NCBI GenBank assembly: GCA_944392835.1
Contig: CALXYB010000008.1
Location: 4,821-68,820 of the forward strand
Source of the DNA: an uncultured Alphaproteobacteria bacterium
GTDB lineage: Bacteria; Pseudomonadota; Alphaproteobacteria; RF32; CAG-239
DNA: 64,000 nucleotides
Reading direction: 5' to 3'
Shown: piece by piece, positions 1-64,000 of the stretch
How the letters are laid out: every line of letters starts with the position of its first letter
Position numbering within the stretch: the first letter of the stretch is position 1
Position numbers and translations under genes: made by a program
The notes under the pieces: generated by a model
What the model was told of the DNA's origin: nothing
Database searches by the model: none
The model's input: the letters and a program-made list of their open reading frames with translations, nothing else

Positions 1-33
1 AAAATACATTTTATCTTTTGGTCCTTAAAATTA

Positions 34-573
34 TCAAACAGCGGCCGCCGTTTTTTTGCGATAGGTGCGCTTGGGCTTGGGTTGTTCTTCTGCAGCACTC
101 TCGTTCTGAGCTGAAACAGCTGCATTCTCTTCCGTTGCCGAAATCTCTATAACCTTAAACTCTCTGCGCGGTGTGCTTTGCGCCTCAGCAATAGGCATTT
201 CAACAACATTGTTGTTTTCTTGCTCCGTTGTGTCCGGATTTTCTCCTATATTATCATTGCTGACCGGCGTATCAGAATCGGCCATTTGCTCCTGATTGTC
301 AAAATGTTTGTCCTGAGAACGATTTTGGTTTAAATTTCTTTTTTCGTTAATCTCGGTTACAATCTTGCGATAATGCTCGGCATATTGGCGAAAAACCTCC
401 ATATCAACAAAGTTACAGTTGCTATGAGCTTCTTTGGCCAACTCATTATATTTCTTAATTAAATCCAACGCTGTGCCGCTGATTTTACCGGCGATACTTG
501 TTGAGTCAAATTTATAATTCAGAGAATATATTTGATTGTTATTGTTACGATATTTGTTATTCATTTTTTTCAT
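34..573 (-). CDS. DUF4167-like low-complexity protein (N/Q/E-rich, conserved N-terminal ~60 aa)
   Basis: ORF 34..585 trimmed to ATG at 573 (MKKMNNKY...). The N-terminal block resembles the alphaproteobacterial DUF4167 family. C-terminal half is low complexity. Confidence 0.45.
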   Translation of the reverse strand: MKKMNNKYRNNNNQIYSLNYKFDSTSIAGKISGTALDLIKKYNELAKEAHSNCNFVDMEVFRQYAEHYRKIVTEINEKRNLNQNRSQDKHFDNQEQMADSDTPVSNDNIGENPDTTEQENNNVVEMPIAEAQSTPRREFKVIEISATEENAAVSAQNESAAEEQPKPKRTYRKKTAAAV

Positions 574-727
574 ATTTAATACCACAATCCATTACACCGA
601 AACACCTCGTTTTGAGGCTACGGAAAATACATTAAAAAAAGGTTTATTTCGGAAAAAAGTGCAAAACCAAATCCATTAAAAGGCACTTATCGGTAGTCAT
701 CATACATAAAAAAATGTTAATTGCAAT

Positions 728-1552
728 TTATTTTTTCAAAATAACACATCTTTCTATGCCCGATAAATCCGGTCTAATCTCAATCAGGTGCAGACCTTCA
801 TGCTCAAAAATATCTGCTATTTGTTTGGCTTGTCCTTGGCCCGCTTCCAATAAAATATATCCCTCTTGTTTTAACAAATGGGGCGTGAGCTCTGCTATGC
901 GACGATAATGTTCAAAGCCATCCTTGCCGCCGTCTAAGGCCAAAAGAGGATCATATTGCCTAACTTCCGGCTCCAGAGTTAGAATATCTGCCGTCGGGAT
1001 GTAAGGTGGATTAGAAACAATCATATCAAAACCACTGCCGATGTGTTCCACAAAATCCGGCTCAAACCAATCAGCTTGCATAAAGGTTACTCGTTTATCT
1101 AAGCCTAAGAGCTCTGCATTGTGTTTGGCTATAACCAAGGCCGGCTCTGATTTGTCTGCAGCCATTCCGCAAGCTTTTGAGCAATCTCCTAAAATGGATA
1201 GCAGTATACAGCCGGAGCCGGTTCCTAAATCCAATATCTTTTGCGGTATTTTTTTTGGTAGAAGTTCTATGGCTGCCTCAACCAAAATCTCCGTATCCGG
1301 ACGCGGGGTTAAAACATCTTTGCTCACCGCAAAGGTATTTTTGTAAAAGTCTCTTTTTCCCAAGATTTTATCCAGCGGAGCATGAGCCAAACGCCTATCC
1401 AGCAAACCACGCAAACGCATTTCTGCCTCTCCATCTACCGGAGCGAACTGGTTGAGCCCTAAATATTCAAATAATATTCTGGCTTCTAAACGCGGTGAAG
1501 GAATCTTTCCTTCGGACAAAATGCGTACGACATCATCAAAACCTAAGCTCAT
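728..1552 (-). CDS. prmC: release factor glutamine N5-methyltransferase PrmC/HemK
   Basis: GTGSGCI SAM-binding motif and VSNPPY catalytic motif. Full-length 274 aa. Confidence 0.9.
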   Translation of the reverse strand: MSLGFDDVVRILSEGKIPSPRLEARILFEYLGLNQFAPVDGEAEMRLRGLLDRRLAHAPLDKILGKRDFYKNTFAVSKDVLTPRPDTEILVEAAIELLPKKIPQKILDLGTGSGCILLSILGDCSKACGMAADKSEPALVIAKHNAELLGLDKRVTFMQADWFEPDFVEHIGSGFDMIVSNPPYIPTADILTLEPEVRQYDPLLALDGGKDGFEHYRRIAELTPHLLKQEGYILLEAGQGQAKQIADIFEHEGLHLIEIRPDLSGIERCVILKK

Positions 1553-1615
1553 TTTTTCCTCTTTTCTTAAACCCTTGCGAGTTTAGATAAATTATAACTC
1601 TTTTGCAAGCAATAA

Positions 1616-1652
1616 AAAAAACCTCGGATAAAGCCACCGAGGTTTTTTTATT
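1616..1652 (-). terminator. rho-independent terminator after Cys-rich repeat protein gene
   Basis: cctcgg...ccgagg stem flanked by A-run and T-run immediately 3' of the 1665 stop. Confidence 0.5.
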
Positions 1653-1664
1653 ATGTGGAATGTT

Positions 1665-3518
1665 TTAGTTTACTGTTAAAGCTGGTTTATCTAATGTAGC
1701 CTCACACCAACATTTATAGTTCGTGGTGCAACTTACTCCCGGAGGACAACAACATTTCATACCATTACAATATGTTGTCCTATTAGGAGATGTACAAATG
1801 GATCCTGAACCGCCTCCACTAGGTTTAAGTTTACATTTATACTTGGTTGTTCCACAAGCTGTACAACTATCTAATATACCATAAGTACATCTTACGAGAT
1901 TGTAGCCAGGACATTCGGTTGAGTAAGAACAACTTTTACATGCCGTACATTTACCGCATGAGTTTGTAGTAGCACAACCGTACGGACATACCTTAGGTGT
2001 TACACTACAATCCGGGTTATCCTTACAAGCCGTACACTTATTGCAAGAGTTTGTCGTCTTACATCCATATTGACAGGTTAATGATGTCGCACTGCAATCC
2101 GGATTAGACTTACAAGCCGTACATTTACCACAAGAGTTGGTAGACGCACAACCATAATCACAGGATTTTGAGCTTACATTACAATCAGGGTTACCTTTAC
2201 AACCAGTACATTTACCGCAGGAATTGTATGTTGCACAACCATAATCGCAGGATTTTGAGCTTACACTACAATCTGGATTAGACTTACAAGATGTACATTT
2301 GCTACAGCTATTGTAGGAGGCACAACCATATTCGCAGCTTAATGATGTTGCATCACAATCTGGGTTGCCTGTTGCTGTTTGGCATTTGCTCGGACAGTCA
2401 GACCACCATTTTGAGCAACCATACGGGTGTGATACATCAGTACGTTTGTGGCAGTTATCCGTATAGGCAATTTCACATTTACTTGAGCAATCGCTGTAGT
2501 ATTTTTTACAACCATACGGTGCGCTTACAGATGTGCGGTTACGACAGTTATCACTGTAGCAAGTTTGGCACTTGAATTCGCAGTCTGAATAAGTTGACTG
2601 GCAACCATAAGTACATTCTTTATGTGTACGGTTATCGCAATTGTTGGTTTTTGCAATTTGGCACTTACTAGCGCAGTCGGGCCAATAGGTATGGCAACCA
2701 TAGTTTGCCTGAACAGATTCACGGTTGCGGCAGTTGTCCGTGTAAGCCGTTTGACATTTGCTTGAACAGTCTGCAAAATAAGCGACACAACCATAAGGCG
2801 TGCTTACGGCCGTACGATTACGACAGTTATCCGTATAAGCTTTTTTACAAACGGAGTTACATGGTGCCGGATAATATTCCTCACATCCATAAGCTCCGGC
2901 TGAAACACCTTTCGGACATGTACATTGTGAATATTTACCGCCACAGCTTGCACCGCTCGGTGAACGAGGTGATGTACAGTTTGATGTTGTGTACATATAT
3001 TCGCTCTTACAAGCGCAAGATTGATATTTGCCACCGCAACTAGCACCTTGTCCAACTTGGTTTGATGCACAAGACACAAGGTTAGGGTCGCATTTACAAG
3101 AAGCATATTGACCGCCGCAACTTTCACCAACGCCAACTTGTCCGGCCGGACAGGTTATGAGGTTTGTGGCACACTTGCAACGAGAGATGTAAGATTTGTT
3201 GTAAGGACAGTAACCTTCAGGAACTTGAACAGAGTTACAGTTATTAGCAATAAAGCCCTCATTTTTACATTGAGCGGCTGTATCCATGGTATAATCTTCA
3301 TCACCCTGACCATAGCCTGCGCTGTCATTACAATCGCCAACGCCCAAAAAGCAAACACCTGCAACTTTGTAGGCGTTTTCTATCTTAGCGAGTTCAAATG
3401 CGGGGGCTAAATTTGTCTTATCGGCCGTGATTTCTGAAATGGCTGAGGCCATTCCCTTGGGAGGAAATAAACACATTCCCACCAATAACGAGATTAAAAA
3501 CGCAGATTTCTTCTTCAT
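1665..3518 (-). CDS. secreted cysteine-rich tandem-repeat protein
   Basis: Signal peptide MKKKSAFLISLLVGMCLF follows RBS GAGGTG; the ORF as given is extended upstream. At least 5 copies of a 29-aa repeat NPDCxxxSxSCxYGCAxxNSCxKCTxCK. About 6 copies of a ~33-aa repeat AYTDNCRNRTxVSxPYGCxxYxxDCSSKC. Confidence 0.6.
   Translation of the reverse strand: MKKKSAFLISLLVGMCLFPPKGMASAISEITADKTNLAPAFELAKIENAYKVAGVCFLGVGDCNDSAGYGQGDEDYTMDTAAQCKNEGFIANNCNSVQVPEGYCPYNKSYISRCKCATNLITCPAGQVGVGESCGGQYASCKCDPNLVSCASNQVGQGASCGGKYQSCACKSEYMYTTSNCTSPRSPSGASCGGKYSQCTCPKGVSAGAYGCEEYYPAPCNSVCKKAYTDNCRNRTAVSTPYGCVAYFADCSSKCQTAYTDNCRNRESVQANYGCHTYWPDCASKCQIAKTNNCDNRTHKECTYGCQSTYSDCEFKCQTCYSDNCRNRTSVSAPYGCKKYYSDCSSKCEIAYTDNCHKRTDVSHPYGCSKWWSDCPSKCQTATGNPDCDATSLSCEYGCASYNSCSKCTSCKSNPDCSVSSKSCDYGCATYNSCGKCTGCKGNPDCNVSSKSCDYGCASTNSCGKCTACKSNPDCSATSLTCQYGCKTTNSCNKCTACKDNPDCSVTPKVCPYGCATTNSCGKCTACKSCSYSTECPGYNLVRCTYGILDSCTACGTTKYKCKLKPSGGGSGSICTSPNRTTYCNGMKCCCPPGVSCTTNYKCWCEATLDKPALTVN
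1800..2900. repeat. in-frame tandem nucleotide repeats (87-99 bp units) encoding the Cys-rich modules
   Basis: Recurring ggattagacttacaag... and ccgtacatttaccgca... blocks visible in sequence. Confidence 0.55.
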
Positions 3519-3799
3519 AATACACCTCACAACAGTTAAAACCACAGCCCTTTTATAGGTGAGGATATATATGAATATATGCAAAAATAGAAAGGGATTT
3601 CCGGGCACACTACCCCTATACCTTTAACACACACTCCGACTACGGCACCCCGTATCGGATAACACCCACACCTTAATATAGAATAGAACGATTTTGAGAC
3701 TTAGTCAACTATCAATGATACCGATAGATAAAAAAATTCATTATTTTAGGCATAAAAAAAGCCCCTCTTCTTGGGGCGTGTTTTTTGAGGGACAATCTG

Positions 3800-3982
3800 T
3801 CAGTTTTGTCGTTCTGTCTCTCTGGAAAAACTTATTTTATTTAGCGGACTATCCTGCTCTGATTTGAGACTTCTAACAAACTCCAAACGGCGAGCCATAC
3901 GCTCATTCAGCGCACCAAAGTCGGCACTCTTTGAGAACTTTCCTTTATATGTAAAACCTTTTTCTTCTGCTGCTTTGGACAT
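3800..3982 (-). CDS. small basic hypothetical protein downstream of rpoH
   Basis: ATG at 3982 preceded by GGAGA RBS. 60 aa. Terminator hairpin follows at about 3758-3790. Confidence 0.4.
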   Translation of the reverse strand: MSKAAEEKGFTYKGKFSKSADFGALNERMARRLEFVRSLKSEQDSPLNKISFSRETERQN

Positions 3983-4011
3983 CAATCTTTCTCCGTTTAT
4001 ATTGGTTTAGT

Positions 4012-4914
4012 TTAGCATATCTTTTGTGCTAATTCAAGTTTTACCAACGAAGCCAATTTTTCAAAGGACTTCTTCTCTATCTGGCGAACACGCTCGCGGC
4101 TAATGCCAAACTTTTCACCAATTTCTTCCAAAGTGGACGGTGTATCTGTCAACATGCGATTTTTGATGATATATTGCTCACGCTCATCCATTTGTGCTAA
4201 GCAATCGTGCAAAACCTTAGCCTTAATCGCACTTTCTTGACGGCGACCGAGACTTTCCTCAATGTTTTGTCTGCTATCTACAATAAAATCAACTTTTTCT
4301 TCATCGCTGTCATCGCAAGCGGCAACATTTAAGGACTTGTCGCCACCCATACGGCGGTTCATCTCAATAACGTCTTTTTCATCAACCACCAGCTCTTTGG
4401 CTATGCTCTTTACAACAGAGGGTTCAAGCTCGCGGTTTTCATAAATACCTAAACGCGCCTTAATGCGATTAAGATTGTAAAAAAGCTTCTTTTGCGCTGC
4501 AACCGTACCAATCTTGACCAAGGACCAAGAACGCAAAATATAGTCATTGATTGCGGCTTTAATCCACCAAATGGCGTAGGTTGCCAAACGAACTTTCTTG
4601 TCTAAGTCAAACTTTTTGACTGCCTGCATTAAACCAATATTGGCCTCAGAAACAATATCTGCTAAAGGTAAGCCATAGCGGCGATAAGTTAAAGCTATTT
4701 TGGCCGCCAAACGCAAATGCGAAGTTATTAGCTTCTGAGCGGCTGTCAAATCACCTTTTTCTTTAAACTCACGAATCAGGTTTGTTTCTTCACTCTCACT
4801 CAGAACCGGAAATTTTTTAATCTTTTCAAAATATGAAAATAAACTGTTTTCTTCAACAACCTGCGGTAAATTGCTTGTGTTTCTGATAACCATTACTTCA
4901 TTATTTTGACTCAT
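4012..4914 (-). CDS. rpoH: RNA polymerase sigma-32 factor RpoH
   Basis: Sigma-70 regions 2 and 4. Diagnostic RpoH box QKKLFYNLN. Strong alignment to E. coli RpoH. Start trimmed to ATG at 4914 with RBS. Confidence 0.85.
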   Translation of the reverse strand: MSQNNEVMVIRNTSNLPQVVEENSLFSYFEKIKKFPVLSESEETNLIREFKEKGDLTAAQKLITSHLRLAAKIALTYRRYGLPLADIVSEANIGLMQAVKKFDLDKKVRLATYAIWWIKAAINDYILRSWSLVKIGTVAAQKKLFYNLNRIKARLGIYENRELEPSVVKSIAKELVVDEKDVIEMNRRMGGDKSLNVAACDDSDEEKVDFIVDSRQNIEESLGRRQESAIKAKVLHDCLAQMDEREQYIIKNRMLTDTPSTLEEIGEKFGISRERVRQIEKKSFEKLASLVKLELAQKIC

Positions 4915-5049
4915 ATATTTCCAACCTTCTTTCAAATGATGCTGTTATATGATGTAGGGATAAAACAAAATGTTTGCAATACCCCGAGTGAGAATATTAC
5001 GACTTTCAAATCTGAGAATCAATATTATATTTTAGTTTTTTGAATTTTT

Positions 5050-5601
5050 TTAATCAAAAATAAAAGACAAATTCTGAATATCTTCTCCGGCAGACTTCAG
5101 ATTGATGATTTCGCCGACATTTCCTTCACCTACGGGATAAAGCAAGATATATACATTTGAAGCCCCTGCTATCCCTTTGCCTTTGCATAGTCTTAAATCT
5201 TTGTCTTCCAAACCTTTGTTGATTTTGTTCATTATGATGGCATTGGCCACATTGAAATCTTGCTTAGAGGTAAAGCCTTCTACCGCTACCTCCTCAAAAC
5301 TTGCCAGATTGCGGCGAAGCAAAATATCTCGGCGGCGGTCTATCTGCGTGGTTGAGGGATGTTCTTTTTGGTACAAGACAAGCGTTTCCACTACTTTTTT
5401 TGCTAATTTTTCATCAGAGCATTCCGGACGAGGTGCCGTTTTAACTCTTATGCTTTCAGTCCCAATGGGAGCAACAGCAACCTCTTCAACAACGGCAACA
5501 GAAGTTTCTTCTTGAGTTTTGGGCTCCTGCTCATTTGCTTTGACATTGGTTGACAAAGCCAAAACCAAGCTTAAACTCAGAAAAAACTTCAGGTTGCTCA
5601 T
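5050..5601 (-). CDS. secreted hypothetical protein (signal peptide)
   Basis: N-terminal MSNLKFFLSLSLVLALSTNVKA signal peptide. No recognisable domain. Confidence 0.45.
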   Translation of the reverse strand: MSNLKFFLSLSLVLALSTNVKANEQEPKTQEETSVAVVEEVAVAPIGTESIRVKTAPRPECSDEKLAKKVVETLVLYQKEHPSTTQIDRRRDILLRRNLASFEEVAVEGFTSKQDFNVANAIIMNKINKGLEDKDLRLCKGKGIAGASNVYILLYPVGEGNVGEIINLKSAGEDIQNLSFIFD

Positions 5602-5618
5602 TGTCTTATTTCCTTTGT

Positions 5619-7007
5619 TTAGAAGTTGATGGAGTTCGGAGTTCTCGGGAAAGGAATAACATCGCGGATGTTGCCGATACCCGTTACCAACATCATCATA
5701 CGCTCAAATCCCAAACCAAATCCTGAGTGCGGAACTGAGCCGTATTTGCGCGAATCGAGATACCACGAATAATCATCCTCATGCATGCCCATTTCGTGAA
5801 TTTTTTGAACCAAAACATCATAGCGTTCCTCACGTTGAGAACCGCCAATCAGCTCGCCGATGCCCGGAACCAAAACATCCATCGCGGCAACGGTGCGGCC
5901 ATCATCATTTAGGCGCATATAGAAAGCCTTAATCTCTTTGGGGTAGTCGCGCACAATAACCGGACGTTTGAAGTGAACTTCCGCCAGATAACGCTCATGC
6001 TCGGTTTGCATATCAATGCCGAACTCTGGCTTATATTCAAACTTATGACCAGAGTTTTTCATTATCTCAATGGCTTCGGCATAAGTGATGCGGGCAAAGC
6101 CGTTTTTAACAATATTATTCAGCTTATCCAACAAACCCGGTTCAACAAACTTATTAAACAGTTCCAAGTCTTCGGCGCAATGCTCCATAACATGTTTGAC
6201 GCAATAACGTACCATATCTTCCGCCAAATCCATATCATCATAAATATCAGCGAAAGCCATCTCGGGTTCAATCATCCAGAACTCGGCGGCATGGCGCGTG
6301 GTGTTGGAGTTTTCGGCACGGAAGGTCGGGCCAAAGGTATAAATATCTCCCAAAGCCATTGCATACATTTCGCCGTTGAGTTGGCCGGAAACGGTTAAAT
6401 GTGCTTCTTTGCCGAAAAAGTCCTTGCTGTAGTCTACTTTGCCATCCTTGGTACGCGGCGGATTGTTCAAATCCAAGGTCGTAACCTGAAACATCTCGCC
6501 TGCACCTTCGCAGTCAGAACCGGTTATCAGCGGTGTGTGAACATAGCGGAAGCCACGGTCATGGAAAAACTTGTGAATGGCATAAGATAACTCGGAACGA
6601 ACTCTGAAAGCCGCGCCATATTTGTTGGTGCGCGGACGCAAATGCGCAATGGTGCGCAGATACTCGTCCGAGTGTTTTTTCTTTTGCAGCGGAAAATCCT
6701 CGTCCGCAACATCATAAATTTCAATCTTGTCGGCAACAATTTCATATTTTTGGTTACCACCCTTGGACTCAACCAAAGCTCCTGTAACGGCCAAAGACGA
6801 ACCTGTGGTCAATTTTTTGACCTCGTCATAATTGCTTAAATTATTATTGGCAATAATCTGAATATTTTTAAGACAAGAGCCGTCGCCCAATTCAATAAAC
6901 GAAAAATCTTTGGCATCACGGCGGGTTTTGACCCAACCTTTGACCAGAACTTGTTGTTCCGGCTTGTCTGCAGCCAGCAGACTAACAACTTTTGTTCTTT
7001 TTAACAT
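5619..7007 (-). CDS. asnS: asparagine--tRNA ligase
   Basis: Near-collinear match to E. coli AsnRS, including class II motifs and the C-terminal GFGLGFERL...PFPRTP. ORF trimmed from 7286 to ATG 7007 with AAGGAAAT RBS. Confidence 0.9.
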
Positions 7008-7158
7008 CTTACATATTTCCTTAATATATTCCTTATTTTGATTATTGCCTTTGAAAAGCGAAAGACAATATATAACACTTATGTTTAATTGTCCAGCATT
7101 GACAAATATTAATCTATGTATAATTATAATTTTAACATTAATTTTGCGGAGAAAAGGA

Positions 7159-7620
7159 ATGAGAAAATCTGCCTTGATATTGATTTTGCCCATGTTACTT
7201 ATGGCCGGAGCCTGCACATCCAGAATCGGCGCCGACCAATATTCTACCGACTCAATCGGTGAAGTCAGCCGTGTGTTGAAGGGCACGGTTGTTTCCGTTC
7301 GTCCGATTTCGGTAGCGAGCGACAGCAGTGCCGGAACGCTTATCGGCGGTGCCGCAGGCGGTGTTGCCGGTTCTATGATTGGCGGGTCTGACGCTGCTCA
7401 TATTTTGGGCGCTATCGGCGGTGCGGTTGTCGGCGGAATTGCCGGTAATGCCGCGCAGGAGGGTTTGTCTTCTCAAGAAGGATATGAATATGTCGTTCAG
7501 TTAGACAATGGTAATATGGTTACGGTTTCGCAAGGAAATGACGTTTTGCTCAGCCCTGGGCAAAAATGTATGGTTCTGTATGGTAACCGCGCCCGCGTTG
7601 TTCCTTATTACGGAAACTAA
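7159..7620 (+). CDS. glycine-zipper outer-membrane lipoprotein (SlyB / 17-kDa-antigen-like)
   Basis: Signal peptide with lipobox-like MAGAC. Gly-rich GxxxG zipper region. RBS GAGAAAAGG before ATG 7159. Confidence 0.6.
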
Positions 7621-7627
7621 ATTTTTC

Positions 7628-7660
7628 AAAAGCCCTCTTTTCGGAGGGCTTTATTTTTAG
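7628..7660 (+). terminator. rho-independent terminator
   Basis: agccctcttttcggagggct hairpin followed by a T-run. Confidence 0.55.
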
Positions 7661-7896
7661 GTTGTTAACTTAAACTCAAAATGAGCGTCATAAAAATCCG
7701 TTAAGGATAATAATTCGCCCCAAGAAGCGTTACCGCAACCATTTTCCAACCTTCGCAAAATTCTTAACGGTAGTCCCGTTGCTGCCGCAACTTGTTGCTC
7801 CGTCAACTTGCGGCTCATACGAAGCCCGACCAAAACCGCGCCAAATTTTTTTCGTAACAAACGCTGTTTGCGTGCAAAACTAGGGTCATAAGTCAT
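7657..7896 (-). CDS. XRE-family helix-turn-helix transcriptional regulator
   Basis: LTEQQVAAATGLPLRILRRLENG is typical of HTH_XRE. Confidence 0.5.
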   Translation of the reverse strand: MTYDPSFARKQRLLRKKFGAVLVGLRMSRKLTEQQVAAATGLPLRILRRLENGCGNASWGELLSLTDFYDAHFEFKLTT

Positions 7897-8169
7897 TTGT
7901 TCAACTCCTCTTTGTTTTTGGATAAAACAAAAACCGCTCTCAATGGAGAGCGGAGGAGTTGCAAACTGTACAAGAACAGCACGCTTATTCGTCCGCTAAA
8001 GCGGCTTATTTCGCGTCATCCTCCACAAGTGGAGGTCATAAATTTTCTTGTAAGGAGTTTGCATACTCCGCCTGCGGGCTAACCTTTCCCGCAGGCAAAA
8101 GTTATTATAAAAGCTATTTGCTAATTTTCAATGAAGATTTTAGTGCTTGGTTTATTTCTTGTTCGGAAA

Positions 8170-8598
8170 CTATTTTTTTCTAAAACTTTTATATGTCGCC
8201 CAAATGACAGACAAACATAAAAAGACAATGTAGAGGTAATAAACGTAAGTTAAATACGCCATCGGTGCCGGAGGAATTTCTGCACCATTATATTGGGCAT
8301 TAGCTGCTTTATACCCATAAATCATTCCGGGGATTAGCATAAATATAATGCTGAAATATTCGCAGAAACCCAATGCCGCTAAATAATTGCTTGTTTTGGC
8401 AAATTTGTTTTGGAAACGACTGATAAAATCATATTTTTTCTTAAAACACAAAACAACAAACATTATAAAAAAGATGCTTGATATCGTAATGCTTGCAACA
8501 TCTGCCCCAGCACCTTGAGGAAAGAAAGACAATAAGGAGATGATAAAGTAAAATCCACCTAAAATTAAAACATGCCAAGCAAAAGTTTTCATAAACAT
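8170..8598 (-). CDS. integral membrane protein, hypothetical
   Basis: Four predicted TM helices. No known domain. Confidence 0.4.
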   Translation of the reverse strand: MFMKTFAWHVLILGGFYFIISLLSFFPQGAGADVASITISSIFFIMFVVLCFKKKYDFISRFQNKFAKTSNYLAALGFCEYFSIIFMLIPGMIYGYKAANAQYNGAEIPPAPMAYLTYVYYLYIVFLCLSVIWATYKSFRKK

Positions 8599-8742
8599 AT
8601 CTCCTGTTAACTTGTTTTTTATTAAATCATTTATTTTTTATGTTTGCAAGTATCGTTATATGTCTGTTTTTTATATCCTTTCATTGTTTGAAACAAAAAA
8701 GCTCTACACTTGGTGTAGAGCTGAAATTAGTAAAAAATTTGC

Positions 8743-9000
8743 TTAGAAGATGAATATAAAATACAAAAAACATAAAATAAAATATAGTAATGTAAAATAA
8801 ATAAAACTATATTTCTTGTTTATGTTACAGCGTTTTCTTATTTGCGGATAAATAATGTATGTTACTATATAAATAAAGGAAGGCCAGCCATAAACATAAA
8901 CTTTAGCACCTGAAATACCATTAAAAATAAGTAATGCCAAAGAGCTTAGTACAATATACCCACACAAAAAACGCAGAAATTTTACAATTTGTTCTTTCAT
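8743..9000 (-). CDS. small membrane protein, hypothetical
   Basis: Hydrophobic 85-aa ORF. Terminator hairpin at about 8703-8727. Confidence 0.3.
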   Translation of the reverse strand: MKEQIVKFLRFLCGYIVLSSLALLIFNGISGAKVYVYGWPSFIYIVTYIIYPQIRKRCNINKKYSFIYFTLLYFILCFLYFIFIF

Positions 9001-9067
9001 ATTCTATCTCCGGCAAAATAATAAATGTAACTTACCATATCGTATCTTAATATTTTGTATATTTAGA

Positions 9068-9119
9068 TACACTTATAGCAAGTGATGTTTGTTTTTATAA
9101 AACATCTCAACAACTTTTA
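9068..9119 (+). promoter_or_regulatory. duplicated promoter/operator block, copy 1 (palindrome CACTT-N5-AAGTG plus AAAACATCTCAACAACTTTTA)
   Basis: 19-bp tacacttatagcaagtgat is identical to 10653..10671. Second block resembles 10715..10735. Lies upstream of 9194..9673. Confidence 0.45.
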
Positions 9120-9193
9120 GTGCCTATTATCACACTTAATCTTTTTTTCAACTTTGTGCTTTATACTAAAAGGCAAAGTTAGGAGTTTGTGCG

Positions 9194-9673
9194 ATGAAAA
9201 AAGTTTGGCTCGTTTGTGTTTTGCTTATTTTTGTTATATCTATCAGCGGTGGTATTTATTGGTTTTATCAAAGCCAAGAAGCAGAAGATAAGGAGCAGAT
9301 ACTGATAGAACAAGAAACGGAAAAATATAAAAAAGACTGCTTTAGACAATCATATCCCGAAGATTTGAGCACAATTAATATGTACACGGATGAGTTAAAA
9401 TGTATGGATAAGCAATATCATCAATGCTTGAAAAATGTGATTATTGCTCAAATAAACGCGTTAGCAAATAAAGAAGATGCTCAAAAAATGGTAGATGCTC
9501 TTAATAAGTTTGAAGATAGTGTTCTTTCTTTGTATTGGGATTTATATAATAGAGAAGATTACGGCGTTATGGGAAGAGGAGTTAATGATGCCGCACTTGG
9601 ACGTTATTACGAATATCTGTTGTCCGACATCATTAACTTTAAATATATCTCAACTTATCCTCAACCTTTATAA
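9194..9673 (+). CDS. membrane-anchored hypothetical protein
   Basis: N-terminal TM/signal anchor. Two Cys pairs. No known domain. Confidence 0.45.
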   Translation: MKKVWLVCVLLIFVISISGGIYWFYQSQEAEDKEQILIEQETEKYKKDCFRQSYPEDLSTINMYTDELKCMDKQYHQCLKNVIIAQINALANKEDAQKMVDALNKFEDSVLSLYWDLYNREDYGVMGRGVNDAALGRYYEYLLSDIINFKYISTYPQPL

Positions 9674-9676
9674 GGT

Positions 9677-10588
9677 TTAATTAGGATATTTTAGTAATAA
9701 TTCCAAAGCGCGTTGTCGTTCGTCTACGGAGCGGTTTTTCTTTATGCTTTTTTGTATATCTTCCGAACTGCTTTTGAAATATTTTTTATAACCTCGCTCA
9801 TCATAGATTTTATTGATAATATCCTCGTCTCTGAGTTTGGAAACATCATTACCCAATGCTTTATAAATAAGATTAGCAGCTCCATTTCCACCAAATTGTA
9901 CTGCTGTTGAAAAAACACTATCACCAACTACCGGTGAACGTTTGTCAAGATTTAGTCCTTTAATATACTTTATTTTTTCTATTGCAGGATTATAATTATT
10001 CTTAAGCATAAAATTATGTTGTGAATCCAAAAATTTAGAATCTTGCGAAAGTTTTTTCCAAGTTGATTTAAATGCATCTGTACCCGATTTTGCCGCATCA
10101 AAACCGCCTGCTTGTTGAAGTGCATTATAGAAGTCTCGATATTCTTCTTTGTTTTTCATATAATTGAGATAATCTTTCATTGTTCCTGGACCTGTAGCTA
10201 TTTGATAAGTTCCATAGCTGCATCCTCCTGTTCTATCTGCTTTACAATCATTAAAAAGTTTTTTACCGTTCTCAGATTCAGCCGCACCACTTAAAGTTCC
10301 AAGTTTATAAGAGCTTACATCATTTGTTGTATTCGCCTTAGTATTTTGAGCAATTTTATATGAAGCGGCAGTGTTTCCGATTGGTTTGGGTGTTAAATCG
10401 GCTTTTATGTTTGATGGTTCTGCTATTTGAGCTTTGTTTGAGCTTAGCCTCATCCAACCTTTTTCTATCAGGTTTCTTGGATTATACTTATAACCTTCTT
10501 GTTGTTCTCTGAAAGTAGAGTTTTTGTTTTGCTTTTTAAGTTCTTCTTCTGGATCTTCTTGAGCAATATATTGAATTAAATTTGTCAT
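9677..10588 (-). CDS. putative peptidoglycan hydrolase-like protein (GH108-like motif, PG_binding_3-like C-terminus) with conserved N-terminal MTNLIQYIAQEDP tag
   Basis: DRTGGCSYGTYQI resembles the GH108 DPGGxTxYGIT motif. C-terminal SVFSTAVQFGGNGAANLIYKALG resembles PG_binding_3. Start trimmed to ATG 10588 (ORF started at TTG 10618). N-terminus is shared with 34926..35438. Confidence 0.4.
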   Translation of the reverse strand: MTNLIQYIAQEDPEEELKKQNKNSTFREQQEGYKYNPRNLIEKGWMRLSSNKAQIAEPSNIKADLTPKPIGNTAASYKIAQNTKANTTNDVSSYKLGTLSGAAESENGKKLFNDCKADRTGGCSYGTYQIATGPGTMKDYLNYMKNKEEYRDFYNALQQAGGFDAAKSGTDAFKSTWKKLSQDSKFLDSQHNFMLKNNYNPAIEKIKYIKGLNLDKRSPVVGDSVFSTAVQFGGNGAANLIYKALGNDVSKLRDEDIINKIYDERGYKKYFKSSSEDIQKSIKKNRSVDERQRALELLLKYPN

Positions 10589-10622
10589 TTTGTGCCCTTT
10601 CGTTAACAATTTAAACAAAAAA

Positions 10623-10646
10623 ATCCGAAGAACTTAATCTTCGGAT
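10623..10646 (-). other. stem-loop + T-run in the 5' leader of 9677..10588 (attenuator-like or insulating terminator)
   Basis: atccgaagaacttaatcttcggat followed by T-run in minus orientation. Lies 35 nt upstream of the start codon. Confidence 0.4.
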
Positions 10647-10652
10647 TTTGGG

Positions 10653-10735
10653 TACACTTATAGCAAGTGATAATTTTCATATAACAAAAATATATACAAT
10701 TTTCAAGACGCAATAAAACATATCAACAACTTTTA
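10653..10735 (+). promoter_or_regulatory. duplicated promoter/operator block, copy 2
   Basis: Identical 19-bp palindrome-containing motif plus second conserved block. Lies upstream of 10842..11246. Confidence 0.45.
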
Positions 10736-10841
10736 AGAAAGCAAAATATTATTTTGTCAAATTTTGTCTTGACTGAAACATTATTTAGAGGCATAGTAAA
10801 TGAACAAATAACTCTATTATTAATATTAACACTTTGAAAAA

Positions 10842-11246
10842 ATGGAAACAAAAGAATTTCGTTTTCAAGGCACTCTGCTTGTGCCGGTTAAGAATGTGAA
10901 AACTAATATGAATTTTTTCTGGGTTGGTACGCTCCGCTCAGAAAATAATGAAGTCTTTGTGATTGCCTTTAAGGCGGAAAACAAAGACGAATTTGTCCCC
11001 CTCTTGGAAAAAGATTTGAAAGATCTCCAAGACATGGAACAAACAGACGGGGTGAAACAGCAAGTAGCGTTTATTGAAAAAACGCTCTCTGAAGTAAAAA
11101 ATCCGGTGTTTGTAAAAGATGCCGACCATAAGCTTTTAGATGCCGCTTATAGTGTTGTTTCTCAATATTTAAGAAACAACTGTTCTCCGGCTAAGTTCAC
11201 CAGAGAAAATGTCATCTATACATCGGGGATTGTGGCAGTCTATTAA
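10842..11246 (+). CDS. hypothetical protein
   Basis: 134-aa ORF. Terminator hairpin at about 11258-11296. Confidence 0.45.
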   Translation: METKEFRFQGTLLVPVKNVKTNMNFFWVGTLRSENNEVFVIAFKAENKDEFVPLLEKDLKDLQDMEQTDGVKQQVAFIEKTLSEVKNPVFVKDADHKLLDAAYSVVSQYLRNNCSPAKFTRENVIYTSGIVAVY

Positions 11247-11321
11247 TCCTCCGGTGGTACCTTAAAGAAAACTCCTTTGTGTTGTTAAACGCAAGGGAGT
11301 TTTTTGTGGTACATCCTTTTG

Positions 11322-12701
11322 TTACATATCATAAAAAACAGCGTTTTTGTCGGCGGTATAAATTCCGCCCTTATCCGCAACATCATAGTAAACATATATG
11401 ACATTGGCGCGCTGGTGTCCCCAAGCGTTAAAATTGCCAATAACTTGTCTGGATAAGCTATGCGTAAAGACGGAACGTATGGTATTATCCAAATTTATGG
11501 CAAAGACGTTGCTAAAATTCGGGCTGGTTAAAATATTCATAACCACAATGCCGCCTTTTTTCAGGTTATTTTTGACACGGATAAAATATTCCTTGGTAAT
11601 TAGATCCATCGGAATAATGCCCATAGATGAATAAGTATCCAGCACAATCAGGTCATATTTTTGTTCGCTGTCTTTTAAAAACTGGTTGGCGTCTTCCACC
11701 ACAAATTTTTTGTTGGCATCTAATTTGTGCTCTAAAAACTTTTCTTCCGAGATTTTCAAAAGCGACTTATCAATGTCTAAAAAGGTATAATTATGAAAAG
11801 TATCACCCTCGCCCATGGTAAAACCGCCCGCGCCCAAAATCAGAATATCTTTCTTTGCATCTTTGGGCAGGGTTTCAATAAAATTGTCCTGAACATAGCG
11901 CACGTAGCCAAACCACAGGTCTTTGTCCTCTGATATTTTGGAGGAATTGCCGCCATTGATGACCATTGCACGCGCTTTGCCATCATCCGTATCCAAAATG
12001 GAGATGGTGGAGACAGCGTTGTTCTCCACAATGTCATAAACTTCGCTCAATAAACTACTGCGGTTGAGCATATAAGCCAAAATTATTGTCAGCCCCAACC
12101 AATACCATGCGGCTCTTTTGGCTAAAATTACCGAAGCGACGACCGCCGCCACAACAACGACAATGATTGTATGATTAACCCCGATAAAAGGCATAATAAC
12201 CAAAGTGGTTAAAATTGACCCTAGTACCGAACCGATGGTATCAATGGCCATTATTTTTCCGGTGCAGTTGCGATTATAGCGGTTCAAGCAACGGCTGATT
12301 AAGGCTGTTATTTTGCCAAACAAATATGGTCCGCCGGACAAAAACGCCAAAGAATAAATAAAGGTTTTGAGCACATTTGACTTTATGCCCAAGGCACTCA
12401 TCAAGCCAAAATACATATCCAGCAAAATGTAGCTTGATGCCAAGACCACCAAGAAGGCAACCCAAGCGAAGTCTTTGGCTGTCGTCTGACGAATGGAATT
12501 TTGGCTTAAGGAAAGTTCGGATCCCCGCCAATAGCCCCAAGACATAAAAGCCAGAAAGATGCCGATGATGATTGAGGTGGTGATGGCTGTTGAACCAACA
12601 AAACCGCTTAATTGGCGCAAGACAATAAGCTCTAACGACAAAGAGGCATAGCCGCCGATGAATATCGCCAGCAACAAGATAAAACGGATACGGCGGGTCA
12701 T
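11322..12701 (-). CDS. membrane-anchored spermidine synthase-like (polyamine aminopropyltransferase fold) protein
   Basis: N-terminal multi-TM region. C-terminal ILILGAGGFTMGEG...LIVLD is typical of the SpeE family. Confidence 0.6.
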   Translation of the reverse strand: MTRRIRFILLLAIFIGGYASLSLELIVLRQLSGFVGSTAITTSIIIGIFLAFMSWGYWRGSELSLSQNSIRQTTAKDFAWVAFLVVLASSYILLDMYFGLMSALGIKSNVLKTFIYSLAFLSGGPYLFGKITALISRCLNRYNRNCTGKIMAIDTIGSVLGSILTTLVIMPFIGVNHTIIVVVVAAVVASVILAKRAAWYWLGLTIILAYMLNRSSLLSEVYDIVENNAVSTISILDTDDGKARAMVINGGNSSKISEDKDLWFGYVRYVQDNFIETLPKDAKKDILILGAGGFTMGEGDTFHNYTFLDIDKSLLKISEEKFLEHKLDANKKFVVEDANQFLKDSEQKYDLIVLDTYSSMGIIPMDLITKEYFIRVKNNLKKGGIVVMNILTSPNFSNVFAINLDNTIRSVFTHSLSRQVIGNFNAWGHQRANVIYVYYDVADKGGIYTADKNAVFYDM

Positions 12702-12711
12702 TATTTATTCC

Positions 12712-13998
12712 TTACAGCAAAAAATTTTCAACCGAAAAAAGGCACTCTCCGCCAACATCATAAACAACCGCGGAAACGGGCGGAAGCACCAATTTGCCAA
12801 AGGGTGCGTCCAGCTCAACAGCAGAGTTACCGATGTTAACGGCGATGTATAAATTATTGCGGAAAAAGCTTAAAAACTCATTACCAAGAGCTGATTTTTG
12901 ATAGGGGGCATCGGCCAGATGCGGATATTTTTCCCTTAATGCGGAGAGTTTTTTGATAACCTCCGTCAGCTTGTTATCTTTCCTTAACTCCAAGCAACGG
13001 CGCAAGGCCTTGTCGCCATCGGTTTTGCGGCCGCCAACACCCCATTCGCCGCCATAATAAAGCGACGGGATTCCGGGGATTGTATATAACATAGTATATA
13101 GTATAGGCAAATGGCGGCTGTCTTTTAAGGTTGAAACAAGACGGCTGACATCGTGGTTTTCGGCAAAATTATAAAGCAGATAACCTTTATATATGCCGGC
13201 AGCGTCTTCACCAAACTGCCTGTCCAGTGAATGGGCGATTTCAAACATATTATGCGTATTGCACGAAGACCAAAGGCCTTTCCAACATTCATAATTGGTT
13301 ACACTGTCAACCAGCTTTGGTCTGAGCCAGCGGCGATAATTGCCCTTAATCACCTCACCCATTAGCCAAAAATCTGGCTTGAGTCTTAAAGTGAAGTCCC
13401 GCAGTTCTTGCATAAAGTCCATATTCAGGCAATAAGCAACATCCAAGCGCAAGCCATCTATATCAAACTCTTTAATCCAAAATTCAACGGCTTTGAGCAG
13501 ATATGCCCGAACCTCCGGATTGTTGAGGTTTAAGGTTACCAAATCATCACAGCCTTCCCAAGCATGGTAACTGAAACCATCGTTATGAGCATTATTTGTG
13601 CCAAAATCTATGCTGAACCAATCCTTATAAGCCGAATTTTGCTTATTCTCTTTCACATCGCGGAAAGCAAAGAAATCTCGCCCGACATGGTTAAACACGC
13701 CGTCCAAAACCAACAACATTCCGGCTTGGTGAACAGAATCGGCAACAGCCTTAAAATCAGCATTATTTCCCAAACGCCTATCCAACGTTAAATAATCCGC
13801 CGTGTCATAGCCATGGGCGGAAGACTCCCATATCGGCCCTAAGAGCAATGTATTACACCCCAAGGATTTGATATGCGGCAACCAATTTGTGATTTTGTTG
13901 ATGCGTGTAATCGGCTTTGCCTGAAAGTCGTTGTGTTCTTCTACAGCGCAAAAGCCCAGCGGATAAATATGATAAATAATCTTTTGGTCGGTCTGCAT
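12712..13998 (-). CDS. glycoside hydrolase family 13 (alpha-amylase family) enzyme
   Basis: GH13 motifs GHDTADY, DGLRLDVA, GEVI and NHD. Start trimmed to ATG 13998 with GGAGGT RBS. Confidence 0.8.
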   Translation of the reverse strand: MQTDQKIIYHIYPLGFCAVEEHNDFQAKPITRINKITNWLPHIKSLGCNTLLLGPIWESSAHGYDTADYLTLDRRLGNNADFKAVADSVHQAGMLLVLDGVFNHVGRDFFAFRDVKENKQNSAYKDWFSIDFGTNNAHNDGFSYHAWEGCDDLVTLNLNNPEVRAYLLKAVEFWIKEFDIDGLRLDVAYCLNMDFMQELRDFTLRLKPDFWLMGEVIKGNYRRWLRPKLVDSVTNYECWKGLWSSCNTHNMFEIAHSLDRQFGEDAAGIYKGYLLYNFAENHDVSRLVSTLKDSRHLPILYTMLYTIPGIPSLYYGGEWGVGGRKTDGDKALRRCLELRKDNKLTEVIKKLSALREKYPHLADAPYQKSALGNEFLSFFRNNLYIAVNIGNSAVELDAPFGKLVLPPVSAVVYDVGGECLFSVENFLL

Positions 13999-14130
13999 GG
14001 CACCTCCGGCGTTATAAGATATAACATTAAAGTTTTTAGGCAAGCATTTTTTATTTGACAATATACCCTCATAGGGTATAATGAAAGCACCTTTTAAGAG
14101 GTTTTAATTTTAATTTTTGGAGAATAAACA

Positions 14131-14292
14131 ATGGCTTGTAATAATCCTAAATGTAAGAATCCGAACTGCACCTGCGGCGATAACTGCAAGTGTGATGAAA
14201 ACCACCAATGCGGTGAAGGCAAAGAATGCTGCAAAGATAATAAAAAAGAGAAAAAGTGCGGCGAAAAGAAATGCTGCTGCCACAAAAAGTGA
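14131..14292 (+). CDS. small Cys-rich metallothionein-like metal-binding protein (53 aa, not in ORF track)
   Basis: ATG 14131 preceded by GGAGA RBS. MACNNPKCKNPNCTCGDNCKCDENHQCGEGKECCKDNKKEKKCGEKKCCCHKK has 15 Cys in CxC/CC/CxxC patterns. Lies immediately upstream of a CsoR-family gene. Confidence 0.6.
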   Translation: MACNNPKCKNPNCTCGDNCKCDENHQCGEGKECCKDNKKEKKCGEKKCCCHKK

Positions 14293-14301
14293 GTTAAATT
14301 T

Positions 14302-14583
14302 ATGAGCGATACAGCCCATCATCCTTGCCATAAGCAAGAGCTTCCACGACTAAACCGGATTATTGGGCAGCTTGAGGGAATCAAAAAAATGATTGAGGAG
14401 CAGCGCTATTGCCCCGATATTTTGATTCAGCTTCGGGCAACGCGTTCGGCAATCCGCGCGGTGGAAAGTAATATATTAAAAACTCATTTGCAATCTTGCG
14501 TGGCGCAGTCTTTTGCTTCGCCCGAGGACCGAGACCAAAAACTCAGTGAGCTCAAAGAGCTTTTTGACCGCTTTGAAAGTTAA
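14302..14583 (+). CDS. CsoR/RcnR-family metal-sensing transcriptional repressor
   Basis: Four-helix-bundle family signature with C37...H62-x3-C66 (CsoR-type Cu(I) ligands). N-terminal AHHPCH. Confidence 0.75.
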   Translation: MSDTAHHPCHKQELPRLNRIIGQLEGIKKMIEEQRYCPDILIQLRATRSAIRAVESNILKTHLQSCVAQSFASPEDRDQKLSELKELFDRFES

Positions 14584-14587
14584 CAAA

Positions 14588-14618
14588 AAAAGAACCTCCG
14601 TTAAGAGGTTCTTTTTTT
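14588..14618. terminator. bidirectional rho-independent terminator
   Basis: aagaacctccgttaagaggttctt hairpin flanked by A-run and T-run. Confidence 0.6.
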
Positions 14619-14623
14619 TATCT

Positions 14624-14851
14624 TTATCTTACGGCATTGGCGTTGGTATCAAAATTTTTAACATTAGCATCGGTAGCAAAGTTGACCGTGTTGGTGATAG
14701 TGTGGTCAACAGAGTCTTTCAAATAGTTTTCATAAACATACATTCCACCATAACCCAAAGCTGCCAAAAGAATGATGTAAAAAATCGCTTTCATTTTTCT
14801 CTCCTTTGCTATGTTTTTTGTCAGCTTAGAATATTTATGAAAGGAATGCAA
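14624..14851 (-). CDS. small membrane-anchored hypothetical protein
   Basis: Internal MKAIFYIILLAALGYGG hydrophobic segment. True start uncertain. Confidence 0.3.
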   Translation of the reverse strand: MHSFHKYSKLTKNIAKERKMKAIFYIILLAALGYGGMYVYENYLKDSVDHTITNTVNFATDANVKNFDTNANAVR

Positions 14852-14916
14852 GCAAAAGAAAACGCCCGATGGAGATTGTCCGTGGGGCGTTTTGTTTTTT
14901 TTAGTTTCCGGCTTTC

Positions 14917-15600
14917 TTATTGCGCTTTGCGTGAATAGCGCGCATATTCCGCTTCACGCTCGGGCGAAACATCTCGGCCTTTGCCGCTCAGCTCCTTGGT
15001 CAGTTCTGCATTAGTTGACCAGGTCTGATAGAACATCGGCGTTGCTAACGGCAAAATAGAGCGAACAGCTTTGCTCATGTAATTCTGCCAAGCCAAGGAC
15101 GGATTTCCTTCGCAGCTCAAAGGCGATGTCCCATGAACCTCACATCCGTGATCTGTCCAAACTTGAACCAGTGATGTCATAAGACCACAATGCGAACGGA
15201 AGGTTTTTAAGATTTCGGCAACCTGCTCAACCAAGATATTGCCTTCTACCAGCAAAGACTTAGTTACAAGCCCCGTACCAGCAGAAGCAACATTATTCAA
15301 AGGCACGGTATAAATCGCATTACTTAACGATATATTGCCGGTTAGATGACAGATATCATCAAGAGCGGATTTATAAGACATCTGGTTTGGTTGGTGTGGC
15401 TGGTAAAACAGCCCGAAGACCATCTTGTTATCCTCACTGCCTTGTTCGCAGGCATAATACAAATCACCACGTTGCAAAAAATAACTCTGCAAAATGTTTT
15501 TGGTTTTGCCCAACAGATGTTTAATTTCACTCTCGGCATCTCTTATAAAATCAGCCGAAAAATAAGGAATAAAGATTCCCGGGATTAATTTTCTTTCCAT
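14917..15600 (-). CDS. hypothetical protein
   Basis: 227-aa ORF with coding-like composition, flanked by terminators. No recognisable domain. Confidence 0.45.
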   Translation of the reverse strand: MERKLIPGIFIPYFSADFIRDAESEIKHLLGKTKNILQSYFLQRGDLYYACEQGSEDNKMVFGLFYQPHQPNQMSYKSALDDICHLTGNISLSNAIYTVPLNNVASAGTGLVTKSLLVEGNILVEQVAEILKTFRSHCGLMTSLVQVWTDHGCEVHGTSPLSCEGNPSLAWQNYMSKAVRSILPLATPMFYQTWSTNAELTKELSGKGRDVSPEREAEYARYSRKAQ

Positions 15601-15728
15601 ATACTTAGAGATTTAATTATAAAAAAACTTGTGTTTCAAGTTAATGCGTTTTTGTCTATCTGTCAAACATTAAATGCTTGCCAAGCGCATTTTCTTTGCA
15701 TATCTTGCTAAAAAACAATGGAGATGAG

Positions 15729-16181
15729 ATGGAAGAGTTTGTTAACTATGGTTATTTGGGCTTGTTTGCCGCGGCTTTTTTGGCGGCGACCATTTTGCCC
15801 GTGGGCTCGGAGCCGTTGTTTGCAATGATGATTGCCATGGATTTTGACGTTTGGCTTTGTTTGCTGTTTGCCTCAATCGGAAACTGGCTCGGCGGAATGA
15901 CAAATTATTGGCTCGGACGGTTAGGCAAAATTGAATGGGCCAAGAAATATCTTAAAATGAGCCCCGAGAAATTTGATAAGCTTCAACATAATTTAGCGCA
16001 ATATGGTGCGGGGATGGCTTTTTTCAGCTTTTTACCGCTTATCGGAGACTTAATTGCTTTTGGCTTGGGATATGTGCGCGCCAAGCAAAGCATTGTCGCT
16101 TTCTCTATGCTTTTGGGCAAGGTCTTTCGCTATGCGCTCATCGTTTATGCCGTTTTCTTTGGTAAAGATATCTTGTTATAA
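15729..16181 (+). CDS. YqaA/DedA-family membrane protein
   Basis: N-terminus NYGYLGLFAAAFLAATILPVGSE matches the YqaA family. GGAG RBS before ATG 15729. Confidence 0.6.
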   Translation: MEEFVNYGYLGLFAAAFLAATILPVGSEPLFAMMIAMDFDVWLCLLFASIGNWLGGMTNYWLGRLGKIEWAKKYLKMSPEKFDKLQHNLAQYGAGMAFFSFLPLIGDLIAFGLGYVRAKQSIVAFSMLLGKVFRYALIVYAVFFGKDILL

Positions 16182-16225
16182 AATTTTAAACTTTTGCGAC
16201 TATATTAAAAACCGAATCATTAATT

Positions 16226-17401
16226 ATGCAGGAGGTTGTTATGGCTAATCGCTTTATCCTGAATGAAACAAGTTATCACGGACACGGCGCGGTCAACGAG
16301 CTTGTGCCGGAGGTTAAGAGCAGAGGTTTTAAGAAAGCCTTGATTGTTACCGATGCCGACTTGGTTAAGTTTAAGGTGGTTAAGAAAGTTACGGATATTT
16401 TGGACAAGAACAAAATGTCTTATGAGATTTTTGACAAGGTTAAGGCCAACCCGAGTGTGGAGATTGTGCAAGAGGGCGTTAAGGCCTTCAAAAAAGCCAA
16501 AGCCGACTATATGATTGCCATTGGCGGTGGCTCGCCGCAAGATACGGCCAAAGGTATCGGTATTATCATTAACAACCCCGAATTTGCCGATGTGGTTTCT
16601 TTGGAAGGTGTGGCTCCGACCAAAAATAAAAGCGTGCCGGTTATCGCAATTGCAACAACAGCCGGAACAGCTGCCGAAACCACCATCAATTATGTGATTA
16701 CGGACGAAAAGAAACGCCGCAAGTTTGTTTGCGTTGACCCACATGATATTCCGGTTGTGGCTATTGTTGACCCGGATATGATGTCCAGTATGCCTAAAGG
16801 GTTGACTGCGGCAACGGGTATGGATGCCCTGACACACGCGATTGAGGGTTATACGACACTCGGCGCCTGGGAGCTGGCGGATACACTCAACCTAAAAGCG
16901 ATTGAGCTGATTGCAAAAAACTTGCGCAAAGCCGTTGACAACGACCCCGACGGGCGCGAAGGTATGGCTCTGGGACAATATGTTACCGGTATGGCTTTTT
17001 CTAATGTGGGTTTGGGTGTGGTTCATGGAATGGCGCATCCGCTCTCGGCTTTTTATGATACACCACATGGTGTGGCAAACGCTGTTTTGCTGCCTTATGT
17101 GATGGAATTTAACGCTCCCTACACGGGCACAAAATTCCGCGATATTGCCAAGGCAATGGGTGTGAAAAAAGTTGATGAAATGAAGCAAGCCGAATATCGG
17201 GAAGCAGCAATTAAGGCGGTTAAGAAACTTTCCAAAGATGTGGGGATTCCGAAGACGCTTAAGGAAATCGGCGTGAAGAAAGAAGACTTGGAAGCTTTGG
17301 CCGAGGCGGCAATGGCTGATGTCTGCACCGGAGGCAATCCCCGTCCCTGCAGCAAAGAGCTGGTCTTAGAAGTTTATAAAAAAGCCTTTAACGGCAAATA
17401 A
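16226..17401 (+). CDS. iron-containing alcohol dehydrogenase (lactaldehyde/propanediol oxidoreductase-like)
   Basis: GGGSPQDTAKG NAD-binding motif. Conserved metal-ligand His residues. 391 aa. Confidence 0.85.
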   Translation: MQEVVMANRFILNETSYHGHGAVNELVPEVKSRGFKKALIVTDADLVKFKVVKKVTDILDKNKMSYEIFDKVKANPSVEIVQEGVKAFKKAKADYMIAIGGGSPQDTAKGIGIIINNPEFADVVSLEGVAPTKNKSVPVIAIATTAGTAAETTINYVITDEKKRRKFVCVDPHDIPVVAIVDPDMMSSMPKGLTAATGMDALTHAIEGYTTLGAWELADTLNLKAIELIAKNLRKAVDNDPDGREGMALGQYVTGMAFSNVGLGVVHGMAHPLSAFYDTPHGVANAVLLPYVMEFNAPYTGTKFRDIAKAMGVKKVDEMKQAEYREAAIKAVKKLSKDVGIPKTLKEIGVKKEDLEALAEAAMADVCTGGNPRPCSKELVLEVYKKAFNGK

Positions 17402-17554
17402 AGCATAAGACAAGAGAGGCTCTGACATGGGGTCTCTCTTCTTATTTGGACAAAAATTTGACTTAAAGTGTAAAATATTCTTGCCATAAGGGTGATAATG
17501 AGCTATATTAGGCGTTACAAATAACCCTATTATTCATTAAAAAAAATTACAATT

Positions 17555-18283
17555 ATGGCTTTAATTTTTTGGGAGAATGCCCTGATTAAGAAAAGTGAAA
17601 AGCCCGTTGTTGCCTTACTTCTTGGCACAGAGAATGGGCTGTATGAAACAAATGATAGCTATAACAAAGCAATAGAAGATGCCGGAGGTATCCCCGTGCA
17701 GTTCGGCTTTGATGATGTATATCATAAGCTGTCGGTATTGAAACCGGATGCAGTATTGCTCCCCGGCGGTGCTTTCAAAACTCCAGACTGTTGGTACGGA
17801 CAGTTTGAGGGCGATGACACTATTAACTCTCGTACGCAGGCATATATTGATATGCTTAAGTACGCAGAGGAGAACAAATTGCCGCTCCTCGGAATTTGCG
17901 CCGGAATGCAGCTTTTGGCGGTGAAATATTGTTCCCTGCTGCTTGCCAAAATAAACGGACACAAGCTTCCGGGGAATGATGAGGCTCACTCCATCCGCAT
18001 TCAAGCAGGTTCTCTGCTCGCGGATATTGTGGGGCCGAAAGAATTAACCGTTAACTCGCGCCACAATGAAGCGGTCAACCCGAACATTCTTGGCGATGAG
18101 CTGAGAATTACGGCAATGGCCGAGGACGGCACGGTGGAAGCCATTGAGCTGAAAATGCCTTGGTGCGATTTTGTTCTAGGGCTTCAATTTCACCCCGAAA
18201 ATCTGGCGAATAAGGGAAATGCCAGATGTAAACGGATTTTTGAAGCATTTGTCGCGGCTGCTGCCAGACATATGCAGAAATAA
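17555..18283 (+). CDS. class I glutamine amidotransferase-like / gamma-glutamyl hydrolase (peptidase C26, PuuD-like)
   Basis: LLGICAGMQLL nucleophile elbow. His/Glu in C-terminal FHPE. Confidence 0.65.
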   Translation: MALIFWENALIKKSEKPVVALLLGTENGLYETNDSYNKAIEDAGGIPVQFGFDDVYHKLSVLKPDAVLLPGGAFKTPDCWYGQFEGDDTINSRTQAYIDMLKYAEENKLPLLGICAGMQLLAVKYCSLLLAKINGHKLPGNDEAHSIRIQAGSLLADIVGPKELTVNSRHNEAVNPNILGDELRITAMAEDGTVEAIELKMPWCDFVLGLQFHPENLANKGNARCKRIFEAFVAAAARHMQK

Positions 18284-18301
18284 AAACTTTTCCCCTAAAC
18301 A

Positions 18302-18340
18302 AAAACAGCGCCCTTTCAGAGCGCTGTTTTTTTGTGCCGC
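18302..18340. terminator. bidirectional terminator
   Basis: cagcgccctttcagagcgctg hairpin followed by a T-run. Confidence 0.55.
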
Positions 18341-18346
18341 AAAGGC

Positions 18347-18838
18347 TTATTTGCGGTTGATGGTAATTTTTTTCTTGCGGCCTTTTTCTTCCTGAGATTT
18401 CGGAATAAAGACTTTCAAAACACCGTTTTCAAAGTCAGCTTTGGCATCATCAAACTTCAAATCCCAAGGCAGAGGAATGGTTCTTTTGAATGAGCCGTAA
18501 GAAATCTCTGAAAAATAGCTGCCTTTTGAATGTTCTTTCTTCTCTTGGTGTTTTTCACCGGACAAGGTCAAGTAGCCATCAGAAGAGATTTCCAAGTCAA
18601 CATCTTTTTCCGAGATGCCCGGAAGCTCAGCGCAGACGGTTACGTCATTTTCGTTTTCTGAGACCTCAATTTTGGGTTCCATATTCTTAAATGCGGCGTT
18701 TTCGGTCGGAAGTTCAAGCCAGCCGTTGAAAAAGCTGTTGACCAAATCATTCAAATCTTTGCGATAACCATAATGCATCGGAGTATTGTGGCTGTGTTCT
18801 TTGCGTGTAATCAGTGAATCAGACATTTTTTCCTCCAT
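18347..18838 (-). CDS. Hsp20/alpha-crystallin family small heat-shock protein
   Basis: Alpha-crystallin-domain pattern across ENDVTVCAELPGISEKDVDLEISSDGYLTLSGEK. Confidence 0.8.
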   Translation of the reverse strand: MEEKMSDSLITRKEHSHNTPMHYGYRKDLNDLVNSFFNGWLELPTENAAFKNMEPKIEVSENENDVTVCAELPGISEKDVDLEISSDGYLTLSGEKHQEKKEHSKGSYFSEISYGSFKRTIPLPWDLKFDDAKADFENGVLKVFIPKSQEEKGRKKKITINRK

Positions 18839-19099
18839 TAAAAATTTATCACTTTCTAAGTTTTAGGTAAGAAACAAAAATGACGAAATCAAGAGGATAT
18901 GAAAAAATTTTTATTGTCGGCTAGATTAGACAAAATTTTTTAAAACGCCCTTATTTATTGTTGTCTTCTGTCTAAAAATGTGATAGTATAAACTTCGGTA
19001 TTATAAGCTGTTGTTTATTATTTAGAGATTTGTTTTCATGGTTTTTGTTGTTATACCACTGAATTCCGCTCAGATAATAAACTTTTTTATGCTTATAAT

Positions 19100-20188
19100 T
19101 TGGGTAAGAATTTAATTATTAACATAATAAATCAAAAAAAAATTATGAAAACATTTCAAATTAAGCCGTTTGACGGCAAGTGGTATCAGGGAGAAATTAG
19201 AATTCAGTACAATCTTTTGACTGTACTGAAAGTGTTGGTTTTGGCAGCTGCGCTTGCGTTGGTTGCCGCCATCATCTATCTGCTCTTCCAGGGAGCTTGC
19301 TGGCTTTGGGATGCTATCCTGATGCCAATGTTCTCTTGGATAGGAGATAATTGGCTGTGGCTGTTGCTCAGCTTGCTGGGTATTGCAGCTGTGGTTTGGG
19401 CTTGGCTCAAGGGTTTGTTCCGCAATCTCTTTAGACGCAGATCCCCAAACCAACAGAGCAAGAAGCACAGCTGGTGGTGGATGCTTTGGGCTCTTTTGGC
19501 ATTGCTGCTCGGCCTCCTTTGCTGGAGAAGCTGTAGCGGTGATGAGAGAGAGAAAGAAGCTGAAGAAACCGTGTACACCGTATATGACTTGTCATTTGAC
19601 AAAGTTATCATCGCCAGAGCTTATTTGGACGGTGTACAAGAAAAAGTAAATGAAAACTGCCCACGCGCATTGGTGGGTTTCAAATTTATTAACGACAAGT
19701 CCGTCAAGGATTACAATTTTGCAGGCCTCACTTATGAGGAATCTGTAAAAATTGTATCCAACGACTGGAAACCTTTGGTCGTTGAGAATTTGAATCCTGA
19801 ATTGCAGCTTTCTGAACAGCAGATGGCTGTGATTACCCTTGCAGCGATGCGTATGGGTAAGTACGGATTTGCCCGCTCAACCTTCTTACAGAAGGTCAAC
19901 GAAGGAAACTTCGCTGAAGTCACAAATTGGCTCCTTCTGCAGAAGGCAAACGGAGAGATTAGAGAGACCCGTGACGAGCCGAAGCAGTATTTCTTTATGC
20001 TGCGCGCTCTGTGGGAGAACAAAATCTCCATTGAGGAGCTTTTGGATATGCCAATGTTCTCATACAAGGCTATCCCTGTACAGACAATGTACAACAAGGA
20101 TGGCTCGTTTGTGTGGAACGAGGCTATCAAGGAAGCGCTAAAGAGCGGCAACTTTGCCACTCCGCGGACGGCGTTGGGACTTGAATAA
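19100..20188 (+). CDS. membrane-anchored lysozyme-like (GH24 phage-lysozyme fold) protein
   Basis: N-terminal TM helices. C-terminal QQMAVITLAAMRMGKYGFARSTFLQKVNEGNFAEVTNWLL matches the T4-lysozyme-family conserved core. Alternative start at ATG 19145. Confidence 0.45.
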   Translation: MGKNLIINIINQKKIMKTFQIKPFDGKWYQGEIRIQYNLLTVLKVLVLAAALALVAAIIYLLFQGACWLWDAILMPMFSWIGDNWLWLLLSLLGIAAVVWAWLKGLFRNLFRRRSPNQQSKKHSWWWMLWALLALLLGLLCWRSCSGDEREKEAEETVYTVYDLSFDKVIIARAYLDGVQEKVNENCPRALVGFKFINDKSVKDYNFAGLTYEESVKIVSNDWKPLVVENLNPELQLSEQQMAVITLAAMRMGKYGFARSTFLQKVNEGNFAEVTNWLLLQKANGEIRETRDEPKQYFFMLRALWENKISIEELLDMPMFSYKAIPVQTMYNKDGSFVWNEAIKEALKSGNFATPRTALGLE

Positions 20189-20244
20189 AGTCCCCTAAAA
20201 TAAAAGGAAACCTCTTTGCTTGTGAAAAGCAGAGAGGTTTTCTT

Positions 20245-21186
20245 TTATGCGCAAAGTCCGCAGTTTGAACAGCCGTTGCAAATCAGGCGGCTGCCGCAAG
20301 TTTGGCAGCGTTCGCGAAAGAATTTTTTATAGGTGTTTTCTTCCTCAAAAAATGATGGCTGTGCTTGCCTTAATTTGAAGCTTTGCGCCCTTCCCTCATA
20401 CTGCATTCCCGATTTGAAAGCCATCTCGCTTTGCAGGCGTTTGTCCGGCATATGATAAGTTTTGCCGTCTTTGATAAAATAGCTGCCCGTTTCTATAAAA
20501 CAAAAAGTTACATTCGCGGCAACGCATTCGGCATATAGCTTTTTTACCCAAGCATAATCGCAGGGGCGCGAGCCGTCATAGTTTTCGCCTCCGGCTATTA
20601 CCTGCTCTATCTGCCCCGAAGAAAGATATTCGGCAAGACTTACTTCCCCTATAAAAGGCGCAACCATAATCCCCTTATGCTTAAACGGAAGCTCCAGCAA
20701 AAGCGGTATCCGCTCATCTGCCATAGTTTGGTTCTCACAAGTAACATTAAAAAAGACATTTTCCCAGCCATCCTGCCAATCCGGCGGGAGGCAATTTTTT
20801 ACCCGCTCAGGTCGCTTGGTCAACAAAAAGAAGATGACATCAGGTCTTTGTTTCATTATCTGCCATGCCTCTTGCCGCCAGACATCCGCCTCTGCCAGAA
20901 AAAAGTCAGAGGTCATACAAACACGCAGTTGCTCCCCGCTTTTGACCTTGTAATGTCCGTCCTTGTCTTTTTGCAAAGGATAGTCAAAATTGTTCTTTAC
21001 CTTATAAATTTTACCGCCATCGCCACCGCGTTGCTTGTCTAAAAAGTACATATAACAATTTCGGCAGCCTTCGCTCTTTTTGATGCAACCATGCCACGGA
21101 TTCCATATATCATGCATAAATTTTTCTTCCTTTTTATGCTCAAACATAATATTATCCGTTACAAACATCAACCAAAAAACTTTCAA
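20245..21186 (-). CDS. phage Gp37/Gp68 family protein (DUF5131)
   Basis: HDIWNPWHGCIKKSEGCRNCY matches the family N-terminal signature. C-terminal Cys cluster. Confidence 0.55.
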   Translation of the reverse strand: MKVFWLMFVTDNIMFEHKKEEKFMHDIWNPWHGCIKKSEGCRNCYMYFLDKQRGGDGGKIYKVKNNFDYPLQKDKDGHYKVKSGEQLRVCMTSDFFLAEADVWRQEAWQIMKQRPDVIFFLLTKRPERVKNCLPPDWQDGWENVFFNVTCENQTMADERIPLLLELPFKHKGIMVAPFIGEVSLAEYLSSGQIEQVIAGGENYDGSRPCDYAWVKKLYAECVAANVTFCFIETGSYFIKDGKTYHMPDKRLQSEMAFKSGMQYEGRAQSFKLRQAQPSFFEEENTYKKFFRERCQTCGSRLICNGCSNCGLCA

Positions 21187-21276
21187 CCTTAAGGGGATAT
21201 GTTGTAAGTCATAGTTGATTTTGGTGCAATCATATTAATAATAGTAGTGTAAGAGTTTATTTTAAGGAGTGGGTGT

Positions 21277-22947
21277 ATGTTATCTGATATTGAAATTTCG
21301 CAACAAAATCAACCTGAGCCGATTTTGAATATTGCGCAAAAAGTCGGTTTATATGAAAATGATGTGGAGCTTTACGGCAAATATAAGGCAAAAATAAGCT
21401 TTGAAAAACTTAAAGAACTTTCTAAGGCTCCGCTTAACGGAAAGCTCATTTTAGTTACGGCTATTACTCCTACTCCCGCCGGAGAAGGAAAATCCACCAT
21501 CTCCATCGGTTTGGCTGATGCTTTGCAACGCAGTCGCAAAAATGTTATGCTTGCTTTGCGTGAGCCTTCGCTCGGCCCATGTTTTGGTCTTAAAGGCGGC
21601 GCAACCGGCGGCGGTTATGCCCAAATTGTGCCGATGGAAGAAATCAATTTGCATTTCACGGGCGATATTCACGCCATTACGGCCGCAAACAACCTTTTGG
21701 CGGCGATGATTGATAACCATATCAAGCAAGGCAATGAACTCAACATCAATCCGCAAAGTATTTGTTGGCGGCGTTGTCTGGACCTTAATGACCGTGCGTT
21801 GCGCGCTGTGGAAATCGCTATGGGCGGCGCGGCTGACGGAATGCCTCGCCGAGACGGCTTTGACATCAGCGTAGCCTCCGAGATTATGGCTATTTTGTGC
21901 TTGGCTGAAGACATAACAGACCTCAAAAAACGTCTGTCCAACATCGTTATCGGCAAAACCTATGACGGGCGCTATGTTACCGCCAAAGAGATTAAGGCTG
22001 TCGGGGCTATGGCGGCTTTGCTCAAAGATGCTATTCGCCCGAACATCGTGCAGACTTTGGAAAAAACTCCGGCTCTGGTCCATGGCGGACCTTTTGCAAA
22101 TATTGCACATGGTTGCAACAGCATTGTTGCAACCAAAACAGCCTTACGCTTGGCTGACTATGTGGTTACGGAAGCAGGCTTCGGCGCAGACTTAGGTGCG
22201 GAAAAGTTTTTTGACATCAAATGCCAAATCGGTAATCTTAAACCCGATGCCGTAGTTGTGGTCGCGACCATCCGCGCGCTCAAAATGCACGGCGGTGTTG
22301 AAAAAGACAAACTCGGCGAAGAAAACTTGGAGGCTTTGCGCAAAGGATTTGCTAACCTTCGCGTTCATTTGGAAAATGTGGCAAAATTCGGGGTGCCTGC
22401 TATCGTTGCCGTTAACCGCTTTGTTACCGACAGCGTATCCGAGCTTAATTTGCTCCAAGAATTATGCTCCGAAATCAGCGTTTCCGCTATTGTTACAAAC
22501 TGTTGGGAATTGGGCGGTAAAGGCGCTTTGGCACTGGCCTTTGAAGTTATCCGTGCAGCTGATGAGCCCGAAAACTTTGGCCCATTATATGACATTAATT
22601 TGCCGCTGAAAGAAAAAATCTGCCGCATTGCTAAAGAAATTTATCGTGCAGGAGAAATTACCTTCTCCGAAAAAGCTTTGGCAAAACTTGCAGAATATGA
22701 AAACAACGGTTATGCCAAACTTCCGGTTTGTATTGCAAAGACGCAAAACTCTATCTCTGATGACCCAAAGCTCAAAGGTGCGCCTCATGGCTTTAACTTT
22801 ACGGTTAATGATGTGCGTCTCTCCGCCGGCGCGGGTTTTGTTGTTGCTCTAGCCGGAAATATCTTAACTATGCCGGGGTTGCCCAAGCACCCTGCCGCCG
22901 AACAGATTGATGTTGACGAGGACGGCAAAATCTCCGGTCTTTTCTGA
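21277..22947 (+). CDS. fhs: formate--tetrahydrofolate ligase
   Basis: Full-length 556 aa. TPAGEGKST P-loop. Strong family-wide similarity. RBS AAGGAG. Confidence 0.9.
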   Translation: MLSDIEISQQNQPEPILNIAQKVGLYENDVELYGKYKAKISFEKLKELSKAPLNGKLILVTAITPTPAGEGKSTISIGLADALQRSRKNVMLALREPSLGPCFGLKGGATGGGYAQIVPMEEINLHFTGDIHAITAANNLLAAMIDNHIKQGNELNINPQSICWRRCLDLNDRALRAVEIAMGGAADGMPRRDGFDISVASEIMAILCLAEDITDLKKRLSNIVIGKTYDGRYVTAKEIKAVGAMAALLKDAIRPNIVQTLEKTPALVHGGPFANIAHGCNSIVATKTALRLADYVVTEAGFGADLGAEKFFDIKCQIGNLKPDAVVVVATIRALKMHGGVEKDKLGEENLEALRKGFANLRVHLENVAKFGVPAIVAVNRFVTDSVSELNLLQELCSEISVSAIVTNCWELGGKGALALAFEVIRAADEPENFGPLYDINLPLKEKICRIAKEIYRAGEITFSEKALAKLAEYENNGYAKLPVCIAKTQNSISDDPKLKGAPHGFNFTVNDVRLSAGAGFVVALAGNILTMPGLPKHPAAEQIDVDEDGKISGLF

Positions 22948-23006
22948 CAGCAAAATTAAAAGGCGCACCCAAGTTTTTGAGTACGCCTTTTTTTCTTTCT
23001 TATCTT

Positions 23007-23630
23007 CTACCCTAATCTAATCAGCGGATATTTTTCGCTTCGGGCATCGGGAAGTTCATAATGCCACCATTCATGCAATCTTGGAACCGGAACCAAGCCA
23101 ATGTCTTCCATCAGTTTTCGCAACTCGTTGCGGTTGTTAATGGCTTCCGGCATATCAGGATTGGTATAATTATGCGAGGCTTGTTTTAAGTAAGCAAAAA
23201 AGCCTTGCAAATTGCCCGATTGCACTTCCTTCGCAAAATGCTCGTCATAAGCATCTACCAAAGTTGGATAGACAAGCTCCTTGCCGTCTTTTTCTACCAG
23301 AGCAACATCTACGGCCGTAGCACGGCAATGCGGTGAACGTGAAGCATCGGCAATAAAAAAGCCATCTTGCGGAATGAGTGCAAATAATTTTTCATGAGCC
23401 TCTACCGGACGGCAAGCATCATAAATTTTGAGCTTGCGCCCCGTCTTGTCCAGATAAGGTATCAGTCTTTGCAGAGCTTGCCACAAATTCGGATGAACAT
23501 AGGCTTGATTTCCCCAACCTAAATCCGCATAAACAGCAACACCTGTCATATTATGCTCTGTTCCAGCATACATTAAATCTATGATAAAATGCGGGTCGGT
23601 GATTTTTACCAAGCCATCCAAATTATTCAT
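23007..23630 (-). CDS. D-alanyl-D-alanine dipeptidase (peptidase M15D, VanX/DdpX-like)
   Basis: SRSPHCRATAVD and EWWHYE Zn-ligand motifs. Confidence 0.7.
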   Translation of the reverse strand: MNNLDGLVKITDPHFIIDLMYAGTEHNMTGVAVYADLGWGNQAYVHPNLWQALQRLIPYLDKTGRKLKIYDACRPVEAHEKLFALIPQDGFFIADASRSPHCRATAVDVALVEKDGKELVYPTLVDAYDEHFAKEVQSGNLQGFFAYLKQASHNYTNPDMPEAINNRNELRKLMEDIGLVPVPRLHEWWHYELPDARSEKYPLIRLG

Positions 23631-23635
23631 TATTC

Positions 23636-24274
23636 TTATCTCTCCGGCTTGTAGATTTTGTTGCCTTCTTTAACATAGTCTTCCAAAACCTGACAACCTT
23701 TGGCCGATTCAATATTGCCATAAACCTTAATCCCGCGTTTTTTGAACTCATTAACCCAGTCCGGTTTATAGCCTTCATCAAAACCCGTAATCTGTTCAAC
23801 ATCTTTGGACGGCACGCTGTAAAAAACCGTCTTGACCCCTGACCACATTATCGCGCCGGTACACATAACGCAAGGTTCGGCATTGACATAGATGGTCAGA
23901 TTATGTTTGGACAAGTCATATTCGCCAAACTTTTGGTGTGCCAAACGAAGCGTGTTGACCTCGGCATGGTACAAAGCGCAATTATCCTCCACCACGCTGT
24001 TTGAGGCGGCAACAACCAAATTGCCTTCCGCATCATAAATTTCGGCATAGAAAGGACCTTTACCTTTTTTTATGCCCTCGGCCGTCTTGTCATGAATGTT
24101 GCGCAAAATCTGTTCAGCCTTGTGCAAGTCTGCTTCAGACAAAGGACTGTTTGCGATGATGTTTTTTTGTTCAAGCTCGGTAACGCTTAGCATTTTATCT
24201 TCTTTTGACATATCTCTTCTTCCTTCTTTATAATTCTTTCTTACAAATATTTCCCAATTTATAAAAAAAATCAA
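23636..24274 (-). CDS. nucleoside/nucleotide deaminase (CMP/dCMP-type zinc deaminase)
   Basis: HAEVN and PCVMCTGAI zinc-binding motifs. Confidence 0.7.
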   Translation of the reverse strand: MIFFINWEIFVRKNYKEGRRDMSKEDKMLSVTELEQKNIIANSPLSEADLHKAEQILRNIHDKTAEGIKKGKGPFYAEIYDAEGNLVVAASNSVVEDNCALYHAEVNTLRLAHQKFGEYDLSKHNLTIYVNAEPCVMCTGAIMWSGVKTVFYSVPSKDVEQITGFDEGYKPDWVNEFKKRGIKVYGNIESAKGCQVLEDYVKEGNKIYKPER

Positions 24275-24346
24275 ATTAAATATTGACTTAGAGTATACTC
24301 TAGCAATTACGATATATGCGTTATTAGAATATTTGTTCTTAATATT

Positions 24347-25375
24347 TTGGAGAAAAATATGAAAATTTTATTGTCTTTATTGGTGATTGCGGCTTGTGCA
24401 GGTGTTTGGAAATATTATTCCTGCCATAGTTGGGATAAAACCTTTCCCAAAAGCGACAAAGTTGATGTTAAAAAAGTTTCTTTTGTTAATCGTTACGGAA
24501 TAGAGTTGGTCGGCGACCTTTATACACCGAAAAATATAGGTAAAGAAAAATTACCTGCCATTGCCGTCTCCGGACCTTTCGGTGCGGTCAAAGAGCAATC
24601 TTCCGGCTTATATGCACAGACAATGGCTGAAAAAGGTTTTGTTACCTTGGCTTTTGACCCATCTTATACGGGCGAAAGCGGCGGCAAACCGCGTTTGGTT
24701 GCCTCGCCGGATATTAATACGGAAGACATGAGTGCCGCCGTTGACTTTTTGAGCAACTTGCCTTTTGTAAATGCGGATAAAATCGGTGTTATCGGAATAT
24801 GCGGTTTTGGCGGATTTGCGCTTAATGCTGCCGCTATGGATACGAGAATCAAGGCAACGGTTACGGCAACCATGTATGATATGAGCCGCGTGAATGCCAA
24901 CGGATATTTTGATGCCATGGATGAAAATGCACGCTACGCTCTCAAAGAAAAACTTAATGCACAGAGAACCTCTGACTTTAAGAATGGAACTTATGCCCCC
25001 GAAGCCGGACTGCCCGATAAGTTGACTGGTGATGAACCGCAGTTTGTTAAGGACTATTATGATTATTATAAAACGCCGCGCGGTTATCATAAACGCTCCA
25101 AAAACTCTAATACGGGCTGGAATATGACTTATGCGCTGTCTTTTATTAATATGCCGATTTTGTCTTACAGCAACGAAATCAGAACACCGGTTTTGATGAT
25201 TCACGGCGAAAAAGCGCATAGTCGTTATTTTAGTGAAGATGCGTTCAAAAAACTTAAAGGCAAAAATAAGGAACTGATGATTATTCCGGATGCAAACCAT
25301 GTGGATTTGTACGATAATCTTGAAAAAATTCCTTTTGATAAAATCACACAATTCTTTATGGAAAATCTGAAATAA
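24347..25375 (+). CDS. secreted alpha/beta hydrolase (dienelactone-hydrolase-like)
   Basis: Signal peptide. Nucleophile elbow GICGFGG. C-terminal His region. Confidence 0.55.
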   Translation: MEKNMKILLSLLVIAACAGVWKYYSCHSWDKTFPKSDKVDVKKVSFVNRYGIELVGDLYTPKNIGKEKLPAIAVSGPFGAVKEQSSGLYAQTMAEKGFVTLAFDPSYTGESGGKPRLVASPDINTEDMSAAVDFLSNLPFVNADKIGVIGICGFGGFALNAAAMDTRIKATVTATMYDMSRVNANGYFDAMDENARYALKEKLNAQRTSDFKNGTYAPEAGLPDKLTGDEPQFVKDYYDYYKTPRGYHKRSKNSNTGWNMTYALSFINMPILSYSNEIRTPVLMIHGEKAHSRYFSEDAFKKLKGKNKELMIIPDANHVDLYDNLEKIPFDKITQFFMENLK

Positions 25376-25645
25376 GAAAAACTAGATAAAGCCGAGAGAG
25401 AAAAATCTCGGCTTTATTTTTTTAGAAAAAAAAATTCTTTACAAAGACGAAGAAATCTGCAATATTGCTTTTCAGTGTTAATTTATGTTGGTTTAAGATG
25501 AACAATTTGAGACAAACATCTCTGCGTTTGCGCAGACTGATAATGCGACGATGACTTTACCTTTTTAGGTTTTGTCTGTCGCAAGGTTTGAGTTTTGCTC
25601 AAATCTTTTTTTTGTGAAAAATTTATCAGTTATTCAGAGGTCTCA

Positions 25646-26419
25646 ATGAACAAAAAACATTTAACGGTTAAAAAATTAGATATCAGCAACTTAGCAGATG
25701 TTATGAAGCTGCAAGAAAAAATCATCAGCGGATTGCACCCTGACGAACAACATTTTATTCTGCACAGAACCGCCGAAGATTATATGAAATCACTTGATGG
25801 CAAAAGCTCCAATATGCTCGGTGTTTTTGACGGTGATGTCTTAATTGCGCAAACGGTTTTCAATATGCCGCAAAACGGTGAAGAAAGAGATATGCCCGAG
25901 TTTAAGCCCGACTTGGAAAACAAAGATTTGGTTTTGTATGAAGCAATTTTGGTTGATCCGGCTTATCGGGGATCCAGCCTGATGAAAAAGATGTTGGAAT
26001 ATATTGAGGGGCACGCTCTTGATAACGGTCGGACACACGCCATTATCCAAATTGCCGTAGATAATCCGGCAAGCTGGATTAATGCCTTACACCACGGAAT
26101 GTCCATTACCAAGGTAGACCTTGACCCTGTTGACGCCGCAAAAGTTATTTATTTGGAAAAGGAAATTGCTCATTCCAATACCCCCAATCTGCGGGCTGCC
26201 AACAACAATCACCAGACTTACAGTTTGTTTTTGGGTGAAAATATACATGCCAGAATTCCGTCTTTATTTAACAAAATGCAATATCTGATTCAAAACGGCT
26301 ACAAAGGCGTTAGTCTTAACAAAGAAACCCAAAGTTTGATTTTTGAAAAACAAACAACAAGCCGGACAAAATCTCTTAACTTTGCTTATTTTTCAAATGA
26401 CAAGGTCAGCTCTTTGTAA
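25646..26419 (+). CDS. GNAT-family N-acetyltransferase-like protein
   Basis: Acetyl-CoA-binding-like YRGSSLMKKMLEYIEGHA. Start trimmed to ATG 25646. Confidence 0.45.
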   Translation: MNKKHLTVKKLDISNLADVMKLQEKIISGLHPDEQHFILHRTAEDYMKSLDGKSSNMLGVFDGDVLIAQTVFNMPQNGEERDMPEFKPDLENKDLVLYEAILVDPAYRGSSLMKKMLEYIEGHALDNGRTHAIIQIAVDNPASWINALHHGMSITKVDLDPVDAAKVIYLEKEIAHSNTPNLRAANNNHQTYSLFLGENIHARIPSLFNKMQYLIQNGYKGVSLNKETQSLIFEKQTTSRTKSLNFAYFSNDKVSSL

Positions 26420-26482
26420 AAATCCATCTTGCATCTTTCGGAAAAAAAATATAATATAAAAAAGTCTTTTGTATTATATTGA

Positions 26483-26517
26483 GATTTTATTATTAACCTA
26501 AAATATATTGCCTTATG
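26483..26517 (+). promoter_or_regulatory. 35-bp duplicated 5' leader / start region (copy 1)
   Basis: gattttattattaacctaaaatatattgccttatg. Differs at one position from 27268..27302. Includes the start codon of 26515..27045. Confidence 0.5.
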
Positions 26518-27045
26518 GAAGAAAAAGTACAAGCTATTTTAAGATTGATGGAAGTTATGGGGGTTACCATAAATGATTTGCAGGTTTTTAATCGCAGTAT
26601 TGAATCAACTAAAAAATTTCCATTAGAAGTTTACTATGATGATAAGACAATGTCTGACGACCTTGAGTATTATAAAAAAGGATTGGAGCGTTGTCCTATC
26701 GGAATAGTTATTGGTGATACGGTGTTTGCTCTGCCTTCTCGTATTGATAGCCCTAAATGTGGTGAAGCTTTCAAGTATTGTAAAGAAGCCTTTGGTAGAG
26801 GTATAATAGGTTCTTTGCCAATACAAAATCAGTTTGAAATGCTTAAAGAACATCTTACTGATTATGATAAGATATCTTTTTATCTTGAGAAGAAAAGATT
26901 GGGTGATGATGACCAGTTATATCTCGCTATTGAACACCCTGGTAATAGAGAGCATTTACAATACTATTATGATTTTAAAAGGGAGATAATTGCTTCAAAT
27001 AATAGTTGGGTTCCAACACTTCCCGTTATTAATTTGAAAAATTAA
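26515..27045 (+). CDS. hypothetical protein
   Basis: 176-aa ORF behind the duplicated leader. Confidence 0.4.
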   Translation: MEEKVQAILRLMEVMGVTINDLQVFNRSIESTKKFPLEVYYDDKTMSDDLEYYKKGLERCPIGIVIGDTVFALPSRIDSPKCGEAFKYCKEAFGRGIIGSLPIQNQFEMLKEHLTDYDKISFYLEKKRLGDDDQLYLAIEHPGNREHLQYYYDFKREIIASNNSWVPTLPVINLKN

Positions 27046-27267
27046 ATTCTAAAAAACAGACACTCTTAGCTTTTTAAGTTAAGGGTGTTTTTTTATAAAT
27101 TAAATCACAAAAAAATCTCGCTTTTATTATAAAATATTATATAATTCCTTAACAAATTAAAAATTATGTCAAACTTTTATTATGAAAGATTAAATCTTTA
27201 TTGTTATGTTGCTTGCGCTGCATACCTTTAATAAAATGCCTTCGGTCTTGTTGGGCTGAAAGCTATG

Positions 27268-27302
27268 GATTTTATTATTAACCTAAAATATATTGGCTTA
27301 TG
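27268..27302 (+). promoter_or_regulatory. 35-bp duplicated 5' leader / start region (copy 2)
   Basis: Near-identical to 26483..26517. Includes the start codon of 27300..27743. Confidence 0.5.
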
Positions 27303-27743
27303 AAAAAAACAATATTCTTACGTTCGCTGGACTATTTATGCAAAGTTCTCGAAAGAATTGGAGACTGGATAGACTTTGATTGGCAGTTTAGGTTTCTTCG
27401 CTGCATAAATATCAGTCTTTTTATTGTTGTGCTTTTATCCGATATCTTTAATCTAAACTTTGAGATAACAAGAATACTTTTTGGAATTTTTGGCGCAACA
27501 TGGACTGCTTCAAGAAGCTATATGTATAAGAAAGCTTTGCTTGTTTCGGAACCGGAACTGAGAAAACTCCTGATTGTTTGTGATATCGGATGTATCTGTT
27601 TCGGATGTTGTATTGTCCTCAATGTAATAGCGTTTTATTTGCCACTTATTCCTGTGCTAGCCTGCATTTTTCTGATGTTTATATGTCTGGTTATAAGTGC
27701 TGTAATGGCGGTGTATATGGCTATTTTGATTCTTAAGCCCTAA
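27300..27743 (+). CDS. integral membrane protein, hypothetical
   Basis: Four TM helices. Terminator hairpin at about 27756-27786. Confidence 0.4.
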   Translation: MKKTIFLRSLDYLCKVLERIGDWIDFDWQFRFLRCINISLFIVVLLSDIFNLNFEITRILFGIFGATWTASRSYMYKKALLVSEPELRKLLIVCDIGCICFGCCIVLNVIAFYLPLIPVLACIFLMFICLVISAVMAVYMAILILKP

Positions 27744-27790
27744 TTTTATAAAAGTCGGAAGATGTTTTTTATCTTCCGGCTTTTGCTTTT

Positions 27791-28666
27791 TTAATGCCCG
27801 AGATAATACCATTCGGTATTGATATCTGCTTGGCTGTTGGGAAGCAGAATAAAACCATCATTCGGCGCATATAGTTCTTCTCCGTCTGCATAAACGGCGA
27901 TTTTTTCTCCACGGCTTATCGGGTCCAGATGTTTGTAATTTTTGCAAAGTTTGCCTTCTTTGGTCTTGAGTACGTAGCTATCCATCTGAATATGCTTCTT
28001 GGGGTGGGTTTTGATCTGATTATGCTCTATCAACCCAAATACAGCTAAAGTGCTTTTAATCGCCTTATAAGCTAAATCCACCGCCGCGGGGGACTTGTGG
28101 TAACCGCATTCAACCGTTGTGCCCGTATTGCCCAAAATATGTGCGCATTGCTCGGTGGAGAAATCCTGAATGGCACTTTCCCCACTATAGATTTTCGGCC
28201 AACCTTCCAAAACAAAATCCACCTCCAGCGCGGAGATGAGCTTTTGATTATCTTCATTCGGATAATCGCAAAAAGCAAAAGGAACATCACCCTCACAATG
28301 GGTGGAATGCAGGTCTAACATAATCTGATGATTTTGAATCAGGGGGTAAATCTCGTTGGCTAATTTTTGCTCATAAGTTTTTGGATTGGCGTGATAAGTT
28401 ATTACCCTGTTCAAGTTCTCTTCCACGCAGCGCTCATCTTTTTTATAAGCCTCGGGGTTGCATATCGGGACCAAGGTTAAGCGTCCGCCTTTAAGCTTCA
28501 ACTCGCCGCTGTTTAGCTCCTTTATAACCTTAAATGCGGCATTGGTTCCCGCGGTTTCGTTGCCATGGATGGCGGCTAAGACCAAAAGGCTTATGCCCTC
28601 CTCTCCTCCATTAAACTCATATTTTTCAATCATCAAAATTCTCCTTGGGCAAAATAATAACCTCAT
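27791..28666 (-). CDS. succinylglutamate desuccinylase/aspartoacylase family zinc hydrolase
   Basis: LAAIHGNETAG zinc-binding motif. Family-typical length. Confidence 0.65.
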   Translation of the reverse strand: MRLLFCPRRILMIEKYEFNGGEEGISLLVLAAIHGNETAGTNAAFKVIKELNSGELKLKGGRLTLVPICNPEAYKKDERCVEENLNRVITYHANPKTYEQKLANEIYPLIQNHQIMLDLHSTHCEGDVPFAFCDYPNEDNQKLISALEVDFVLEGWPKIYSGESAIQDFSTEQCAHILGNTGTTVECGYHKSPAAVDLAYKAIKSTLAVFGLIEHNQIKTHPKKHIQMDSYVLKTKEGKLCKNYKHLDPISRGEKIAVYADGEELYAPNDGFILLPNSQADINTEWYYLGH

Positions 28667-28731
28667 CTTGCAAGTTTACAAGCAAAAAACAAAATCCCCG
28701 CCTTGACGGACGAGGTTTTATTAATCTGCCC

Positions 28732-30027
28732 TTATTTTTCTTTTTGCTTCATCAGCCACTGAAGACGGGCGGCATTATTTTCATTCTGCGGGCGGGTCTG
28801 AAATTTTCCGCTTACGAGATTTACGCGCATATAATCACCTTCCTTAATATGCTCAAATTCTTTGCCGCGTCCAAAGGTTTCCAAAACCGTAAAGTCCAGA
28901 TTCTCACGCGACATATTGCCCAGGTGATTATATTGCGCCGAAAAAGGCGAGTGTTCACGAAAAAAACCCTCAAAAGCAAGATAGACGCCAACCGAATCCT
29001 TGGTAAAAACATGCACTGAGTCTCCGTCCCTTGACTTCCAAATATTTATATCAAAGTCTTTTTGGGCGTACCACGGTTGCGGGTAGCGTACGAAACCAAC
29101 TCTGCCTTCAATAATCGGTTTTTGCTGCGAAAAAACTGAAGTTGTTTTTAGGTCTATATTTTTTATAAAAAACTCAGGCAAACAATATGGACGTTGCTGC
29201 AAGAGATTAATCTGCCCCGTTTGCGAAACAGCAAACTCCATATCCACCGGATAATCCAAGTCTTTTTCCAATGAAGTTATTAGTGCGGCCAAGCTAAACT
29301 GTGCCTTATATTTTTGTCTGTCTTCCGGTGTAGCCAATCTGATATCACGGAACTTTGGGGACCAATAGGTTAGTTTTTTATCATTGTCATTAATTGAATT
29401 AAAACTTATGCGCTGAATATTGTTTTCTTCATCCGAATAAAATTTGCCGACCGCAAATAAATATCCTTCATCCCCGCCTTCGGCAACCAGTTTATCCGCA
29501 AATTTGTTTTTGGTATAATTTAAGACTACAAAAGGGTCGCCGTACCAACTTTCAGAATAAGCCACACCGGCGATTTTTGGCGTATCAACCATCTTTTGCA
29601 AGATGACGGCCATTTTGCTGCCTTCAACATTCTTTGCCGAGGCGTAAACCTCTCTCAGAGCCTGATACATCTGGCTTTTGTTTTTTACGGACAAGACAGA
29701 GGCAAATTGGCCTGAATAAGTTTTGCCCATTCCGTCCTCAACATCGGCCGAAGACCGAACCGCCACATTGCCGCCCAGCTTAACGACATATTCCATCGCC
29801 TTATTAACCAACTCCTCCGGAACGCCTTTATGCAGAATATCATACCGGTCAAAAACCTCGGATGATATGGCATAAGTTTTAGGAATGGCAATATCTAAGC
29901 CAAATTTTTGGTTATATTTATCAACCAGCTTTTTAAGTTTTACCAAACCTTTGAATTTGCCGCCGCTAAAAGGTGCGTAACTATTCTCGGCATTTTCTAA
30001 AGAAAGTATGTCGTATTCTCTTATCAT
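28732..30027 (-). CDS. PEP-utilising-enzyme ATP-grasp-domain protein (PEP synthase / rifampin-phosphotransferase-like N-domain only)
   Basis: FSGGKFKGL...AIPKTYAISSEVF resembles PPDK_N nucleotide-binding domain. No swivel-His domain. Confidence 0.45.
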   Translation of the reverse strand: MIREYDILSLENAENSYAPFSGGKFKGLVKLKKLVDKYNQKFGLDIAIPKTYAISSEVFDRYDILHKGVPEELVNKAMEYVVKLGGNVAVRSSADVEDGMGKTYSGQFASVLSVKNKSQMYQALREVYASAKNVEGSKMAVILQKMVDTPKIAGVAYSESWYGDPFVVLNYTKNKFADKLVAEGGDEGYLFAVGKFYSDEENNIQRISFNSINDNDKKLTYWSPKFRDIRLATPEDRQKYKAQFSLAALITSLEKDLDYPVDMEFAVSQTGQINLLQQRPYCLPEFFIKNIDLKTTSVFSQQKPIIEGRVGFVRYPQPWYAQKDFDINIWKSRDGDSVHVFTKDSVGVYLAFEGFFREHSPFSAQYNHLGNMSRENLDFTVLETFGRGKEFEHIKEGDYMRVNLVSGKFQTRPQNENNAARLQWLMKQKEK

Positions 30028-30097
30028 CTTCTTTACTTAATATTTTAGTGAATGGCTTGGTTTTATTCCATTTTCAGCCTTTTGTCAATTTTTTATA

Positions 30098-30427
30098 TCA
30101 AAGTCTTTTCCAGGTGCGTTGCTTGTTTTTCTCTTCCTTGTCCCGAAAGGCTTGCTCCAAATCAATGTTATGCATATTGGCCAAAGAGCAGAGATAAATA
30201 AAAACATCGGCTAATTCTTCCGCCACATTGCCGACGGTTGAGCCGGAGCCGATACTACCTGTTTTTGAATTTTTACGCACGGCAGAAATTACCTCACCGC
30301 ATTCTTCCGCAAATAAGCAACATTCATAAAACTTATCTGTCGTATTAAAGCCCCTTTCCTGCTTCATCTTTAGGACATATTCCTGAAAATCTTTAAGGGT
30401 CGGCTCTTTCTTTAGCTCCAAGGTCAT
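30098..30427 (-). CDS. MazG-like nucleotide pyrophosphohydrolase domain protein
   Basis: ECGEVISAVRK...EELADVFIYL EExxE/D motifs. Confidence 0.6.
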   Translation of the reverse strand: MTLELKKEPTLKDFQEYVLKMKQERGFNTTDKFYECCLFAEECGEVISAVRKNSKTGSIGSGSTVGNVAEELADVFIYLCSLANMHNIDLEQAFRDKEEKNKQRTWKRL

Positions 30428-30560
30428 CTCTTACTCCTTTGCTTGTTTTCTTTTTATTGAATTAGAAAACGGCGACAAAGGCAAGAAAATATTTTACCTT
30501 TCTATCTTTCTCTTTCTTCGCAATAAAAAAACCCTCCACTGCGGGAGGGAATTTTTTTAT

Positions 30561-31346
30561 TTAATATTGCAAGATCTCATTATCATCAGGAACTACAACA
30601 TTTTTTAACTTTAGTTTTTTGATGTCATCTCTTGTAACTGTCAAATGGCTGACTGTGTCCATATGGCTGGCAACAATAATCGCTGAAGGCGCATAGGCGG
30701 CTATGGTCTTGACATCCTCATCATTCATAATGATTCTTTCCCCATTAAGCAAAGTTGCACCACAAGCATTAACAATAATCACATCCGGCGTGAACTTATT
30801 GATTGCTGCAATCACTTCATCGCACCAAATTGTGTCTCCGGCAAGATATAGCGTTTTTTCTGTCTTCGCTTTAAAAACTACGCCCATAGCATCATAGGGC
30901 ATATTGATTTGTTCACATAGGGGTTTAATGATTTCTCTTTTTCCGTGTTGTCCGCCGGTTTTATAAAGCATGCTACCTTCAAAACTCGTTCCATCTTCAG
31001 ACATGATGTTTACATTCTTAAAGCCTAAGGATTTAATTTTATCTAAATCTTCCTCACTTTGCACAAAGAAAGGCAAGTTTTTATCAATAGCCTCAACGGC
31101 GAATTCATCCCAATGATCCGGATGAAAATGGGTTAAAATCACGGCATCAACATCAACAATATCTGAAATAGGTAAAGGTAAATCTACCCTGGGTTGGCGC
31201 ACGTTGGCATTTACGGCCACGTCAAAGCCCGCCATATAGCCTTTGGGCATAAGCCATGGATCAATCAAAAATCTCGTTTTGTTATAGGTGATTATGAGAG
31301 TGGCATTGCGTATTTGATGTATTTGCATATTATTTACTCCAATCAA
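30561..31346 (-). CDS. MBL-fold metallo-hydrolase
   Basis: HFHPDHW motif. Confidence 0.7.
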   Translation of the reverse strand: MIGVNNMQIHQIRNATLIITYNKTRFLIDPWLMPKGYMAGFDVAVNANVRQPRVDLPLPISDIVDVDAVILTHFHPDHWDEFAVEAIDKNLPFFVQSEEDLDKIKSLGFKNVNIMSEDGTSFEGSMLYKTGGQHGKREIIKPLCEQINMPYDAMGVVFKAKTEKTLYLAGDTIWCDEVIAAINKFTPDVIIVNACGATLLNGERIIMNDEDVKTIAAYAPSAIIVASHMDTVSHLTVTRDDIKKLKLKNVVVPDDNEILQY

Positions 31347-31896
31347 AATCAGTTAATGTTTTTTTCAGATGTTGGGTATAATCACGAATAAAATTGACGG
31401 CAAAAACAACTTCTTTTTCATTATAACGGCTTAAAAATTTTAAGTCTTTTTTATGCCATTTTTGGTGAATATTCTCGTGCGCTTGAAAAACCTTTTTACC
31501 GTGTTCCGTCAGTTTGTAATAAATCTCTTTTTTATTGTTTGGCGTTTGATAAGGTATAATTGTATTTTTGGAAATAAGTTTTTTTATCAATTTGCTAATT
31601 CCGCCGCGGGTGATATTCAAATCCTGCGAGATTTTTGTTACATTTGAATCTTCTATTTTGCCTATGTGTTCTATACAATGCAGTTCTGTAATTGTATAAT
31701 TTTGCAAAATTGCCTCAGCCTTGTCCTTGAACGAGTTTTGCATAAGCTCAAAGGTATTAAGCAGCACTGAAAGAAACGTATTTAAATCTTTTTCCATAAT
31801 TGGCCTCTGGAAATATTCTGACATTACAATAAATTTATATAAGATATTTTGTTTCCTTGTCAACAAAATATGGACTAAAGATTTAGTATTCTGCAT
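31330..31896 (-). CDS. MarR-family transcriptional regulator
   Basis: Winged-helix region ITRGGISKLIKKLISKNTIIPYQTPNNKKEIYYKLTEHG. Confidence 0.55.
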   Translation of the reverse strand: MQNTKSLVHILLTRKQNILYKFIVMSEYFQRPIMEKDLNTFLSVLLNTFELMQNSFKDKAEAILQNYTITELHCIEHIGKIEDSNVTKISQDLNITRGGISKLIKKLISKNTIIPYQTPNNKKEIYYKLTEHGKKVFQAHENIHQKWHKKDLKFLSRYNEKEVVFAVNFIRDYTQHLKKTLTDFDWSK

Positions 31897-31911
31897 AAAT
31901 AGTAGAAACAG

Positions 31912-32439
31912 TCAGGCAAGATGAGTGAGAATAAAGCTCTTCCATTCATCAAGCTTTTCTTTCGGGCTTTTGCGCGCGTTGGCAGAACTTGTGGACGGCA
32001 AGACATTATTTCCGTTATTGGTTCGTGTTAACAGCCAATTTTTTAAATCTTCGTTTTTTTCTTGCCGGATATATTTATCAAACAGCTTTTTGGCATTGCG
32101 ACTATTAAAAACAATATATTTAATTTTCGGGCAATTTTGCTTTATGATAGAAAAATCGTTATATTCCTGCTTGGTGATGGTGTTATCACTGCTCCCTTGA
32201 ATATGACAAGTTTTTATAACATCCCACAAACCGACACCATTTTTCAATAAGCAAGCGTAACGCTCCGCGCTGTTACCGTTTATGACTTCCTCCGCGTTAA
32301 AAATATCAGCAATGATTTTCCAAAACTGGTTTTGCGGATTGTTATAATAACACTTGTTTCTTGATTTTTTACTTGGAAAAGTCCCTAAGATGATTAACTT
32401 TGTTTCCTTATCAAAAACATAATCCAGACCTTTTTCCAT
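31912..32439 (-). CDS. uracil-DNA glycosylase superfamily protein (family-6 hypoxanthine-DNA-glycosylase-like)
   Basis: Motif A-like LIILGTFPS and motif B-like LPSTSSAN. Size about 175 aa. Confidence 0.45.
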   Translation of the reverse strand: MEKGLDYVFDKETKLIILGTFPSKKSRNKCYYNNPQNQFWKIIADIFNAEEVINGNSAERYACLLKNGVGLWDVIKTCHIQGSSDNTITKQEYNDFSIIKQNCPKIKYIVFNSRNAKKLFDKYIRQEKNEDLKNWLLTRTNNGNNVLPSTSSANARKSPKEKLDEWKSFILTHLA

Positions 32440-32490
32440 TTTATACCTCTATGTTTAGCCCTATCTTTTCGCCCTTTGAGATGTTTTAAA

Positions 32491-33036
32491 TTAGAGCTTA
32501 ATCCAATATCTTTTGTATTTTTGACCGCTATTATCCCATGGCAAAGTAATAATATTTTCTAAAACACCATTATTTTTTTCAATGGCTTTCCATGAGCCTA
32601 TATTTTTCTCTTTGGCGGCTAAAAGTAATTTATCCATTTCAAGCTCTCGCGCTTTAGATATGAGCAACGCCAAGCCTTTGGTCGCATATCCCATTCTTCT
32701 GTATTTTGGTGTAATTCCATAACCAACATTTCCGCCGACATACATCAAAAAATCATTCAATTTAGTTCGCAAATTAAAAGCACCTATAAACCTGCCGTTA
32801 TCAATGAGCCAATATGTGATTTGCGGCGCATTGGGATAATATTTGCCGTCATCTCTTAACCTTGGTGTCGGGTCATAAGGTTTTAATAATTTATTCCTCA
32901 GAAAAGCCTCAAAATCTTTTTCAATCTCGGCTATTTCCTCAACACTCTTTGGAGATTGTGAACCTAAATAAAAACCTTCTCTTAAAGCTTCTATAAAACT
33001 ATCTTTATATTTTATGTCCGGCTTAACTAATTCCAT
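32491..33036 (-). CDS. GNAT-family N-acetyltransferase
   Basis: RRMGYATKGLALLISKAREL acetyl-CoA-binding motif. Confidence 0.6.
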   Translation of the reverse strand: MELVKPDIKYKDSFIEALREGFYLGSQSPKSVEEIAEIEKDFEAFLRNKLLKPYDPTPRLRDDGKYYPNAPQITYWLIDNGRFIGAFNLRTKLNDFLMYVGGNVGYGITPKYRRMGYATKGLALLISKARELEMDKLLLAAKEKNIGSWKAIEKNNGVLENIITLPWDNSGQKYKRYWIKL

Positions 33037-33160
33037 AAATTTACCCCTTCTAAAAATATTAATGTTTTATAGCATAGCCAAAAGAAATAAAATAGCCTAA
33101 AAATTATTCGGATAAAAAAATGAAACATCAAAACTTGATAAAAGTCCTACAAATAAAAAA

Positions 33161-33196
33161 GGCAGCCGTTTCATTGACTGCCATTTTAATTGGTTA
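33161..33196 (+). repeat. terminator hairpin + degenerate island-boundary core (attttaattggtta)
   Basis: ggcagccgtttcattgactgcc hairpin, then a core related to the TTGGTGAT repeats further right. Coincides with the GC-content drop. Confidence 0.35.
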
Positions 33197-33478
33197 TTTT
33201 CTTTTTAAAAGATGAAGTAATATTATAATCAACACTGGTGAAAGTAATAATAATGCATAGAACTCAAGCTCAGAAAGCTCCACTAGATAATTAAGTCCAA
33301 AAACAATTAAAATTGGAGAAAGTCCAAAGACAATCCTTAAAAAATGCCAATCTTCGGTCACTGTATCATGATCACAATCTGTCCAACGATATATCTTAGG
33401 ATAAATATAACATCCATAAATGAAAAGCATTAATCCCAAAACAACCAATAAACTTCCGATTATCTTTACTGTTTCCAT
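33194..33478 (-). CDS. small membrane protein, hypothetical
   Basis: Three TM helices. Confidence 0.35.
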   Translation of the reverse strand: METVKIIGSLLVVLGLMLFIYGCYIYPKIYRWTDCDHDTVTEDWHFLRIVFGLSPILIVFGLNYLVELSELEFYALLLLSPVLIIILLHLLKRK

Positions 33479-33690
33479 AATAATATTATTAAATAGTTAA
33501 ACATTATGATTAAATTTTGTTAAATTATAATATGTTAAAAAAATAAGTAAAGATTTTAATATAAAAAATTTGGACGAAATAAAAAAACAACATCAAACTA
33601 AAAAACTGTTTGTATTAGTGATGCGGTTAGCCTAAGATTGCGGAAATATTTCCTAATCACAAGTTATTTATAATCATTAAAATGCGAGAT

Positions 33691-34011
33691 TTATATATTA
33701 TAAAAGTTGGTAAAATAGACATATCTCGCCAAATAAACAAGAGCCGGTATGGATAGAATGATATAGGCTTTTTTGAGATTTGTTTTACGCTTTTTCCAAG
33801 CATAAACCGTAGGTGCAATTATTATCAACAATATTGTTAATGTCATTATGGTATAGTTAAACCTATTTTCATATGCCCAACCTAATGCCTCTGCATTCCA
33901 TGGCATTTGGTTGCTACTCATTTCTTTTGGATATGTTATGGCATATATAAAAACTAAAAATCCATTTAAGGACAATAAGAGATAAAACAGTATGAGTTTG
34001 ATTTTTTTCAT
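33691..34011 (-). CDS. small membrane protein, tandem paralog 1
   Basis: About 90% nucleotide identity to 34146..34466 over about 320 bp. Confidence 0.4.
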   Translation of the reverse strand: MKKIKLILFYLLLSLNGFLVFIYAITYPKEMSSNQMPWNAEALGWAYENRFNYTIMTLTILLIIIAPTVYAWKKRKTNLKKAYIILSIPALVYLARYVYFTNFYNI

Positions 34012-34145
34012 AATTGCACCTTCGATTAAATTTATTCAAAGTATATTCAGCATTTACCTTAAATACAATAAAAATCACCAACAATCTTTATCATATTTTA
34101 CATTAAGAATCATATCATGCCCATATTTCTTAAATTTAAATGAGG

Positions 34146-34466
34146 CTATATATTAAAAAAGTTGATAAAATAAATATATTGTATCAGATATAAAAGAGCC
34201 GGGATGGATAGAATTATATAGGCTTTTTTGAGATTTGTTTTACGCTTTTTCCAAGCATAAATCGTAGGTGCAATTATTATCAACAATATTGTTAATGTCA
34301 TTATGGTATAGTTAAACCTATTTTCATATGCCCAACCTAATGCCTCTGCATTCCATGGCATGCTGTCACTTGTCATATCATCTGGATATGTTACTGCAAT
34401 GATAAAAACCGCAAAGGCATATAATCCTGACAATAGATAAAACGGTATGAGTTTGATTTTTTTCAT
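34146..34466 (-). CDS. small membrane protein, tandem paralog 2
   Basis: Start trimmed to MKKIKLIPFYLL. Near-identical C-terminal two-thirds to paralog 1. Confidence 0.4.
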   Translation of the reverse strand: MKKIKLIPFYLLSGLYAFAVFIIAVTYPDDMTSDSMPWNAEALGWAYENRFNYTIMTLTILLIIIAPTIYAWKKRKTNLKKAYIILSIPALLYLIQYIYFINFFNI

Positions 34467-34480
34467 AATTGCACCTTCGG

Positions 34481-34876
34481 TTAAAGCGGAATACATTTTT
34501 GAACTTTATTCCAACTCAAGCAATCATTTCTGCATATGTGTTGGTCATAGTCCCATACCAAGCCATTATCAAGACAAGAATCCAATTGATGTGCTCGCTT
34601 GATATTCGCATTAAATAAAAACATTTGAAGAAAAGCTAAAAAAATGAGCATTACAAAAATATAATGTTTTTGTTTATATCTATTAAACACCCAAAAAATT
34701 AGTCCCCAACACAATGTTGTGATGATTGCCACGTAAGGAATATGCGCCATTGATGCTTCTTCATTTTCCGTAATATAAGCTTCATAAATCAGAAACAAAA
34801 CTATTGGCGTAATCAAAATTCCTTTAACAATTATATGCATTGCTTTAAGAAATAACTCTTTGGTTTGTTTTTTCAT
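34481..34876 (-). CDS. membrane protein, hypothetical
   Basis: TM helices plus C-terminal Cys-containing tail. Overlaps start of paralog 2 (coupled). Confidence 0.4.
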   Translation of the reverse strand: MKKQTKELFLKAMHIIVKGILITPIVLFLIYEAYITENEEASMAHIPYVAIITTLCWGLIFWVFNRYKQKHYIFVMLIFLAFLQMFLFNANIKRAHQLDSCLDNGLVWDYDQHICRNDCLSWNKVQKCIPL

Positions 34877-34925
34877 ATATGTTTCTCCTTAAAGTTATTC
34901 TATGAGCAATATTTATATTTGCAAG

Positions 34926-35438
34926 TTATTTGTAGTAATCGCGTGGATTACGAGAGCAACTTTCTAAAAGATTTTTTCCCGATTTTGCTCCCTGCCAACC
35001 TCTACGATTTGCTTCCCAATCATCTGATGATGCTTGAATTCCATCTTTCATTACTCCATACGGAAATTCTCGTGCTGTACTTAAAGTTTTTGCAACAAAT
35101 TCTCCCCATTTTCCCCTTTTAGCGGCTTCATAATTTGCTTTACAATGAAAAAATTTATCATTTCCTATAGTGGCATCTTCTTCCATCTCTTTTTTATTTT
35201 GCACAAAGTCATAAAATGGAGCTAATAACCCCGTTCTTGTTTTTCCTGGATAATTAGATTTATTTTTCTGCATATATTCATTGAGATGAGCCTCTGTCTT
35301 TTTTCCCCAATTTTCAGAAATATTTGATTTTTTTGTTCTATATGTTTCTAAATAATCCTTTTTACTATTTTCAATATTATCAATAGAAAATTTTTTAGAA
35401 GGATCTTCTTGTATAATATATCTTATTAAATTACTCAT
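34926..35438 (-). CDS. serum amyloid A (SAA) domain protein with N-terminal MSNLIRYIIQEDP tag
   Basis: IGNDKFFHCKANYEAAKRGKWGEFVAKTLSTARE and DDWEANRRGWQGAKSG align closely with the vertebrate SAA core ([34 protein letters not shown] ... ADQAANEWGRSG). Start trimmed to ATG 35438 with AAGGA RBS. Confidence 0.65.
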   Translation of the reverse strand: MSNLIRYIIQEDPSKKFSIDNIENSKKDYLETYRTKKSNISENWGKKTEAHLNEYMQKNKSNYPGKTRTGLLAPFYDFVQNKKEMEEDATIGNDKFFHCKANYEAAKRGKWGEFVAKTLSTAREFPYGVMKDGIQASSDDWEANRRGWQGAKSGKNLLESCSRNPRDYYK

Positions 35439-35477
35439 TTCTTTTTCCTTATTCTTTGTTAATTTTAGATACAAAAA

Positions 35478-35524
35478 AACCGTTGATTTTCATCAACGGT
35501 TTTTAGACGCACTTTTCCCAAGTG
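35478..35524 (-). promoter_or_regulatory. leader stem-loop + CACTT-N5-AAGTG palindrome upstream of the SAA-like gene
   Basis: aaccgttgattttcatcaacggtt hairpin with T-run, then cacttttcccaagtg palindrome. Same architecture as upstream of 9677..10588. Confidence 0.4.
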
Positions 35525-36014
35525 ACATTTTATCTTTTATAATATTTTCTATTTAAAGTAAAGGAAAAAATTCCTATCTTGTGGGTAATTATGTTTTATG
35601 TTATTTAAGATGTTCCAAAGAGCTTGCATTTTTGCTTAGCGCTCCCTTCCGGGTTCGAACTTCTATTGTAATTATGATACTTTTTTATAATTTTTACTCT
35701 TTCTTGCTCATAAGCTCAAGCTTTTAGCTTTCGCCAACTCGCTTCGGTCACTCCATTTGTAACGTTTTTCGCCTACACTTCCGTTTGGCTCAAAACCAAC
35801 AAATGTTCGCCTGTCGTTAAAAATTCCTCCACGGGAGAAATTTTTTTCCTCCAGCCCCATACTTTGACGATGAGCCCTTAAATTTCAAAAATAAAAAAAT
35901 TGTTGATTAAAAATAAAAGGAATAAAATAAAAAAGTTCGGACAAATTGAAAAAATGATGATTTTTGAAAAAGAAACATCCGAACTTGATGAAAGCCTTGG
36001 AAATAAAAGAAAAA

Positions 36015-36050
36015 GCAGCCATTCTCATGACTGCCGTTTGAATTGATGAT
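36015..36050 (+). repeat. terminator hairpin + degenerate boundary core (gtttgaattgatgat)
   Basis: Terminates the radical SAM gene in minus orientation. Core is related to the TTGGTGAT repeats. Confidence 0.35.
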
Positions 36051-36091
36051 ATTGTTAGTCTAAAGTTGCGAAAATATCTATTAGTTTTTTA

Positions 36092-37348
36092 TTAACGTTC
36101 TTTTATTTTATTTTTCATAAAAGTATTAGAAAATTGACAAAATCCACCACATTTTATCCCTTCTGGTGAATTATTGACATCACAATCCTTGCATGCCTCT
36201 TGTGTTTTTAATCGTGAGCGCAATGTATAGTCTAGCTCTTGTAGCAATGCTTCAGGTGTATACTTTTCAATTGGCCCTTTCTTATGCTTACGATCCATAT
36301 GACAAACTAACAGACGACCATTTACATCAATGTTTATTAGTTGACGAATATCACAACCATAATACCTTGATTCTTGTATTTTATCTGCTAAATGGACGGT
36401 GTTGTGAAAAACATGCGGATTATTTTTGTGTTTTTCATAAATGCTCCTCATATCAACATTCTGCAATTCATTATTAGCAGCGGCTCCTGCAATTATTGTT
36501 GGACGGATAAATAAATTTATTTCAAATGGTTTTAAATATTCAACTAATCTATCAATACCAGGTTCATTATCTTGATTGACTGTACATAACAAAGAACAAT
36601 TTATGCCATTTTCTTTTAATATCTTAATTCCTTCTATATCTTTTGCAAAAAGTCCTGGTCTTTTTCTACTTTTGTCATGTAATTCCCCGTATGAGTCAAT
36701 ACTTATAATTATATCACTTGAACTTTTTAATGAATTAATAGTTTTTTTATCTAATGAAGACAAATACTCTCCGTTAGTTACAATTGTATATAAAAAATTT
36801 TCTTTATTAACAAAATCACAAAGTTCAGATAGATCTTTTCTAAGCAAAGGCTCACCACCTAAAATTTCGAGTCTAGTTATTCCTAATTTTTTTAAGTGCT
36901 TGATTCTTTTTTTCAAAGTATCCAGAGAAGGCGGAGGTGTTGGAATTTCTGCTTTATAACAAATATCGCAATTACACTGGCAAGCATCTGTAATTTCAAT
37001 TCTGCCATAATAAGGCAAGTCATTATTCAAACAGTGAACTTTCTTAAAAGAATTGGGATGATTAGTTTGTTCTATTAGTTCATGACTGAGTAACTTCTGA
37101 ACTATAGATTTAGGCATTCCATTCAGATTAAAAATCGGTTGTTGAAGAATTTCTACCATTTCATTATCCAGAAACAAAACACTATTTATTGTTTTTCCTG
37201 ATATAGCCAACGTTCCATTAGGAGATATTCTGAGTAAGCTATTCTTCATAATAGAGTACGTTTCTGTGCCTATATAAACAGAGGTATCTTCTTTAATAAA
37301 CTCTTTTTTACATGGAACAGCTCGACTGTATAAATTTGTTACTTGCAT
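36092..37348 (-). CDS. radical SAM enzyme with C-terminal SPASM/twitch domain (peptide- or protein-modifying maturase-like)
   Basis: CQCNCDIC (CxxxCxxC). C-terminal Cys cluster CHMD...CKDCD...CGGFC. About 130-aa N-terminal extension, possibly substrate recognition. Start trimmed to ATG 37348 with AGGGG RBS. Confidence 0.75.
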   Translation of the reverse strand: MQVTNLYSRAVPCKKEFIKEDTSVYIGTETYSIMKNSLLRISPNGTLAISGKTINSVLFLDNEMVEILQQPIFNLNGMPKSIVQKLLSHELIEQTNHPNSFKKVHCLNNDLPYYGRIEITDACQCNCDICYKAEIPTPPPSLDTLKKRIKHLKKLGITRLEILGGEPLLRKDLSELCDFVNKENFLYTIVTNGEYLSSLDKKTINSLKSSSDIIISIDSYGELHDKSRKRPGLFAKDIEGIKILKENGINCSLLCTVNQDNEPGIDRLVEYLKPFEINLFIRPTIIAGAAANNELQNVDMRSIYEKHKNNPHVFHNTVHLADKIQESRYYGCDIRQLINIDVNGRLLVCHMDRKHKKGPIEKYTPEALLQELDYTLRSRLKTQEACKDCDVNNSPEGIKCGGFCQFSNTFMKNKIKER

Positions 37349-37413
37349 TTCATGGCCCCTAAGCGAGTTATTTTTACATAAAAACAATTAACAGTAATAT
37401 TTTTATCAAAAAA

Positions 37414-37444
37414 TGTCAATATTTTGTCAAAAAAAATATTGACA
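37414..37444. promoter_or_regulatory. perfect 12-bp inverted repeat (TGTCAATATTTT-N7-AAAATATTGACA) in divergent promoter region
   Basis: Read directly from the sequence between the rSAM gene and the kinase-HIT-AlaRS-like operon. Candidate operator. Confidence 0.45.
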
Positions 37445-37591
37445 CAGCAAATTATTAACGATATATTAACACAAAAAAAATGCAGTAAATTAAATAATTA
37501 ATTACACAAAATTGTAAATTTTATATAACTTCTAGCAAAATTAATCTTATTTCTTATTAATTTTTTCTAAATTAATATTGTAAAGGTAAAA

Positions 37592-38197
37592 ATGAAGAAC
37601 ACAATAATCTATTTAATTGGAGGCCCCGGAGTTGGCAAACAAACTATTGCTAAAGAAATTCAAAAAAAGCAATCTTTTACTTTAGTGGATAATCATTCGT
37701 ATACAAATGCCATTTTTTCGATATCAAAAAATTATTCTCATCCTAAACACGAAGAATACAGACTAAAAGTACGCAATATTGTTCTTGAAGCTATGGGCGA
37801 AATTTGTCCCAAAGGCGAATCTTTTATATTTACAAATGTAATATCTTTGGGCGAAGAAACTTCATATTATAAGCCAGTTGAAAATCTTGCTAATACACGA
37901 CGCTCCTTATTTATTCCTGTAATGTTATTATGCGAAATGAAAGAGAATCAAAAAAGAATAGCTAATCCTTTTCGCAAAAAATTTTTGAAAACAATAAATC
38001 CCGAAGCAGTCCAACAAATTGCGAACTTAGGACTGCCGGAGATAGAACACCCTAATCTTTTACGTTTAGATGTTACTAAGCTATCTGCAGCAGAAGCTGC
38101 TCTACAAATTATAACGCATGTTAACCATATTAGAAAAAAACAAAATGGTTATTATTCTAAATTCTCAACAAAAGCCAATGGAGGGGCAAATTTATGA
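37592..38197 (+). CDS. P-loop NTPase / small-molecule (nucleotide) kinase-like protein
   Basis: Walker A GGPGVGKQT at N-terminus. About 200-aa size, typical of AAA_33/CPT-like kinases. Stop overlaps next start (ATGA). Confidence 0.55.
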   Translation: MKNTIIYLIGGPGVGKQTIAKEIQKKQSFTLVDNHSYTNAIFSISKNYSHPKHEEYRLKVRNIVLEAMGEICPKGESFIFTNVISLGEETSYYKPVENLANTRRSLFIPVMLLCEMKENQKRIANPFRKKFLKTINPEAVQQIANLGLPEIEHPNLLRLDVTKLSAAEAALQIITHVNHIRKKQNGYYSKFSTKANGGANL

Positions 38198-39006
38198 TAA
38201 AAAATTGCGTTTTGTGCGATGGTTTAAAAGACGAGTTTCAAAATATTAAGGAACAATACCCTGAACTACAGAGCAATGTAACTTTGTTTGAAACTAAAAA
38301 CTTTAAAGTTATTCCAGATAAATTTCCGATTGCACCTAATCACATTATTATTCTGCCGAAAGAACATATTAATACATTTGCTGAATTTAATGAAGCCCAA
38401 GGGCGAGAAGTTGGTTATATATTAGATCGTTTAGAGAACACAACAAAATCTGATAATTTTATTATGTTTGAACACGGAACAAGTAAATCTGAAGAGTTAA
38501 ATACTCCACCACATATTAAGTCAATATTTCATGCACATTTACACTTTATTCCAAATGTTAAATGCAATACAGAGGATATGGATGTTTTTTTTCAACAGAA
38601 AAACGTTCAATTACTTGATTATGATGGTTCTCAAAGAAATATATCTGAGTTTCAAACACAATATTCTGGAAATGCAAATTTAGTCAATTTTATTAAAGAC
38701 AATGTTATATATGAAGATTCTGCTCGTACTTCAGTTGAATCCTATTTTTATATAAAAAGCTCAGATAATACACAATTATTCTTTCCAGAAAGACTTGTAA
38801 CGCCAAGAATTCCATCTCAATTTTTACGAGAGGCTTTAAGTGTGCAATGTGAAACACCTGAATGGAACTGGAAAGTCGGCATGACTGCTGAGGGGCGTCA
38901 AAAATATGGAACGAGAATTGTACAAATGGCCAAATTATTTAAGCAAAATGATTATAATAATATTTTAGTTATGACCAAATTTAAATCTGGTTATGGTAAA
39001 GAATAG
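38194..39006 (+). CDS. HIT (histidine triad) superfamily nucleotide hydrolase/transferase-like protein
   Basis: N-terminal CVLCDG. Histidine triad HAHLHFIP (HxHxHxx). Translationally coupled to the upstream kinase. Confidence 0.55.
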   Translation: MIKNCVLCDGLKDEFQNIKEQYPELQSNVTLFETKNFKVIPDKFPIAPNHIIILPKEHINTFAEFNEAQGREVGYILDRLENTTKSDNFIMFEHGTSKSEELNTPPHIKSIFHAHLHFIPNVKCNTEDMDVFFQQKNVQLLDYDGSQRNISEFQTQYSGNANLVNFIKDNVIYEDSARTSVESYFYIKSSDNTQLFFPERLVTPRIPSQFLREALSVQCETPEWNWKVGMTAEGRQKYGTRIVQMAKLFKQNDYNNILVMTKFKSGYGKE

Positions 39007-39015
39007 GATAAAAAA

Positions 39016-40119
39016 ATGAAAATAAAAGATATGCCAAGATTTAATAGAAAAGAAAGTCATTTTCATATGCAAAATATGATTGATGGTTTTCTTAATTACT
39101 TTCAGGAACATTCTTGTATAAAACATGAACCGGTTAAAATCTCATCAGGGATTGATCCATCTGTTCGCTTTATTGGCTCTCACATCAGTGTTTTAAAGCC
39201 TTATTTTTTAAATGACAACATTCCTACAGGAGGATATGTTATGTCACAGCCATGTATTCGTACACGAAATTTAAAAAATTATGAAAATGATGATTTTTAT
39301 CCCAATTGGGGATCATATTTCCCAAGTCTTGGAATACTGACTAAACCTGAAAGATTGGAGGATATTACAAAACAAACTTATAGCTTTATTCAAGAGCAGT
39401 GGAATATTGATCCTCACGATATAAGAATTCGTATTAGTGCTAATGATACAGATTTGATGGATCTAGCTCATAGTATATTCAAGTCCGAAATGTTTGAAAT
39501 AGACACCATGCAACCAAAATATTATCGCCACAAACTTGGTATAGATGGTGTTTGGGGGCGTAATTTCAATCTTGCTTTACGTGATTATGGAAAAGATACT
39601 TTTTCAGACATTGGAAATGTTATTATTTTGGAAAATCAGGATAAACAGCTTGGAATAGAAATTGCATTAGGAAGCTCTACTGTATTAAAACAAATTTATG
39701 GATTAAGTCATGTCATGGATTGTCACCCTGTATTAGGATTGGATAAGTATATTCAAAATCCTAATATCCGTGTAAAGATGGAAGATACAATTGTTACAAG
39801 TATGGCCTTATATAATGATGGACTAGAACCATCTAATAAGGATAACACTAACCGCTTGATGAAAAAATATCTTGAGATAATGAAAGCTTGCGTTGACAAG
39901 ACAAATCTCCCCAAAGAGGTTCTTAGAAAAACACTATACCAGTATGAATTATTGGAATATGGTTCAAATAATGGAATATATACTCAAAAAATTATGGATT
40001 TTATTTGTTCATCTTCTCAAGCTCAGAAATCAAAAGCTTTAGAAAATAAACAACAATTGGAAGCTTCTCCCTCAAATTCCATAATTTTTACATTATCGCA
40101 AAATAAATTATCTAGATGA
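39016..40119 (+). CDS. alanyl-tRNA synthetase catalytic-domain paralog (truncated, stand-alone class II aaRS-like)
   Basis: FLNYFQEH..DPSVRFIGSHISVLKPYFL..SQPCIRT..NDDFYPNWGSYF aligns with the AlaRS N-terminus FLDFFHSKGH..DPTLLFTNAGMNQFKDVFL..SQRCVRAGGKHNDLENVG..FFEMLGNFSF. 367 aa, versus about 875 aa for AlaRS. Confidence 0.55.
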   Translation: MKIKDMPRFNRKESHFHMQNMIDGFLNYFQEHSCIKHEPVKISSGIDPSVRFIGSHISVLKPYFLNDNIPTGGYVMSQPCIRTRNLKNYENDDFYPNWGSYFPSLGILTKPERLEDITKQTYSFIQEQWNIDPHDIRIRISANDTDLMDLAHSIFKSEMFEIDTMQPKYYRHKLGIDGVWGRNFNLALRDYGKDTFSDIGNVIILENQDKQLGIEIALGSSTVLKQIYGLSHVMDCHPVLGLDKYIQNPNIRVKMEDTIVTSMALYNDGLEPSNKDNTNRLMKKYLEIMKACVDKTNLPKEVLRKTLYQYELLEYGSNNGIYTQKIMDFICSSSQAQKSKALENKQQLEASPSNSIIFTLSQNKLSR

Positions 40120-40269
40120 CATTCCTCCGTAAAATTTTGGGAGCTATGAATATGCTTAAAGGATAGGATTGTGTTGAGTAGCACCTAAGCATTTTACCGA
40201 GAATAACCTCTGAACTTACATCAAGACAACTACTTAAAGAAAAGCGGGAAGTAACATTCCCGCCTTTCT

Positions 40270-41268
40270 TTAATGCTCCAATATTTCAATAATAGGTAAT
40301 TTATCTCCCTGCATTTTCAGTGAAATCTGTCCTCCGATGGGATAGGTAATAATTGGAGTTGTATGACCGATATCAAAATTAGCAATTACTGGTAAATCAT
40401 TTAATGCTTCTTTAGTATGAATAATCTGTTCAAGCAAATTTCTATCAATTTTAGATTCTGGTCTAAAACGACCAATAATCAGTGCCTTAACATATTTAAA
40501 GTCGGCTTGTTGAATTAAAGACTGCAACAAACGGTCAAATAAGACGGCATTCGTTTCTTCATCTTCTTCTAAAAATAGAATAGAGTTTTTCAAAGATGGC
40601 CAGAATTCAGTGCCTTGTAAAGAACTTAAGCAACGGACATGGCCCCCAATCAATTTCCCCTCGAATATATTTCCTTTTCCTTTATTTATAATCCAAAACC
40701 CATTATTGGGTGTAAAATTACGTTTTTCCTGATCCATAAACCATTCATCATTGCTATATTCTTTAGCCGGTGTAACTTGATAGGGTGTATTCTCAATTAG
40801 ACATTTTTTAAAATAATCCAAGGTATAATCAAAACCGTGAAGCATTCCAAAACTTGAAAAATGCGGTCCAGAGTAAGTTACAACATCTGTCTTTGTTGTT
40901 ATTGCATGACAAAGACATGTAATATCAGAAAAGCCACATAAAATCTTAGGATTATTTTTTATAAGTTTATAATCAATTCTATCAATCAATTGATTTGTAT
41001 TAAAACCACCAATAGCTGTTAAAATACCATCAACATTTTTATCCGCAAAAGCCTCATGTAAATCTTCAAGCCTTGAAGCAATTGATGAAGAGACAAAATC
41101 ATCAATCTCATCGCAATGTTTAGAATAGCTTACTGATATCCCCATATCTGCAAAACGTTTCTTTGCGATTTCACGCGTTTCTTCAGAAATGATTTTAAAA
41201 CTTCTTGATGGGGCAATTATACGAATATGCGCCCCTGGTTTTAATTTTTTTGGACAAATCATCAGCAT
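40270..41268 (-). CDS. LD-carboxypeptidase (peptidase S66, MccF-like)
   Basis: Ser nucleophile motif GFSDITCL. His in IGHT. 332 aa. Confidence 0.75.
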   Translation of the reverse strand: MLMICPKKLKPGAHIRIIAPSRSFKIISEETREIAKKRFADMGISVSYSKHCDEIDDFVSSSIASRLEDLHEAFADKNVDGILTAIGGFNTNQLIDRIDYKLIKNNPKILCGFSDITCLCHAITTKTDVVTYSGPHFSSFGMLHGFDYTLDYFKKCLIENTPYQVTPAKEYSNDEWFMDQEKRNFTPNNGFWIINKGKGNIFEGKLIGGHVRCLSSLQGTEFWPSLKNSILFLEEDEETNAVLFDRLLQSLIQQADFKYVKALIIGRFRPESKIDRNLLEQIIHTKEALNDLPVIANFDIGHTTPIITYPIGGQISLKMQGDKLPIIEILEH

Positions 41269-41402
41269 CTCCTAATTTTAATAAACTTTTATTTAACCAT
41301 CAATATCATAAAGCAACTTAAAGATGATATTAAAATTCGTCTTGCAATAAAATCTAAGCCTATTTTTTTATGTAAGTCAATTAAAATATAAAATCTACAA
41401 TA

Positions 41403-42074
41403 TCATCCATATATCTCATCAAGCTTTTGTTCTAGATTTCCGGATTGAACGGCTGGTAACGTGTCAAATTGTCTCAGATTATGCTTTTCTATCTTAATTT
41501 CGTCACTGAAGCCTAAGATATAGGCGATAGCTATGCGATATATAATTTCTGTCGGAGCCAAACCGTAAACCTGATTGGCAAAAATATGTTGTAACCGTTC
41601 TTTATCATTCGGAAAGGCTTGTTTCATCTTCTCGTTTCTGTATAATCTTTTAACAATTTCGGTAATATAAAGACCAGATTTCATATATAAGTCGATAAAG
41701 GTTTTATTAGGATCATCAAAGCATTCAGGATTTTCCGCCAATAAGCTATCTACCATTTCCACAACCACTTTCTTGGGGGTGTATATTTGGTTGGTCTTTT
41801 GGGGTGGAATATAATCGAAAATGTCTTCTTTGCTTGCTTCATCAAAGTAATTTCCTAATTTTCGTTTCAGATTAAGAAACTCTTTAACCTCTGACAAATC
41901 GACATTTCCGGAAACTTCTCCTCCTAAAACTACAGTATTATCTTTAAGCAAAACCTCCACCGAATAGCGGATATTCTTATCTTGAGCCAGCAGGCGATCC
42001 AAAATGTATGATGAAATATAATCTGCTGTTTTATCAGGATGCCCGAGAGAAACAAACTCTGCCGTCTTTTTCAT
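41403..42074 (-). CDS. protein with S-adenosylmethionine synthetase (MetK) N-terminal-domain homology, otherwise divergent
   Basis: SLGHPDKTADYISSYILDRLL...VVLGGEVSG aligns with MetK [21 protein letters not shown]...MVLVGGEIT. Start trimmed to ATG 42074 with AAGGA RBS. The listed upstream extension covers leader hairpins. Confidence 0.5.
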   Translation of the reverse strand: MKKTAEFVSLGHPDKTADYISSYILDRLLAQDKNIRYSVEVLLKDNTVVLGGEVSGNVDLSEVKEFLNLKRKLGNYFDEASKEDIFDYIPPQKTNQIYTPKKVVVEMVDSLLAENPECFDDPNKTFIDLYMKSGLYITEIVKRLYRNEKMKQAFPNDKERLQHIFANQVYGLAPTEIIYRIAIAYILGFSDEIKIEKHNLRQFDTLPAVQSGNLEQKLDEIYG

Positions 42075-42323
42075 AGTTTTTCCTTCATAAAAAAAGCCCG
42101 CAGAATTTAATCTGCAGGCACAAACAAAAAAGGGAACAAGCCTTAAACACAACTCGTTCCCGATTATAGCTATTTTTATAAACTATTTTTCAGTTTTTGT
42201 CTTGTCTGTTTTTGTCGCAACCATAAACATTCATACGTATGTAATCGATAAAAATATCATTGCATACGTACAGAATTTAATTTACTATACGTTTTAGTTT
42301 ATAAAAAATATAAAGGTAAAAAA

Positions 42324-43331
42324 ATGTACGACGGATCAATTTCAAACTATAATAAAATAGAAGAGGATGCCTCCTACCATGAAATTATATCTTTTGAAGA
42401 TGAAAAGGACATTCGCAAACGATATTTAGACGAGCTTGCAAAAAATAAAGATAATTCACAGAAAATATCCGTTCTAAATGTAGCATTGATTAACTATTTT
42501 ATTAAAAAAGATAGATTTGATTTAGCTAAAGATGTGTTAAAAAAACAAACCTCCTTTTGCACAGAAGAACTTATAACATTGTTCGCATCTAAAATTGATG
42601 TAGAAATTCTGAGCAAAACAGACGTAGATTTTATCAATGAAGTTTTAAAATATTTATCGCACATTAAAACGAATAATAACGGACATCATGTAATTCACGA
42701 TTTAAAAGAAAAGATCAAAAAAATTAAAGAGAAAATCAAACAAGAATCAAAGAAAAAAAATGATAAGTATAAAAACAAAGAAACAAAATTATCTACCTCA
42801 TCTCAAAAAAAAGAAAATTTAACAGTAAGTCAGAATAAAGCCGAATCTCCTGAAGAGGCAATATCTTTCTTATCAAAATATATCAGCGAACAGAAACAAA
42901 ATATAAAAACCTTGAATGAAGAAAAACAGCTCATATTATCCCAAGTTAATACTTCTCAGAGAAAATTAGATGATTTAACAAAACAGTTACATACGGTAAT
43001 TCAAGAGAAAAAAGCAAAATCTTTTGAATTAGAAGATATTGAACAAAAATATAATAAGTTGAAAAAAGAAAATGATACTTACAAAATAAAAACACAAAGA
43101 AATGAAGAAGAGTTAGGCAAGAAAATTGAAAGCCTATCAAATAGTATCGATATTCTTAAAGAGAGTCATAAAATTGAAATACAATCTCTAAAAATCAATA
43201 TAAGAAATAAATTGAAAATAAGATATGATGATTTTTTAGATAAAAAAGATGAATTATCAAATAATCAATTGAAAATTTTAATTGCCAATATTTTTGCAGA
43301 CTTAGAATATCTTGGCATTAAATTCAAATAG
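42324..43331 (+). CDS. coiled-coil protein, hypothetical
   Basis: K/E-rich heptad-like C-terminal half. Stop overlaps next gene. Confidence 0.45.
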   Translation: MYDGSISNYNKIEEDASYHEIISFEDEKDIRKRYLDELAKNKDNSQKISVLNVALINYFIKKDRFDLAKDVLKKQTSFCTEELITLFASKIDVEILSKTDVDFINEVLKYLSHIKTNNNGHHVIHDLKEKIKKIKEKIKQESKKKNDKYKNKETKLSTSSQKKENLTVSQNKAESPEEAISFLSKYISEQKQNIKTLNEEKQLILSQVNTSQRKLDDLTKQLHTVIQEKKAKSFELEDIEQKYNKLKKENDTYKIKTQRNEEELGKKIESLSNSIDILKESHKIEIQSLKINIRNKLKIRYDDFLDKKDELSNNQLKILIANIFADLEYLGIKFK

Positions 43332-44748
43332 GAGATTAATTATGGGCTTCTGTGGTATTGATTTTGGAACAACAAATACAGCTATGGTCTATTTTTCAGA
43401 ACACACAGGAATGATATTTGTAGGGGATGAAGAAGAAAATTTACCTTTACCATCTATAGTTGCGTTAAACAAACATACTGGCGAAATCATTGTTGGAAGT
43501 GATGTAAAAAGAAATATACAGAAATATACTAGAGATTATGAAATAGTTTTATCAATTAAGACTGTTTTGGATGATCCTAAACAGGAATGGAATGTTGCTG
43601 GTCGAACATTAAAGCCTGTAGATATAGCCGCAGAAATTTTTAAAACTCTTAAAAACAATGCAACTAAAAGAAAAATAGATATATCAAAAATTGTAATTTC
43701 GGTCCCTATTAATTTTTCATCTGGAAAAAAAATATGCCTTCGAGAAGCTGCCAAAAAAGCCGGATTGGACATCAAAAAATTTGTAAATGAACCTACCGCA
43801 GCATTTTTAGCTCATTATGAGGAGTTAAAATCATTTTCTAAAACAGTTATTTTTGATTGGGGAGGCGGAACTTTAGATATATCTGCATTAGATATTAAAA
43901 ATGGTACTATTAGAGAAATATACACAGATAACATGTATAAAGCGGGAGATAATATAGATAAAGACCTGGCCCGTAGTATTTATGAAAAATCCATAAAAAA
44001 ATATGGTTTGTCGCTTATTCCTTTTGATAAAATAGAAGCCGACGAATATGATGAATTAATCGCAAAAGCAGAATTAGCAAAAATTTACTTATCAAAAGAT
44101 AACCAGAATCGATATGATGATTTTTGCAAAATACAAGGTAAAATACGAGATATTACCGTAACATACGAAGATTTATGTAATATTTCTGAAAATATAGTCA
44201 ATGAAGCTATAAGCAAATTAAATCATGTAATAAGTAAAGCATATAATGAACGAGTGCATTGCATTTTATGTGTAGGAGGCTCCTCAAATCTAAGAAACCT
44301 TAAAGAAAAATTGAGAAAAATTTATGGTGATATCCTGTATTTTCCTGATTTTCCACAATGGGATATAGCAAATGGTGCTTGTATTATAGATGCCTCAAAT
44401 AGAAATAATGTCTATAAACTGGCTTACGATATTAATCTAATTTTATCAAATGGAGATAAATATCCTCTTTTAAAAGAAGGTCAACTCATTCCTTGCAAAG
44501 AATCAAAAATACATTTATCGACTGTTGATTGCTCAGAAAATGCAAATTTTGTATTTCAATTTGGTCAAGATGAATATCATGAAATAACAATTCCTCTTCT
44601 AGGTGGAGTTGATGAGACTTTTGATTTATTCACATATATTGATAACTATTCTGTCTTGCATATAGATATGAAGAATAACAAAATTCAAGAAGATGAAAGA
44701 TACAATATATTTCGATATGAAAAACTAGATTTATGTTACAACGTGTAA
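43312..44748 (+). CDS. Hsp70 (DnaK)-family actin-fold ATPase, stand-alone
   Basis: GIDFGTTNTAMV phosphate-1. DWGGGTLDIS phosphate-2. NEPTAAF connect motif. 478 aa with no DnaK substrate-binding-domain signature. Confidence 0.7.
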   Translation: MALNSNRRLIMGFCGIDFGTTNTAMVYFSEHTGMIFVGDEEENLPLPSIVALNKHTGEIIVGSDVKRNIQKYTRDYEIVLSIKTVLDDPKQEWNVAGRTLKPVDIAAEIFKTLKNNATKRKIDISKIVISVPINFSSGKKICLREAAKKAGLDIKKFVNEPTAAFLAHYEELKSFSKTVIFDWGGGTLDISALDIKNGTIREIYTDNMYKAGDNIDKDLARSIYEKSIKKYGLSLIPFDKIEADEYDELIAKAELAKIYLSKDNQNRYDDFCKIQGKIRDITVTYEDLCNISENIVNEAISKLNHVISKAYNERVHCILCVGGSSNLRNLKEKLRKIYGDILYFPDFPQWDIANGACIIDASNRNNVYKLAYDINLILSNGDKYPLLKEGQLIPCKESKIHLSTVDCSENANFVFQFGQDEYHEITIPLLGGVDETFDLFTYIDNYSVLHIDMKNNKIQEDERYNIFRYEKLDLCYNV

Positions 44749-44757
44749 GGATAAAAA

Positions 44758-45486
44758 ATGTTATCTATAAATTCCAATATCCAGTACAAAAGTAATGTTT
44801 ATATTGTTTCTAGCTCATATAGTCCTTATGATGATTCATCTTTCATTCATCAAGTATATGATGCAAAGAAGTTGAACGAAATAATAAAAAAATCTCGTTT
44901 TGGAGATGTATTGTTGACAAAAGTACAAAGATATATTTTAGAGAAAGATGTAGTTTGTGTTTATGCAAAAAAATTTCTAAAAAGTGAAACAGCGCAATAT
45001 TTCGTTCTGACAAAACACAATGAAGAGAAATGTAAATGCCAAATTGTTGATTGTCCTTTATTTGAGCAATGCCGTCCAAATGAAAAGATTAAAGCTAAAA
45101 CAGAGCAAGAGAGATTTAATAACTTAAGTATTGCTGAGAAAATTGATAATACCCATTATTATCCTATTATGCTAAATTTTGACAGAGTAATTGAGAGATG
45201 TAGCGATAATGCTTTTGACATTATATCTGATATAGATATGACGCAATATCAATATAATGATAATGTGACCTTTTCATATGTTGGAGATGGAAATGGTGCA
45301 AATTGGGACAACTGGGTCGGAGGAAGTGAAGAAAGGTATTTTAGCTCAGAAAAAAAGACAAAAAACATCCCTGTAGTAGATTTAACTTCTGATGTTCAAG
45401 CCTCTAATAACCCTATGTTAGAATACCAAAAAAGACACTTAAATCTAGATAATGAGTTTTTTAAGAAAATAAATAAAACCCCATAA
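44758..45486 (+). CDS. hypothetical protein (third gene of Hsp70-like operon)
   Basis: 10-nt gap from upstream gene. Hairpin terminator overlaps stop (45478-45500). Confidence 0.4.
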   Translation: MLSINSNIQYKSNVYIVSSSYSPYDDSSFIHQVYDAKKLNEIIKKSRFGDVLLTKVQRYILEKDVVCVYAKKFLKSETAQYFVLTKHNEEKCKCQIVDCPLFEQCRPNEKIKAKTEQERFNNLSIAEKIDNTHYYPIMLNFDRVIERCSDNAFDIISDIDMTQYQYNDNVTFSYVGDGNGANWDNWVGGSEERYFSSEKKTKNIPVVDLTSDVQASNNPMLEYQKRHLNLDNEFFKKINKTP

Positions 45487-45512
45487 ACATATATGGGGTT
45501 AATAGCATTACT

Positions 45513-45926
45513 TTATAATATTTTTTCAACCAAAATCTTCACCAGCGCTTTTTCGTAGTGGCGGCTGAGGTTGCTGCGGTGAAGACCAAACTCATAGCTC
45601 AAGACTTTCCATGGGATTCTGGCGCCGCGTTTCCATACCAGCTTTCTTTCCCAAGGTTCCAACACTTCTAGCCACTCCAAAACCTCGTCCATTTGGGTAA
45701 TTTGTTCCGTTGTCGGTCTTATCTTGATTGGTTTTCTATCCATAAAGGCGATTTCTTGCGGTGTATAGATAATATCCGGCATAGTGGAGTGGTAGCCTTG
45801 AACTTTTACCGGCGGCAGGAGTTTCATTACATAAACCGCGGATTCAATTCGCATTTTGATATCATCAAGGGTTAAGTTTGTCATTGAACACCTCCTTGCC
45901 GAGCTAATTTCGGCAGACGGAAACAA
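45513..45926 (-). CDS. phage/plasmid-associated putative DNA-binding regulator
   Basis: Small basic C-terminal helix region. Overlaps start of upstream gene (coupled). Confidence 0.3.
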   Translation of the reverse strand: MFPSAEISSARRCSMTNLTLDDIKMRIESAVYVMKLLPPVKVQGYHSTMPDIIYTPQEIAFMDRKPIKIRPTTEQITQMDEVLEWLEVLEPWERKLVWKRGARIPWKVLSYEFGLHRSNLSRHYEKALVKILVEKIL

Positions 45927-46540
45927 TCGCCAATGGGTGAAAATGAGTTCAATCCTGCATCACCCTTAGCCCATTTAATGACTTTGGCTTGCCAGTCGGT
46001 TATGGGTTTGTTACCGGTTTTCCACTGCTTTGCTGTGTAATAATCGTAAAATTCTTGCGGATTGATGTTTTTTAAGCCACGAACGGCACAATAAATCTTC
46101 ACATCTTCCAAACTCGGAACATCGGCAAGATATGAACTTTCTTTTTTGTTAGTTTTTTCTTTTATTTCCTTCTTTATTTTTTGGTTTAAATCATCTTCAT
46201 TTTTATTTTCATTATCATCTTCATCCTCATTAAGCTTGGCATTTGCCGATTTTTCAGCTTGCTTTTGCTCGGCATTTGCTCTGCGTTTGCTGGCGGCTTT
46301 GGTTGCTATTGCTCGCCGTTTTTCACAAACCGCATCATATTTTGAGAAATTGTCTTTAATGCTCTCGGCCATAAAATCATAGGCTTTGCTGATTTCTTGA
46401 GATACGGGTTTCATGGGTTCACCATACAAAACCATTTCACACAGAGCAGTCATTAACTCTCCACGCTGTTTTAAGTTAAGATGATTGGACAAGGCCAAAA
46501 ACTCCGGTGCGAACACGATAAAACTTTTCTTTTTATCCAT
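45881..46540 (-). CDS. putative replication/replisome-organiser-like protein (phage or plasmid type)
   Basis: N-terminal HTH-like region. Acidic and basic low-complexity middle. AGGAGG RBS. Confidence 0.35.
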   Translation of the reverse strand: MDKKKSFIVFAPEFLALSNHLNLKQRGELMTALCEMVLYGEPMKPVSQEISKAYDFMAESIKDNFSKYDAVCEKRRAIATKAASKRRANAEQKQAEKSANAKLNEDEDDNENKNEDDLNQKIKKEIKEKTNKKESSYLADVPSLEDVKIYCAVRGLKNINPQEFYDYYTAKQWKTGNKPITDWQAKVIKWAKGDAGLNSFSPIGDCFRLPKLARQGGVQ

Positions 46541-47073
46541 TTTGACCTCCTAAACTTTTCTTGATACGCTGTATGCCTTGAACCCATTTCAATGCCAACT
46601 TTGCCCTTTGAACCTCGCGGTTGATTTCTTTTTCCAAACAGTTGAGTTGTTTTTCTTCCAACTCTAAAAGGGCTAAAACCGGCACTCATCGGATTGTCTC
46701 AAAGATAGGTTTGTTCTTTGTGTATTGCATAAAAACCTCCGTTAAAATTGTCTTACGCAAAGAACAAGTCAAAATTGAAAAAAATCGTTCTCACTTTTTT
46801 TATTTTTTTGTAAACCGCAGTTTGGGCGAGATAATCGGTAAGGTAATTGAGTTGCGAAACAGGACATGCAGAGAAATCAAGAAAACTTTTGTTTTACAAT
46901 AAGCTGGCAAATGGTAACTAAAAATAGAGAGGTTTTCAACAAAAGTATAGATTTGGGCGTTTTTTCTGCAAAAGAACTGAAAAACACTTTCGATGATTTC
47001 CAACGCAGTTACCAGCGCACTTGGCAAATCGGCGCGGAATAAAGGGCTTGTTGATAAGGATTTAAAACGAAAA

Positions 47074-47097
47074 AAGAGGAAGTATAAACTTCCTCTT
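47074..47097 (-). terminator. terminator of catP
   Basis: gaggaagtataaacttcctc hairpin with T-run in minus orientation, immediately after the catP stop. Confidence 0.6.
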
Positions 47098-47101
47098 TTC
47101 A

Positions 47102-47135
47102 AATTGGTGATGCTTAACTCACGCTTTACGAGCTA
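47102..47135 (+). repeat. direct repeat, left copy (22-bp perfect aattggtgatgcttaactcacg + 12-bp imperfect)
   Basis: Identical 22-mer at 60421..60442. Extension ctttacgagcta versus gtttccgagcta. Confidence 0.8.
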
Positions 47136-47137
47136 TT

Positions 47138-47764
47138 TTATAAATTATCTATATTTTGTTGCAATTCATTTATAAATTTTGAAACATGCCTCCCATCACA
47201 AACAGCATGATGTGCCAAAACAGAAAAAGGAAGTATTGTTTTGCCGTTTTCTTCAATATATTTGCCCATAGTAAAAATAGGCATCAAGTAGTCATAACCT
47301 TGCTTCAAGTTTAAATTGAATGAAGAAAAATGAAGCCATGGTAGCATAGATACATAAAAAATATTAGGAGGACAATTCGGTTTGGCTTCATATTTCATTA
47401 TATTGCCATATTTATTAACATCAGAATTATAATTCCGGCAAAAAGTCTCAAAATCAGGATCATATTCACTCCAAATTCCTGAAAAAGTTTCCGTTTCTTT
47501 GTGAAAAATCGTATATGCCGGATGAACAATATCAAAAAAACCTAAAATTCCATCATCATCAAACATTGTTCGAAATTCTTCATGTTTATTAACAAGTCTA
47601 GCCAATAAATACAGCATTGCTGGGTAAAGTTTTAAACTTTTATTCCTGAGATTGGAAATATCTAAATTAACCGTTATACTAAACGTTGTGGGTACATTGC
47701 TATAAAATTGTTCAAAATATTCTTTACGTTCTCGCTGTTCCATATTGATTGGAGTAAATACCAT
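47138..47764 (-). CDS. catP: chloramphenicol O-acetyltransferase (type A, CatP-like)
   Basis: Collinear high similarity to clostridial CatP (KLYPAMLY, TETFSS, IFTMGKY, HHAVCDG catalytic His motif). 208 aa. Confidence 0.9.
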   Translation of the reverse strand: MVFTPINMEQRERKEYFEQFYSNVPTTFSITVNLDISNLRNKSLKLYPAMLYLLARLVNKHEEFRTMFDDDGILGFFDIVHPAYTIFHKETETFSGIWSEYDPDFETFCRNYNSDVNKYGNIMKYEAKPNCPPNIFYVSMLPWLHFSSFNLNLKQGYDYLMPIFTMGKYIEENGKTILPFSVLAHHAVCDGRHVSKFINELQQNIDNL

Positions 47765-47984
47765 ACTTATTTCCTTAATTTATATCTTTTAATTTAATGA
47801 ATATTATATTTACAGAAAACAATCTAAGCAATATTTTTTTGATTTATCAAAAAAAATTTTTATTCAATAGTCCTTTGAAAAATAAAGGATTATCATCAAA
47901 CGAGTTCGGAAAATTCTCCCAAAATGACATTTTCAAATTTACAACATTCGAACTCGATTAAGTGCTTGATTTATAAAAGAAAAA

Positions 47985-48020
47985 CGGCAGTTTTTGTACC
48001 TGCCGTTTGAAATGGTGATC
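47985..48020 (+). repeat. terminator hairpin + boundary core (tttgaaatggtgatc)
   Basis: cggcagtttttgtacctgccg hairpin followed by core related to the 47102 and 60421 repeats. Confidence 0.5.
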
Positions 48021-48169
48021 CCAACGAGATTGTCCGCGACATTGCTTCGCAATGCTTGTTCCTCTGCGCTCATTCGCAATTGCTCACCGGCGTTCTCCCA
48101 CCCGCCTTTCGCTTGTAGTCAAACTCGTCTCTACGAGTTCGTATCTCGGGGATGACTATAATACAAAAA

Positions 48170-48208
48170 CACCCTCCACAAGGGAGGGTGTTTTTGTATT
48201 GGTGATAG
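48170..48208 (+). repeat. terminator hairpin + boundary core (tttttgtattggtgatag)
   Basis: caccctccacaagggagggtg hairpin followed by core. Terminator of 48311..49036 in minus orientation. Confidence 0.5.
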
Positions 48209-48310
48209 TTCCGCAATGAATTTCGAACTTTTGCTTACCCCTGAATATCATGAAGCAACAATGCAGACATATCAGTTAGCCAAAGTATTCATGCAAAGCA
48301 ATCAAGAATA

Positions 48311-49036
48311 TCAACATTTGTGCCAACCGAGGAATTTACCGTTATTATCAAATTTGCATTCATAATGAAATCTGTCTTCACGCTCTGCAAAAAAGACGAA
48401 ATCTTTAATCGCTTTTGCTTTTAGTAGGTCAGGATAAACCACTGGTGTGAATCTCGCCTCATATCCACCCGTTTTGAACTCAATCAGAAATGGCTTTAGC
48501 TCTTTACAAAAACGTTTAAAGAATGCATCAATTGACCCAAAGGGTTTGCGAAAATTACATTCACACCATTTATTTGCGTTATTTTGAGCGTTTTCCCAAA
48601 ATTTCATAATTTCAGTTACCACACCATTCTTAGCGGATTTGAAATTTACTATTATCTTCTCATCAATGCCATTTAGTTCAATAATAAAGTTCCGCTTTTT
48701 AGTGTCAATAGATGCTTTTATTGCCCAACCACTATTTTCAATTTTGGATGTTGCAAAATATTCTGGTTTTAATACATCAATATTGTAGCGAGTAAATTGG
48801 TCACATAATTCAATCCAACGAGAACGGTCGCTATACGTTTGTCCTTGCCTTGCGATTGTTTTAATTTTAATAATCCCCATATTTTCTAAGGCCTGCATTT
48901 CCTCATATATATCAAAGTTGCTAAAATTAGTATCTGAGGTTAGTAATTGAATTTTATCAGCCCGTATTAGCAAATTTTGATAAATCATATTATCTTCAAT
49001 TACTTGTTGAATAAATGTCCTAATCGTATTTCTCAT
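48311..49036 (-). CDS. hypothetical protein
   Basis: 241-aa ORF. No recognisable domain. Confidence 0.4.
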   Translation of the reverse strand: MRNTIRTFIQQVIEDNMIYQNLLIRADKIQLLTSDTNFSNFDIYEEMQALENMGIIKIKTIARQGQTYSDRSRWIELCDQFTRYNIDVLKPEYFATSKIENSGWAIKASIDTKKRNFIIELNGIDEKIIVNFKSAKNGVVTEIMKFWENAQNNANKWCECNFRKPFGSIDAFFKRFCKELKPFLIEFKTGGYEARFTPVVYPDLLKAKAIKDFVFFAEREDRFHYECKFDNNGKFLGWHKC

Positions 49037-49319
49037 GGCAGTTCCTTTCAGTTGCCACTGGCATTATCGCTTGTATACTTTTAGGATATCAAAAACACAA
49101 CTTGAAACATTAAATAAAAGCATAGAACTAGAGCTAAGAAAAACATAATATCTTAATAACATGTATTAAAATATTTAATAAGAGTTAAATATAAAATATG
49201 AGTTTTTCAATTAGATAAATGCAAATTTTATAAAGTTTATAAGGGAAATTTTATTATTAATAAATTTATATACACATTAAACATGTATTATATTTTGTAT
49301 TAAGGGTTATCGTTTGCGA

Positions 49320-50273
49320 TTACTCAGCCCAATTATGCTCTTTTTTATGTCGTCTGACCGTATTTGTATTAGACTTCCGACTAAGTAATTCTTTCTCTTT
49401 ATCTGTAAATTCTTTCAAAATAGGCTCGATTTCCTTAAATCCAAATTTTTTTATTGCTTTGGAAGGAATTGATATAAATTGAATTGGGGATTCAGCATGT
49501 TTGCCTTTCTCTTTTCCAAGGATATTTTCTACATATAAAGCGTAGCCAATAATTTCAGAGGTTAAACTATAGCATTTTTCTTCGGTAAAAGAGGCTAAGA
49601 CGTTTTTAACTGTGTTTGAAATTAAATCATTTGCCGACGATAAATTTTCAATGTTTATTATGTTATGGGTTATTAGAGTGTGGATATATCCAAAAATAAT
49701 ATGACTTCTAGAGAGGTAATGGCTCAAAGCTTCATTAATATTAGTCATTCCCCAACCGGATATTGAAAATAAACTTTCAGAACCTTGTATAGTCAAACTT
49801 AGTCTATGTACCATTTCTTTCGCTTTATTACGAGAGAATTTATTTCGGCAGTAAGTATATAATCGTAATAAATTTAGCACAAAAAAATACGTTATTAAAA
49901 GTGGTGAAGTTTCTTCTTTTATAATATTTTTTATATTCTCGTACGTGTACCCATATATTAGTGATTGGGCACCTCCATTTGTAATATAAGATTCGTACTC
50001 GCATTTATAAATATCAAATAGCTCTTTAGAACATTTCTGCTTTTTTGCAACTTTAGAACGGTACATAAGAGAGTTAAGAGAATCTTCTTTGTCATCGGCG
50101 ATACTGTTCATTAAGTCAAAAGAAACCATCGCCTTATATTTTTTTAACTTTTCTTCATCCTCAATAGCAAATATATATGGAATAAGGTGAAACAATATGT
50201 TTTCTATTGCACATTCTTTTGATTTTTCAGATATTCTATGATTCAAATAGGGAAATGTAATTTCGCGTACCAT
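49320..50273 (-). CDS. hypothetical protein (possibly abortive-infection-like)
   Basis: 317-aa AT-rich ORF. Weak overall resemblance to Abi-type proteins only. Confidence 0.35.
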   Translation of the reverse strand: MVREITFPYLNHRISEKSKECAIENILFHLIPYIFAIEDEEKLKKYKAMVSFDLMNSIADDKEDSLNSLMYRSKVAKKQKCSKELFDIYKCEYESYITNGGAQSLIYGYTYENIKNIIKEETSPLLITYFFVLNLLRLYTYCRNKFSRNKAKEMVHRLSLTIQGSESLFSISGWGMTNINEALSHYLSRSHIIFGYIHTLITHNIINIENLSSANDLISNTVKNVLASFTEEKCYSLTSEIIGYALYVENILGKEKGKHAESPIQFISIPSKAIKKFGFKEIEPILKEFTDKEKELLSRKSNTNTVRRHKKEHNWAE

Positions 50274-50583
50274 ATTTACCTCTTCTGCTATTTGCTACAT
50301 ATTGAAGTTTAGAAATAAATGTAGTAGTTAAAACTTTAAATATAGTTTACGAAGATGTGTTAATCTTGAAAATTGTCAATATGCTGAAAACGTCACTCGT
50401 ACGCACATAGGTTGTTTAAAATCGCATAATTTATCAATTTTAATACAAACTGCCGCATATGGTCAAAAAATGCAGTTTATTTCTAATATGTTATTAAAAG
50501 AAATCAACTAAGGTATTATTTGTTCAAAGGAGATACAAGCGAGGCGGATAAAAGCAGAAAAATTAATAAGCATACTGTTCTTT

Positions 50584-51339
50584 TCAATTTTCATTCCAGA
50601 CTTTATTATAAATTTTCCCCCAACCTTCATTATGGCTTGCTCCGTCCACTTCAATAATTAAATCATCATTATCGACAAATTCACGAATCAAAATCGGTGG
50701 CATAACCTTGTCATGATTGCCGACATAATGAATTTGCGGAAGTTCGGCAAACTGTTTGTGATAGCTTTCCAAATTCATCGCCTCATTAAGCGGCGGCAGG
50801 TTGTGATATTGCGTCCATGCCAAGTGGTCGAGATTTCCGGCAATGGTTATAATTTTTTTGACATTCAACCCCCTTTTTGCGGTTGCAACCAATCCTGCAA
50901 CTTGTGCCCCTCCCGAAAAACCAACCAAAACAACTGGATTATTACCGGCAATTTGTCTTATCGTTTCATATTCGGCATTAATAATTTCAGGAGCAAATCG
51001 TGCGGTTGTCCAATGTCGTTTTGAACAAATAGGACTTTTAATATATTGACAGGGACGTGCGATATAAACAACATTCGGACTTTTATCACCGAAAGCCAAT
51101 TCACGAACTAATGTTCCGCGAGGTGTCGGGTCTTGTGTTGCTTTACCATGACTATTAAAAGCATAACCATCACCCTCAATATAAATCTTGTACACACCTT
51201 GCGGATTGGTTATCTTCTGCCATGTTACAATCGTAAAGTTCCGTGTTTCAACTTCTTTATAAACATAGTCGGAGGGGACTGTTATTGAGGAACAGTTTGT
51301 CAAAAGCAACAGCGCCGCAAATATTTTCATTAAAGTCTT
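50584..51339 (-). CDS. secreted alpha/beta-hydrolase (serine esterase/lipase-like)
   Basis: Signal peptide MKTLMKIFAALLLLTNCSS. GFSGG nucleophile elbow. Start trimmed from 51378. Confidence 0.55.
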   Translation of the reverse strand, partial: KTLMKIFAALLLLTNCSSITVPSDYVYKEVETRNFTIVTWQKITNPQGVYKIYIEGDGYAFNSHGKATQDPTPRGTLVRELAFGDKSPNVVYIARPCQYIKSPICSKRHWTTARFAPEIINAEYETIRQIAGNNPVVLVGFSGGAQVAGLVATAKRGLNVKKIITIAGNLDHLAWTQYHNLPPLNEAMNLESYHKQFAELPQIHYVGNHDKVMPPILIREFVDNDDLIIEVDGASHNEGWGKIYNKVWNEN

Positions 51340-51885
51340 CATAACGTTAACCATACCCCCTAATATTTTAAACCACAATAATATTTTAACTCTATATCTG
51401 TTTTTACGGTATTTTTCGCACGCATACGCATAAATCGCTTAAACCGCATAATTTATCATTTTTAATCAAAACTGCCGCGTATCATCAAAAAATGTGGTTT
51501 TATATGGTGAAATATTTTATTTTTTAATTGCAAATCAACCACACTCCCGATAACATACAGTCAGGCACGAAGTTTGCTTTGTGTTTAGTACCTTGAGTGG
51601 TACGGAGCTTTCATCGGCTTTTATTAGCTACGGTGTTAGGATATAGCATCGTCATATTGTCAGCTATTCATCATAGCTGGCAGTAAATATATCCCCGATT
51701 CATAGTTATCTATGGTCGGGGAGCTTTTGACGTATGTTCAGGAACCATATAACTATCTCTGAAAAAATATGGCTCTAAAGGTTAAAGGAATCATTTTAGC
51801 TAATATGATTGATGAACTCTCCGACCACCTTATAAAACAGGTGGTTTTCTTTTAATTGCAATTAAAGAAAAGGAAGTTTAATCAT

Positions 51886-54744
51886 ATGAAAAAAAATTTA
51901 CTCATAACAACCGCATTAGTTGCCGTTCTAAGTACAACTAGCGCTTATGCGGAATCACTCCCGAGTGATGCGTCAAATTTAACAACAGGTAAATATGTTG
52001 TTGAAGATACTGGTCAGGAAAATATCCATAACGGAAATATCAAACTCTCGGAAGAGGCTTCTTTAGAAGTAAATACCTATGTCGATATCGATGCCGAGCA
52101 GGATAAGGTCACCGATACAAGCCATATTTTTAACGTACAAGGAAATTTGGAAGTCGGCGATGCTACTAATGGCGGCGGTAGTTTATCGGTAAAACGCGAT
52201 GATGACAAAAAGCCGTTTATGAGCGTCAACGGGAATCTGACTGTCAATAACGGCGCCTCTGTTGATATGTCCAGCAACAGTGACTATTTCTCAACTATAA
52301 CTGTTAGCGAAAATGCCGATATTAAAGGCGGCAATGTTAAGATGAATAATGCTGAAATCTTTGTCAGAAAGGGTTTGAGCATTACCGGAGGCAACCTTGA
52401 ATTACAGAACAACGGTGGTTTGTATTTGCCGGAAGAGACTTCCAGTAATGTGACTATCAGCGGCGGCAAAATCACGATGAACGGCAACACGGAAATAGAC
52501 ACTTCCAAAGGCGATATTACCATCAGTGGCGGTGAAATTAATTTGAAAGATGCCAGTTCTATTAAAACCCGTGGCGGCAATATTAATATTTCAGATGGGA
52601 CGATTACCACTTCATATACCGGTAACGGAGACGGAGAAGTTATGTCTCTTATTGCCAACGGAAACGTTGAAATCAGTGGTGGAACGGTTAATTTGAATTC
52701 AACAACCATGGCTGCATTTGGCGGAAAAATGAATATTACCGGCGGAAATATTACATTAAAAGGAACTTCAACCAATGAGGCGTCTTTATGGTCTGCGGCC
52801 GGTGATTTAGATATTTCCGGAGCTGATACCGTTATCAATATGCAAGGCCATGCGGATATGGATAGCATTGATGACCGCCTTAATGTTGGAACACATACGA
52901 AAAATAATATTAATATTACAGATGCAACTATTAATATTTCCGGTACGGAAAACGAAATCGGCGCCGAAGGCTCTATTAATTTGAATAATGCAACATTGAA
53001 TGTTGCCGATGCCGGGGAGGTTTTGGTTTCAAATTCGGCTGATAAGAAACAAGGAACATTAAACCTTAATGGCGGTCTGATTAACTTAGGCGGTACAATT
53101 AATGGTAACGTTAATGGAAATGGCAATCTCTGTTTCAGAAACGCTGCCGCTACTGTCAGCGGTAACGTCTCCGGTTCTAATCTGGCTTTTGAGACTGACC
53201 ATTCTTTAAGTAAGGCGGTTTCAGGTACAATCGGCGATTTGGCTTCTCTGAGTGTTAATAAAGGCACATTGACCTATGATAAGCAAACCGGTACAATCGG
53301 TAATTTGAATGTTGCCGGCGGTTTGGATATTGGTACAAATACCGTCAATGCAACAGCCGTTGATTTTAAAGATAATTCAAAACTAGCCCTGCGTGTAGCT
53401 GCGGCTGATAATTACGGTAAAATCAATGCTGACAATATTACCATCGGCGATAAAACAACAATGAATGTCACTTTGGATAATGGTGTCGTTGGTAACGGTA
53501 AAACTTCTGAATTTAAATTCTTAAACGGTACGGTTAATGGTGATTTTACAAATAAAATTGCTGAAAATAACCGTTATGCGATTGAATGGACAGAGGATGG
53601 TTCTTTGAATATTACCGGAACAGCGACGGCATCTGATGTTGTTAATGAAGCCGGTGGTTCTACGAATAATGCCAAAACAGCGGAGGCCTGGGACAGTTTG
53701 ACATCTTCATCAACGGCAAGTGCCGGAGCTAAAGCAGTTGCTTCGGTTCTGAATGATTTATCGCAGAATAATGAACAGGCTTATGTTGAGGCTTTGACCG
53801 CGGTGGCTCCTGAAGTTGCACCGATGGTTCAAAAAACACAGACTGAAACGGCTAATCAGGTATTCGGGGCTGTATCAACTCGTTTAACCGGTGGTTCGGT
53901 TTCAACCGGCGGCGAGGGTATGTCTTCCGGCGATAACATTTTTGAACGCGCAGCGATGTGGGTTCAGGGCTTGTTTAATCATTCCAAACTTGATGATACG
54001 TCCAAAGCCAAAGGTTTTGATGCCGATACCAACGGTATTGCTTTCGGTTTTGAGAAGTTTGTGACCGATGATGTTAAAGCCGGTATCGGTTATGCTTACA
54101 GTAATACTGATATTGACGGCTTTAAGCGTGATACAGATGTTGATACTCATACCGCTATTTTGTATGGTGAATACAAACCGTCAAATTGGTATGTAAATGG
54201 TATTGCGACTTATGGTTGGTCTGATTATGACGAAAGCAAGAACGTTGCCGGTATCAAAGTTAATGCTGACTATGATGTTGAAACGTTTGGTTTGCAGGCG
54301 ATGACCGGTTATGATATGAACATTAAAGGTATCAATGTTACGCCGGAAACCGGTTTGCGCTATGTCCATATTAAGCAGGATGCTTATAAAGACTCTGCTG
54401 ACCAGCGCGTATCTGCCAATGACAGCGATATTTTGACCGGTGTTATCGGTGCCAAAGTCAGCAAGTCTTGGGAATTGTCTAATGGTATGACTGTCAAACC
54501 GGAAGCCCGCATTGCCGCGACTTATGACCTGTTTAACGATGATGTTAATTCGGTTGTTACGTTGGCGAATGGTTCGGCTTATACCGTTGATGGTGAAGCT
54601 CTTGACCGTTTCGGAATGGAATTTGGGGCTGGTGTAACTGCGGAAGTCAACGATAATGTCGAACTCTCGCTTGGTTATGAAGGCAAATTCCGTGAGGACT
54701 ACCAAGACCATACCGGATTGATTAATGCTAAATATAAGTTTTAA
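51886..54744 (+). CDS. autotransporter (type Va) with repetitive Gly/Asn-rich passenger and C-terminal beta-barrel
   Basis: Signal peptide. Passenger with repeated GGNI/ISGG beta-helix-like motifs. C-terminal domain ending ...NAKYKF, typical of autotransporter barrels. Confidence 0.75.
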   Translation: MKKNLLITTALVAVLSTTSAYAESLPSDASNLTTGKYVVEDTGQENIHNGNIKLSEEASLEVNTYVDIDAEQDKVTDTSHIFNVQGNLEVGDATNGGGSLSVKRDDDKKPFMSVNGNLTVNNGASVDMSSNSDYFSTITVSENADIKGGNVKMNNAEIFVRKGLSITGGNLELQNNGGLYLPEETSSNVTISGGKITMNGNTEIDTSKGDITISGGEINLKDASSIKTRGGNINISDGTITTSYTGNGDGEVMSLIANGNVEISGGTVNLNSTTMAAFGGKMNITGGNITLKGTSTNEASLWSAAGDLDISGADTVINMQGHADMDSIDDRLNVGTHTKNNINITDATINISGTENEIGAEGSINLNNATLNVADAGEVLVSNSADKKQGTLNLNGGLINLGGTINGNVNGNGNLCFRNAAATVSGNVSGSNLAFETDHSLSKAVSGTIGDLASLSVNKGTLTYDKQTGTIGNLNVAGGLDIGTNTVNATAVDFKDNSKLALRVAAADNYGKINADNITIGDKTTMNVTLDNGVVGNGKTSEFKFLNGTVNGDFTNKIAENNRYAIEWTEDGSLNITGTATASDVVNEAGGSTNNAKTAEAWDSLTSSSTASAGAKAVASVLNDLSQNNEQAYVEALTAVAPEVAPMVQKTQTETANQVFGAVSTRLTGGSVSTGGEGMSSGDNIFERAAMWVQGLFNHSKLDDTSKAKGFDADTNGIAFGFEKFVTDDVKAGIGYAYSNTDIDGFKRDTDVDTHTAILYGEYKPSNWYVNGIATYGWSDYDESKNVAGIKVNADYDVETFGLQAMTGYDMNIKGINVTPETGLRYVHIKQDAYKDSADQRVSANDSDILTGVIGAKVSKSWELSNGMTVKPEARIAATYDLFNDDVNSVVTLANGSAYTVDGEALDRFGMEFGAGVTAEVNDNVELSLGYEGKFREDYQDHTGLINAKYKF

Positions 54745-54773
54745 TAATTAGCTAACCGGTATAAAATGCTCTG

Positions 54774-54980
54774 TTACTTATTGGTTGCAGAGCATTTTTT
54801 ATTGTCAATACTGGCTTTGATGAATTGATGTTTGTGGTTGGGGCTATTAGGGCAAGTACCACCCTTTGGAGCTAGTTCCTTATGACCGCACCACTGACAA
54901 ATAAAGCCTTGACGATGGATTAAGTCCTTTTTTAGCCTTTCTAAAATTTCACGAATAGCTTTGACATCGTCTTTTTTCAT
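54774..54980 (-). CDS. small zinc-ribbon-like protein
   Basis: CQWCGH...CPNSPNHKH Cys/His cluster. Hairpin terminator at 54752-54790. Confidence 0.3.
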   Translation of the reverse strand: MKKDDVKAIREILERLKKDLIHRQGFICQWCGHKELAPKGGTCPNSPNHKHQFIKASIDNKKCSATNK

Positions 54981-55344
54981 TTTTTTGAGCTCCTAAAATT
55001 GATTATTGTTTATATAATAAAATTATTTAAGCATTTGATTTTTCAGTATTTTACTTGATTTTACTGTTGCAATTTGCGGTAGAGTATGTTATAATATATT
55101 ATATTTGAAATTGATTCGATTCGTTTTCATTTCAAATATAAATCACCGACATATTAGCCTGTATGGTCTGCTTTTTTCATCAGAGCGGATAAGGTTTTAT
55201 ATGTTTGAAAGTGAGGGGTGATATGCTGTACATTACAAACATCAAAAATAAGTTTTGTAGGGCATATCACTTACCCAAATCCGCAACTATTCAGAGCCTT
55301 TGTTAATTACCTTGGCTCTTTTTTTATTTTAAAGGAGTAAAAAT

Positions 55345-55668
55345 ATGAATGTTGAAAAAATAAAACAGCTGAACGACACATTCCGCAAAACATTCTGTGG
55401 CGGACGCGTTGTTTTAACCGTAGGTATTCAATCAATGCCTACTGATGACCGAAGTGAGCTTTTGAAACAAGTTCAGGAGTTCGATAAATTTACCGAAGAC
55501 AACGACCCCTACGGGGAACATGATTTTGGGGCAATAAGTTTCAAAAACGATACATACTTCTGGAAAATCGACTATTACGATACCGATTATAATTATTTAA
55601 GCCCCGACGCAAGCGACTCCAATGTCACAAACCGTGTCTTAACAATTATGCGGGGAGACGAATATTGA
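55345..55668 (+). CDS. conserved hypothetical (plasmid-associated DUF-like) protein
   Basis: 107-aa ORF with RBS AAGGAG. Stop overlaps next start. Confidence 0.4.
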   Translation: MNVEKIKQLNDTFRKTFCGGRVVLTVGIQSMPTDDRSELLKQVQEFDKFTEDNDPYGEHDFGAISFKNDTYFWKIDYYDTDYNYLSPDASDSNVTNRVLTIMRGDEY

Positions 55669-56195
55669 GTAACCCGAATTACAAATGTCAGGGAGATACC
55701 GACAACTTATGCGGCATTTATGCCAGCCTAAATAGTATTATCAAAGCAACCGATGGTGTGATGACAATTAGTCAGACCAGAGCGAGAACCCTTTTCGGGG
55801 AAATTATCAGCCATTTACACCGTCGGAGGCTATTATATAAAATTCACCAACATGGGACGAATGTGCAACAGCTTAACGAATATTTGACCTTACTTGAAGA
55901 CAAACTCGCCGAAAAAATAAATATACATCATTATTTCCCTTTTTCAGAAAGAACCAGAACTAAAACAGTTATCAAACGACTTACTGATATGTCTTCTGAA
56001 AAACACATCGCGGTAATTTTGCCTTTAGAGGGAAAATACTATCACTGGAGCCTGCTCGATAAAGTAGTCGGTAATCGCATTTATTTAATTGATTCTAATC
56101 ATCTTAAATATATTAATATTGATAAAATTCCCGATATTCACCAGATGTGTCCCGAAGAAGTATGCATCGTTGTTGCCGATACGGAGGCTGTATAA
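55665..56195 (+). CDS. hypothetical protein (possible Cys-peptidase-like N-terminus)
   Basis: CQGDTDNLCGIYASLNS weakly resembles Q...C papain-like active-site spacing. Speculative. Confidence 0.3.
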   Translation: MSNPNYKCQGDTDNLCGIYASLNSIIKATDGVMTISQTRARTLFGEIISHLHRRRLLYKIHQHGTNVQQLNEYLTLLEDKLAEKINIHHYFPFSERTRTKTVIKRLTDMSSEKHIAVILPLEGKYYHWSLLDKVVGNRIYLIDSNHLKYINIDKIPDIHQMCPEEVCIVVADTEAV

Positions 56196-56314
56196 ATGAA
56201 GTATACCGTGCTTTCACAGATGATTTTGTGTGTAAACAAAGTCAAAAACCGCATTTATTGCACACCTGTAAACGCAAGTTATAAATTTCAATTTCACATA
56301 AAGGAGCAAAAAAT

Positions 56315-56860
56315 ATGATTTTTAACTATATCCGTGTTTCAACTACCGACCAAAACACCGAACGACAACTTTTAGATATTCCGTGCGACCGAGCTTATAT
56401 TGAAAAAATCAGCGGCAAAAATACCGACCGCCCTGAATTACAGGCTATGTTATTAAATATTCGTTCCGGCGACATTTTAAATATTCACGAAATGAGTCGT
56501 TTGGCTCGTAATACTCGGGATTTGCTGAACCTTGTAGAGGAAATTACAGCCAAAGGAGCGACTATAGTCTTTTATAAAGAAAATTTGACCTTCAAAGGCG
56601 ATGGAAAGCAAGACCCTTATCAGAAAATGATGATGACGATGTTAGGAGCCGTTGCGGAGCTTGAACGTAATTTAATCCTTGAACGCCAACGAGAGGGTAT
56701 AGCTCTTGCCAAACTTCACGGCAAATATAAAGGCGGTCAGCCTAAACTAACCGCCCAACAAGTCGAAGAAATAAAAGCCCTTGTTAATAATCGCACACCA
56801 ATAACGCAAATTGCCAGACAATATAACATCAGCCGTCGTACTGTATATAACTACCTATGA
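56315..56860 (+). CDS. small serine recombinase (resolvase/invertase family)
   Basis: IRVSTTDQ catalytic Ser motif. C-terminal HTH. 181 aa. Confidence 0.8.
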   Translation: MIFNYIRVSTTDQNTERQLLDIPCDRAYIEKISGKNTDRPELQAMLLNIRSGDILNIHEMSRLARNTRDLLNLVEEITAKGATIVFYKENLTFKGDGKQDPYQKMMMTMLGAVAELERNLILERQREGIALAKLHGKYKGGQPKLTAQQVEEIKALVNNRTPITQIARQYNISRRTVYNYL

Positions 56861-56897
56861 AAAAAGGCGGTCAACCCATAAGCCAACCACCCAACAA

Positions 56898-57650
56898 TTA
56901 ATTCCCATTTTTAATGTCGCTAATAATATTGCGTAAAATTTCTTTTCCTTTTCCCCCTGCAAAAGCTAAATCATATATTCTAAAACGTTTGAGATGAATA
57001 AAGTTAGCATAAACAGCCTTGTACGTCATATTGGTGTTTTTGAGGCCAATCGTTAAATTTCTCCTCATAAATGTTCTTTTTCCGCCAAATAATGCTTTGA
57101 AACTGTACTGTATTGCAGATTCTAAATCATATTGAGGTCTGACGACAAAGGGCCTAATTCTACTTTGAGGGAAGTATTTTTTTATACGTTTCGATAGTTT
57201 CCCTTTTTCCCATCTAGTTAAAGTTCTGAAAAAAATTCCGTGAATATGTGGTGTCATCAGAGTACCATCTTGCTGGAATGATATCCGAGGAAATTCATCT
57301 AAAGCAACATTAGCGATATAATCATATCCTTTAAAAATCTTTTTTATTTTCTTTTGAAATGACTTGTGTTGGAAATTCCAATTATCCTGCCCAAAATTAT
57401 ATTTATCGACAACAACAGTAAACATAGAGATATTGTTATTACCGATAACTGGTTCCAAGTATGAATAAGCAACATCTGAAAAGTTTTTGAGAGCTAGAGG
57501 TTGCATCATTCCAAATCCAGTTCGACTATTAACATACCTTATTAATCGGCTCTTTACATAAACATCTTTAACATACAAATCAATTGCTCTTGTCACTTTT
57601 CTGAGTTGCAAATTTGCATTTTGTTCAAATCTTTCTGAAAAAGTTTTCAT
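56898..57650 (-). CDS. HUH-type replication-initiator / relaxase-like protein
   Basis: PHIHGIFF (HUH motif). Downstream Tyr-containing YKAVYANF. Confidence 0.4.
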   Translation of the reverse strand: MKTFSERFEQNANLQLRKVTRAIDLYVKDVYVKSRLIRYVNSRTGFGMMQPLALKNFSDVAYSYLEPVIGNNNISMFTVVVDKYNFGQDNWNFQHKSFQKKIKKIFKGYDYIANVALDEFPRISFQQDGTLMTPHIHGIFFRTLTRWEKGKLSKRIKKYFPQSRIRPFVVRPQYDLESAIQYSFKALFGGKRTFMRRNLTIGLKNTNMTYKAVYANFIHLKRFRIYDLAFAGGKGKEILRNIISDIKNGN

Positions 57651-57792
57651 TTTAATTTATTCCTTAATTGACTGATTTAACTGCATTATGTTTAAAATAT
57701 GGTTGTATACATACATTTGCAGTTTTCGCAAAAACGTTGTAATACAACGTTTTTCAAAAAAAGGGGAACAGTTTAAATTGTCCCCCTTTCTA

Positions 57793-58512
57793 TTATTGTA
57801 ATTTAAAAAACTCGAAATCATCCAGCTTTTTAATTAAAGCAACATCTGTGCTTTTGAATGCTTCACCCTCTGTAACCCAGATGACGTAACTTTCATCTTC
57901 AATTTTATTATTTTTCAAAAAGTTAACGATTTTAGTGCTCAAATAAGGTTTGGCTGAATTAGATGAAGAGGCTTTATGATTTTCTTCTGTATCATCATCA
58001 CTTTCATCGTCATCATCTTCGTCAAGGTCATCATTCTCTTCAGATGTTTCATTGCTAAAGTCAAATTCCAATTGGTTTTCATTATTCTCTTCTTCCTCTT
58101 CTTCAGATTGCTCTTTTGAACGAGGATTGGCAAAATAATCAATCCCAAATTTTTTCAACTCTTCGTTAGCTCTTTTAACATCATATTGAAGCTCATCAAA
58201 GTGTTTCAAGACTCTAACATAAGTTCTGATTCTTGCTTTTATGTGTTCATCATCACAGTCACTTGAAACGTTCATGGCTAACATTAATACCATTTTCATT
58301 GGTTTTGAAGCTGAGTATTTAATATTTGCCTTTTTACATCGCTTTTTAATGACTTTCTCGTTGTAATGAAGACAAACGTCATAACACCCAATGATGGCCT
58401 GGCGTATGTGTTTACGTCCTTTTAACTCAAATTTTCCAAAAGATGCGAAATCTTTTTTTGCTATGTTGAGTTTTTCAACGATTTCGTCTTTATTATAAGA
58501 TTCAAGAAACAT
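57793..58512 (-). CDS. acidic (D/E-rich) hypothetical protein
   Basis: Long Asp/Glu run in centre. Overlaps next ORF start. Confidence 0.35.
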   Translation of the reverse strand: MFLESYNKDEIVEKLNIAKKDFASFGKFELKGRKHIRQAIIGCYDVCLHYNEKVIKKRCKKANIKYSASKPMKMVLMLAMNVSSDCDDEHIKARIRTYVRVLKHFDELQYDVKRANEELKKFGIDYFANPRSKEQSEEEEEENNENQLEFDFSNETSEENDDLDEDDDDESDDDTEENHKASSSNSAKPYLSTKIVNFLKNNKIEDESYVIWVTEGEAFKSTDVALIKKLDDFEFFKLQ

Positions 58513-58816
58513 TTTGTATTTCCTTTATTTCTTTGTCTGCATAATAAAGAGTGAGAAAAAGTTTCAATAACTGCTCATAAATAGCCAAAGCCTCATCATC
58601 AGATAAAACTTCATTTGGATACCATGATTTAATTACATCTTCTTTTCTCATAGCTTCACAATTTAGACAAAATTGATACACAGCCAATTGGCTGGAAAGA
58701 CAATTCATTTGCCTTACAATATGAACAATAGCGTAAACATCGTTAGTTTGGAAATTGTTAGTTTCTAAGGGTTTTGTGTGATTGATAGAAACATCCAACG
58801 ATATTGTAACAATCAT
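58502..58816 (-). CDS. hypothetical protein
   Basis: 104-aa ORF coupled to downstream gene. Confidence 0.3.
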   Translation of the reverse strand: MIVTISLDVSINHTKPLETNNFQTNDVYAIVHIVRQMNCLSSQLAVYQFCLNCEAMRKEDVIKSWYPNEVLSDDEALAIYEQLLKLFLTLYYADKEIKEIQNVS

Positions 58817-58906
58817 TAGAAAAAGCTAACAATCGTTATTGGAAACAAATAAATTGCTTGTTTTGTCTAAAATCACATAATATTATTATTTTTAACAATT
58901 GGAGAT

Positions 58907-60436
58907 TTGAAAATGATAAAAAATGCAGTTTTATTAAGGCGAGTATCGACCGTTATGCAGGAGCGTGATGGTAATTCACTTCAAAATCAATCAGAAATGC
59001 TAACTCAATACTGTGAACGAAAAGAGATGACTATCATTAAAGACGCAGAAATAGTCGAGAGCAGTACCAGAGGCGAACGTAAAAAATTTATGGAAGTCAT
59101 AAAGTTCTGCCAACAACAACGCGGTGGTGTTGCTTTAGTATGTTTGAAGACTGACAGACTGTTTCGAAACTTCAAGAATTATACATTGATTGATGAAATG
59201 CGAAAAAGCGGACAGCTTGAGCTTCACCTGATTCAAGAAAACTTAGTGTTAAATAAAGATTCCAAAGCCGGTGACTTAACCATACTCGGTTTAAATGTCG
59301 TTATGGCTCAAAACTATGCTCTTAGCTTACGAGATAATGTGGTTTACGGTATGGATTATTCTGTCAATCAAGGACGGTGTATGTCGAAAGCTCCAGCAGG
59401 CTATTTAAATATAAGAACACCGGACGGAAAAGCCGCTGTAATTATTGACAATGAACGAGCTCCAATTATTCAGAAACTTTTTGAAGAATACGCAACAGGG
59501 CTTTATTCGGTTAAGGACATGATGAAAAAATGCAAAGAATGGGGGCTTGTCAGTCGGTTTTCCGGTAAACCGTTTGATACAAGCACAATTCACCGCATAT
59601 TAAATAACAAATTCTACATTGGGGAAATGCTGTATAAAGACCAATGGCACAAGCACAATTACGAAACATTGATTGCACCTGCTTTGTTCAAAACTTGTCA
59701 GGATATTATGCACGGTCGCAAACCAGAAGAACCTAAACATTTCAAAACCACCGAAAAGCCCTTTATCTTTCGAGGACTGATAACTTGTGGAGAATGCGGT
59801 TGTATGGTTAGTAGCTACCGCAAAACGAAACCTAGCGGTAGAGAATATGTTTATCTGAAATGTTCGCATTTCAAGGGAAACTGTAACAATCCGCAAGTTA
59901 ATGAAAACGTTGTTTTACAACAAATTGAAGACGAATTGAAAAACTTGTCCGTACCGCAAGAGATAATGGGCTATCTTAAAGCTGATATGGAGAAAATCAT
60001 AAATCGACAGAATGAAGCCCATAACCGTGAAGTCAAAGCCATTCGCAAGAAATACGATGACTGTCAGGATAAAATTAAACGTCTGCGGTCATTACTGCTT
60101 GAGGGATATATTACACCGGAAGAATACCGTGACATGAATGAAGACCTTAAAAATGAGCAGTACGAACTAGAGGGGAAATCAGAATTGTTGACAGAAGCTG
60201 ATGAAAAGTTTTCAATCGCAGTCGCGACAATACTTTCCTTGGGCAATAATGCGTATAAAATCTTTCAGAGTTCGAAAGTAGAAACAAAAAGAGAGATTTT
60301 GCACATCTTACTTTCGAACTTGAAATTGCAAGACCGTAAAATCTCTTATACCTTTAGAAAACCTTACGATTACATCAAGTCTTTAAATAAAAAAATACCC
60401 TCAAAAACTGAGGGTATCGCAATTGGTGATGCTTAA
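58907..60436 (+). CDS. large serine recombinase
   Basis: N-terminal resolvase domain (RRVSTVMQ), recombinase domain, Cys zinc ribbon (CGECGC...C...C) and coiled-coil. Last five codons lie inside the 22-bp direct repeat. Confidence 0.85.
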   Translation: MKMIKNAVLLRRVSTVMQERDGNSLQNQSEMLTQYCERKEMTIIKDAEIVESSTRGERKKFMEVIKFCQQQRGGVALVCLKTDRLFRNFKNYTLIDEMRKSGQLELHLIQENLVLNKDSKAGDLTILGLNVVMAQNYALSLRDNVVYGMDYSVNQGRCMSKAPAGYLNIRTPDGKAAVIIDNERAPIIQKLFEEYATGLYSVKDMMKKCKEWGLVSRFSGKPFDTSTIHRILNNKFYIGEMLYKDQWHKHNYETLIAPALFKTCQDIMHGRKPEEPKHFKTTEKPFIFRGLITCGECGCMVSSYRKTKPSGREYVYLKCSHFKGNCNNPQVNENVVLQQIEDELKNLSVPQEIMGYLKADMEKIINRQNEAHNREVKAIRKKYDDCQDKIKRLRSLLLEGYITPEEYRDMNEDLKNEQYELEGKSELLTEADEKFSIAVATILSLGNNAYKIFQSSKVETKREILHILLSNLKLQDRKISYTFRKPYDYIKSLNKKIPSKTEGIAIGDA

Positions 60437-60454
60437 CTCACGGTTTCCGAGCTA
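60421..60454 (+). repeat. direct repeat, right copy
   Basis: Identical 22-mer to 47102..47123. Overlaps the large serine recombinase stop codon. Confidence 0.8.
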
Positions 60455-60530
60455 AAAGTAATAAATCAAATAATATATTTGTTGCTAAACAATTTTATTA
60501 ACAATAGTATGATAATAAATTAAATACTGA

Positions 60531-61811
60531 TTGAGGTTGTTTATGTGTAATGAATGTTTAGTTTATCCGGCATTACAAAAATTTTATAATGCTCTGGACA
60601 TCATTGATAAAATTGATTGCAAAAAATATATATTTGAAACAATTCCTCAGCTTGATGCTTTTTTCTCAGAAATGAGAAATATTACATTTGTCTTACAAAA
60701 AAGCTTTAATACTCCTGAACTAAAAATAGATTATGAACAAATTAGAGATAAATTCTTTAACAATAGTACTATGAATTGGTTCAAAAATACTAGAAATGAA
60801 ATATCAAAACAACATCCATTCAAACTGGAAAAGGCCTTAGAAATAGAATATTATCTACCAAATTTTTCTATAAAAGCAACAAACTCTAGGCTAACGATAG
60901 ACAACGATTATAACTTTCTCGATCTATACCAAAGTTTAAAAAACTTTTTAGATACTCATTATTCGAATAGCGTTGAAGTTTTTTTAAGTACAAACATAAC
61001 ATTTTTAGAAAATGGAGAAGAAGTTAATGTTTATTCCATAATTCGAGATGGAATAGATATAATGAATTCCTTTATACAGGAGCTCATCTCTAAATATCCC
61101 TGTAATTGTGTCAAATGTATGAGATTACAAAATTCAATTAAATCTCTCATTGAGAATATAAACATTAAACAATTAACATTTTCCTCAGATTTATATTATG
61201 CCGATAAAGAATTATCTATTGGAAGTGAAATTTATACTTTCTTAGATCCGAAACATTCTCTATTGACTCCTGCAATGCCATTAAAAAACAGCATTTGGGA
61301 TATGAACAACTCACTAAATTGCGACTTGAATTTGTTAAGAGTTTTTTCTTATCACCATATAGTTCTTGCACGAATACAGAGAACCCAATCTTCAGATAGT
61401 GAGCTAATGCCCGTATTTTTAATAATCTATAAAAATAATACATACTCATTTTATGGTCCAATTACTGGTACAAATAAATCCACATTTTACAGAGCTATTA
61501 GCAATATTTGTAAGATTATTACAAATAATCAAGTTAAAGCTGTTTTAATGCTTTCAGAAGCGTACTTCTATAAAGATAAAGATTTAACTAAATTACAAAA
61601 TATGAAATATAAAGATAGAATAAAAGAAGCTTCTGGGGTTAATATATTATTTTCACTGGTTTCAAAACAAATGAAAAAAATATGTAATATAACAATAGAT
61701 TATGAAAATCTGTTTAATGATGAGTACATATATAAAAACATTAAAGACATTGAAATGTGTAATCCTGAAGACCATACAGCATATCCTATTTTTCAAGCCC
61801 TACATTCATAA
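60531..61811 (+). CDS. hypothetical protein (very AT-rich cargo between two large serine recombinase genes)
   Basis: 426-aa ORF. No recognisable domain. N/I/K-rich composition distinct from backbone. Confidence 0.4.
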   Translation: MRLFMCNECLVYPALQKFYNALDIIDKIDCKKYIFETIPQLDAFFSEMRNITFVLQKSFNTPELKIDYEQIRDKFFNNSTMNWFKNTRNEISKQHPFKLEKALEIEYYLPNFSIKATNSRLTIDNDYNFLDLYQSLKNFLDTHYSNSVEVFLSTNITFLENGEEVNVYSIIRDGIDIMNSFIQELISKYPCNCVKCMRLQNSIKSLIENINIKQLTFSSDLYYADKELSIGSEIYTFLDPKHSLLTPAMPLKNSIWDMNNSLNCDLNLLRVFSYHHIVLARIQRTQSSDSELMPVFLIIYKNNTYSFYGPITGTNKSTFYRAISNICKIITNNQVKAVLMLSEAYFYKDKDLTKLQNMKYKDRIKEASGVNILFSLVSKQMKKICNITIDYENLFNDEYIYKNIKDIEMCNPEDHTAYPIFQALHS

Positions 61812-63404
61812 CCTATTCCTCTCGACTTTATACATCTGTACCTTCTCGGCCATGGTTTCATATTCCTTGATGTCGGATTTATCAAAATCAAACCAGGTAC
61901 TGGCATTTTTGAGGTTAACCAGCTTGTCAAAAGGCTTTTGCAGTTCATAAATCAGTTTCTGCCCGTCAAGATAACATTCTGAGAGCATAAGACTTAACAA
62001 TTTATTTTGCTGAGTAGGATTTGCCTTTTTCATAACATCGGAAACAGTTGCCGCAATATCTAAAATTTCATTAACAGTTACTTGAATATCTTTGCTTATA
62101 TCGGCATATTTTTCAGCTGTTCGTTGTAGTTCTTCTCTCTTGGTGGCGATAATGGCTTTTTCTTCCTGCCATTCCTCTCTGGTTATATCGCCCTCAAAAA
62201 ATGAATCCTTAACCCGTCTTTCTTTAGCTTCAAGATTGTTTAGTTCTACGGTAATTTTGCGTTTTACAATGGTATTGGCGTCGGATTCTTCAAGCAATTT
62301 TTTTTGAACACATTTTTTCAGAGGTTCTAAAATATTCTTGCTCAGCCTTATTTTGCTAAAAACTTCATCATCTAATTGTTGTAATAAAAGGTTTTCGCTA
62401 ACCAGCCCTTGATGACAATTCCCTTTTGTATGAGCACAGCGTAAATATGTATAAGTTCTGCCGCTTTTCTTCTTATGTGTTTCAGAACTAATGGTGTTGC
62501 CGCATTCCGCACATTTTACCAACCCGCGAAACACAAACGGAATCTTGGCATATTCTTGCGTTATTGTATGTATTTTACCACCGGAACGGATTTCTTGAAC
62601 TTTGTCATATAATGATTTTGAAATAAGAGGTTCATAAGCGTGTGGCATTTTTTCACCCCGAATAACCATTTCACCATAATAAAACGGATTTTTTAACATT
62701 GCATATATGGTTTCTCGTCCTAATGGTTTATTTGTCTTAGAGTGAGAAGAGCATAAATTCATTTCTTCAGCAAAATTTTGTAAGCTTTTGATAGAGTATA
62801 ATCCGGTAGCATACATCTCAAACATCTTTTTAACCAAAGGTGCACGTTCTGAATCAACAATAATGTCTTTGTTAACATTCAAATAGCCGACAGGAGCCTT
62901 TGTCTGATATTTTCCAATCGACCAGTTGTAATTCATACCTCTGTTAACATTATCACGCAGATTTGCCACATACATTTTACCTGATAAAATACCCATATCC
63001 CAACGCATAATATCAGAAGACGGACTATTTTTAGTGAGAATTAACCCTTCTTTGCAAAAATGCAGATCGGTTTTATCATCCAACAAAATCTCTTCAACTT
63101 CCACACATTCATTAAAACGTCTTTGAAAACGGTCAATACAATGAACAACGATAGCGGTTTTCTTCTTCTGTTTCCTGACAAAATCTAACATTTCATTGAA
63201 TTTTGTGCGGTTGCCGTTAGTAGAACTTTCAATTGCTCTGTATTTTTGAACAATGGGTAAACCTATTTTATTACAATAATCTTCCATTGCTTCTTTTTGA
63301 GCCTTTAGAGAAGCACCTGGTTCTTGTTCCTTAGTAGATACTCGCGCAAATATGACAGCTTGAACGCATGGTGCCGCTTTTGCATATCTGTATTTCTTTG
63401 CCAT
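61806..63404 (-). CDS. large serine recombinase
   Basis: ARVSTKEQ catalytic motif, recombinase domain, zinc ribbon (CAECGN...C...C) and C-terminal coiled-coil. Confidence 0.85.
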   Translation of the reverse strand: MAKKYRYAKAAPCVQAVIFARVSTKEQEPGASLKAQKEAMEDYCNKIGLPIVQKYRAIESSTNGNRTKFNEMLDFVRKQKKKTAIVVHCIDRFQRRFNECVEVEEILLDDKTDLHFCKEGLILTKNSPSSDIMRWDMGILSGKMYVANLRDNVNRGMNYNWSIGKYQTKAPVGYLNVNKDIIVDSERAPLVKKMFEMYATGLYSIKSLQNFAEEMNLCSSHSKTNKPLGRETIYAMLKNPFYYGEMVIRGEKMPHAYEPLISKSLYDKVQEIRSGGKIHTITQEYAKIPFVFRGLVKCAECGNTISSETHKKKSGRTYTYLRCAHTKGNCHQGLVSENLLLQQLDDEVFSKIRLSKNILEPLKKCVQKKLLEESDANTIVKRKITVELNNLEAKERRVKDSFFEGDITREEWQEEKAIIATKREELQRTAEKYADISKDIQVTVNEILDIAATVSDVMKKANPTQQNKLLSLMLSECYLDGQKLIYELQKPFDKLVNLKNASTWFDFDKSDIKEYETMAEKVQMYKVERNRL

Positions 63405-63504
63405 TTTTAACTACTCCATTGATTTAACACAATATTATTATGTCGCGTTAATTTGGGAATGTACGCAAAAAAATGCACTTTTAGGCAACTTTTTTACTAA
63501 TATT

Positions 63505-63993
63505 TTACTGATTTTTCAGAAGGTTAGCTTTTATGTTTTCTTGCATCTGAGATATATAAATCTTATCTGCTATATATTGTAATTTATCCTTAGGTATATC
63601 TTGGATATTATGGTATTGATAAGCTAAGATTACCATATTAAGTCTGGCGATTTCAGAAGTTGGTGTTTGAGAGTTATATATCAAATGTTCTCTACAAAAA
63701 TGCAAACTAACTTTTCTTGTTTTAACCAAATTACCAAACAATTCTAACATTTTTGTATCTGGCAGTAAGTCATTAACACTATAAGCTACTATATTTATAT
63801 GTTTGTTTGGGAGGGCCTTAACATCTTCATATAGATTTTTGATATAACGGGTATCTTTACGTTTTGCACAAATAGAATATTCTTTAATTATAGATAGCTT
63901 ATGGTTACTACAATAGTTTACTAAGTTATCAATTTTAGTATCAAGATTAGAATGTTGGGATGCTACTCTTGCATAAATAATTGCTTGAGTCAT
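63505..63993 (-). CDS. serine-recombinase N-terminal-domain protein (short, possibly degenerate)
   Basis: IYARVASQHS resembles the resolvase catalytic motif with Ser displaced. Only 162 aa. Confidence 0.45.
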   Translation of the reverse strand: MTQAIIYARVASQHSNLDTKIDNLVNYCSNHKLSIIKEYSICAKRKDTRYIKNLYEDVKALPNKHINIVAYSVNDLLPDTKMLELFGNLVKTRKVSLHFCREHLIYNSQTPTSEIARLNMVILAYQYHNIQDIPKDKLQYIADKIYISQMQENIKANLLKNQ

Positions 63994-64000
63994 TTTATAT

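Follow-up and report, generated by a model that had tools for sequence, protein, structure and literature searches.

Tagged polymorphic toxin genes in an uncultured alphaproteobacterium share a leader that matches the late-operon leader of a T7-like phage element

Two minus-strand genes within the window (the whole 64-kb stretch of DNA that we analyzed) begin with MxNLIxYIxQEDP, in which 10 of 13 residues and 30 of 39 nucleotides are identical; beyond approximately residue 15, the two proteins are unrelated. A preliminary description of this DNA had recognized the shared tag and the divergence after it, together with an inverted repeat (CACTT-N5-AAGTG) that we located as exact matches at 10655–10669 and 35510–35524, and a stem-loop with a T-run ahead of each ATG, which corresponds to the terminator-like hairpins at 10620–10649 and 35475–35504. 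It had also pointed out that the automated open reading frame (ORF) list begins at upstream TTG codons (10618 and 35474), which hide the ATG; this agrees with our reading, as homologs start at the ATG and the ribosome-binding sites (RBS) are AAGGG and AAGGA. The features of gene 1 and its surroundings are as follows.

9677..10588, minus: gene 1, tagged toxin, 303 aa; disordered N-terminal module followed by a peptidoglycan hydrolase domain of VgrG3-C/chitosanase fold (translation, Pfam, AF2, Foldseek)
10550..10588, minus: gene 1 tag, codons 1–13, MTNLIQYIAQEDP (translation)
10304..10549, minus: remainder of the disordered N-terminal module, residues 14–95 (alignment A3, AF2)
9719..10303, minus: VgrG3-C-like catalytic domain, residues 96–290 (Pfam, Foldseek)
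10595..10599, minus: RBS AAGGG (read from sequence; position conserved in alignment A2)
10613..10649, minus: intrinsic terminator of the leader, AAAATCCGAAGA-loop-TCTTCGGATTTTTTT (hairpin scan; compensatory stem pairs in the family)
10655..10669, unstranded: inverted repeat CACTT-N5-AAGTG, at or just past the predicted transcription start
10678..10706, minus: predicted promoter, -35 TTGAAA, 17-nt spacer, -10 TATATG (read from sequence)
10713..10734, minus: upstream element AAAAGTTGTTGATATGTTTTAT of class I cassette promoters (conserved in alignment A2)
9194..9673, plus: candidate immunity gene, 159 aa, N-terminal signal/anchor, convergent with gene 1
9070..9118, minus: third inverted repeat (9070–9084) and upstream element (9097–9118), with neither core promoter nor terminator

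Gene 1 had been described as GH108-like; however, its product matched T6SS_VgrG3-like_C in Pfam (PF21277; E 8.6e-35), and Foldseek aligned its fold to VgrG3-C (PDB 4NOO/4NSO) with 29% identity and a target-normalized TM of 0.72. We therefore rejected the GH108 assignment; GH108 is an alternative C-terminal domain in paralogs. AF2 gave pLDDT <50 at residues 1–91 and folded residues 96–303 with confidence. Based on alignment A3, residues 14–95 contain two conserved motifs, GY[KR]YNPRNLIEKGW and PKPIGNxAASYKIAQN, the latter forming the pre-toxin junction, and this N-terminal module is also joined to other toxin domains (P0100–P0115). The promoter is listed as predicted because a strict consensus scan did not call it; CTTGA and TATA columns are conserved among cassette leaders in alignment A2. 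Two copies of the upstream element AAAAGTTGTTGATATGTTTTAT occur in the window, compared to 0.03 expected. The candidate immunity gene is homologous to convergent ORFs located by VgrG3-C-like toxins with different N-terminal modules (a cluster of seven).

Gene 2 and its surroundings have the following features.

34926..35438, minus: gene 2, tagged toxin, 170 aa, SAA/Lipocone-like (translation, Pfam, AF2, Foldseek)
35400..35438, minus: gene 2 tag, codons 1–13, MSNLIRYIIQEDP (translation)
34980..35213, minus: SAA domain, residues 76–153 (Pfam)
35446..35450, minus: RBS AAGGA (read from sequence)
35468..35504, minus: intrinsic terminator of the leader, AAAAACCGTTGA-loop-TCAACGGTTTTTTT (hairpin scan)
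35510..35524, unstranded: inverted repeat CACTT-N5-AAGTG (exact match)
35534..35576, minus: predicted class II promoter, TAGGAA box, CTTTAC (-35), and -10 (read from sequence)
34481..34876, minus: candidate immunity gene, 131 aa, three transmembrane (TM) segments and a C-terminal 4-Cys domain
33691..34496, minus: two paralogous small TM ORFs (34146..34496 and 33691..34011), downstream of the gene 2 immunity gene

The SAA-like nature proposed for gene 2 held: its product matched PF00277 at 59.8 bits (Pfam cut-off, 30.8), and SAA1/SAA3 were its best Foldseek matches (target-normalized TM, 0.61–0.71). AF2 modeled the protein with a mean pLDDT of 81, predicting a short helix at tag residues 2–9 (pLDDT ~67) followed by a low-confidence flexible linker at residues 13–16. 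Prokaryotic SAA domains are described as toxin tips, and a 4-Cys immunity domain is reported for prokaryotic SAA toxins (PMC12419801), which the downstream neighbor of gene 2 matches. Homologs of this neighbor lie downstream of all four SAA-type cassettes examined (L001, L013, L017, and the window).

Homologs recovered by protein search all begin with M[STPG]NLI[QR]YI.Q[ED][DA]P, and the family-wide tag consensus is M[STPAG]NLI[QR]YIxQ[ED][DA]P, with a residue at position 2 that is always small. Residue conservation is judged on the protein-search homologs, because the codon-pattern scan fixed the tag residues. Comparison of 39 distinct cassette starts showed free synonymous codon variation within the tag; together with the constant residues in the protein-search homologs, this indicates conservation at the peptide level, with selection acting on the amino acid sequence and not on DNA identity. 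Nucleotide identity between the two N-termini, which had been put forward as a check, is uninformative alone, since both use preferred AT-rich codons. The tag is kept across all C-terminal types seen and both promoter classes, and the 13 residues form the constant head of the disordered N-terminal module.

A search for further members of this family, suggested in the preliminary description, returned many. The codon-pattern scan identified 23 tagged genes in 22 loci, with two to three or more per genome, sometimes in tandem; the genome matches were all metagenome-assembled genomes (MAGs) of uncultured (alpha)proteobacteria. A further 54 loci came from metagenomes, most of them labeled human gut, and included arrays of as many as three cassettes. 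In homolog searches, the tag and a module of ~95 aa occur on proteins with differing C-terminal domains, and the module is fused to approximately eight unrelated domains: VgrG3-C-like, GH108, two SAA types, Gly-rich domains without a family match, and others without assignment; pesticin-like lysozyme and SLT-like domains were assigned from sub-threshold scores. Searched against 1.84 billion representatives, a profile of the N-terminal module matched only 38 clusters, and almost every hit was at the protein N-terminus. The family of genes 1 and 2 is thus a lineage-restricted set of ~70 distinct cassettes encoding polymorphic antibacterial toxins. The identifiable toxin domains all target the cell envelope, and none of the family domains identified acts in the cytoplasm.

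For most domain types examined, a neighbor encoding a signal peptide or TM segments follows or converges on the toxin gene, giving most types a secreted or membrane immunity-like gene of their own; L029 has kept the immunity gene beside a deleted toxin gene. What had been called cargo does vary in its C-terminal domain, and is better described as toxins paired with immunity genes. Similarly, in another prophage, the spanin genes are immediately followed by toxins that have a different N-terminal head.

The window contains three exact copies of CACTT-N5-AAGTG, compared to 0.07 expected (0 of 100 shuffles gave ≥3), and the T-run hairpins at 10620–10649 and 35475–35504 have counts of 1 and 2, compared to 0.1 and 0.5 expected, respectively. 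The leader of the family consists of a TAGGAA or GTTGT box, -35, -10, CACTT-N5-WAGTG-TRTCYAAA, an intrinsic terminator, and the RBS. The hairpins end ~30–35 nt upstream of each ATG, and this position between promoter and RBS identifies them as attenuator-type terminators, more than plain stem-loops. A terminator is present in 66 of 69 evaluable cassettes; the remaining three are two element-operon toxins (L016 and L025) and an imperfect hairpin (L013). The stem sequences differ between genes 1 and 2, compensatory changes within the family affect four stem pairs, and the terminator is flanked by an A-run and a T-run. Within the inverted repeat, the half-sites are nearly constant and the 5-nt spacer is freely variable. 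The repeat fits an RNA hairpin and a DNA site alike, because it shows no compensatory change across the family and most departures break pairing, yet two lineages have wobble-compatible changes (CGCTT/AAGTG and TACT/AAGTG) and one has an unrelated inverted repeat at the same place.

The leader had rightly been called regulatory, but it is not private to the cassettes: its profile matched a syntenic, phage-derived, fiber-less T7-like element of ~12 kb (nhmmer E 6e-6 to 7e-5). This element encodes an S24 repressor, TerL, Hydrolase_2, GTA_holin_3TM, portal, scaffold, MCP, tubular A, nozzle, and a gp14-like protein, and it occupies the same YhdP...gltX site in at least five portal clusters. CACTT-N5-WAGTG-TRTCYAAA and a terminator precede its terminase, lysis, and structural genes; seven element loci each have exactly one CACTTNNNNNTAGTGTRTC, always placed after the early genes, ahead of the first late gene, and upstream of a terminator, with variant forms in L098 and L099. 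The shared 5′ region of the cassettes therefore matches the late-operon promoter/leader of the element, and the gene 2 class II promoter, as read from sequence, appears to share the layout of the element late promoter (compared with L096, L029, and L037). A tagged toxin and the element lie on one 199-kb contig, and the element operon ends with a tagged toxin gene in two species (L016 and L025). The 64-kb window does not include the element, whose presence alongside the cassettes in this genome is deduced from related MAGs.

Given the leader match, the cassettes look like trans-encoded late genes of the element. Inactivation of the S24 repressor would allow an early product to modify transcription at the cassette leader, and RNA polymerase would then read through the leader terminator. 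The candidate modifiers are two early genes of the element, directly upstream of the late leader; neither has a Pfam or PHROG match, and no homolog of Q, N, RfaH/LoaP, or PrtN was recognized among the element early genes. The toxins would therefore be made only in lysis-committed cells and would be released by the element's holin and endolysin. Switching on by terminator read-through and release at element-driven lysis are probable. By analogy, we favor released toxins that would act like colicin M/pesticin/S-pyocin-type bacteriocins, with the tag and the linear motifs after it serving as Ton/Tol-box-like epitopes for import into the periplasm of cells lacking the immunity gene. Taken whole, the scheme of trans late genes, lysis release, and bacteriocin-like import strikes us as nearly an even call; the import-epitope role of the tag, drawn from colicin M and pesticin, is a serious possibility, although the 170-aa SAA type has no evident receptor-binding domain. 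Under this scheme, swappable toxin–immunity cassettes in an uncultured human-gut alphaproteobacterium would share the late-gene control of a resident T7-like phage remnant.

The tag could instead load the toxins onto or into a T7-like particle, as the T4 capsid-targeting sequence and T7 internal virion proteins do; a particle without fiber or gp15/gp16 would eject them into the periplasm of an attached cell, and the immunity genes would serve to protect kin or to block superinfection, comparable to T4 Spackle and gp5 lysozyme. This is rather less than likely in our view. Where T7 has its internal virion proteins gp15/gp16, the operon-end tagged toxin, a pesticin-like lysozyme, sits without its own promoter directly after the nozzle gene, the gp14-like gene, and a 64-aa gene; the element has no large internal-core proteins (gp15/gp16 analogs) and no fiber, and related elements elsewhere have a T7-type fiber there. 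The envelope targets, the tag at the extreme N-terminus with its small second residue, the late leader that toxins share with structural genes, and the pairing of a different N-terminal head with a different prophage type also fit particle loading. However, the operon lacks a toxin gene in most elements (L037, L093, and L096), so the toxin cannot be counted among their core components; toxins bearing the other head come after a lysis cassette and not after morphogenesis genes; and a disordered module of ~90 aa with three linear motifs exceeds what a loading tag needs. In addition, the tag gave no score against N-termini of T7-type fibers, and no copy of it was found in 2.9 million viral contigs or 50,697 phage genomes. 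A secretion or chaperone-binding role, as the preliminary description proposed for a modular cassette whose common tag and regulatory leader on unrelated domains we do find, would make the tag an effector marker, analogous to the MIX/FIX/RIX markers of T6SS, for a machine encoded elsewhere in the genome (T6SS, the flagellar type III export apparatus, or a novel system). As here, T6SS effector–immunity pairs typically combine C-terminal domains such as VgrG3-C, Tlde1, and GH108 with periplasmic immunity genes; the toxins have no Sec signals, and flagellin genes are present in these bacteria. We nevertheless consider such a role improbable: no T6SS or other secretion gene appeared among the window genes scanned, the gene families recurring beside cassettes, or the gene tables of context loci; the domain search found no PAAR, MIX, Rhs, LXG, or adaptor domain in tagged toxins; and the late leader and late-operon placement would be left unexplained.

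Two further alternatives concern the shared 5′ region. The inverted repeat could be a DNA operator that overlaps the transcription start and binds a dimeric repressor, with the terminator merely insulating the toxin gene from read-through or antisense transcription. The repeat does lie just downstream of -10, as LexA boxes do in colicin genes, and its nearly constant half-sites, free spacer, and lack of compensatory change suit a DNA site, as the bidirectional terminator (A-run and T-run) and the many convergent immunity genes suit insulation. We find this doubtful, however: in 66 of 69 cassettes, and in all element late leaders examined, the promoter is followed by the terminator, so any transcript starting at that promoter has to pass it. 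Moreover, the two wobble-compatible changes and the replacement repeat fit an RNA stem, the most conserved leader stretch, WAGTGTRTCYAAA, is asymmetric, and no operator copy was found in the early-control region beside the S24 repressor. It is very improbable that the shared 5′ end has no trafficking role and is only a recombination handle or translation-initiation module carried along in domain swaps. Arrays of near-identical leaders exist, and duplicated cassettes bring flanking DNA with them, such as the 3′ end of an o-spanin gene ahead of a second toxin copy; set against this are the varying synonymous sites with constant residues and the retention of the tag in every C-terminal type and both promoter classes.

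Elsewhere in the window, the third inverted repeat with its upstream element (9070..9118) is a rearranged leader ahead of two TM ORFs (8743..9000 and 8170..8598). The two small TM ORFs downstream of the gene 2 immunity gene belong to a cluster shared with L013 and could represent additional or orphan immunity genes.

A gene predicted to encode a 303-aa protein (gene 1; minus strand; N-terminus MTNLIQYIAQEDP) and a gene predicted to encode a 170-aa protein (gene 2; minus strand; N-terminus MSNLIRYIIQEDP) begin with a common 13-residue tag, MxNLIxYIxQEDP. Within the tag, 10 of 13 residues and 30 of 39 nt are identical; no similarity extends beyond it. The automatic ORF calls begin at upstream TTGs for both genes, as the preliminary description had pointed out; homologues begin at the ATG, with an AAGGG or AAGGA ribosome-binding site (RBS) before it. 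That description had also assigned the two genes the same 5′ architecture, which we recovered: an exact CACTT-N5-AAGTG inverted repeat precedes each gene, and a strong hairpin with a T-run lies between the repeat and the RBS. The repeat occurs three times in the window, compared with 0.07 copies expected. Both genes are situated in AT-rich islets of ~30% GC, with surroundings at 42–44% GC, and a scan of the window ORFs found the tag on no others. The features concerned are as follows.

9070-9084, third exact copy of the inverted repeat
9194..9673, plus strand, convergent partner of gene 1, candidate immunity gene
9677..10588, minus strand, gene 1, tagged toxin with a VgrG3-C-like domain
10655-10669, inverted repeat before gene 1
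34481..34876, candidate immunity gene following gene 2
34926..35438, minus strand, gene 2, tagged toxin with an SAA domain
35510-35524, inverted repeat before gene 2

The label of GH108-like initially given to gene 1 does not hold: PF05838 gave no match, and residues 96-290 match PF21277 (T6SS_VgrG3-like_C) instead, with an E value of 8.6e-35 and 120.8 bits (cut-off 27). GH108 is found in the paralogues P0100, P0102, P0104 and P0237. An AlphaFold model of gene 1 built from 34 sequences is confident for residues 96-303, whereas residues 1-91 have pLDDT <50; Foldseek aligned the model with VgrG3-C of Vibrio cholerae (4NOO/4NSO; target-normalised TM 0.72), followed by GH46 chitosanases. The SAA-like label of gene 2, by comparison, is borne out by PF00277 (59.8 bits vs a cut-off of 30.8) and by Foldseek, in which the predicted structure best matched SAA1 and SAA3. 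The sNxxG(R) motif of the SAA / Lipocone SAW clade appears in gene 2 as ANRRGW (residues 143-148), with W replacing the final R. Recent work describes prokaryotic SAA domains as tips of polymorphic toxins that are directed at lipid head groups and are coupled to a 4-Cys immunity domain (PMC12419801).

The nearest database relative of gene 2 (P0001, a cluster of 74 sequences) reads MYLKLTKNKEKRYIIQEDP; here the upstream TTG frame is joined to the gene and MSNLI is gone. This form may be a genuine 5′ deletion variant or an artefact of gene calling or assembly.

A search with gene 1 returned proteins with 60–88% identity over the first 30–50% of the query only; beyond this shared N-terminus, they continue into GH108 (alone or together with PG_binding_3), SAA or another domain. 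The tag is also kept in gene 2 orthologues. Using a degenerate tag codon pattern, we identified 23 genes at 22 loci in a species-representative genome collection (two to three per genome), all of them in uncultured (alpha)proteobacterial MAGs, and metagenomes added 54 tagged loci. Most of these bear a human gut label, and as many as three cassettes stand in tandem. The tag had no match in IMG/VR (2.9 million viral contigs) or in 50,697 phage genomes. When the N-terminal module (~95 aa) was searched as a profile, only 38 clusters out of 1.84 billion representatives matched, nearly all at the protein N-terminus, and the module has no match in Pfam, NCBIfam, PHROGs or PDB.

About eight or more C-terminal types stand behind the same tag and module: VgrG3-C-like, GH108, two SAA types, Gly-rich domains lacking a family match, others of no assigned type and, below threshold, SLT-like domains and a pesticin-like lysozyme (PF16754; 20.9 and 18.5 bits vs a cut-off of 25.8). 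All identifiable toxin domains are envelope-acting, and no nuclease or tRNase toxins were seen among the family's C-terminal domains. Synonymous codons at the tag positions vary freely (39 distinct starts). The residues at these positions are fixed by the scan pattern, and residue conservation was therefore judged on homologues from protein searches, all of which begin M[STPG]NLI[QR]YI.Q[ED][DA]P; at tag residue 2, only S, T, P, A or G occur. Because the synonymous codons are free and the residues are kept in these homologues, the tag is taken to be selected as a peptide.

A small neighbouring gene with a signal peptide or transmembrane (TM) segments is present for most toxin domain types examined. 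Downstream of SAA toxins lies a gene for a protein of 121-132 aa that combines 3 TM segments with a 4-Cys domain, as in the window, whereas GH108, pesticin-like and VgrG3-C-like toxins are paired with a convergently encoded secreted protein or lipoprotein. Clustering identified the gene 1 neighbour as homologous to convergent ORFs beside VgrG3-C-like toxins with two other heads (conserved N-terminal parts before the toxin domain), namely YKSPLGY...IDSYGVDH...STRDE and MTRETYDILNNIFNGQTPLKRTNP...EYYY. As the same neighbour family occurs beside different heads, immunity would track the toxin domain and not the head; across the three N-terminal heads, the candidate immunity families go with the C-terminal domain. 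At one locus (L029), the toxin gene has been deleted and its candidate immunity gene retained.

In related gut bacteria, the two other heads, here called B and C, are joined to the same toxin domains and accompanied by the same immunity families; neither has a curated-family match. Head B (P0057, P0084, P0018, P0031) reads YKSPLGY..IDSYGVDH..STRDE.EYQ, and head C (P0088, P0022, P0024, P0033, L036:6128-6865) reads (S/T)RE..L..I.NG..P..R.NP..GE..YYY. Just before the toxin domain, proteins with different heads (gene 1, P0057, P0088) have a common junction motif, LSPKP(I/L)GN.A.SY.IAQN, which in gene 1 lies at window 10304-10360 (residues ~65-95); it could be a pre-toxin recombination or processing site. 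The third repeat copy belongs to a stretch at window 9070-9118 that combines the exact CACTTATAGCAAGTG with the upstream element AAAAGTTGTTGA, lacks the core promoter and terminator, and precedes two small multi-TM ORFs, 8743..9000 and 8170..8598, both on the minus strand. This stretch probably derives from a cassette leader by rearrangement and drives orphan genes of immunity-like type. By eye, these small TM ORFs resemble an 86-aa TM ORF at L096 15831..16091, which follows the phage-derived element described below.

We aligned 24 upstream regions of tagged genes. From 5′ to 3′, this common leader consists of an upstream box, a CTTGA(A/C) -35, ~17 nt, a TATA-like -10, ~8–10 nt, CACTT-N5-AAGTG, TRTCYAAA, the terminator hairpin with its T-run, ~25 nt, the RBS and the ATG. 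The terminator is present in 66 of 69 evaluable cassettes (leader, tagged toxin and immunity-like gene), and the leader terminators fall into two or more sequence classes, which differ by four compensatory pairs. Compensatory change is absent from the 5-bp repeat CACTT/AAGTG; a larger set contains wobble-compatible changes in two lineages (CGCTT/AAGTG and TACT/AAGTG), and in one cassette lineage (L039, L056:3290-3330, L092) an unrelated GAAATC-N8-GATTTC takes its place directly upstream of the same terminator. Based on these sequences, the inverted repeat may be an RNA stem or a DNA site, and we retain both readings.

Among the leaders, Rfam gave chance-level matches and none at the gathering score, and neither the leaders nor the upstream GC-rich stretches contain a tRNA, a tmRNA or a known RNA family. 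We rejected an alternative antiterminator fold of the leader, as the predicted folds give just the 5′ hairpin and the terminator, plus weak pairing of the U-tract with the purine-rich Shine-Dalgarno region (window 10589-10620, L028:5715-5750). On these predicted folds, this pairing could add translational occlusion in read-through transcripts. The apparent palindrome AGGAA-N4-TTCCT of class II promoters, one of two cassette promoter types, more plausibly represents a TAGGAA box and, after it, the -35, as in the late promoter of the element.

Two tagged genes lack a leader (L016 and L025); each stands last in a T7-like structural module, in the order portal, Bbp19-like, scaffold, major capsid protein, tubular A, nozzle, gp14-like, a 64-aa gene and the tagged pesticin-like lysozyme, which is followed by a convergent candidate immunity gene. 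Portal homologues are 60–95% identical across many Alphaproteobacteria. The module is part of an element of ~12 kb in gut MAGs. On one strand, the element has an S24 repressor and a small gene; on the opposite strand, it has two early genes of no assigned function, then a 104-aa gene, TerL, Hydrolase_2, a holin (GTA_holin_3TM), portal through nozzle, and gp14-like. In at least five portal clusters it occupies the same site, between YhdP and Abhydrolase_2/SBP_bac_3/MlaC/gltX (element loci: L029:4670-16850; L037:5130-16940; L093-L097; L099:6710-16820; L016; L025). No integrase, replication, fibre or protease genes were seen in the element loci, and the L099 element has a truncated TerL and no lysis genes; related elements elsewhere do have a T7-type fibre. 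The element looks like a domesticated or decaying podovirus.

GC-rich repeats of ~45 bp (GGAAGACCGCTGRCCTCAYTCGCT...GCGGTGAC) flank the L029 element (4672-4722 and 16800-16850), one of them standing in place of the deleted L029 toxin gene, and at L096:16100-16650 repeats of similar GC-rich sequence occupy the element's variable 3′ end. These sequences may represent a REP-like repeat or a small mobile one.

A profile of the toxin leader matches the element itself. Between the early genes and the first late gene, the element late leader reads TAGGAA box, CTTGAC, -10, CACTT-N5-TAGTG-TRTC-YAAA, terminator and ATG, and exactly one copy of CACTTNNNNNTAGTGTRTC is present in each of seven element loci, always in this late-leader position; for 80 IMG/VR relatives of the element, the fetched loci end short of that position. 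Class II cassette promoters, that of gene 2 included, have the TAGGAA/-35 arrangement of the element late promoter. One 199-kb contig contains both the element and a free-standing tagged toxin, 135 kb apart. We rejected a cassette operator in the early-control region of the S24 repressor, where there are no copies of CACTT-N5-AAGTG. Toxins with the head MTRETY... (Tlde1-like, VgrG3-C-like) lie directly after the holin, endolysin, i-spanin and o-spanin of a different prophage; the coupling of toxins to phage late or lysis transcription therefore appears to be recurrent. In front of a second copy of an MTRETY-head toxin, the final ~100 nt of the o-spanin gene are repeated (L036:7900-8000, L035:1600-1722), apparently a footprint of cassette duplication.

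Taken together, these results show a predicted polymorphic toxin-immunity family in which the tag is conserved as a peptide at the head of a disordered module and the leader recurs in the late operon of a phage-derived element. We propose that the cassettes act as trans-encoded late genes of the element. A product of the two early genes, which are placed exactly where lambda has Q, would let RNA polymerase pass the leader terminator, and toxin synthesis would thereby be limited to cells about to lyse via the element's holin and endolysin.

For the tag, we tentatively favour a role as an import epitope as in colicin M, pesticin and the S-pyocins. Four features point this way: a disordered module that holds three linear motifs, toxin domains acting in the periplasm, candidate immunity proteins that are periplasmic and convergently encoded, and cassettes that are scattered and have their own promoters. 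As the main rival, which we consider somewhat unlikely, the tag would load the toxins into a T7-like particle; the tagged toxin has the operon position of the T7 internal virion proteins, and the element is without gp15/gp16 and fibre genes. Less likely again is an extension of particle loading in which this fibre-less, gp15/gp16-less element is a domesticated podovirus whose particle delivers toxins: copies of the late leader would drive synthesis of trans-encoded, envelope-attacking toxins, which would be loaded via the 13-residue tag and ejected into the neighbours' periplasm, with the immunity genes defining kin. Unlike tailocins, eCIS and GTAs, such a weapon of phage origin would contain a head and have exchangeable cargo.

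The comparison of MANVIKTVLTYQLDG with MANLIRYITQEDP raised the idea that the tag mimics the N-terminus of a T7-type tail fibre, which occupies the corresponding position in related elements. We discarded it, as a profile of fibre N-termini (n=28; xRVQYxADG...FxYPFPIF) scored the tags at -2.4 to 1.2 bits (rank 130-2430 of 2558 N-termini), not above background. A dedicated secretion system encoded elsewhere in the genome is improbable. Neither the window genes scanned nor the families recurring beside cassettes include T6SS or other secretion genes; within the tagged proteins, there is no T6SS adaptor or marker domain (MIX/FIX/RIX/PAAR), and Pfam, NCBIfam and PHROGs gave no PAAR, Rhs, LXG/WXG, MuF, TPS or other trafficking domain. 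A literature search on secretion systems of gut RF32 Alphaproteobacteria returned nothing relevant.

In the pyocin regulon of Pseudomonas aeruginosa, S-type pyocins and R/F tailocins are under PrtR/PrtN and P boxes. Its scattered toxin-immunity genes have modular N-terminal delivery parts and swappable killing domains, and a regulatory motif is common to these genes and a domesticated cluster of phage origin, which holds an S24-type repressor and the lysis genes for release. The present family is similar in its scattered modular toxin-immunity cassettes and in a motif common to a phage-derived cluster with an S24 repressor and lysis genes; however, the element is a T7-like head-and-tail cluster with a terminase, whereas the pyocin cluster is a tail-only tailocin, and the motif here includes the intrinsic terminator of the leader, whereas pyocins have an activator box alone. 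No PrtN/PrtR homologue was identified, no regulator gene families recur beside the cassettes, and the nuclease and tRNase toxins of pyocins have no counterpart among the toxin domains seen here.

Compared by layout alone, the element resembles lambdoid late control (Q, PR′, qut, tR′): candidate regulator genes lie directly upstream of the late promoter, and an intrinsic terminator ≤~60 nt after the promoter is followed by lysis and structural genes. As with Q-dependent Shiga toxin, the toxin genes would be under late control and released by phage lysis. Unlike in lambdoid phages, no Q-family protein was recognised (neither Pfam nor PHROG matches the early proteins of 108–110 aa and 129–146 aa), copies of the leader stand at many unlinked sites of the chromosome, and the element, which is T7-like, seems not to be a complete phage.

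The T4 capsid targeting sequence (CTS), at the hyperplastic internal-protein loci of T-even phages, places ~10 N-terminal residues and conserved upstream expression signals on unrelated polymorphic proteins. The tagged family likewise has a short N-terminal tag and upstream expression signals common to otherwise unrelated proteins; however, the T4 CTS is phage-encoded and is cleaved by the prohead protease, whereas the element has no protease and the tagged genes are chromosomal with candidate immunity partners. Gene transfer agents of the RcGTA type, from Alphaproteobacteria, resemble the element in being structural clusters of phage origin that are inherited vertically and lack replication and integration genes, and their co-regulated accessory genes lie at other loci, as the cassettes would here; a gene of the element matches GTA_holin_3TM. 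RcGTA is siphovirus-like and controlled by CtrA/GafA, whereas the element is T7-like and has an S24 repressor.

In colicin M and pesticin, the TonB box is a short functional motif at residues 2-7 of a flexible N-terminus. The tag resembles this import box only in its position and predicted disordered context. Killing is lipid II-directed in colicin M and lysozyme-like in pesticin (sub-threshold PF16754 here), and the periplasmic immunity proteins (candidates here) are often convergently encoded; lipid II-directed action has been predicted for SAA/Lipocone (PMC12419801). In contrast to these bacteriocins, the tag sequence NLIxYIxQEDP does not correspond to a recognised TonB box, the tagged proteins have no identified receptor-binding domain, and expression would be tied to a phage-like late leader instead of LexA boxes.

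In polymorphic toxins (Zhang et al. 2012, PMC3482391), an N-terminal part that serves trafficking is conserved, the C-terminal toxin tip varies and the immunity gene is linked; for the MuF phage-head toxins among them, phage-associated delivery has already been proposed. The tagged proteins are similar in their conserved head, variable toxin tip, linked candidate immunity gene and junction motif before the toxin domain, but their head consists only of 13 residues and a disordered linker, without a curated-family match.

Polymorphic toxins, VgrG3-C and prokaryotic SAA tips, phage-linked bacteriocin regulons and late antitermination are known kinds. As far as our searches show, what is new is the N-terminal head, the complete late promoter/terminator leader copied to unlinked toxin cassettes, and the syntenic fibre-less T7-like element; as far as searched, no tie of polymorphic toxins to a shared transcription leader has been described, and we found no description of a T7-like domesticated element of Alphaproteobacteria in the literature. 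The family adds a previously unnamed head of polymorphic toxins in poorly known uncultured human-gut Alphaproteobacteria, and whole-leader copying can tie unlinked toxin-immunity cassettes to a phage-derived element, such that the putative regulon can be read directly from sequence. If this regulon is real, the toxins and the element would be induced together, and a small early protein of the element would act at CACTT-N5-WAGTG and the terminator. If the tag has either proposed role, 13 residues would be enough for particle loading or for import; a portable tag would offer a handle for protein delivery, and the leader a compact inducible switch. The syntenic T7-like element is a candidate new kind of domesticated phage in Alphaproteobacteria.

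Elsewhere in the window, an AT-rich island adjoining gene 2 (36092-45486) contains radical SAM, AAA kinase-like, HIT and AlaX-like genes, an LD-carboxypeptidase, a gene matching the MetK N-domain only, and an Hsp70/MreB-like ATPase with two partners; it could be a defence or modification cluster. The region at 45500-64000 looks like an integrated mobile element with a resistance gene; it holds a DUF6291 gene (45881..46540), a chloramphenicol acetyltransferase (47138..47764) and two large serine recombinases (58907..60436 and 61806..63404). A 962-aa autotransporter with a PF03797 beta-domain is encoded at 51856-54744, and a related 1203-aa protein is present in the locus L026.

What the first reader, a model, noticed from the sequence alone, without database searches (positions are those of the whole stretch)
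14131..14583. Unannotated 53-aa metallothionein-like Cys-rich gene immediately upstream of a CsoR-family sensor
The ORF is below the 60-aa cut-off of the supplied track but has a clean RBS and start. It has 28% Cys, arranged as CxC, CC, CCC and CxxC. The two opposite-strand ORFs listed across this locus appear spurious. The 10-nt spacing to the CsoR-like gene (C-H-C ligand set) suggests a metal-inducible sequestration/sensor pair, probably for copper. The sequence does not resemble SmtA/BmtA-type bacterial metallothioneins.
Basis: seen in the sequence. Interest (0 to 1): 0.6.

Follow-up and report, generated by a model that had tools for sequence, protein, structure and literature searches.

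The report
Hidden metallothionein gene with copper-type repressor
A real but routinely missed 53-residue, cysteine-packed protein gene sits in a two-gene operon with a copper-type (CsoR) repressor that blocks the operon's own promoter, and it founds a previously unnamed metallothionein-like family in uncultured gut Alphaproteobacteria.

Summary
The ORF at 14131-14292 (+) is real and under purifying selection. It encodes 53 aa with 13 Cys (24.5%, not 28%), 13 Lys and no aromatic or aliphatic residues. It has CxC, CC and CCC motifs but no CxxC. Nine nt downstream lies a 93-aa CsoR-family repressor with Tyr36-Cys37/His62/Cys66/Glu83.

A perfect TTGACA-16-TATAAT promoter carries a perfect CsoR type-2 operator (ATACCCT-CAT-AGGGTAT) across its spacer and -10. 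A terminator follows csoR.

Homologues occur in 37 species-level genomes and 49 metagenome contigs, where labelled all uncultured (mostly gut) Alphaproteobacteria/"proteobacteria". They share the module CxNPKCKNPxCTCGDxCxCDExHQC, which is tripled in rabbit MAGs. About half are followed by csoR, and the operator tracks csoR (18/19 vs 2/18 loci).

No Pfam, NCBIfam, PDB or literature match exists, and gene callers usually miss the ORF.

Best reading: a self-repressed sensor-plus-sponge cassette, probably for Cu(I). It is analogous to RicR-MymT of M. tuberculosis but uses a new protein family.

Caveat: the rabbit-MAG operons include a ZitB-like CDF exporter, and the regulator's best PDB sequence match is the nickel sensor InrS. 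A divalent metal therefore remains possible. Nothing was tested biochemically.

The parts
14055..14060 (+). -35 hexamer TTGACA
   Evidence: Promoter scan gives 12/12 consensus with a 16-nt spacer. TTGAC[AT] is conserved at the same place in the csoR-linked homologous loci.
14063..14079 (.). CsoR type-2 operator ATACCCT-CAT-AGGGTAT (core TACCC-N5-GGGTA at 14064-14078). It fills the promoter spacer and overlaps the -10.
   Evidence: It is a perfect 7-bp inverted repeat and the only match in the 64-kb window. A box is present in 18/19 csoR-linked loci versus 2/18 csoR-less loci, Fisher p = 2e-7. It matches the Streptomyces CsoR consensus, the TAC-X9-GTA rule (PMC3902906) and the RicR box TACCCCGCTGGGTA (PMC3944814).
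14077..14082 (+). -10 hexamer TATAAT, sharing bases with the right operator arm
14089..14102 (.). Weak inverted repeat ACCT-N6-AGGT, probably a decayed second operator (inference)
   Evidence: It lies about -40 from the ATG. Relatives carry an intact second box at that position, for example L046 TACCCTATAAGGGTA and L011 TACCCCAAGAGGGTA.
14119..14122 (+). Shine-Dalgarno GGAG, 8 nt before the start codon
   Evidence: GGAG/AGGAG is conserved upstream in all homologues.
14131..14292 (+). Gene for the 53-aa metallothionein-like protein (13 Cys, 2 His, 13 Lys; 5.9 kDa; no signal peptide)
   Evidence: Homologues. Codon-position selection signature. No known family matches.
14302..14583 (+). csoR-type repressor gene, 93 aa (RLNR DNA-binding motif; Tyr36-Cys37, His62, Cys66, Glu83)
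   Evidence: PF02583 E 2e-26. The best NCBIfam model is RicR, below its cut-off. PDB sequence matches are InrS, Geobacillus CsoR and S. lividans CsoR. The ligand residues are invariant in 20/20 orthologues.
14585..14618 (.). Bidirectional intrinsic terminator that closes the two-gene unit
   Evidence: A 14-15 bp stem flanked by A7 and T7 runs, starting 2 nt after the csoR stop codon. Only sub-threshold Rfam hits, driven by the hairpin.

Best explanation
Region 14055-14618 is a self-contained, autoregulated two-gene operon of the form promoter/operator, metallothionein-like gene, csoR, terminator. At low metal, the CsoR tetramer(s) sit on ATACCCT-CAT-AGGGTAT. This site occupies the spacer and the -10 of a consensus sigma-70 promoter, so RNA polymerase is excluded. 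When cytosolic Cu(I) rises it is bound by Cys37, His62' and Cys66' of CsoR, with Tyr36 and Glu83 forming the allosteric second shell. CsoR then leaves the DNA and both genes are transcribed, probably with translational coupling across the 9-nt gap. The 53-aa Cys/Lys-rich product folds around Cu(I)-thiolate clusters; 13 Cys and 2 His suggest roughly 6-8 Cu(I), which is an inference. It thereby buffers the metal in the cytoplasm. As free Cu(I) falls, newly made apo-CsoR re-represses, giving negative feedback. Shown here: the ORF is a conserved, selected coding gene; the regulator carries the full CsoR Cu(I) signature; the operator is conserved and co-varies with csoR presence. Inferred: metal binding by the small protein, the identity of the metal, the stoichiometry, and co-transcription.
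For: - **Coding and selected.** Homologues are found in 37 species genomes and 49 metagenome contigs. Variable sites by codon position are 6/5/24, and there are 6121 synonymous versus 1876 non-synonymous codon differences. All differences from L009/L010 are synonymous.
- **Metallothionein hallmarks.** The protein is 5.9 kDa and 24.5% Cys, with CxC/CC/CCC motifs, no aromatic or aliphatic residues and no signal peptide. The C-terminal half varies in length and sequence but always keeps Cys clusters. The 7-Cys/1-His N-module is tripled in tandem in L044/L045. The AF2 model has no regular secondary structure and pLDDT 60.
- **Regulator.** PF02583. Y-C/H/C/E and RLXR are invariant. x-C-H-C defines the Cu(I)-sensor clusters (PMC8643695). 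The Tyr35/Glu81 network couples Cu(I) binding to DNA release (PMC7055735).
- **Operator.** It sits inside a 12/12 promoter and matches the CsoR type-2 consensus and the RicR box. Box presence tracks csoR linkage at 18/19 versus 2/18 loci, p = 2e-7.
- **Gene linkage.** csoR lies directly downstream in 17 of 37 species loci, and about 1 kb downstream in 2 more. It is downstream in about 43 of 49 metagenome loci (many of these carry near-identical copies), and an MT-like ORF lies upstream of csoR in 5/5 csoR-anchored look-ups.
- **Precedent.** MymT, a 4.9-kDa, initially non-annotated Cu metallothionein, is repressed by the CsoR paralogue RicR.
- **Weak extra support.** A distant two-repeat MT-like ORF in L095 sits about 200 nt upstream of a CopA-like ATPase.
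Against: - No biochemical or expression data exist, and the organism is uncultured.
- Sequence alone cannot fix metal selectivity in this family (stated in PMC7055735).
- The regulator's best PDB sequence match is the Ni(II) sensor InrS. An invariant N-terminal His (His10) was aligned by phmmer with InrS His21, the fourth Ni ligand, although only via a 5-residue gap.
- In the rabbit-MAG loci L044/L045, a ZitB-like CDF (HxxxD/HxxxD, His8 tail) lies between the MT gene and csoR. CDFs export divalent cations.
- No CopA or CopZ lies near csoR in the window or in any Alphaproteobacterial locus, whereas most Cu-CsoRs are next to copA/copZ.
- About half of the species carry the MT gene without csoR or the operator, so the protein is not tied to CsoR control.
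Confidence: 0.6

Rival explanations
1. The architecture is the same (repressor-controlled metallothionein-like sponge), but the inducer and cargo is a divalent metal, Ni(II)/Co(II) or Zn(II)/Cd(II). The regulator would then act as an InrS-like H-C-H-C sensor rather than a Cu(I) sensor.
For: InrS is the top PDB sequence match (7.7e-16), with query His10 aligned to InrS His21. An N-terminal HPxH motif is conserved, and His10 is invariant in 20/20. The rabbit-MAG operons are MT(x3), ZitB-like CDF, csoR. Many family members have His-rich C-terminal halves (CHC, EHC), as in Zn-binding SmtA-type proteins. InrS has all three CsoR Cu ligands yet senses Ni.
Against: Tyr36 precedes Cys37 as in Cu-CsoRs, whereas InrS has Pro there. 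S. lividans Cu-CsoR also has an N-terminal HGYHKQ, so the His is not diagnostic. The operator is the interrupted type-2 CsoR/RicR kind, not the single C6-tract of DmeR/RcnR. DmeR and RcnR have His at position Z, whereas this protein has Cys. Metallothioneins are not known Ni/Co buffers (general knowledge). The CDF occurs in only 2 of 37 species.
Confidence: 0.22
2. The small protein is a thiol, redox or reactive-sulfur buffer, and the regulator is a CstR-like persulfide or oxidant sensor. The cassette would then answer sulfide or oxidative stress in the gut, not metal.
For: CsoR-family dithiol sensors of persulfide exist (PMC8643695). A remote 39-aa relative (L101) lies between a persulfide-dioxygenase-like MBL gene and cysE/cysK-like genes.
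Against: CstRs are x-C-x-C, whereas His62 is invariant here. No sqr, rhodanese or cst genes lie nearby. The operator is of the Cu-CsoR type.
Confidence: 0.06
3. The ORF encodes a precursor of a secreted or modified Cys-rich peptide (RiPP or antimicrobial peptide), or a leader peptide that merely tunes csoR translation.
For: It is small, Cys- and Lys-rich, cationic (pI 8.6) and immediately upstream of a regulator.
Against: There is no signal peptide and no leader/core split. No radical-SAM enzyme, cyclase, protease or ABC exporter appears in the window or in 86 homologous loci, and the only recurrent partners are csoR and a small acidic protein. The gene stands alone without csoR in about half of the species, so it is not a csoR leader.
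Confidence: 0.03
4. The ORF is not a gene. It is a chance open frame in the csoR 5' leader, or one of the antisense ORFs is the real gene.
For: It is short, below usual cut-offs and absent from protein catalogues. Two antisense ORFs of 63 and 75 aa overlap it.
Against: The third-position variation pattern, the invariant Cys columns, the conserved start and RBS, and tandem triplication of the module in frame. The antisense frames are open only because the sense frame lacks TTA/CTA/TCA codons. They translate to Phe/Ala low-complexity strings, and in most homologues one or more of the antisense frames contain stops.
Confidence: 0.01

Closest known systems
MymT metallothionein under RicR (CsoR paralogue) in Mycobacterium tuberculosis
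   Same: MymT is a ~5-kDa Cys-rich cytosolic protein that was itself first a non-annotated ORF. It is repressed by a CsoR-family Cu(I) sensor through a TACCC...GGGTA palindrome in the promoter. The logic is sequestration rather than efflux.
   Different: mymT is a separate locus and not co-transcribed with ricR, whereas here the sponge and the sensor form one bicistronic, self-repressed unit. The host is a low-GC gut alphaproteobacterium, not an actinomycete. The protein here is built from a repeatable 7-Cys/1-His module.
SmtA/BmtA (Pfam PF02069) with the SmtB repressor of cyanobacteria and pseudomonads
   Same: A bacterial metallothionein whose gene lies next to its own metal-sensing repressor, giving an inducible cytosolic metal buffer.
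   Different: SmtA has a zinc-finger-like fold with His and aromatic residues and binds Zn/Cd. Its regulator is ArsR/SmtB family. PF02069 does not match the 53-mer or its relatives even at E <= 10.
Canonical csoR-copZ-copA operons (B. subtilis, S. lividans, Listeria and others)
   Same: The same regulator family, the same x-C-H-C/Tyr/Glu signature, the same RLXR motif and the same type-2 operator (ATATACCCCTNAGGGGTATAT, TAC-X9-GTA), with autoregulation.
   Different: The cargo here is a Cys-rich sponge, not a P1B ATPase plus HMA chaperone. No copA or copZ lies within the window or the Alphaproteobacterial loci.
Eukaryotic Cu/Cd-thioneins (nematode MTL, PF05522; dipteran Mtn, PF02067; fungal Cup1-type)
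   Same: Size, Cys density, C-x-C-G-D/S-x-C-x-C spacing, richness in Lys, and absence of aromatic residues.
   Different: Only sub-threshold, composition-driven scores: PF05522 at 15 and 11 bits against a cut-off of 23, and PF02067 at 7 bits. There is no evidence of common descent.
Csp1/Csp3 bacterial copper storage proteins
   Same: Cytosolic (Csp3) Cys-lined Cu(I) stores.
   Different: Csps are pre-folded four-helix bundles of over 100 aa that form tetramers. The protein here is 53 aa with no predicted helices.
InrS (Ni) and DmeR-DmeF (Ni/Co) CsoR/RcnR-family systems
   Same: InrS shares C-H-C, Glu and RLXR, and is the best PDB sequence match. DmeRF shows that an alphaproteobacterial CsoR/RcnR-family repressor can control a CDF, as in L044/L045.
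   Different: InrS has Pro, not Tyr, before the first Cys. DmeR is H-C-H-H with a single C6-tract operator. The L044 CDF is ZitB-like (155 bits) rather than DmeF-like (85 bits).

Membership tests
Metallothionein (operational superfamily definition) | Low molecular mass (<10 kDa) and very high Cys content (about 15-30%) | tested here: met
   53 aa, 5.9 kDa, 13 Cys = 24.5%.
Metallothionein (operational superfamily definition) | Cys in CxC / CC / CxxC-type clusters, with few or no aromatic residues | tested here: met
   CxC x3, CC and CCC are present. There are no F/W/Y and no L/I/V residues, and no CxxC. The Cys columns are invariant across homologues.
Metallothionein (operational superfamily definition) | Binds several metal ions in metal-thiolate clusters | not testable with these tools
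   Needs ESI-MS, ICP-MS or spectroscopy on the purified protein. The AF2 model without metal is unstructured (pLDDT 60), which is compatible but not evidence.
Metallothionein (operational superfamily definition) | Expression induced by the metal | tested here: inconclusive
   A metal-sensor operator overlaps the promoter, which predicts induction. No expression data are available.
SmtA/BmtA bacterial metallothionein (PF02069) | Match to the family profile (zinc-finger-like core) | tested here: not met
   No hit at E <= 1 for the 53-mer or at E <= 10 for five relatives.
MymT (mycobacterial metallothionein) | Sequence homology to MymT | not tested
   The MymT sequence was not obtainable. The NCBIfam scan gave no family at E <= 1, but whether that library holds a MymT model is not known. 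Only the functional and regulatory analogy is claimed.
CsoR/RcnR superfamily (PF02583) | Profile match above the gathering score | tested here: met
   92.6 bits against a cut-off of 22.8.
Cu(I)-sensing CsoR | x-C-H-C first-shell ligands | tested here: met
   Cys37, His62 and Cys66 are invariant in 20/20 orthologues. The definition comes from PMC8643695.
Cu(I)-sensing CsoR | Second-shell Tyr (before the first Cys) and Glu (helix 3) allosteric network | tested here: met
   R-Y36-C37 is invariant. Glu83 aligns with the InrS position that PMC7055735 equates to Mtb CsoR Glu81 (InrS Glu98).
Cu(I)-sensing CsoR | Type-2 operator: AT-rich inverted repeat flanking an interrupted G/C tract, TAC-X9-GTA | tested here: met
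   14061-14081 ATATACCCTCATAGGGTATAA matches 6/6 and 6/6 of the most conserved consensus positions, and TAC-CCTCATAGG-GTA fits TAC-X9-GTA.
Cu(I)-sensing CsoR | copA/copZ in the genomic neighbourhood (typical, not obligatory) | tested here: not met
   No DKTGT or MxCxxC ORFs were found in the window or in the Alphaproteobacterial loci.
Cu(I)-sensing CsoR | Cu(I)-dependent release from DNA | not testable with these tools
   Needs EMSA or anisotropy with Cu(I).
InrS-type Ni(II) sensor | H-C-H-C: an additional N-terminal His ligand (W position) | tested here: inconclusive
   His10 is invariant and aligned by phmmer to InrS His21, but only with a 5-residue gap (X-27 versus X-32). S. lividans Cu-CsoR has a similar HGYHKQ. 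Tyr replaces Pro before the Cys.
RcnR/DmeR Ni/Co sensor | H-C-H-H ligands and a type-1 single G/C-tract operator | tested here: not met
   Position Z is Cys66, not His, and the operator tract is interrupted.
CstR persulfide sensor | x-C-x-C (no His at Y) and sulfide-detoxification neighbours | tested here: not met
   His62 is invariant, and there are no sqr/cst genes nearby.
FrmR formaldehyde sensor | N-terminal Pro2 plus Cys35 (feature from general knowledge); match to the FrmR equivalog | tested here: not met
   Residue 2 is Ser. The NCBIfam FrmR score is 37.9 bits against a cut-off of 133.

The most novel reading that the evidence does not exclude
The 25-residue module CxNPKCKNPxCTCGDxCxCDExHQC (7 Cys, 1 His) is an independently evolved, repeatable bacterial metal-cluster domain that founds a third bacterial metallothionein family. 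With its CsoR-family partner it forms a mobile, minimal 'sensor plus sponge' cassette that stands in for the usual CopA/CopZ partners in gut Alphaproteobacteria. In at least the rabbit-MAG lineage (MT x3, ZitB-like CDF, regulator), the CsoR-family repressor would have been retuned to a divalent thiophilic metal such as Zn(II) or Cd(II). No characterised member of this repressor family came up as a Zn(II)/Cd(II) sensor in the papers read here.
Probability: 0.15. Interest if true: 0.75.

Novelty: new variant of a known kind. Interest (0 to 1): 0.55.

Why it matters
Bacterial metallothioneins are rare. Reviews list essentially SmtA/BmtA and MymT (PMC7558416). Here is a further, sequence-unrelated family with a clear modular design. 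It is common in human and animal gut metagenomes yet almost invisible, because gene callers drop it or over-extend csoR across it. It shows that a CsoR-type sensor can be wired to sequestration alone, in one self-repressed operon. It also gives a compact two-part system (5.9-kDa sponge, 93-aa sensor, 17-bp operator) that could be tested directly in E. coli, which matters because the host is uncultured. It bears on how anaerobic gut commensals cope with dietary copper or zinc, and it offers parts for metal biosensing and bioremediation. The CDF-containing variant raises a concrete, testable question about metal selectivity in the CsoR family.

Tried and rejected
- **Family searches on the 53-mer and relatives.** Pfam at E up to 10 and NCBIfam gave nothing significant, only sub-threshold PF05522/PF02067.
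- **PDB.** A profile search with the family alignment gave 0 hits at E <= 10.
- **Structure.** The AF2 model had mean pLDDT 60 and no secondary structure, and Foldseek against PDB gave 0 hits. Structure comparison is therefore uninformative.
- **Profile search of 1.84 billion representatives.** Only 6 hits, two of them chimeric or different proteins (P0015, P0016), so there is no wider called family.
- **Literature.** Searching the motif NPKCKNP gave nothing, and a search for new prokaryotic metallothionein families gave nothing relevant. The MymT paper is not held, so no direct comparison was possible.
- **Rfam on 13800-14900.** Only terminator-driven sub-threshold hits, so no riboswitch or sRNA.
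- **Other regulon members.** There is a single box in the 64-kb window. Off-target boxes in related loci fall inside tRNA genes and were judged chance matches.
- **copA, copZ or CDF near the cassette.** None in the window. A CDF occurs only in L044/L045. A CopA-like gene occurs only beside a remote high-GC relative, L095.
- **MerR-type long-spacer promoters in csoR-less loci.** Considered and rejected, because the spacers are 16-17 nt.
- **DmeR, RcnR, FrmR and CstR identities for the regulator.** Rejected on ligand residues and operator type.
Full report
**1. Observation**

The + strand at 14131-14292 encodes MACNNPKCKNPNCTCGDNCKCDENHQCGEGKECCKDNKKEKKCGEKKCCCHKK.
- It has 53 residues: 13 Cys (24.5%), 13 Lys, 2 His, and no aromatic or aliphatic residues. 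Mass is 5.9 kDa and pI is 8.6.
- The Cys motifs are CxC (x3), CC, CCC, CxxxC and CxxxxC.
- GGAG lies 8 nt before the ATG. An in-frame stop two codons upstream fixes the start.
- Among 625 stop-to-stop frames of at least 40 codons in the window, this is the only one above 17% Cys.
- Nine nt after its stop (not ten) begins a 93-aa ORF, 14302-14583. It matches PF02583 at 92.6 bits and carries Cys37, His62 and Cys66.

**2. It is a real gene**

A word-seeded search of 5.8 billion protein clusters found 13 relatives at 65-93% identity, all unnamed and without Pfam domains.

A six-frame scan of one genome per species found 37 loci. All are in MAGs labelled uncultured Alphaproteobacteria or "proteobacterium", and those whose source is evident come from animal or human gut (human, deer, rabbit, mouse). 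L009 and L010 encode the identical 53-mer.

All loci share an N-terminal module, C-x-N-P-K-C-K-N-P-x-C-T-C-G-D-x-C-x-C-D-E-x-H-Q-C. It is followed by a tail of variable length and sequence that always retains Cys clusters.

Evidence of purifying selection:

| Measure | Result |
|---|---|
| Unique DNA versions of the 25-codon module | 36 |
| Variable sites at codon positions 1 / 2 / 3 | 6 / 5 / 24 |
| Synonymous vs non-synonymous codon differences | 6121 vs 1876 |
| Differences between the window and L009 | 4, all synonymous third-position |
| Differences between the window and L010 | 3, all synonymous third-position |

In two rabbit-gut MAGs (L044, L045) the module occurs three times in tandem in one 108-111-aa protein. 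This argues that it is an autonomous unit.

The two antisense ORFs (14094-14285 and 14110-14337) are artefacts. The sense frame has no Leu or TCA-Ser codons, so the antisense frame cannot acquire stops. It reads as Phe/Ala strings, and in most homologues one or more of the antisense frames contain stops.

**3. Why it is unannotated**

- The exact 53-mer is absent from a 15-billion-sequence collection, and so is the 51-aa variant that occurs on more than 20 human-gut contigs.
- Many public csoR gene calls from this clade are 130-154 aa. The caller has extended csoR upstream, in another frame, across the small gene (seen directly).
- In three of four distinct csoR-anchored contexts no gene was called in the 300-450-bp gap upstream. 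Yet each gap contains a Cys-rich ORF, for example MAKCSNPKCKCINCTCGDNCTCDGDTCNCPPECNQPPKEEK.

**4. The transcription unit**

- A promoter scan gives a 12/12 consensus: TTGACA (14055-14060), a 16-nt spacer, and TATAAT (14077-14082).
- Inside it lies the perfect inverted repeat ATACCCT-CAT-AGGGTAT (14063-14079). Its right arm shares bases with the -10.
- TACCC-N5-GGGTA occurs only once in the 64-kb window.
- No terminator separates the two genes. A strong bidirectional hairpin (14585-14618) follows csoR immediately.
- Rfam finds nothing real in the region.
- A weak ACCT-N6-AGGT repeat at 14089-14102 lies where relatives carry an intact second box. I read it as a decayed second operator, which is an inference.

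**5. Operator and regulator identity**

The operator:
- The streptomycete CsoR type-2 consensus is ATATACCCCTNAGGGGTATAT, with positions 3-8 and 14-19 most conserved. Known CsoR sites share TAC-X9-GTA (PMC3902906).
- The window reads ATATACCCTCATAGGGTATAA. It matches 6/6 and 6/6 of those positions and fits TAC-X9-GTA.
- The M. tuberculosis RicR box is TACCCCGCTGGGTA (PMC3944814).

The protein:
- It has the RLXR helix-1 motif (R16-L-N-R19).
- It has the Cu(I) ligands Cys37, His62 and Cys66, plus the second-shell Tyr36 and Glu83. All are invariant in 20 orthologues.
- x-C-H-C defines the Cu(I)-sensing clusters of the superfamily (PMC8643695).
- Tyr35, His61 and Glu81 couple Cu(I) binding to DNA release in Mtb CsoR (PMC7055735).
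- DmeR and RcnR (H-C-H-H, single C6-tract operator), CstR (x-C-x-C) and FrmR (Pro2; 38 bits against a cut-off of 133) do not fit.

**6. Comparative linkage**

- Of the 37 species loci, 17 have csoR directly after the small gene and 2 have it about 1 kb downstream.
- A TACCC-N5-GGGTA box (up to 1 mismatch) lies within 130 nt upstream in 18/19 csoR-linked loci and 2/18 unlinked loci, Fisher p = 2e-7. It usually overlaps the -10, and there is often a second box about 25 nt downstream.
- In the reverse direction, five csoR homologues at 65-85% identity all had an MT-like ORF and boxes upstream.
- A metagenome scan added 49 contigs, mostly human gut. About 43 carry the MT-csoR pair. Many of these carry near-identical copies, so they are not independent cases.
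- csoR-less loci use a different promoter and lack the box. The protein is thus also used outside CsoR control.
- The cassette sits in different neighbourhoods in different species, and csoR is 47% GC against 37% for the window. This suggests mobility.

**7. Mechanism**

I propose a self-repressed sensor-plus-sponge operon.
- Apo-CsoR occludes the promoter.
- Cu(I) binding releases it, and both genes are expressed.
- The Cys-rich protein sequesters the metal in thiolate clusters.
- Falling free metal restores repression.

Shown here: the gene is coding and selected, the regulator carries the CsoR signature, the operator sits in the promoter, and the operator co-varies with csoR.

Inferred: metal binding, copper as the metal, a stoichiometry of roughly 6-8 Cu(I) for 13 Cys and 2 His, and co-transcription or translational coupling.

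The AF2 model (pLDDT 60, no secondary structure) is what an apo-metallothionein would give, but it is not evidence.

**8. What keeps copper from being certain**

- The family review itself warns that sequence does not determine selectivity: InrS has all the CsoR ligands yet senses Ni(II).
- InrS is the best PDB sequence match (7.7e-16). phmmer aligned the invariant His10 with InrS His21, the fourth Ni ligand, but only through a 5-residue gap. S. lividans Cu-CsoR has a similar HGYHKQ, and InrS lacks the Tyr.
- In L044/L045 the operon is MT(x3), CDF, regulator. The CDF has HxxxD/HxxxD motifs and a His8 tail. It scores 155 bits on ZitB against 85 bits on DmeF, both below their cut-offs.
- No copA or copZ lies near any Alphaproteobacterial locus, unlike most Cu-CsoRs.
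- In copper's favour, a remote two-repeat MT-like ORF in a 59%-GC contig (L095) lies about 200 nt upstream of a CopA-like ATPase.
- My estimates are copper about 0.6 and a divalent metal about 0.2.

**9. Comparison with known systems**

- The closest functional analogue is RicR-MymT of M. tuberculosis: a small, initially non-annotated Cu metallothionein repressed by a CsoR paralogue. There the genes are unlinked, and no homology is evident.
- SmtA/BmtA with SmtB is analogous in logic but differs in fold and regulator family, and does not match.
- Canonical csoR-copZA shares the sensor and the operator but not the cargo.
- Similarity to eukaryotic metallothioneins is compositional only (PF05522 at 15 bits against a cut-off of 23).
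- No PDB sequence match, fold match or paper was found.
- A profile search of 1.84 billion representatives returned only six proteins. This partly reflects the ORF rarely being called.

**10. Verdict**

This is a new, sequence-unrelated variant of a known kind of system: a metallothionein under a metal-sensing repressor. It forms a compact bicistronic cassette, is restricted so far to uncultured gut Alphaproteobacteria, and is systematically missed by annotation. Interest is moderate to high for bacterial metal homeostasis. It would be higher if the CDF-linked variant proves to be a divalent-metal CsoR-family sensor.

Noticed in passing
window 1665-3518 (-): A 617-aa protein with a signal peptide and 14.4% Cys. 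It has internal repeats of the type ...NPDC..S..SC.YGC....SC.KCT.CK.... It has no Pfam match. It looks like a secreted Cys-rich repeat protein of unknown function.
   Followed up: partly
L001 3671-3871 (-), L007 3636-3869 (-), and equivalents in L002-L008, L024, L026, L075, L084, L092; 0.1-2 kb upstream in L022, L027, L029, L035, L037, L041, L042: A small acidic protein (66-77 aa) with the conserved sequence ...LIDSxPERDDxCxFERxMYNFGxQxDLPDSDxAMDxxCKN. It is divergently adjacent to the MT-like gene in many csoR-less loci and nearby in several csoR-linked ones. It has no Pfam or NCBIfam match and is absent from the window. It may be a functional partner.
   Followed up: partly
L044 2884-4479; L045 equivalent: In the rabbit-gut MAGs the MT-like protein is three tandem copies of the 7-Cys module (108-111 aa). 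A ZitB-like CDF exporter with a His8 tail sits between it and the csoR-like gene.
   Followed up: partly
Public csoR gene calls P0018, P0020-P0026, P0047, P0055 and others; L022/L027/L029 around 3058-3470: Many catalogued 'CsoR' proteins of this clade are 130-154 aa. The ORF has been extended upstream, in another frame, across the MT-like gene. This is a systematic annotation error that hides the small gene.
   Followed up: yes
L048 3326-3670, L049 3326-3679, L052 3369-3716: A DUF4186 gene follows csoR by about 20 nt in the lineages with the shorter MAKC(S/N)NP... variants of the MT-like protein. It may be a third operon member.
   Followed up: no
L095 2512-2679 and 2890-3603 (JGI Ga0208864_1007013, 59% GC): A 55-aa two-repeat Cys-rich ORF (C[TS]NPDCTC[GE]D..C.CG..CQCGK, twice) lies about 200 nt upstream of the N-terminus of a CopA-like P1B ATPase (HMA motif GMSCASC; NCBIfam CopA 66 bits). 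It may be a remote or convergent relative in a high-GC organism.
   Followed up: partly
L101 830-949 (31% GC metagenome contig MDSY01122594.1): A 39-aa ORF, MACNNPKCKCTNCTYDACRCDGSMQCACQPTEASCCCNK, lies between an MBL-fold (glyoxalase II / persulfide-dioxygenase-like) gene and cysE- and cysK-like genes. This places a relative in a cysteine/sulfur context.
   Followed up: no
L014 and L019 upstream of 3001; L014 3601 and L019 3299: In two species the MT-like gene lies directly after a tRNA gene. The only off-target CsoR-box matches fall inside tRNA-like sequence (the variable-arm region) downstream and are probably chance.
   Followed up: partly
window 14302-14583 versus the whole window: csoR is 47% GC and the MT gene 41% GC, against 36.8% for the window. 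The cassette also sits in unrelated neighbourhoods in different species: alpha-amylase here and in L046, and rbfA-truB, dnaB-rpmB, recX-hslO and mnmA elsewhere. This hints that the cassette moves.
   Followed up: no

Follow-up and report, generated by a model that had tools for sequence, protein, structure and literature searches.

What are the recurrent hairpins followed by a short core (TTGGTGAT) that punctuate a genomic island of an uncultured human-gut alphaproteobacterium, and which enzyme could have placed them there? In the 64,000-nt stretch of DNA analysed here (the window), the original prediction described such repeats in a single orientation and saw in them integration sites that partition the island into modules, after the manner of tandem SCC elements mobilised by large serine recombinases (LSRs). 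The reading favoured below, with a probability of roughly three in four, is that integrative elements were stacked in tandem at the 3′ end of a tRNA-Glu gene to form the island.

Repeats and elements in the window

All six copies of the hairpin followed by TTGGTGAT for which positions had been proposed (6/6) were found, each on the + strand; for the “five clear copies”, only four coordinate pairs had been given. TTGGTGAT occurs nine times in the window vs. 2.8 times expected, and at least nine occurrences were obtained in 0 of 100 shuffles. The heptamer TGGTGAT is present 17 times on both strands, and only 4 of the 17 (starting at 47105, 48013, 48200, and 60424) are preceded by a strong hairpin of −12.5 to −26.7 kcal/mol ending 3–6 nt upstream. 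With 4.1% of random 45-nt windows folding equally well, the probability of at least four such cases among 17 is about 0.004, and the association of hairpin and core is non-random. All copies are also good bidirectional terminators between convergent or tandem genes.

The copies are hybrid junctions of at least three kinds rather than equivalent repeats. In each junction, a variable terminator hairpin, often within a conserved ~125-nt module, is followed by the TGGTGAT core; past the core comes either the tRNA body or one of three types of element end. Hairpin sequences vary while the core is constant, and comparison of the junctions indicates that hairpins are terminators supplied by each element and form no conserved part of the repeat; of the repeat unit initially proposed, only the 7-nt core is common to all. 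A 34-nt direct repeat (94% identity) at 47102–47135 and 60421–60454, with 13,319 nt between, is limited to the two junctions bearing the same element-end type. A weight matrix built from 25 homologous sites retrieved only these two in the window (53 and 57 bits, respectively) and nothing in 20 shuffles of it. The two 34-nt copies do not bound a single element: one is the left end of the catA cassette, the other that of the LSR532 element. A profile of the ~125-nt module derived from other genomes matches 47887–48019 (E = 1e-30), 35927–36050 (E = 9e-32), and 33115–33194 (E = 2e-9). Because of the last two matches, the copies described as degenerate (33161–33196 and 36015–36050) are identified by sequence homology as true relatives of the junctions, as had been proposed.

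From left to right, the decayed junction at 33115–33194 (+ strand) comprises a partial module, a hairpin (ggcagccgtttcattgactgcc), and a degenerate core (ATTGGTTAT, 33181–33189); the junction at 35927–36075 (+ strand) has the ~125-nt module in full, then a hairpin and a degenerate core (AATTGATGAT, 36041–36050) followed, on alignment with other junctions, by a decayed element end of type P′-1 (ATTGTTAGTCTAAAGTTGCGA). The ~11-kb module beyond it (36051–47111, no strand assigned) lacks an integrase and contains radical SAM, AAA_18, HIT, Peptidase_S66, HSP70/MreB-like, DUF6362, and DUF6291 genes. Its right end (46760–47101, including the hairpin at 47074–47100) is an arm common to other elements, with 89–91% identity in loci L068 and L069 to a flank directly joined to the LSR532 element; several assemblies break at 46724–46780. 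At 47102–47135 (+ strand), the core (47105–47111) meets a P′-1 end (GCTTAACTCACGCTTTACGAGCTA), which opens a 0.9-kb single-gene cassette (47112–48019, − strand) made up of this end, catA (47138–47764, − strand), and a ~125-nt module with hairpin and core (47887–48019). The gene codes for a type A chloramphenicol acetyltransferase (Pfam CAT, E = 2e-73; NCBIfam CatA, 279.5 for a cut-off of 270). Alignment with intact tRNA-Glu loci, together with BLAST hits on the tRNA ends of L030, L040, and L048, revealed at 48013–48031 (− strand; complement AATCTCGTTGGGATCACCA) a fragment of 19 nt that is identical to the tRNA-Glu 3′ end. Between two cores lies a 187-nt GC-rich mini-element (48020–48206, − strand) that ends with a hairpin (48170–48195) and the core TATTGGTGAT (48197–48206), has a possible terminal stem on the − strand, and recurs as a unit at seven other loci in differing contexts; no match to it was found in Rfam.

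The 12.2-kb LSR509 element (48207–60430, + strand) was delimited by its left arm, backbone synteny, and domains. This arm, P′-2 (AGTTCCGCAATGAATTTCGAACTTTTGC, 48207–48234), differs in sequence from the 34-mer and in L055 adjoins a module, hairpin, and core. The cargo includes an autotransporter gene (51856–54744), and the backbone, syntenic in L050, L052–54, L057, and L071, comprises DUF3768, a 176-aa gene, a small resolvase gene (56315–56860), three genes of unknown function, and the LSR gene (58913–60436). The last codons of the latter form the right-arm hairpin (60400–60420) and the core (60424–60430); the copy at 60421 had correctly been read as the end (IGDA*) of a recombinase gene. At 60421–60454 (+ strand), the right arm and core are joined to a P′-1 end (GCTTAACTCACGGTTTCCGAGCTA), whose TAA is the stop codon of the LSR gene, and homology with variant strain L002 stops at 60466. 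The left part of the LSR532 element follows (60431–64000, no strand assigned), defined by gene calls and junction comparison, with a 422-aa gene (60543–61811, + strand), a 532-aa LSR gene (61806–63404, − strand), and a 162-aa resolvase-like gene (63505–63993, − strand). Past the window end the element continues with TnpV, a 639-aa tet-like gene, Fic, and Rep, and its right end was not reached, no further core junction occurring over more than 13 kb from its left end. From the junction, tRNA, and LSR evidence, the window therefore holds a stack of elements: decayed junctions at 33.2 and 36.0 kb, an 11-kb module, a catA cassette, a 187-nt mini-element, a 12.2-kb LSR element, and a second LSR element.

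The core and the tRNA-Glu gene

The core is no arbitrary integration-site sequence. Junction and intact tRNA-Glu match base for base at the 3′ end of the tRNA, and TGGTGAT is, on this alignment, the reverse complement of that end (ATCACCA); directly past it, sequences split into tRNA body or element arm. The comparison covered 16 related species-level genomes and 44 metagenome contigs; all of it rests on MAG and metagenome assembly, in which repeats can cause misjoins, and it showed neither an excision product nor a circular junction or an empty site. A 21-mer extended core was present in 18 contigs of the 16 alphaproteobacterial species genomes, in only 1–2 copies per genome and always in the same context, which answers the concern that the core might abound genome-wide. 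An intact tRNA-Glu lies 0.7–1.7 kb to the right of the site with its 3′ end facing it in 12 of the 18 contigs, an arrangement also found in 19 of the 44 metagenome loci. Module copies in the same orientation, 2–7 per 8-kb locus and mostly 0.6–1.7 kb apart, form arrays that end at the tRNA. The window does not contain the anchoring tRNA, only the 19-nt fragment; ARAGORN found no intact tRNA in the window, the site at 48013–48031 included.

Flanks assort combinatorially at the core, and from strain to strain the modules vary independently of one another. Clustering of the 86 junctions gave 44 groups of left flanks and 47 of right flanks, and nine clusters on each side have at least two partners. 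At the core, at least six unrelated left flanks meet the left end of the LSR532 element, and five different right flanks follow the 3′ end of the LSR509 gene. A GNAT cassette (99.8% identity) adjoins tRNA-Glu in two species with differing distal neighbours. The proposed partition of the island into modules is borne out by these flanks and by the abundant presence/absence polymorphism of modules among relatives.

Candidate enzymes and competing explanations

LSRs, already named in the original prediction, are most likely the enzymes that make the junctions. They combine Resolvase, Recombinase, and Zn_ribbon_recom domains, with no PDB homologue detectable by sequence. The homologues of LSR509 (507 aa), at 53–99% identity, vary in length from 507 to 585 aa because their sequences diverge exactly after AIGD/E, and many go on with PNGIRTRVAALRGPRPRPLDDGT, a read-through of the tRNA-Glu complement. 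The ORF crosses the core in dozens of homologues and at two different tRNAs, the gene directly abutting an intact tRNA-Glu in L050 and L057–59 and a tRNA-Lys in L071. Since the base after TGGTGA in L071 comes from tRNA-Lys, the crossover would fall within TGGTGA. Furthermore, the motif CGA(A/G)C begins at +18 in each of the three types of element arm (54/72, 3/3, and 2/2 sites) and at +13 in tRNAs (22/29 for Glu, 1/1 for Lys), and is thus 5 bp nearer the core in the tRNA than in element ends. In serine integrases, the motif of the zinc-ribbon domain is shifted 5 bp inward in attB (PMC3783163), and the shift seen here matches this attB/attP signature. The left half-site is poorly conserved past ~10 nt, which is unusual for a serine integrase site. 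The LSRs probably catalyze the exchange, and the common arm type suggests that they may also act on the small cassettes.

Alternatively, the att sites could be served by a tyrosine integrase or another recombinase encoded elsewhere, the LSR genes being mere passengers at element ends. Any likeness to tyrosine-integrase att cores had been denied at the outset, wrongly so, as tRNA gene 3′ ends are the classical position of such cores; in the available portion of a review, every tRNA-targeting integrative mobilizable element tabulated has a tyrosine integrase (PMC5704250). Cassettes without recombinase, the weak left half-site, and the serial use of product sites, which fits tyrosine recombinases more easily, also speak for this explanation. 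It is nevertheless unlikely, given that neither the window's called and long ORFs nor the gene tables for related LSR-centred loci yielded a Phage_integrase domain or a tyrosine recombinase, that the LSR ORF spans the core so widely and at two tRNAs, and that the 5-bp shift is specific to LSRs. Slightly less likely still, the polymorphism could stem mainly from RecA-dependent homologous recombination or gene conversion between terminator modules and 34-mers. Direct repeats of 34 to ~160 nt with 75–95% identity would permit this, and the 13.3 kb between the two 34-mers is absent in L068 and L069; however, many junctions join flanks homologous only in the 7-nt core (LSR coding end vs. module, tRNA body vs. 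three unrelated arm types), and the breakpoint is always TGGTGAT. Some RecA-dependent deletions across the 34–160-nt identities could have occurred as well.

It is hardly credible that the hairpin and TTGGTGAT are merely a generic terminator-proximal or REP-like intergenic motif foreign to recombination: the terminator quality of the copies and their position between convergent or tandem genes would suit such a motif, but not the rarity of the extended core, its place beside tRNA-Glu at the 12/18 genome and 19/44 metagenome loci that include the tRNA, the combinatorial flanks, or the variation of hairpins around a fixed core. Least probable of all is an SCC-type element proper, in which Ccr recombinases insert cassettes at the end of a conserved protein gene. 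The direct repeats between tandem modules, the LSRs (two LSR-like genes, of 532 and 162 aa, are adjacent), and the resistance genes are all reminiscent of SCC, but the CcrB, CcrA, and CcrC models score only 22–77 bits vs. cut-offs of 700–900 (CcrB 77 for 900, CcrA 70 for 700), the target is a tRNA gene instead of rlmH, the host is an alphaproteobacterium, and the protein gene overlapped by the repeat is the recombinase gene itself. The Ccr scores and the tRNA target refute membership of the SCC family; the likeness first proposed survives as an analogy of mechanism.

Insertion model and known systems

Under the preferred reading of serial LSR-mediated insertion at tRNA-Glu, each junction most likely keeps a copy of the tRNA 3′ end where a mobile element, the chloramphenicol-resistance one included, inserted, and the island would therefore be a stack of exchangeable modules. 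In these arrays the tRNA occupies the − strand at the right-hand end, and its final bases (ATCACCA) are what reads as the TGGTGAT core. Each element carries its own rho-independent terminator hairpin at the tRNA-facing end, either in the conserved ~125-nt module (small cassettes) or in the last recombinase codons (LSR509 elements), and at its far end an arm resembling the tRNA acceptor and T-arm, with CGA(A/G)C 5 bp further from the core. An LSR would exchange strands inside TGGTGA, possibly at the GA dinucleotide. Because the exchange would fall there, each insertion would remake hairpin and core beside the tRNA, keeping the tRNA terminated and the tRNA-side junction free for the next insertion, and would leave hairpin, core, and element arm on the far side. 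Older elements would be pushed from the tRNA by repeated insertion and their junctions would decay, as at 36.0 and 33.2 kb. The integrase-less units (0.9-kb catA cassette, 11-kb module, 187-nt mini-element) have ends in common with LSR-bearing elements and are presumably moved in trans or along with neighbours; the small cassettes may still be mobile. One point against the model is that canonical serine integrases recombine attP only with attB, and serial insertion beside the tRNA needs the product site to remain a substrate.

Phage-type serine integrases (A118/LI, Bxb1, phiC31) have the same three domains and share the 5-bp offset of the outer motif, which sits nearer the centre in host sites than in those of the element. 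Unlike theirs, the sequences here have no PDB homologue detectable by sequence, target a tRNA acceptor and T-arm, clearly conserve only one half-site, place the attP core in the 3′ end of the int gene, and have product sites that appear reusable. SCCmec and other SCC elements, which CcrAB or CcrC inserts at the rlmH 3′ end, also involve LSRs, carry resistance genes, and include some units without recombinases. The present recombinases lie outside the Ccr family, insertion is at a tRNA, the motif is shifted between attP and attB in the arms, and the host belongs to another phylum. As in integrons (IntI, attI, attC), promoter-poor, mostly single-gene cassettes (acetyltransferases, nitroreductase, catA) lie in one orientation relative to their sites and have one chromosomal anchor. 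In contrast to integrons, there is no IntI tyrosine recombinase or attC-type sequence here, the anchor is a tRNA gene, cassette genes lie in both orientations, and the candidate enzymes are serine recombinases on larger neighbouring elements.

According to the same review, CIMEs have retained their att sites but no integration genes; they sit beside integrase-bearing elements in tandem arrays at the target gene's 3′ end and are mobilisable in cis (PMC5704250). This accretion-mobilisation of ICE/IME tandems (Streptococcus ICESt1/3) resembles the tandem att-bearing integrase-less units of the present island, although CIMEs are described as ICEs or IMEs that have decayed and are served by tyrosine integrases, whereas the ~1-kb cassettes here look uniform and single-gene, unlike random deletion products, with up to seven module copies per 8-kb locus. 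Tandem arrays at tRNA genes, including the tycheposons of Prochlorococcus, likewise arise by site-specific integration at a tRNA (10.1101/2020.12.28.424599, PMC7192596); in arrays of the tycheposon type, each new insertion displaces older elements further into the island, the units are set apart by partial tRNA copies, and decayed elements and remnants accumulate. Only 27 of 937 tycheposons use an LSR (10.1101/2020.12.28.424599), an enzyme that is the rule rather than the exception here. The present arrays further differ from tycheposons in repeating only 7 nt of the tRNA, in a recombinase gene that itself spans the crossover site, in dense ~1-kb integrase-less single-gene units with a conserved ~160-bp composite site, and in their host, a human-gut alphaproteobacterium. 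Serial tRNA insertion of this kind would add to the known forms of tandem accretion at tRNA genes.

Junctions at the 3' end of tRNA-Glu

The original prediction described six copies of a hairpin followed by a short core, all in one orientation, and all six are found on the + strand of the window. TTGGTGAT occurs 9 times against 2.8 expected, a number reached in none of 100 shuffles. The core heptamer TGGTGAT occurs 17 times, and a strong hairpin (-12.5 to -26.7 kcal/mol) directly precedes four of these occurrences, which start at 47105, 48013, 48200 and 60424 on the + strand. Since just 4% of random 45-nt windows fold as strongly, the association between hairpin and core has a P of ~0.004. A 34-nt direct repeat with 94% identity connects 47102-47135 and 60421-60454, and a weight-matrix scan of the window for more copies of this 34-mer returned the two known ones and no others. 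As had been proposed, the copy at 60421-60454 holds the last codons (IGDA*) of a large serine recombinase (LSR) gene, 58913-60436 (+), referred to here as LSR509.

An exact-match search of a species-representative genome collection with the 21-mer AATTGGTGATGCTTAACTCAC retrieved 18 contigs of 16 uncultured alphaproteobacterial MAGs. Two further matches in Flavobacteriaceae, the flanks of which are near-identical to each other, carry neither the hairpin nor any other junction feature and were treated as unrelated to the junction system. All 18 alphaproteobacterial loci have an A-run and a sequence-variable hairpin before the 21-mer and, after it, NNTTNMCGAR, beyond which their DNA is unrelated. 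The right flanks of these loci have in common a segment of ~150 nt, located 0.7-1.2 kb away, which in the alignment terminates in another hairpin and WTTGGTGAT leading directly into CCCAACGGGATTCGAACCC.... In 12 of the 18 genome-collection loci, ARAGORN reads what follows this core as an intact tRNA-Glu, with anticodon TTC or CTC, encoded on the opposite strand; arrays also terminate at an intact tRNA-Glu in 19 of 44 metagenome loci. Because hairpin and core run into an intact tRNA-Glu, TGGTGAT is recognized as the reverse complement of the tRNA 3' end, ATCACCA, and the junctions are very likely att junctions at tRNA-Glu. An ARAGORN scan of the window for tRNA and tmRNA genes found none, so that the tRNA origin of the core is recognizable only through other genomes; inside the window, tRNA sequence is limited to the 7-nt cores and, at 48013-48031, a stretch of 19 nt from the 3' end of tRNA-Glu, delineated by alignment with intact tRNA-Glu loci. 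A search of Rfam recovered no family at gathering or permissive thresholds.

Directly 3' of TGGTGAT lies either the tRNA body or one of three element arms: P'-1 (GCTTAACTCACGGTTTACGAGCT), borne by cassettes and by the element of LSR532, a 532-aa LSR encoded at 61806-63404 (-); P'-2 (AGTTYYGCAAYGAATTTCGAAC), borne by LSR509 elements; and P'-3 (GCGGTTTCCAGTCATCGCGAAC), borne by elements adjoining a related LSR. On the 5' side of the core, the hairpin often lies in a conserved junction module of ~125 nt, a profile of which detects 2-7 copies in the same orientation per 8-kb locus. The copies are mostly spaced at 0.6-1.7 kb, and the final copy of each array abuts the tRNA. In the window, this profile matches 35927-36050 and 47887-48019, and weakly 33115-33194. 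The junction hairpins vary in sequence and always have a T-run after the hairpin on the - strand; we infer that they are - strand terminators for the tRNA or for the neighboring cassette gene.

Several other roles of the junction module were considered and rejected. The consensus displays only a weak stem of 5-6 bp without convincing covariation, which does not fit a structured RNA or an attC-like fold. A small encoded peptide was discarded as its frame is not conserved, owing to indels in the A-run, and a long-range pairing between module and P'-1 arm was set aside as the left side varies without compensation while the right side is constant. Similarity to a decayed tRNA-Glu fragment is weak (p = 0.002-0.04) and limited to the CTC isoacceptor. 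In four loci (L036, L041, L046 and L048), an insertion of ~84 nt that reads ..cttagctttgctaggc..gccgcagcaaaggttagttggtcgcgcaagtaggaaacttgtttccgtagc.. and holds internal inverted repeats separates the A-run from the hairpin and could represent a nested repeat element of small size.

Units of the island and probable recombination at the core

Read from left to right, the window contains a decayed junction at 33.2 kb, a junction at 36.0 kb whose module is complete, whose core is mutated and whose P'-1 arm is decayed, an 11-kb integrase-less module (36051-47111), the junction at 47102, a 0.9-kb catA cassette (47112-48019) whose gene scores above the NCBIfam cut-off for type A CAT, a GC-rich mini-element of 187 nt (48020-48206), the 12.2-kb LSR509 element (48207-60430), the junction at 60421 and, to the right of it, the LSR532 element, which extends past the window's right end. 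At least five units in the window are separated by TGGTGAT-containing junctions. The limits of the LSR509 element follow from locus L055, where the opposite end of an LSR509-type element consists of module, hairpin and TGGTGAT followed by AGTTTTGCAACGAATTTCGAAC, the same arm as at window position 48207. An integrase is missing from the catA cassette, the 11-kb module, the 187-nt mini-element and most of the ~1-kb cassettes, the cargo of which includes GNAT and hexapeptide acetyltransferases, nitroreductase, DUF218, catA and unknowns. Megablast of 46.5-61 kb against a plasmid collection gave no match.

The window is 100% identical to a stretch of a 123-kb contig in an ENA metagenome assembly, and the comparisons of junctions among strains rest on metagenomic assemblies. 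A variant strain (L002, L003, L005, L007) has the recombinase in common with the window and diverges completely just past 60466, where it continues with a peptidase S8/AAA module and a different LSR. Copies of the left end of the LSR532 element are 99-100% identical across loci and are joined at TGGTGAT to the end of the LSR509 gene in the window, to three different modules in L064/L067, L066 and L031, to another module in L041, and to a homologue of window 46760-47101 in L068 and L069, which lack the 13.3 kb between the two 34-mers. The 86 P'-1 junctions from genome and metagenome loci fall into 44 left-flank and 47 right-flank clusters, of which 9 left-flank and 9 right-flank clusters have at least two partners. 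Two species carry a 99.8% identical GNAT cassette adjacent to tRNA-Glu and differ in its distal neighbors. Apparent deletions in L023-25 were excluded from the polymorphism count because their 100-nt breaks are those expected of scaffold gaps in scaffold records. The core could have been a generic terminator-proximal motif, or its modules could have been invariant among relatives, and either outcome would have counted against the original prediction. Neither was seen, as the 21-mer is present once or twice per alphaproteobacterial genome, each time in the hairpin context, and module-wise presence/absence is abundant among related loci.

Additional observations concern the content of individual units. 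The 11-kb module carries, within 36092-45486, radical SAM, AAA_18 and HIT-like genes and an HSP70/MreB-like gene of 468 aa with two unknown partners, which may be anti-phage defense genes; related strains have OLD/Gabija-like, restriction-modification, Abi and GmrSD genes at the same site. In the 0-9 kb beyond the window's right end (L001/L063), the LSR532 element bears TnpV, DUF3768, Fic and a Rep-like gene, together with a 639-aa EF-G-like gene of the ribosomal-protection tet type, so that tetracycline resistance likely accompanies chloramphenicol resistance on the island. The 187-nt mini-element has a TGGTGAT core on either side and reappears as a whole in seven other loci (L081, L082, L086, L095, L096, L101, L114) next to intact tRNA-Glu or different elements, in three well-aligned forms and a divergent one (L114). 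Read on the - strand, its 3' end (..AATCTCGTTGGGATCACCA) derives from the tRNA and can base-pair with its 5' part, a pairing suggestive of a small tRNA-like RNA. Rfam contains no match to the mini-element. Units of ~3 kb in L073, L076, L077, L096 and L103 terminate in a C-terminal fragment of an LSR532-type gene (-) that abuts a C-terminal fragment of an LSR509-type gene (+), followed by the core, and look like decayed or rearranged composites of both element types.

Further left, MazG, MBL and MarR genes at 28-32 kb share 70-80% identity with genes located within or close to the arrays of L044, L047, L048 and L049, the last of which carries MBL and MarR as a cassette beside tRNA-Glu. No recognizable junctions are left in 28000-32000, and these array homologues may mark an older, fully decayed part of the array. 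Other repeats comprise a 300-nt duplication inside the island (33692-33991 and 34147-34446, 85% identity) that yields two paralogous 106-aa genes of unknown function; 60-nt direct repeats inside the LSR509 element (50419-50478 and 51441-51500, 85% identity) flanking a lipoprotein-like hydrolase gene (50584-51378) called at 252, 256 or 264 aa depending on the strain; 47-nt direct repeats (26483-26529 and 27268-27314, 89% identity) flanking a 176-aa gene among assorted small accessory genes left of the island; and tandem arrays of 87 nt x 4 and 93 nt x 5 (63-72% identity) at 1936-2849, in a 647-aa ORF (1665-3608, -) with no Pfam match.

Recombinases and a one-sided site

LSR509, annotated on the record from an ATG at 58913, and LSR532 both have the Resolvase catalytic, Recombinase and zinc-ribbon domains (PF00239, PF07508 and PF13408), and LSRs likely catalyze the exchange at the core. 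A sequence search of the PDB with LSR509 gave no match. Its close homologues range from 507 to 585 aa because their sequences diverge exactly after ..EG(I/V)AIGD/E; beyond this point, many are the translated complement of tRNA-Glu, and the others run on into tRNA-Lys or other element arms. At the DNA level, the LSR509-type gene directly abuts an intact tRNA-Glu(CTC) in L050 and L057-59 and an intact tRNA-Lys(TTT) in L071. As the base after TGGTGA in L071 is that of tRNA-Lys, strand exchange is placed within TGGTGA. The start of the motif CGA[AG]C is at +18 in each of the three types of element arm vs +13 in tRNA-Glu and tRNA-Lys. In serine integrases, the zinc-ribbon-domain motif lies 5 bp nearer the center in attB than in attP (Rutherford et al., PMC3783163), and the attB-type inward shift of ~5 bp is present here in the right half-site only; by the numbering of that study, GA in TGGTGA would correspond to the central dinucleotide. 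The left half-site is conserved over only ~10 nt, no mirror-image motif was found left of the crossover, and the crossover is confined to TGGTGA. Judged by the shared P'-1 arm, the cassettes may be served by an LSR532-type enzyme.

We tentatively propose, with a probability of about 0.3 and from sequence comparisons, that these gut Alphaproteobacteria possess an active integron-like gene-capture platform run by LSRs. Integrase-less cassettes of ~1 kb, each made of one gene and a composite site of ~160 bp (module, terminator, TGGTGAT and tRNA-like arm), would be stacked at tRNA-Glu by enzymes supplied in trans by the larger elements. Serine integrases recombine attP with attB and need a directionality factor for excision, no candidate for which emerged here; reuse of product sites is not expected of the canonical enzymes. 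Here, the difference between "attP-like" and "attB-like" sites would be confined to the tRNA-side half-site, so that each insertion would restore both a target and a donor site fit for further use. Stacking could then continue without limit, and excision might not require a directionality factor, while the state of integration would alter the recombinase's own C-terminus. Apart from this proposal, stacking at tRNA-Glu very likely accounts for the assembly of a resistance and defense island in a poorly known group of human-gut bacteria. The junctions also point to a serine-integrase family that naturally targets highly conserved sequence, namely the acceptor and T-arm of the tRNA-Glu and tRNA-Lys genes, and whose attP and attB arms can be read straight from genomes for integrase bioprospecting. 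The one-sided architecture poses the question of directionality for serine integrases whose product sites are reused and, if the ~1-kb cassettes are mobile, they would form a system of cassette arrays in which serine recombination takes the place of tyrosine recombination.

Relation to known mobile systems

The original prediction read the repeats as SCC-like accretion by Ccr-type recombinases. The likeness that holds, as an analogy only, is that target-end direct repeats, here the TGGTGAT junctions, lie between tandem units. However, the recombinases are not Ccr, as LSR509 scores 77 bits against the CcrB model (NCBIfam cut-off 900) and LSR532 scores 70 bits against CcrA (cut-off 700), ~ten-fold or more under the cut-offs; and the SCC target is the integration-site sequence in the 3' end of rlmH (orfX), whereas the target here is the 3' end of tRNA-Glu, rlmH being absent from every junction examined. 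By analogy, the island would resemble SCC in how it works but is not SCC.

Integrons have an IntI-type tyrosine recombinase next to attI, whereas no tyrosine recombinase domain was found in the called or long ORFs of the window or in the gene tables of related LSR-centered loci; genes beside the tRNA, assigned by reading translations without a domain search, are efflux, LysS, deacetylase-like and FTHFS genes. The attC sites of integrons are imperfect palindromes with R''/L''-L'/R' boxes, and the junctions, already predicted to be unlike them, are instead built as module, terminator, TGGTGAT and tRNA-like arm. CIMEs are flanked by functional att sites, lack recombination genes and are mobilized together with a neighboring element; by sequence, the cassettes have putative att sites on both sides and no recombination genes.

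The phenomenon itself is tandem accretion at a tRNA gene, a known process, described for integrative elements in general (PMC7192596), for tycheposons (10.1101/2020.12.28.424599) and for ICE/IME/CIME tandems (PMC5704250). Like tycheposon-like islands, the arrays in related genomes have an intact tRNA at one end and same-orientation partial copies between units, but each tycheposon-like unit has its own integrase, which is not so here. What is unusual is the near-exclusive presence of serine recombinases at a tRNA target, a recombinase gene that extends across the crossover site, which makes the C-terminus of its product dependent on the neighbor, the one-sided architecture of the sites, and the dense arrays, whose uniform units each consist of a single gene and lack an integrase.
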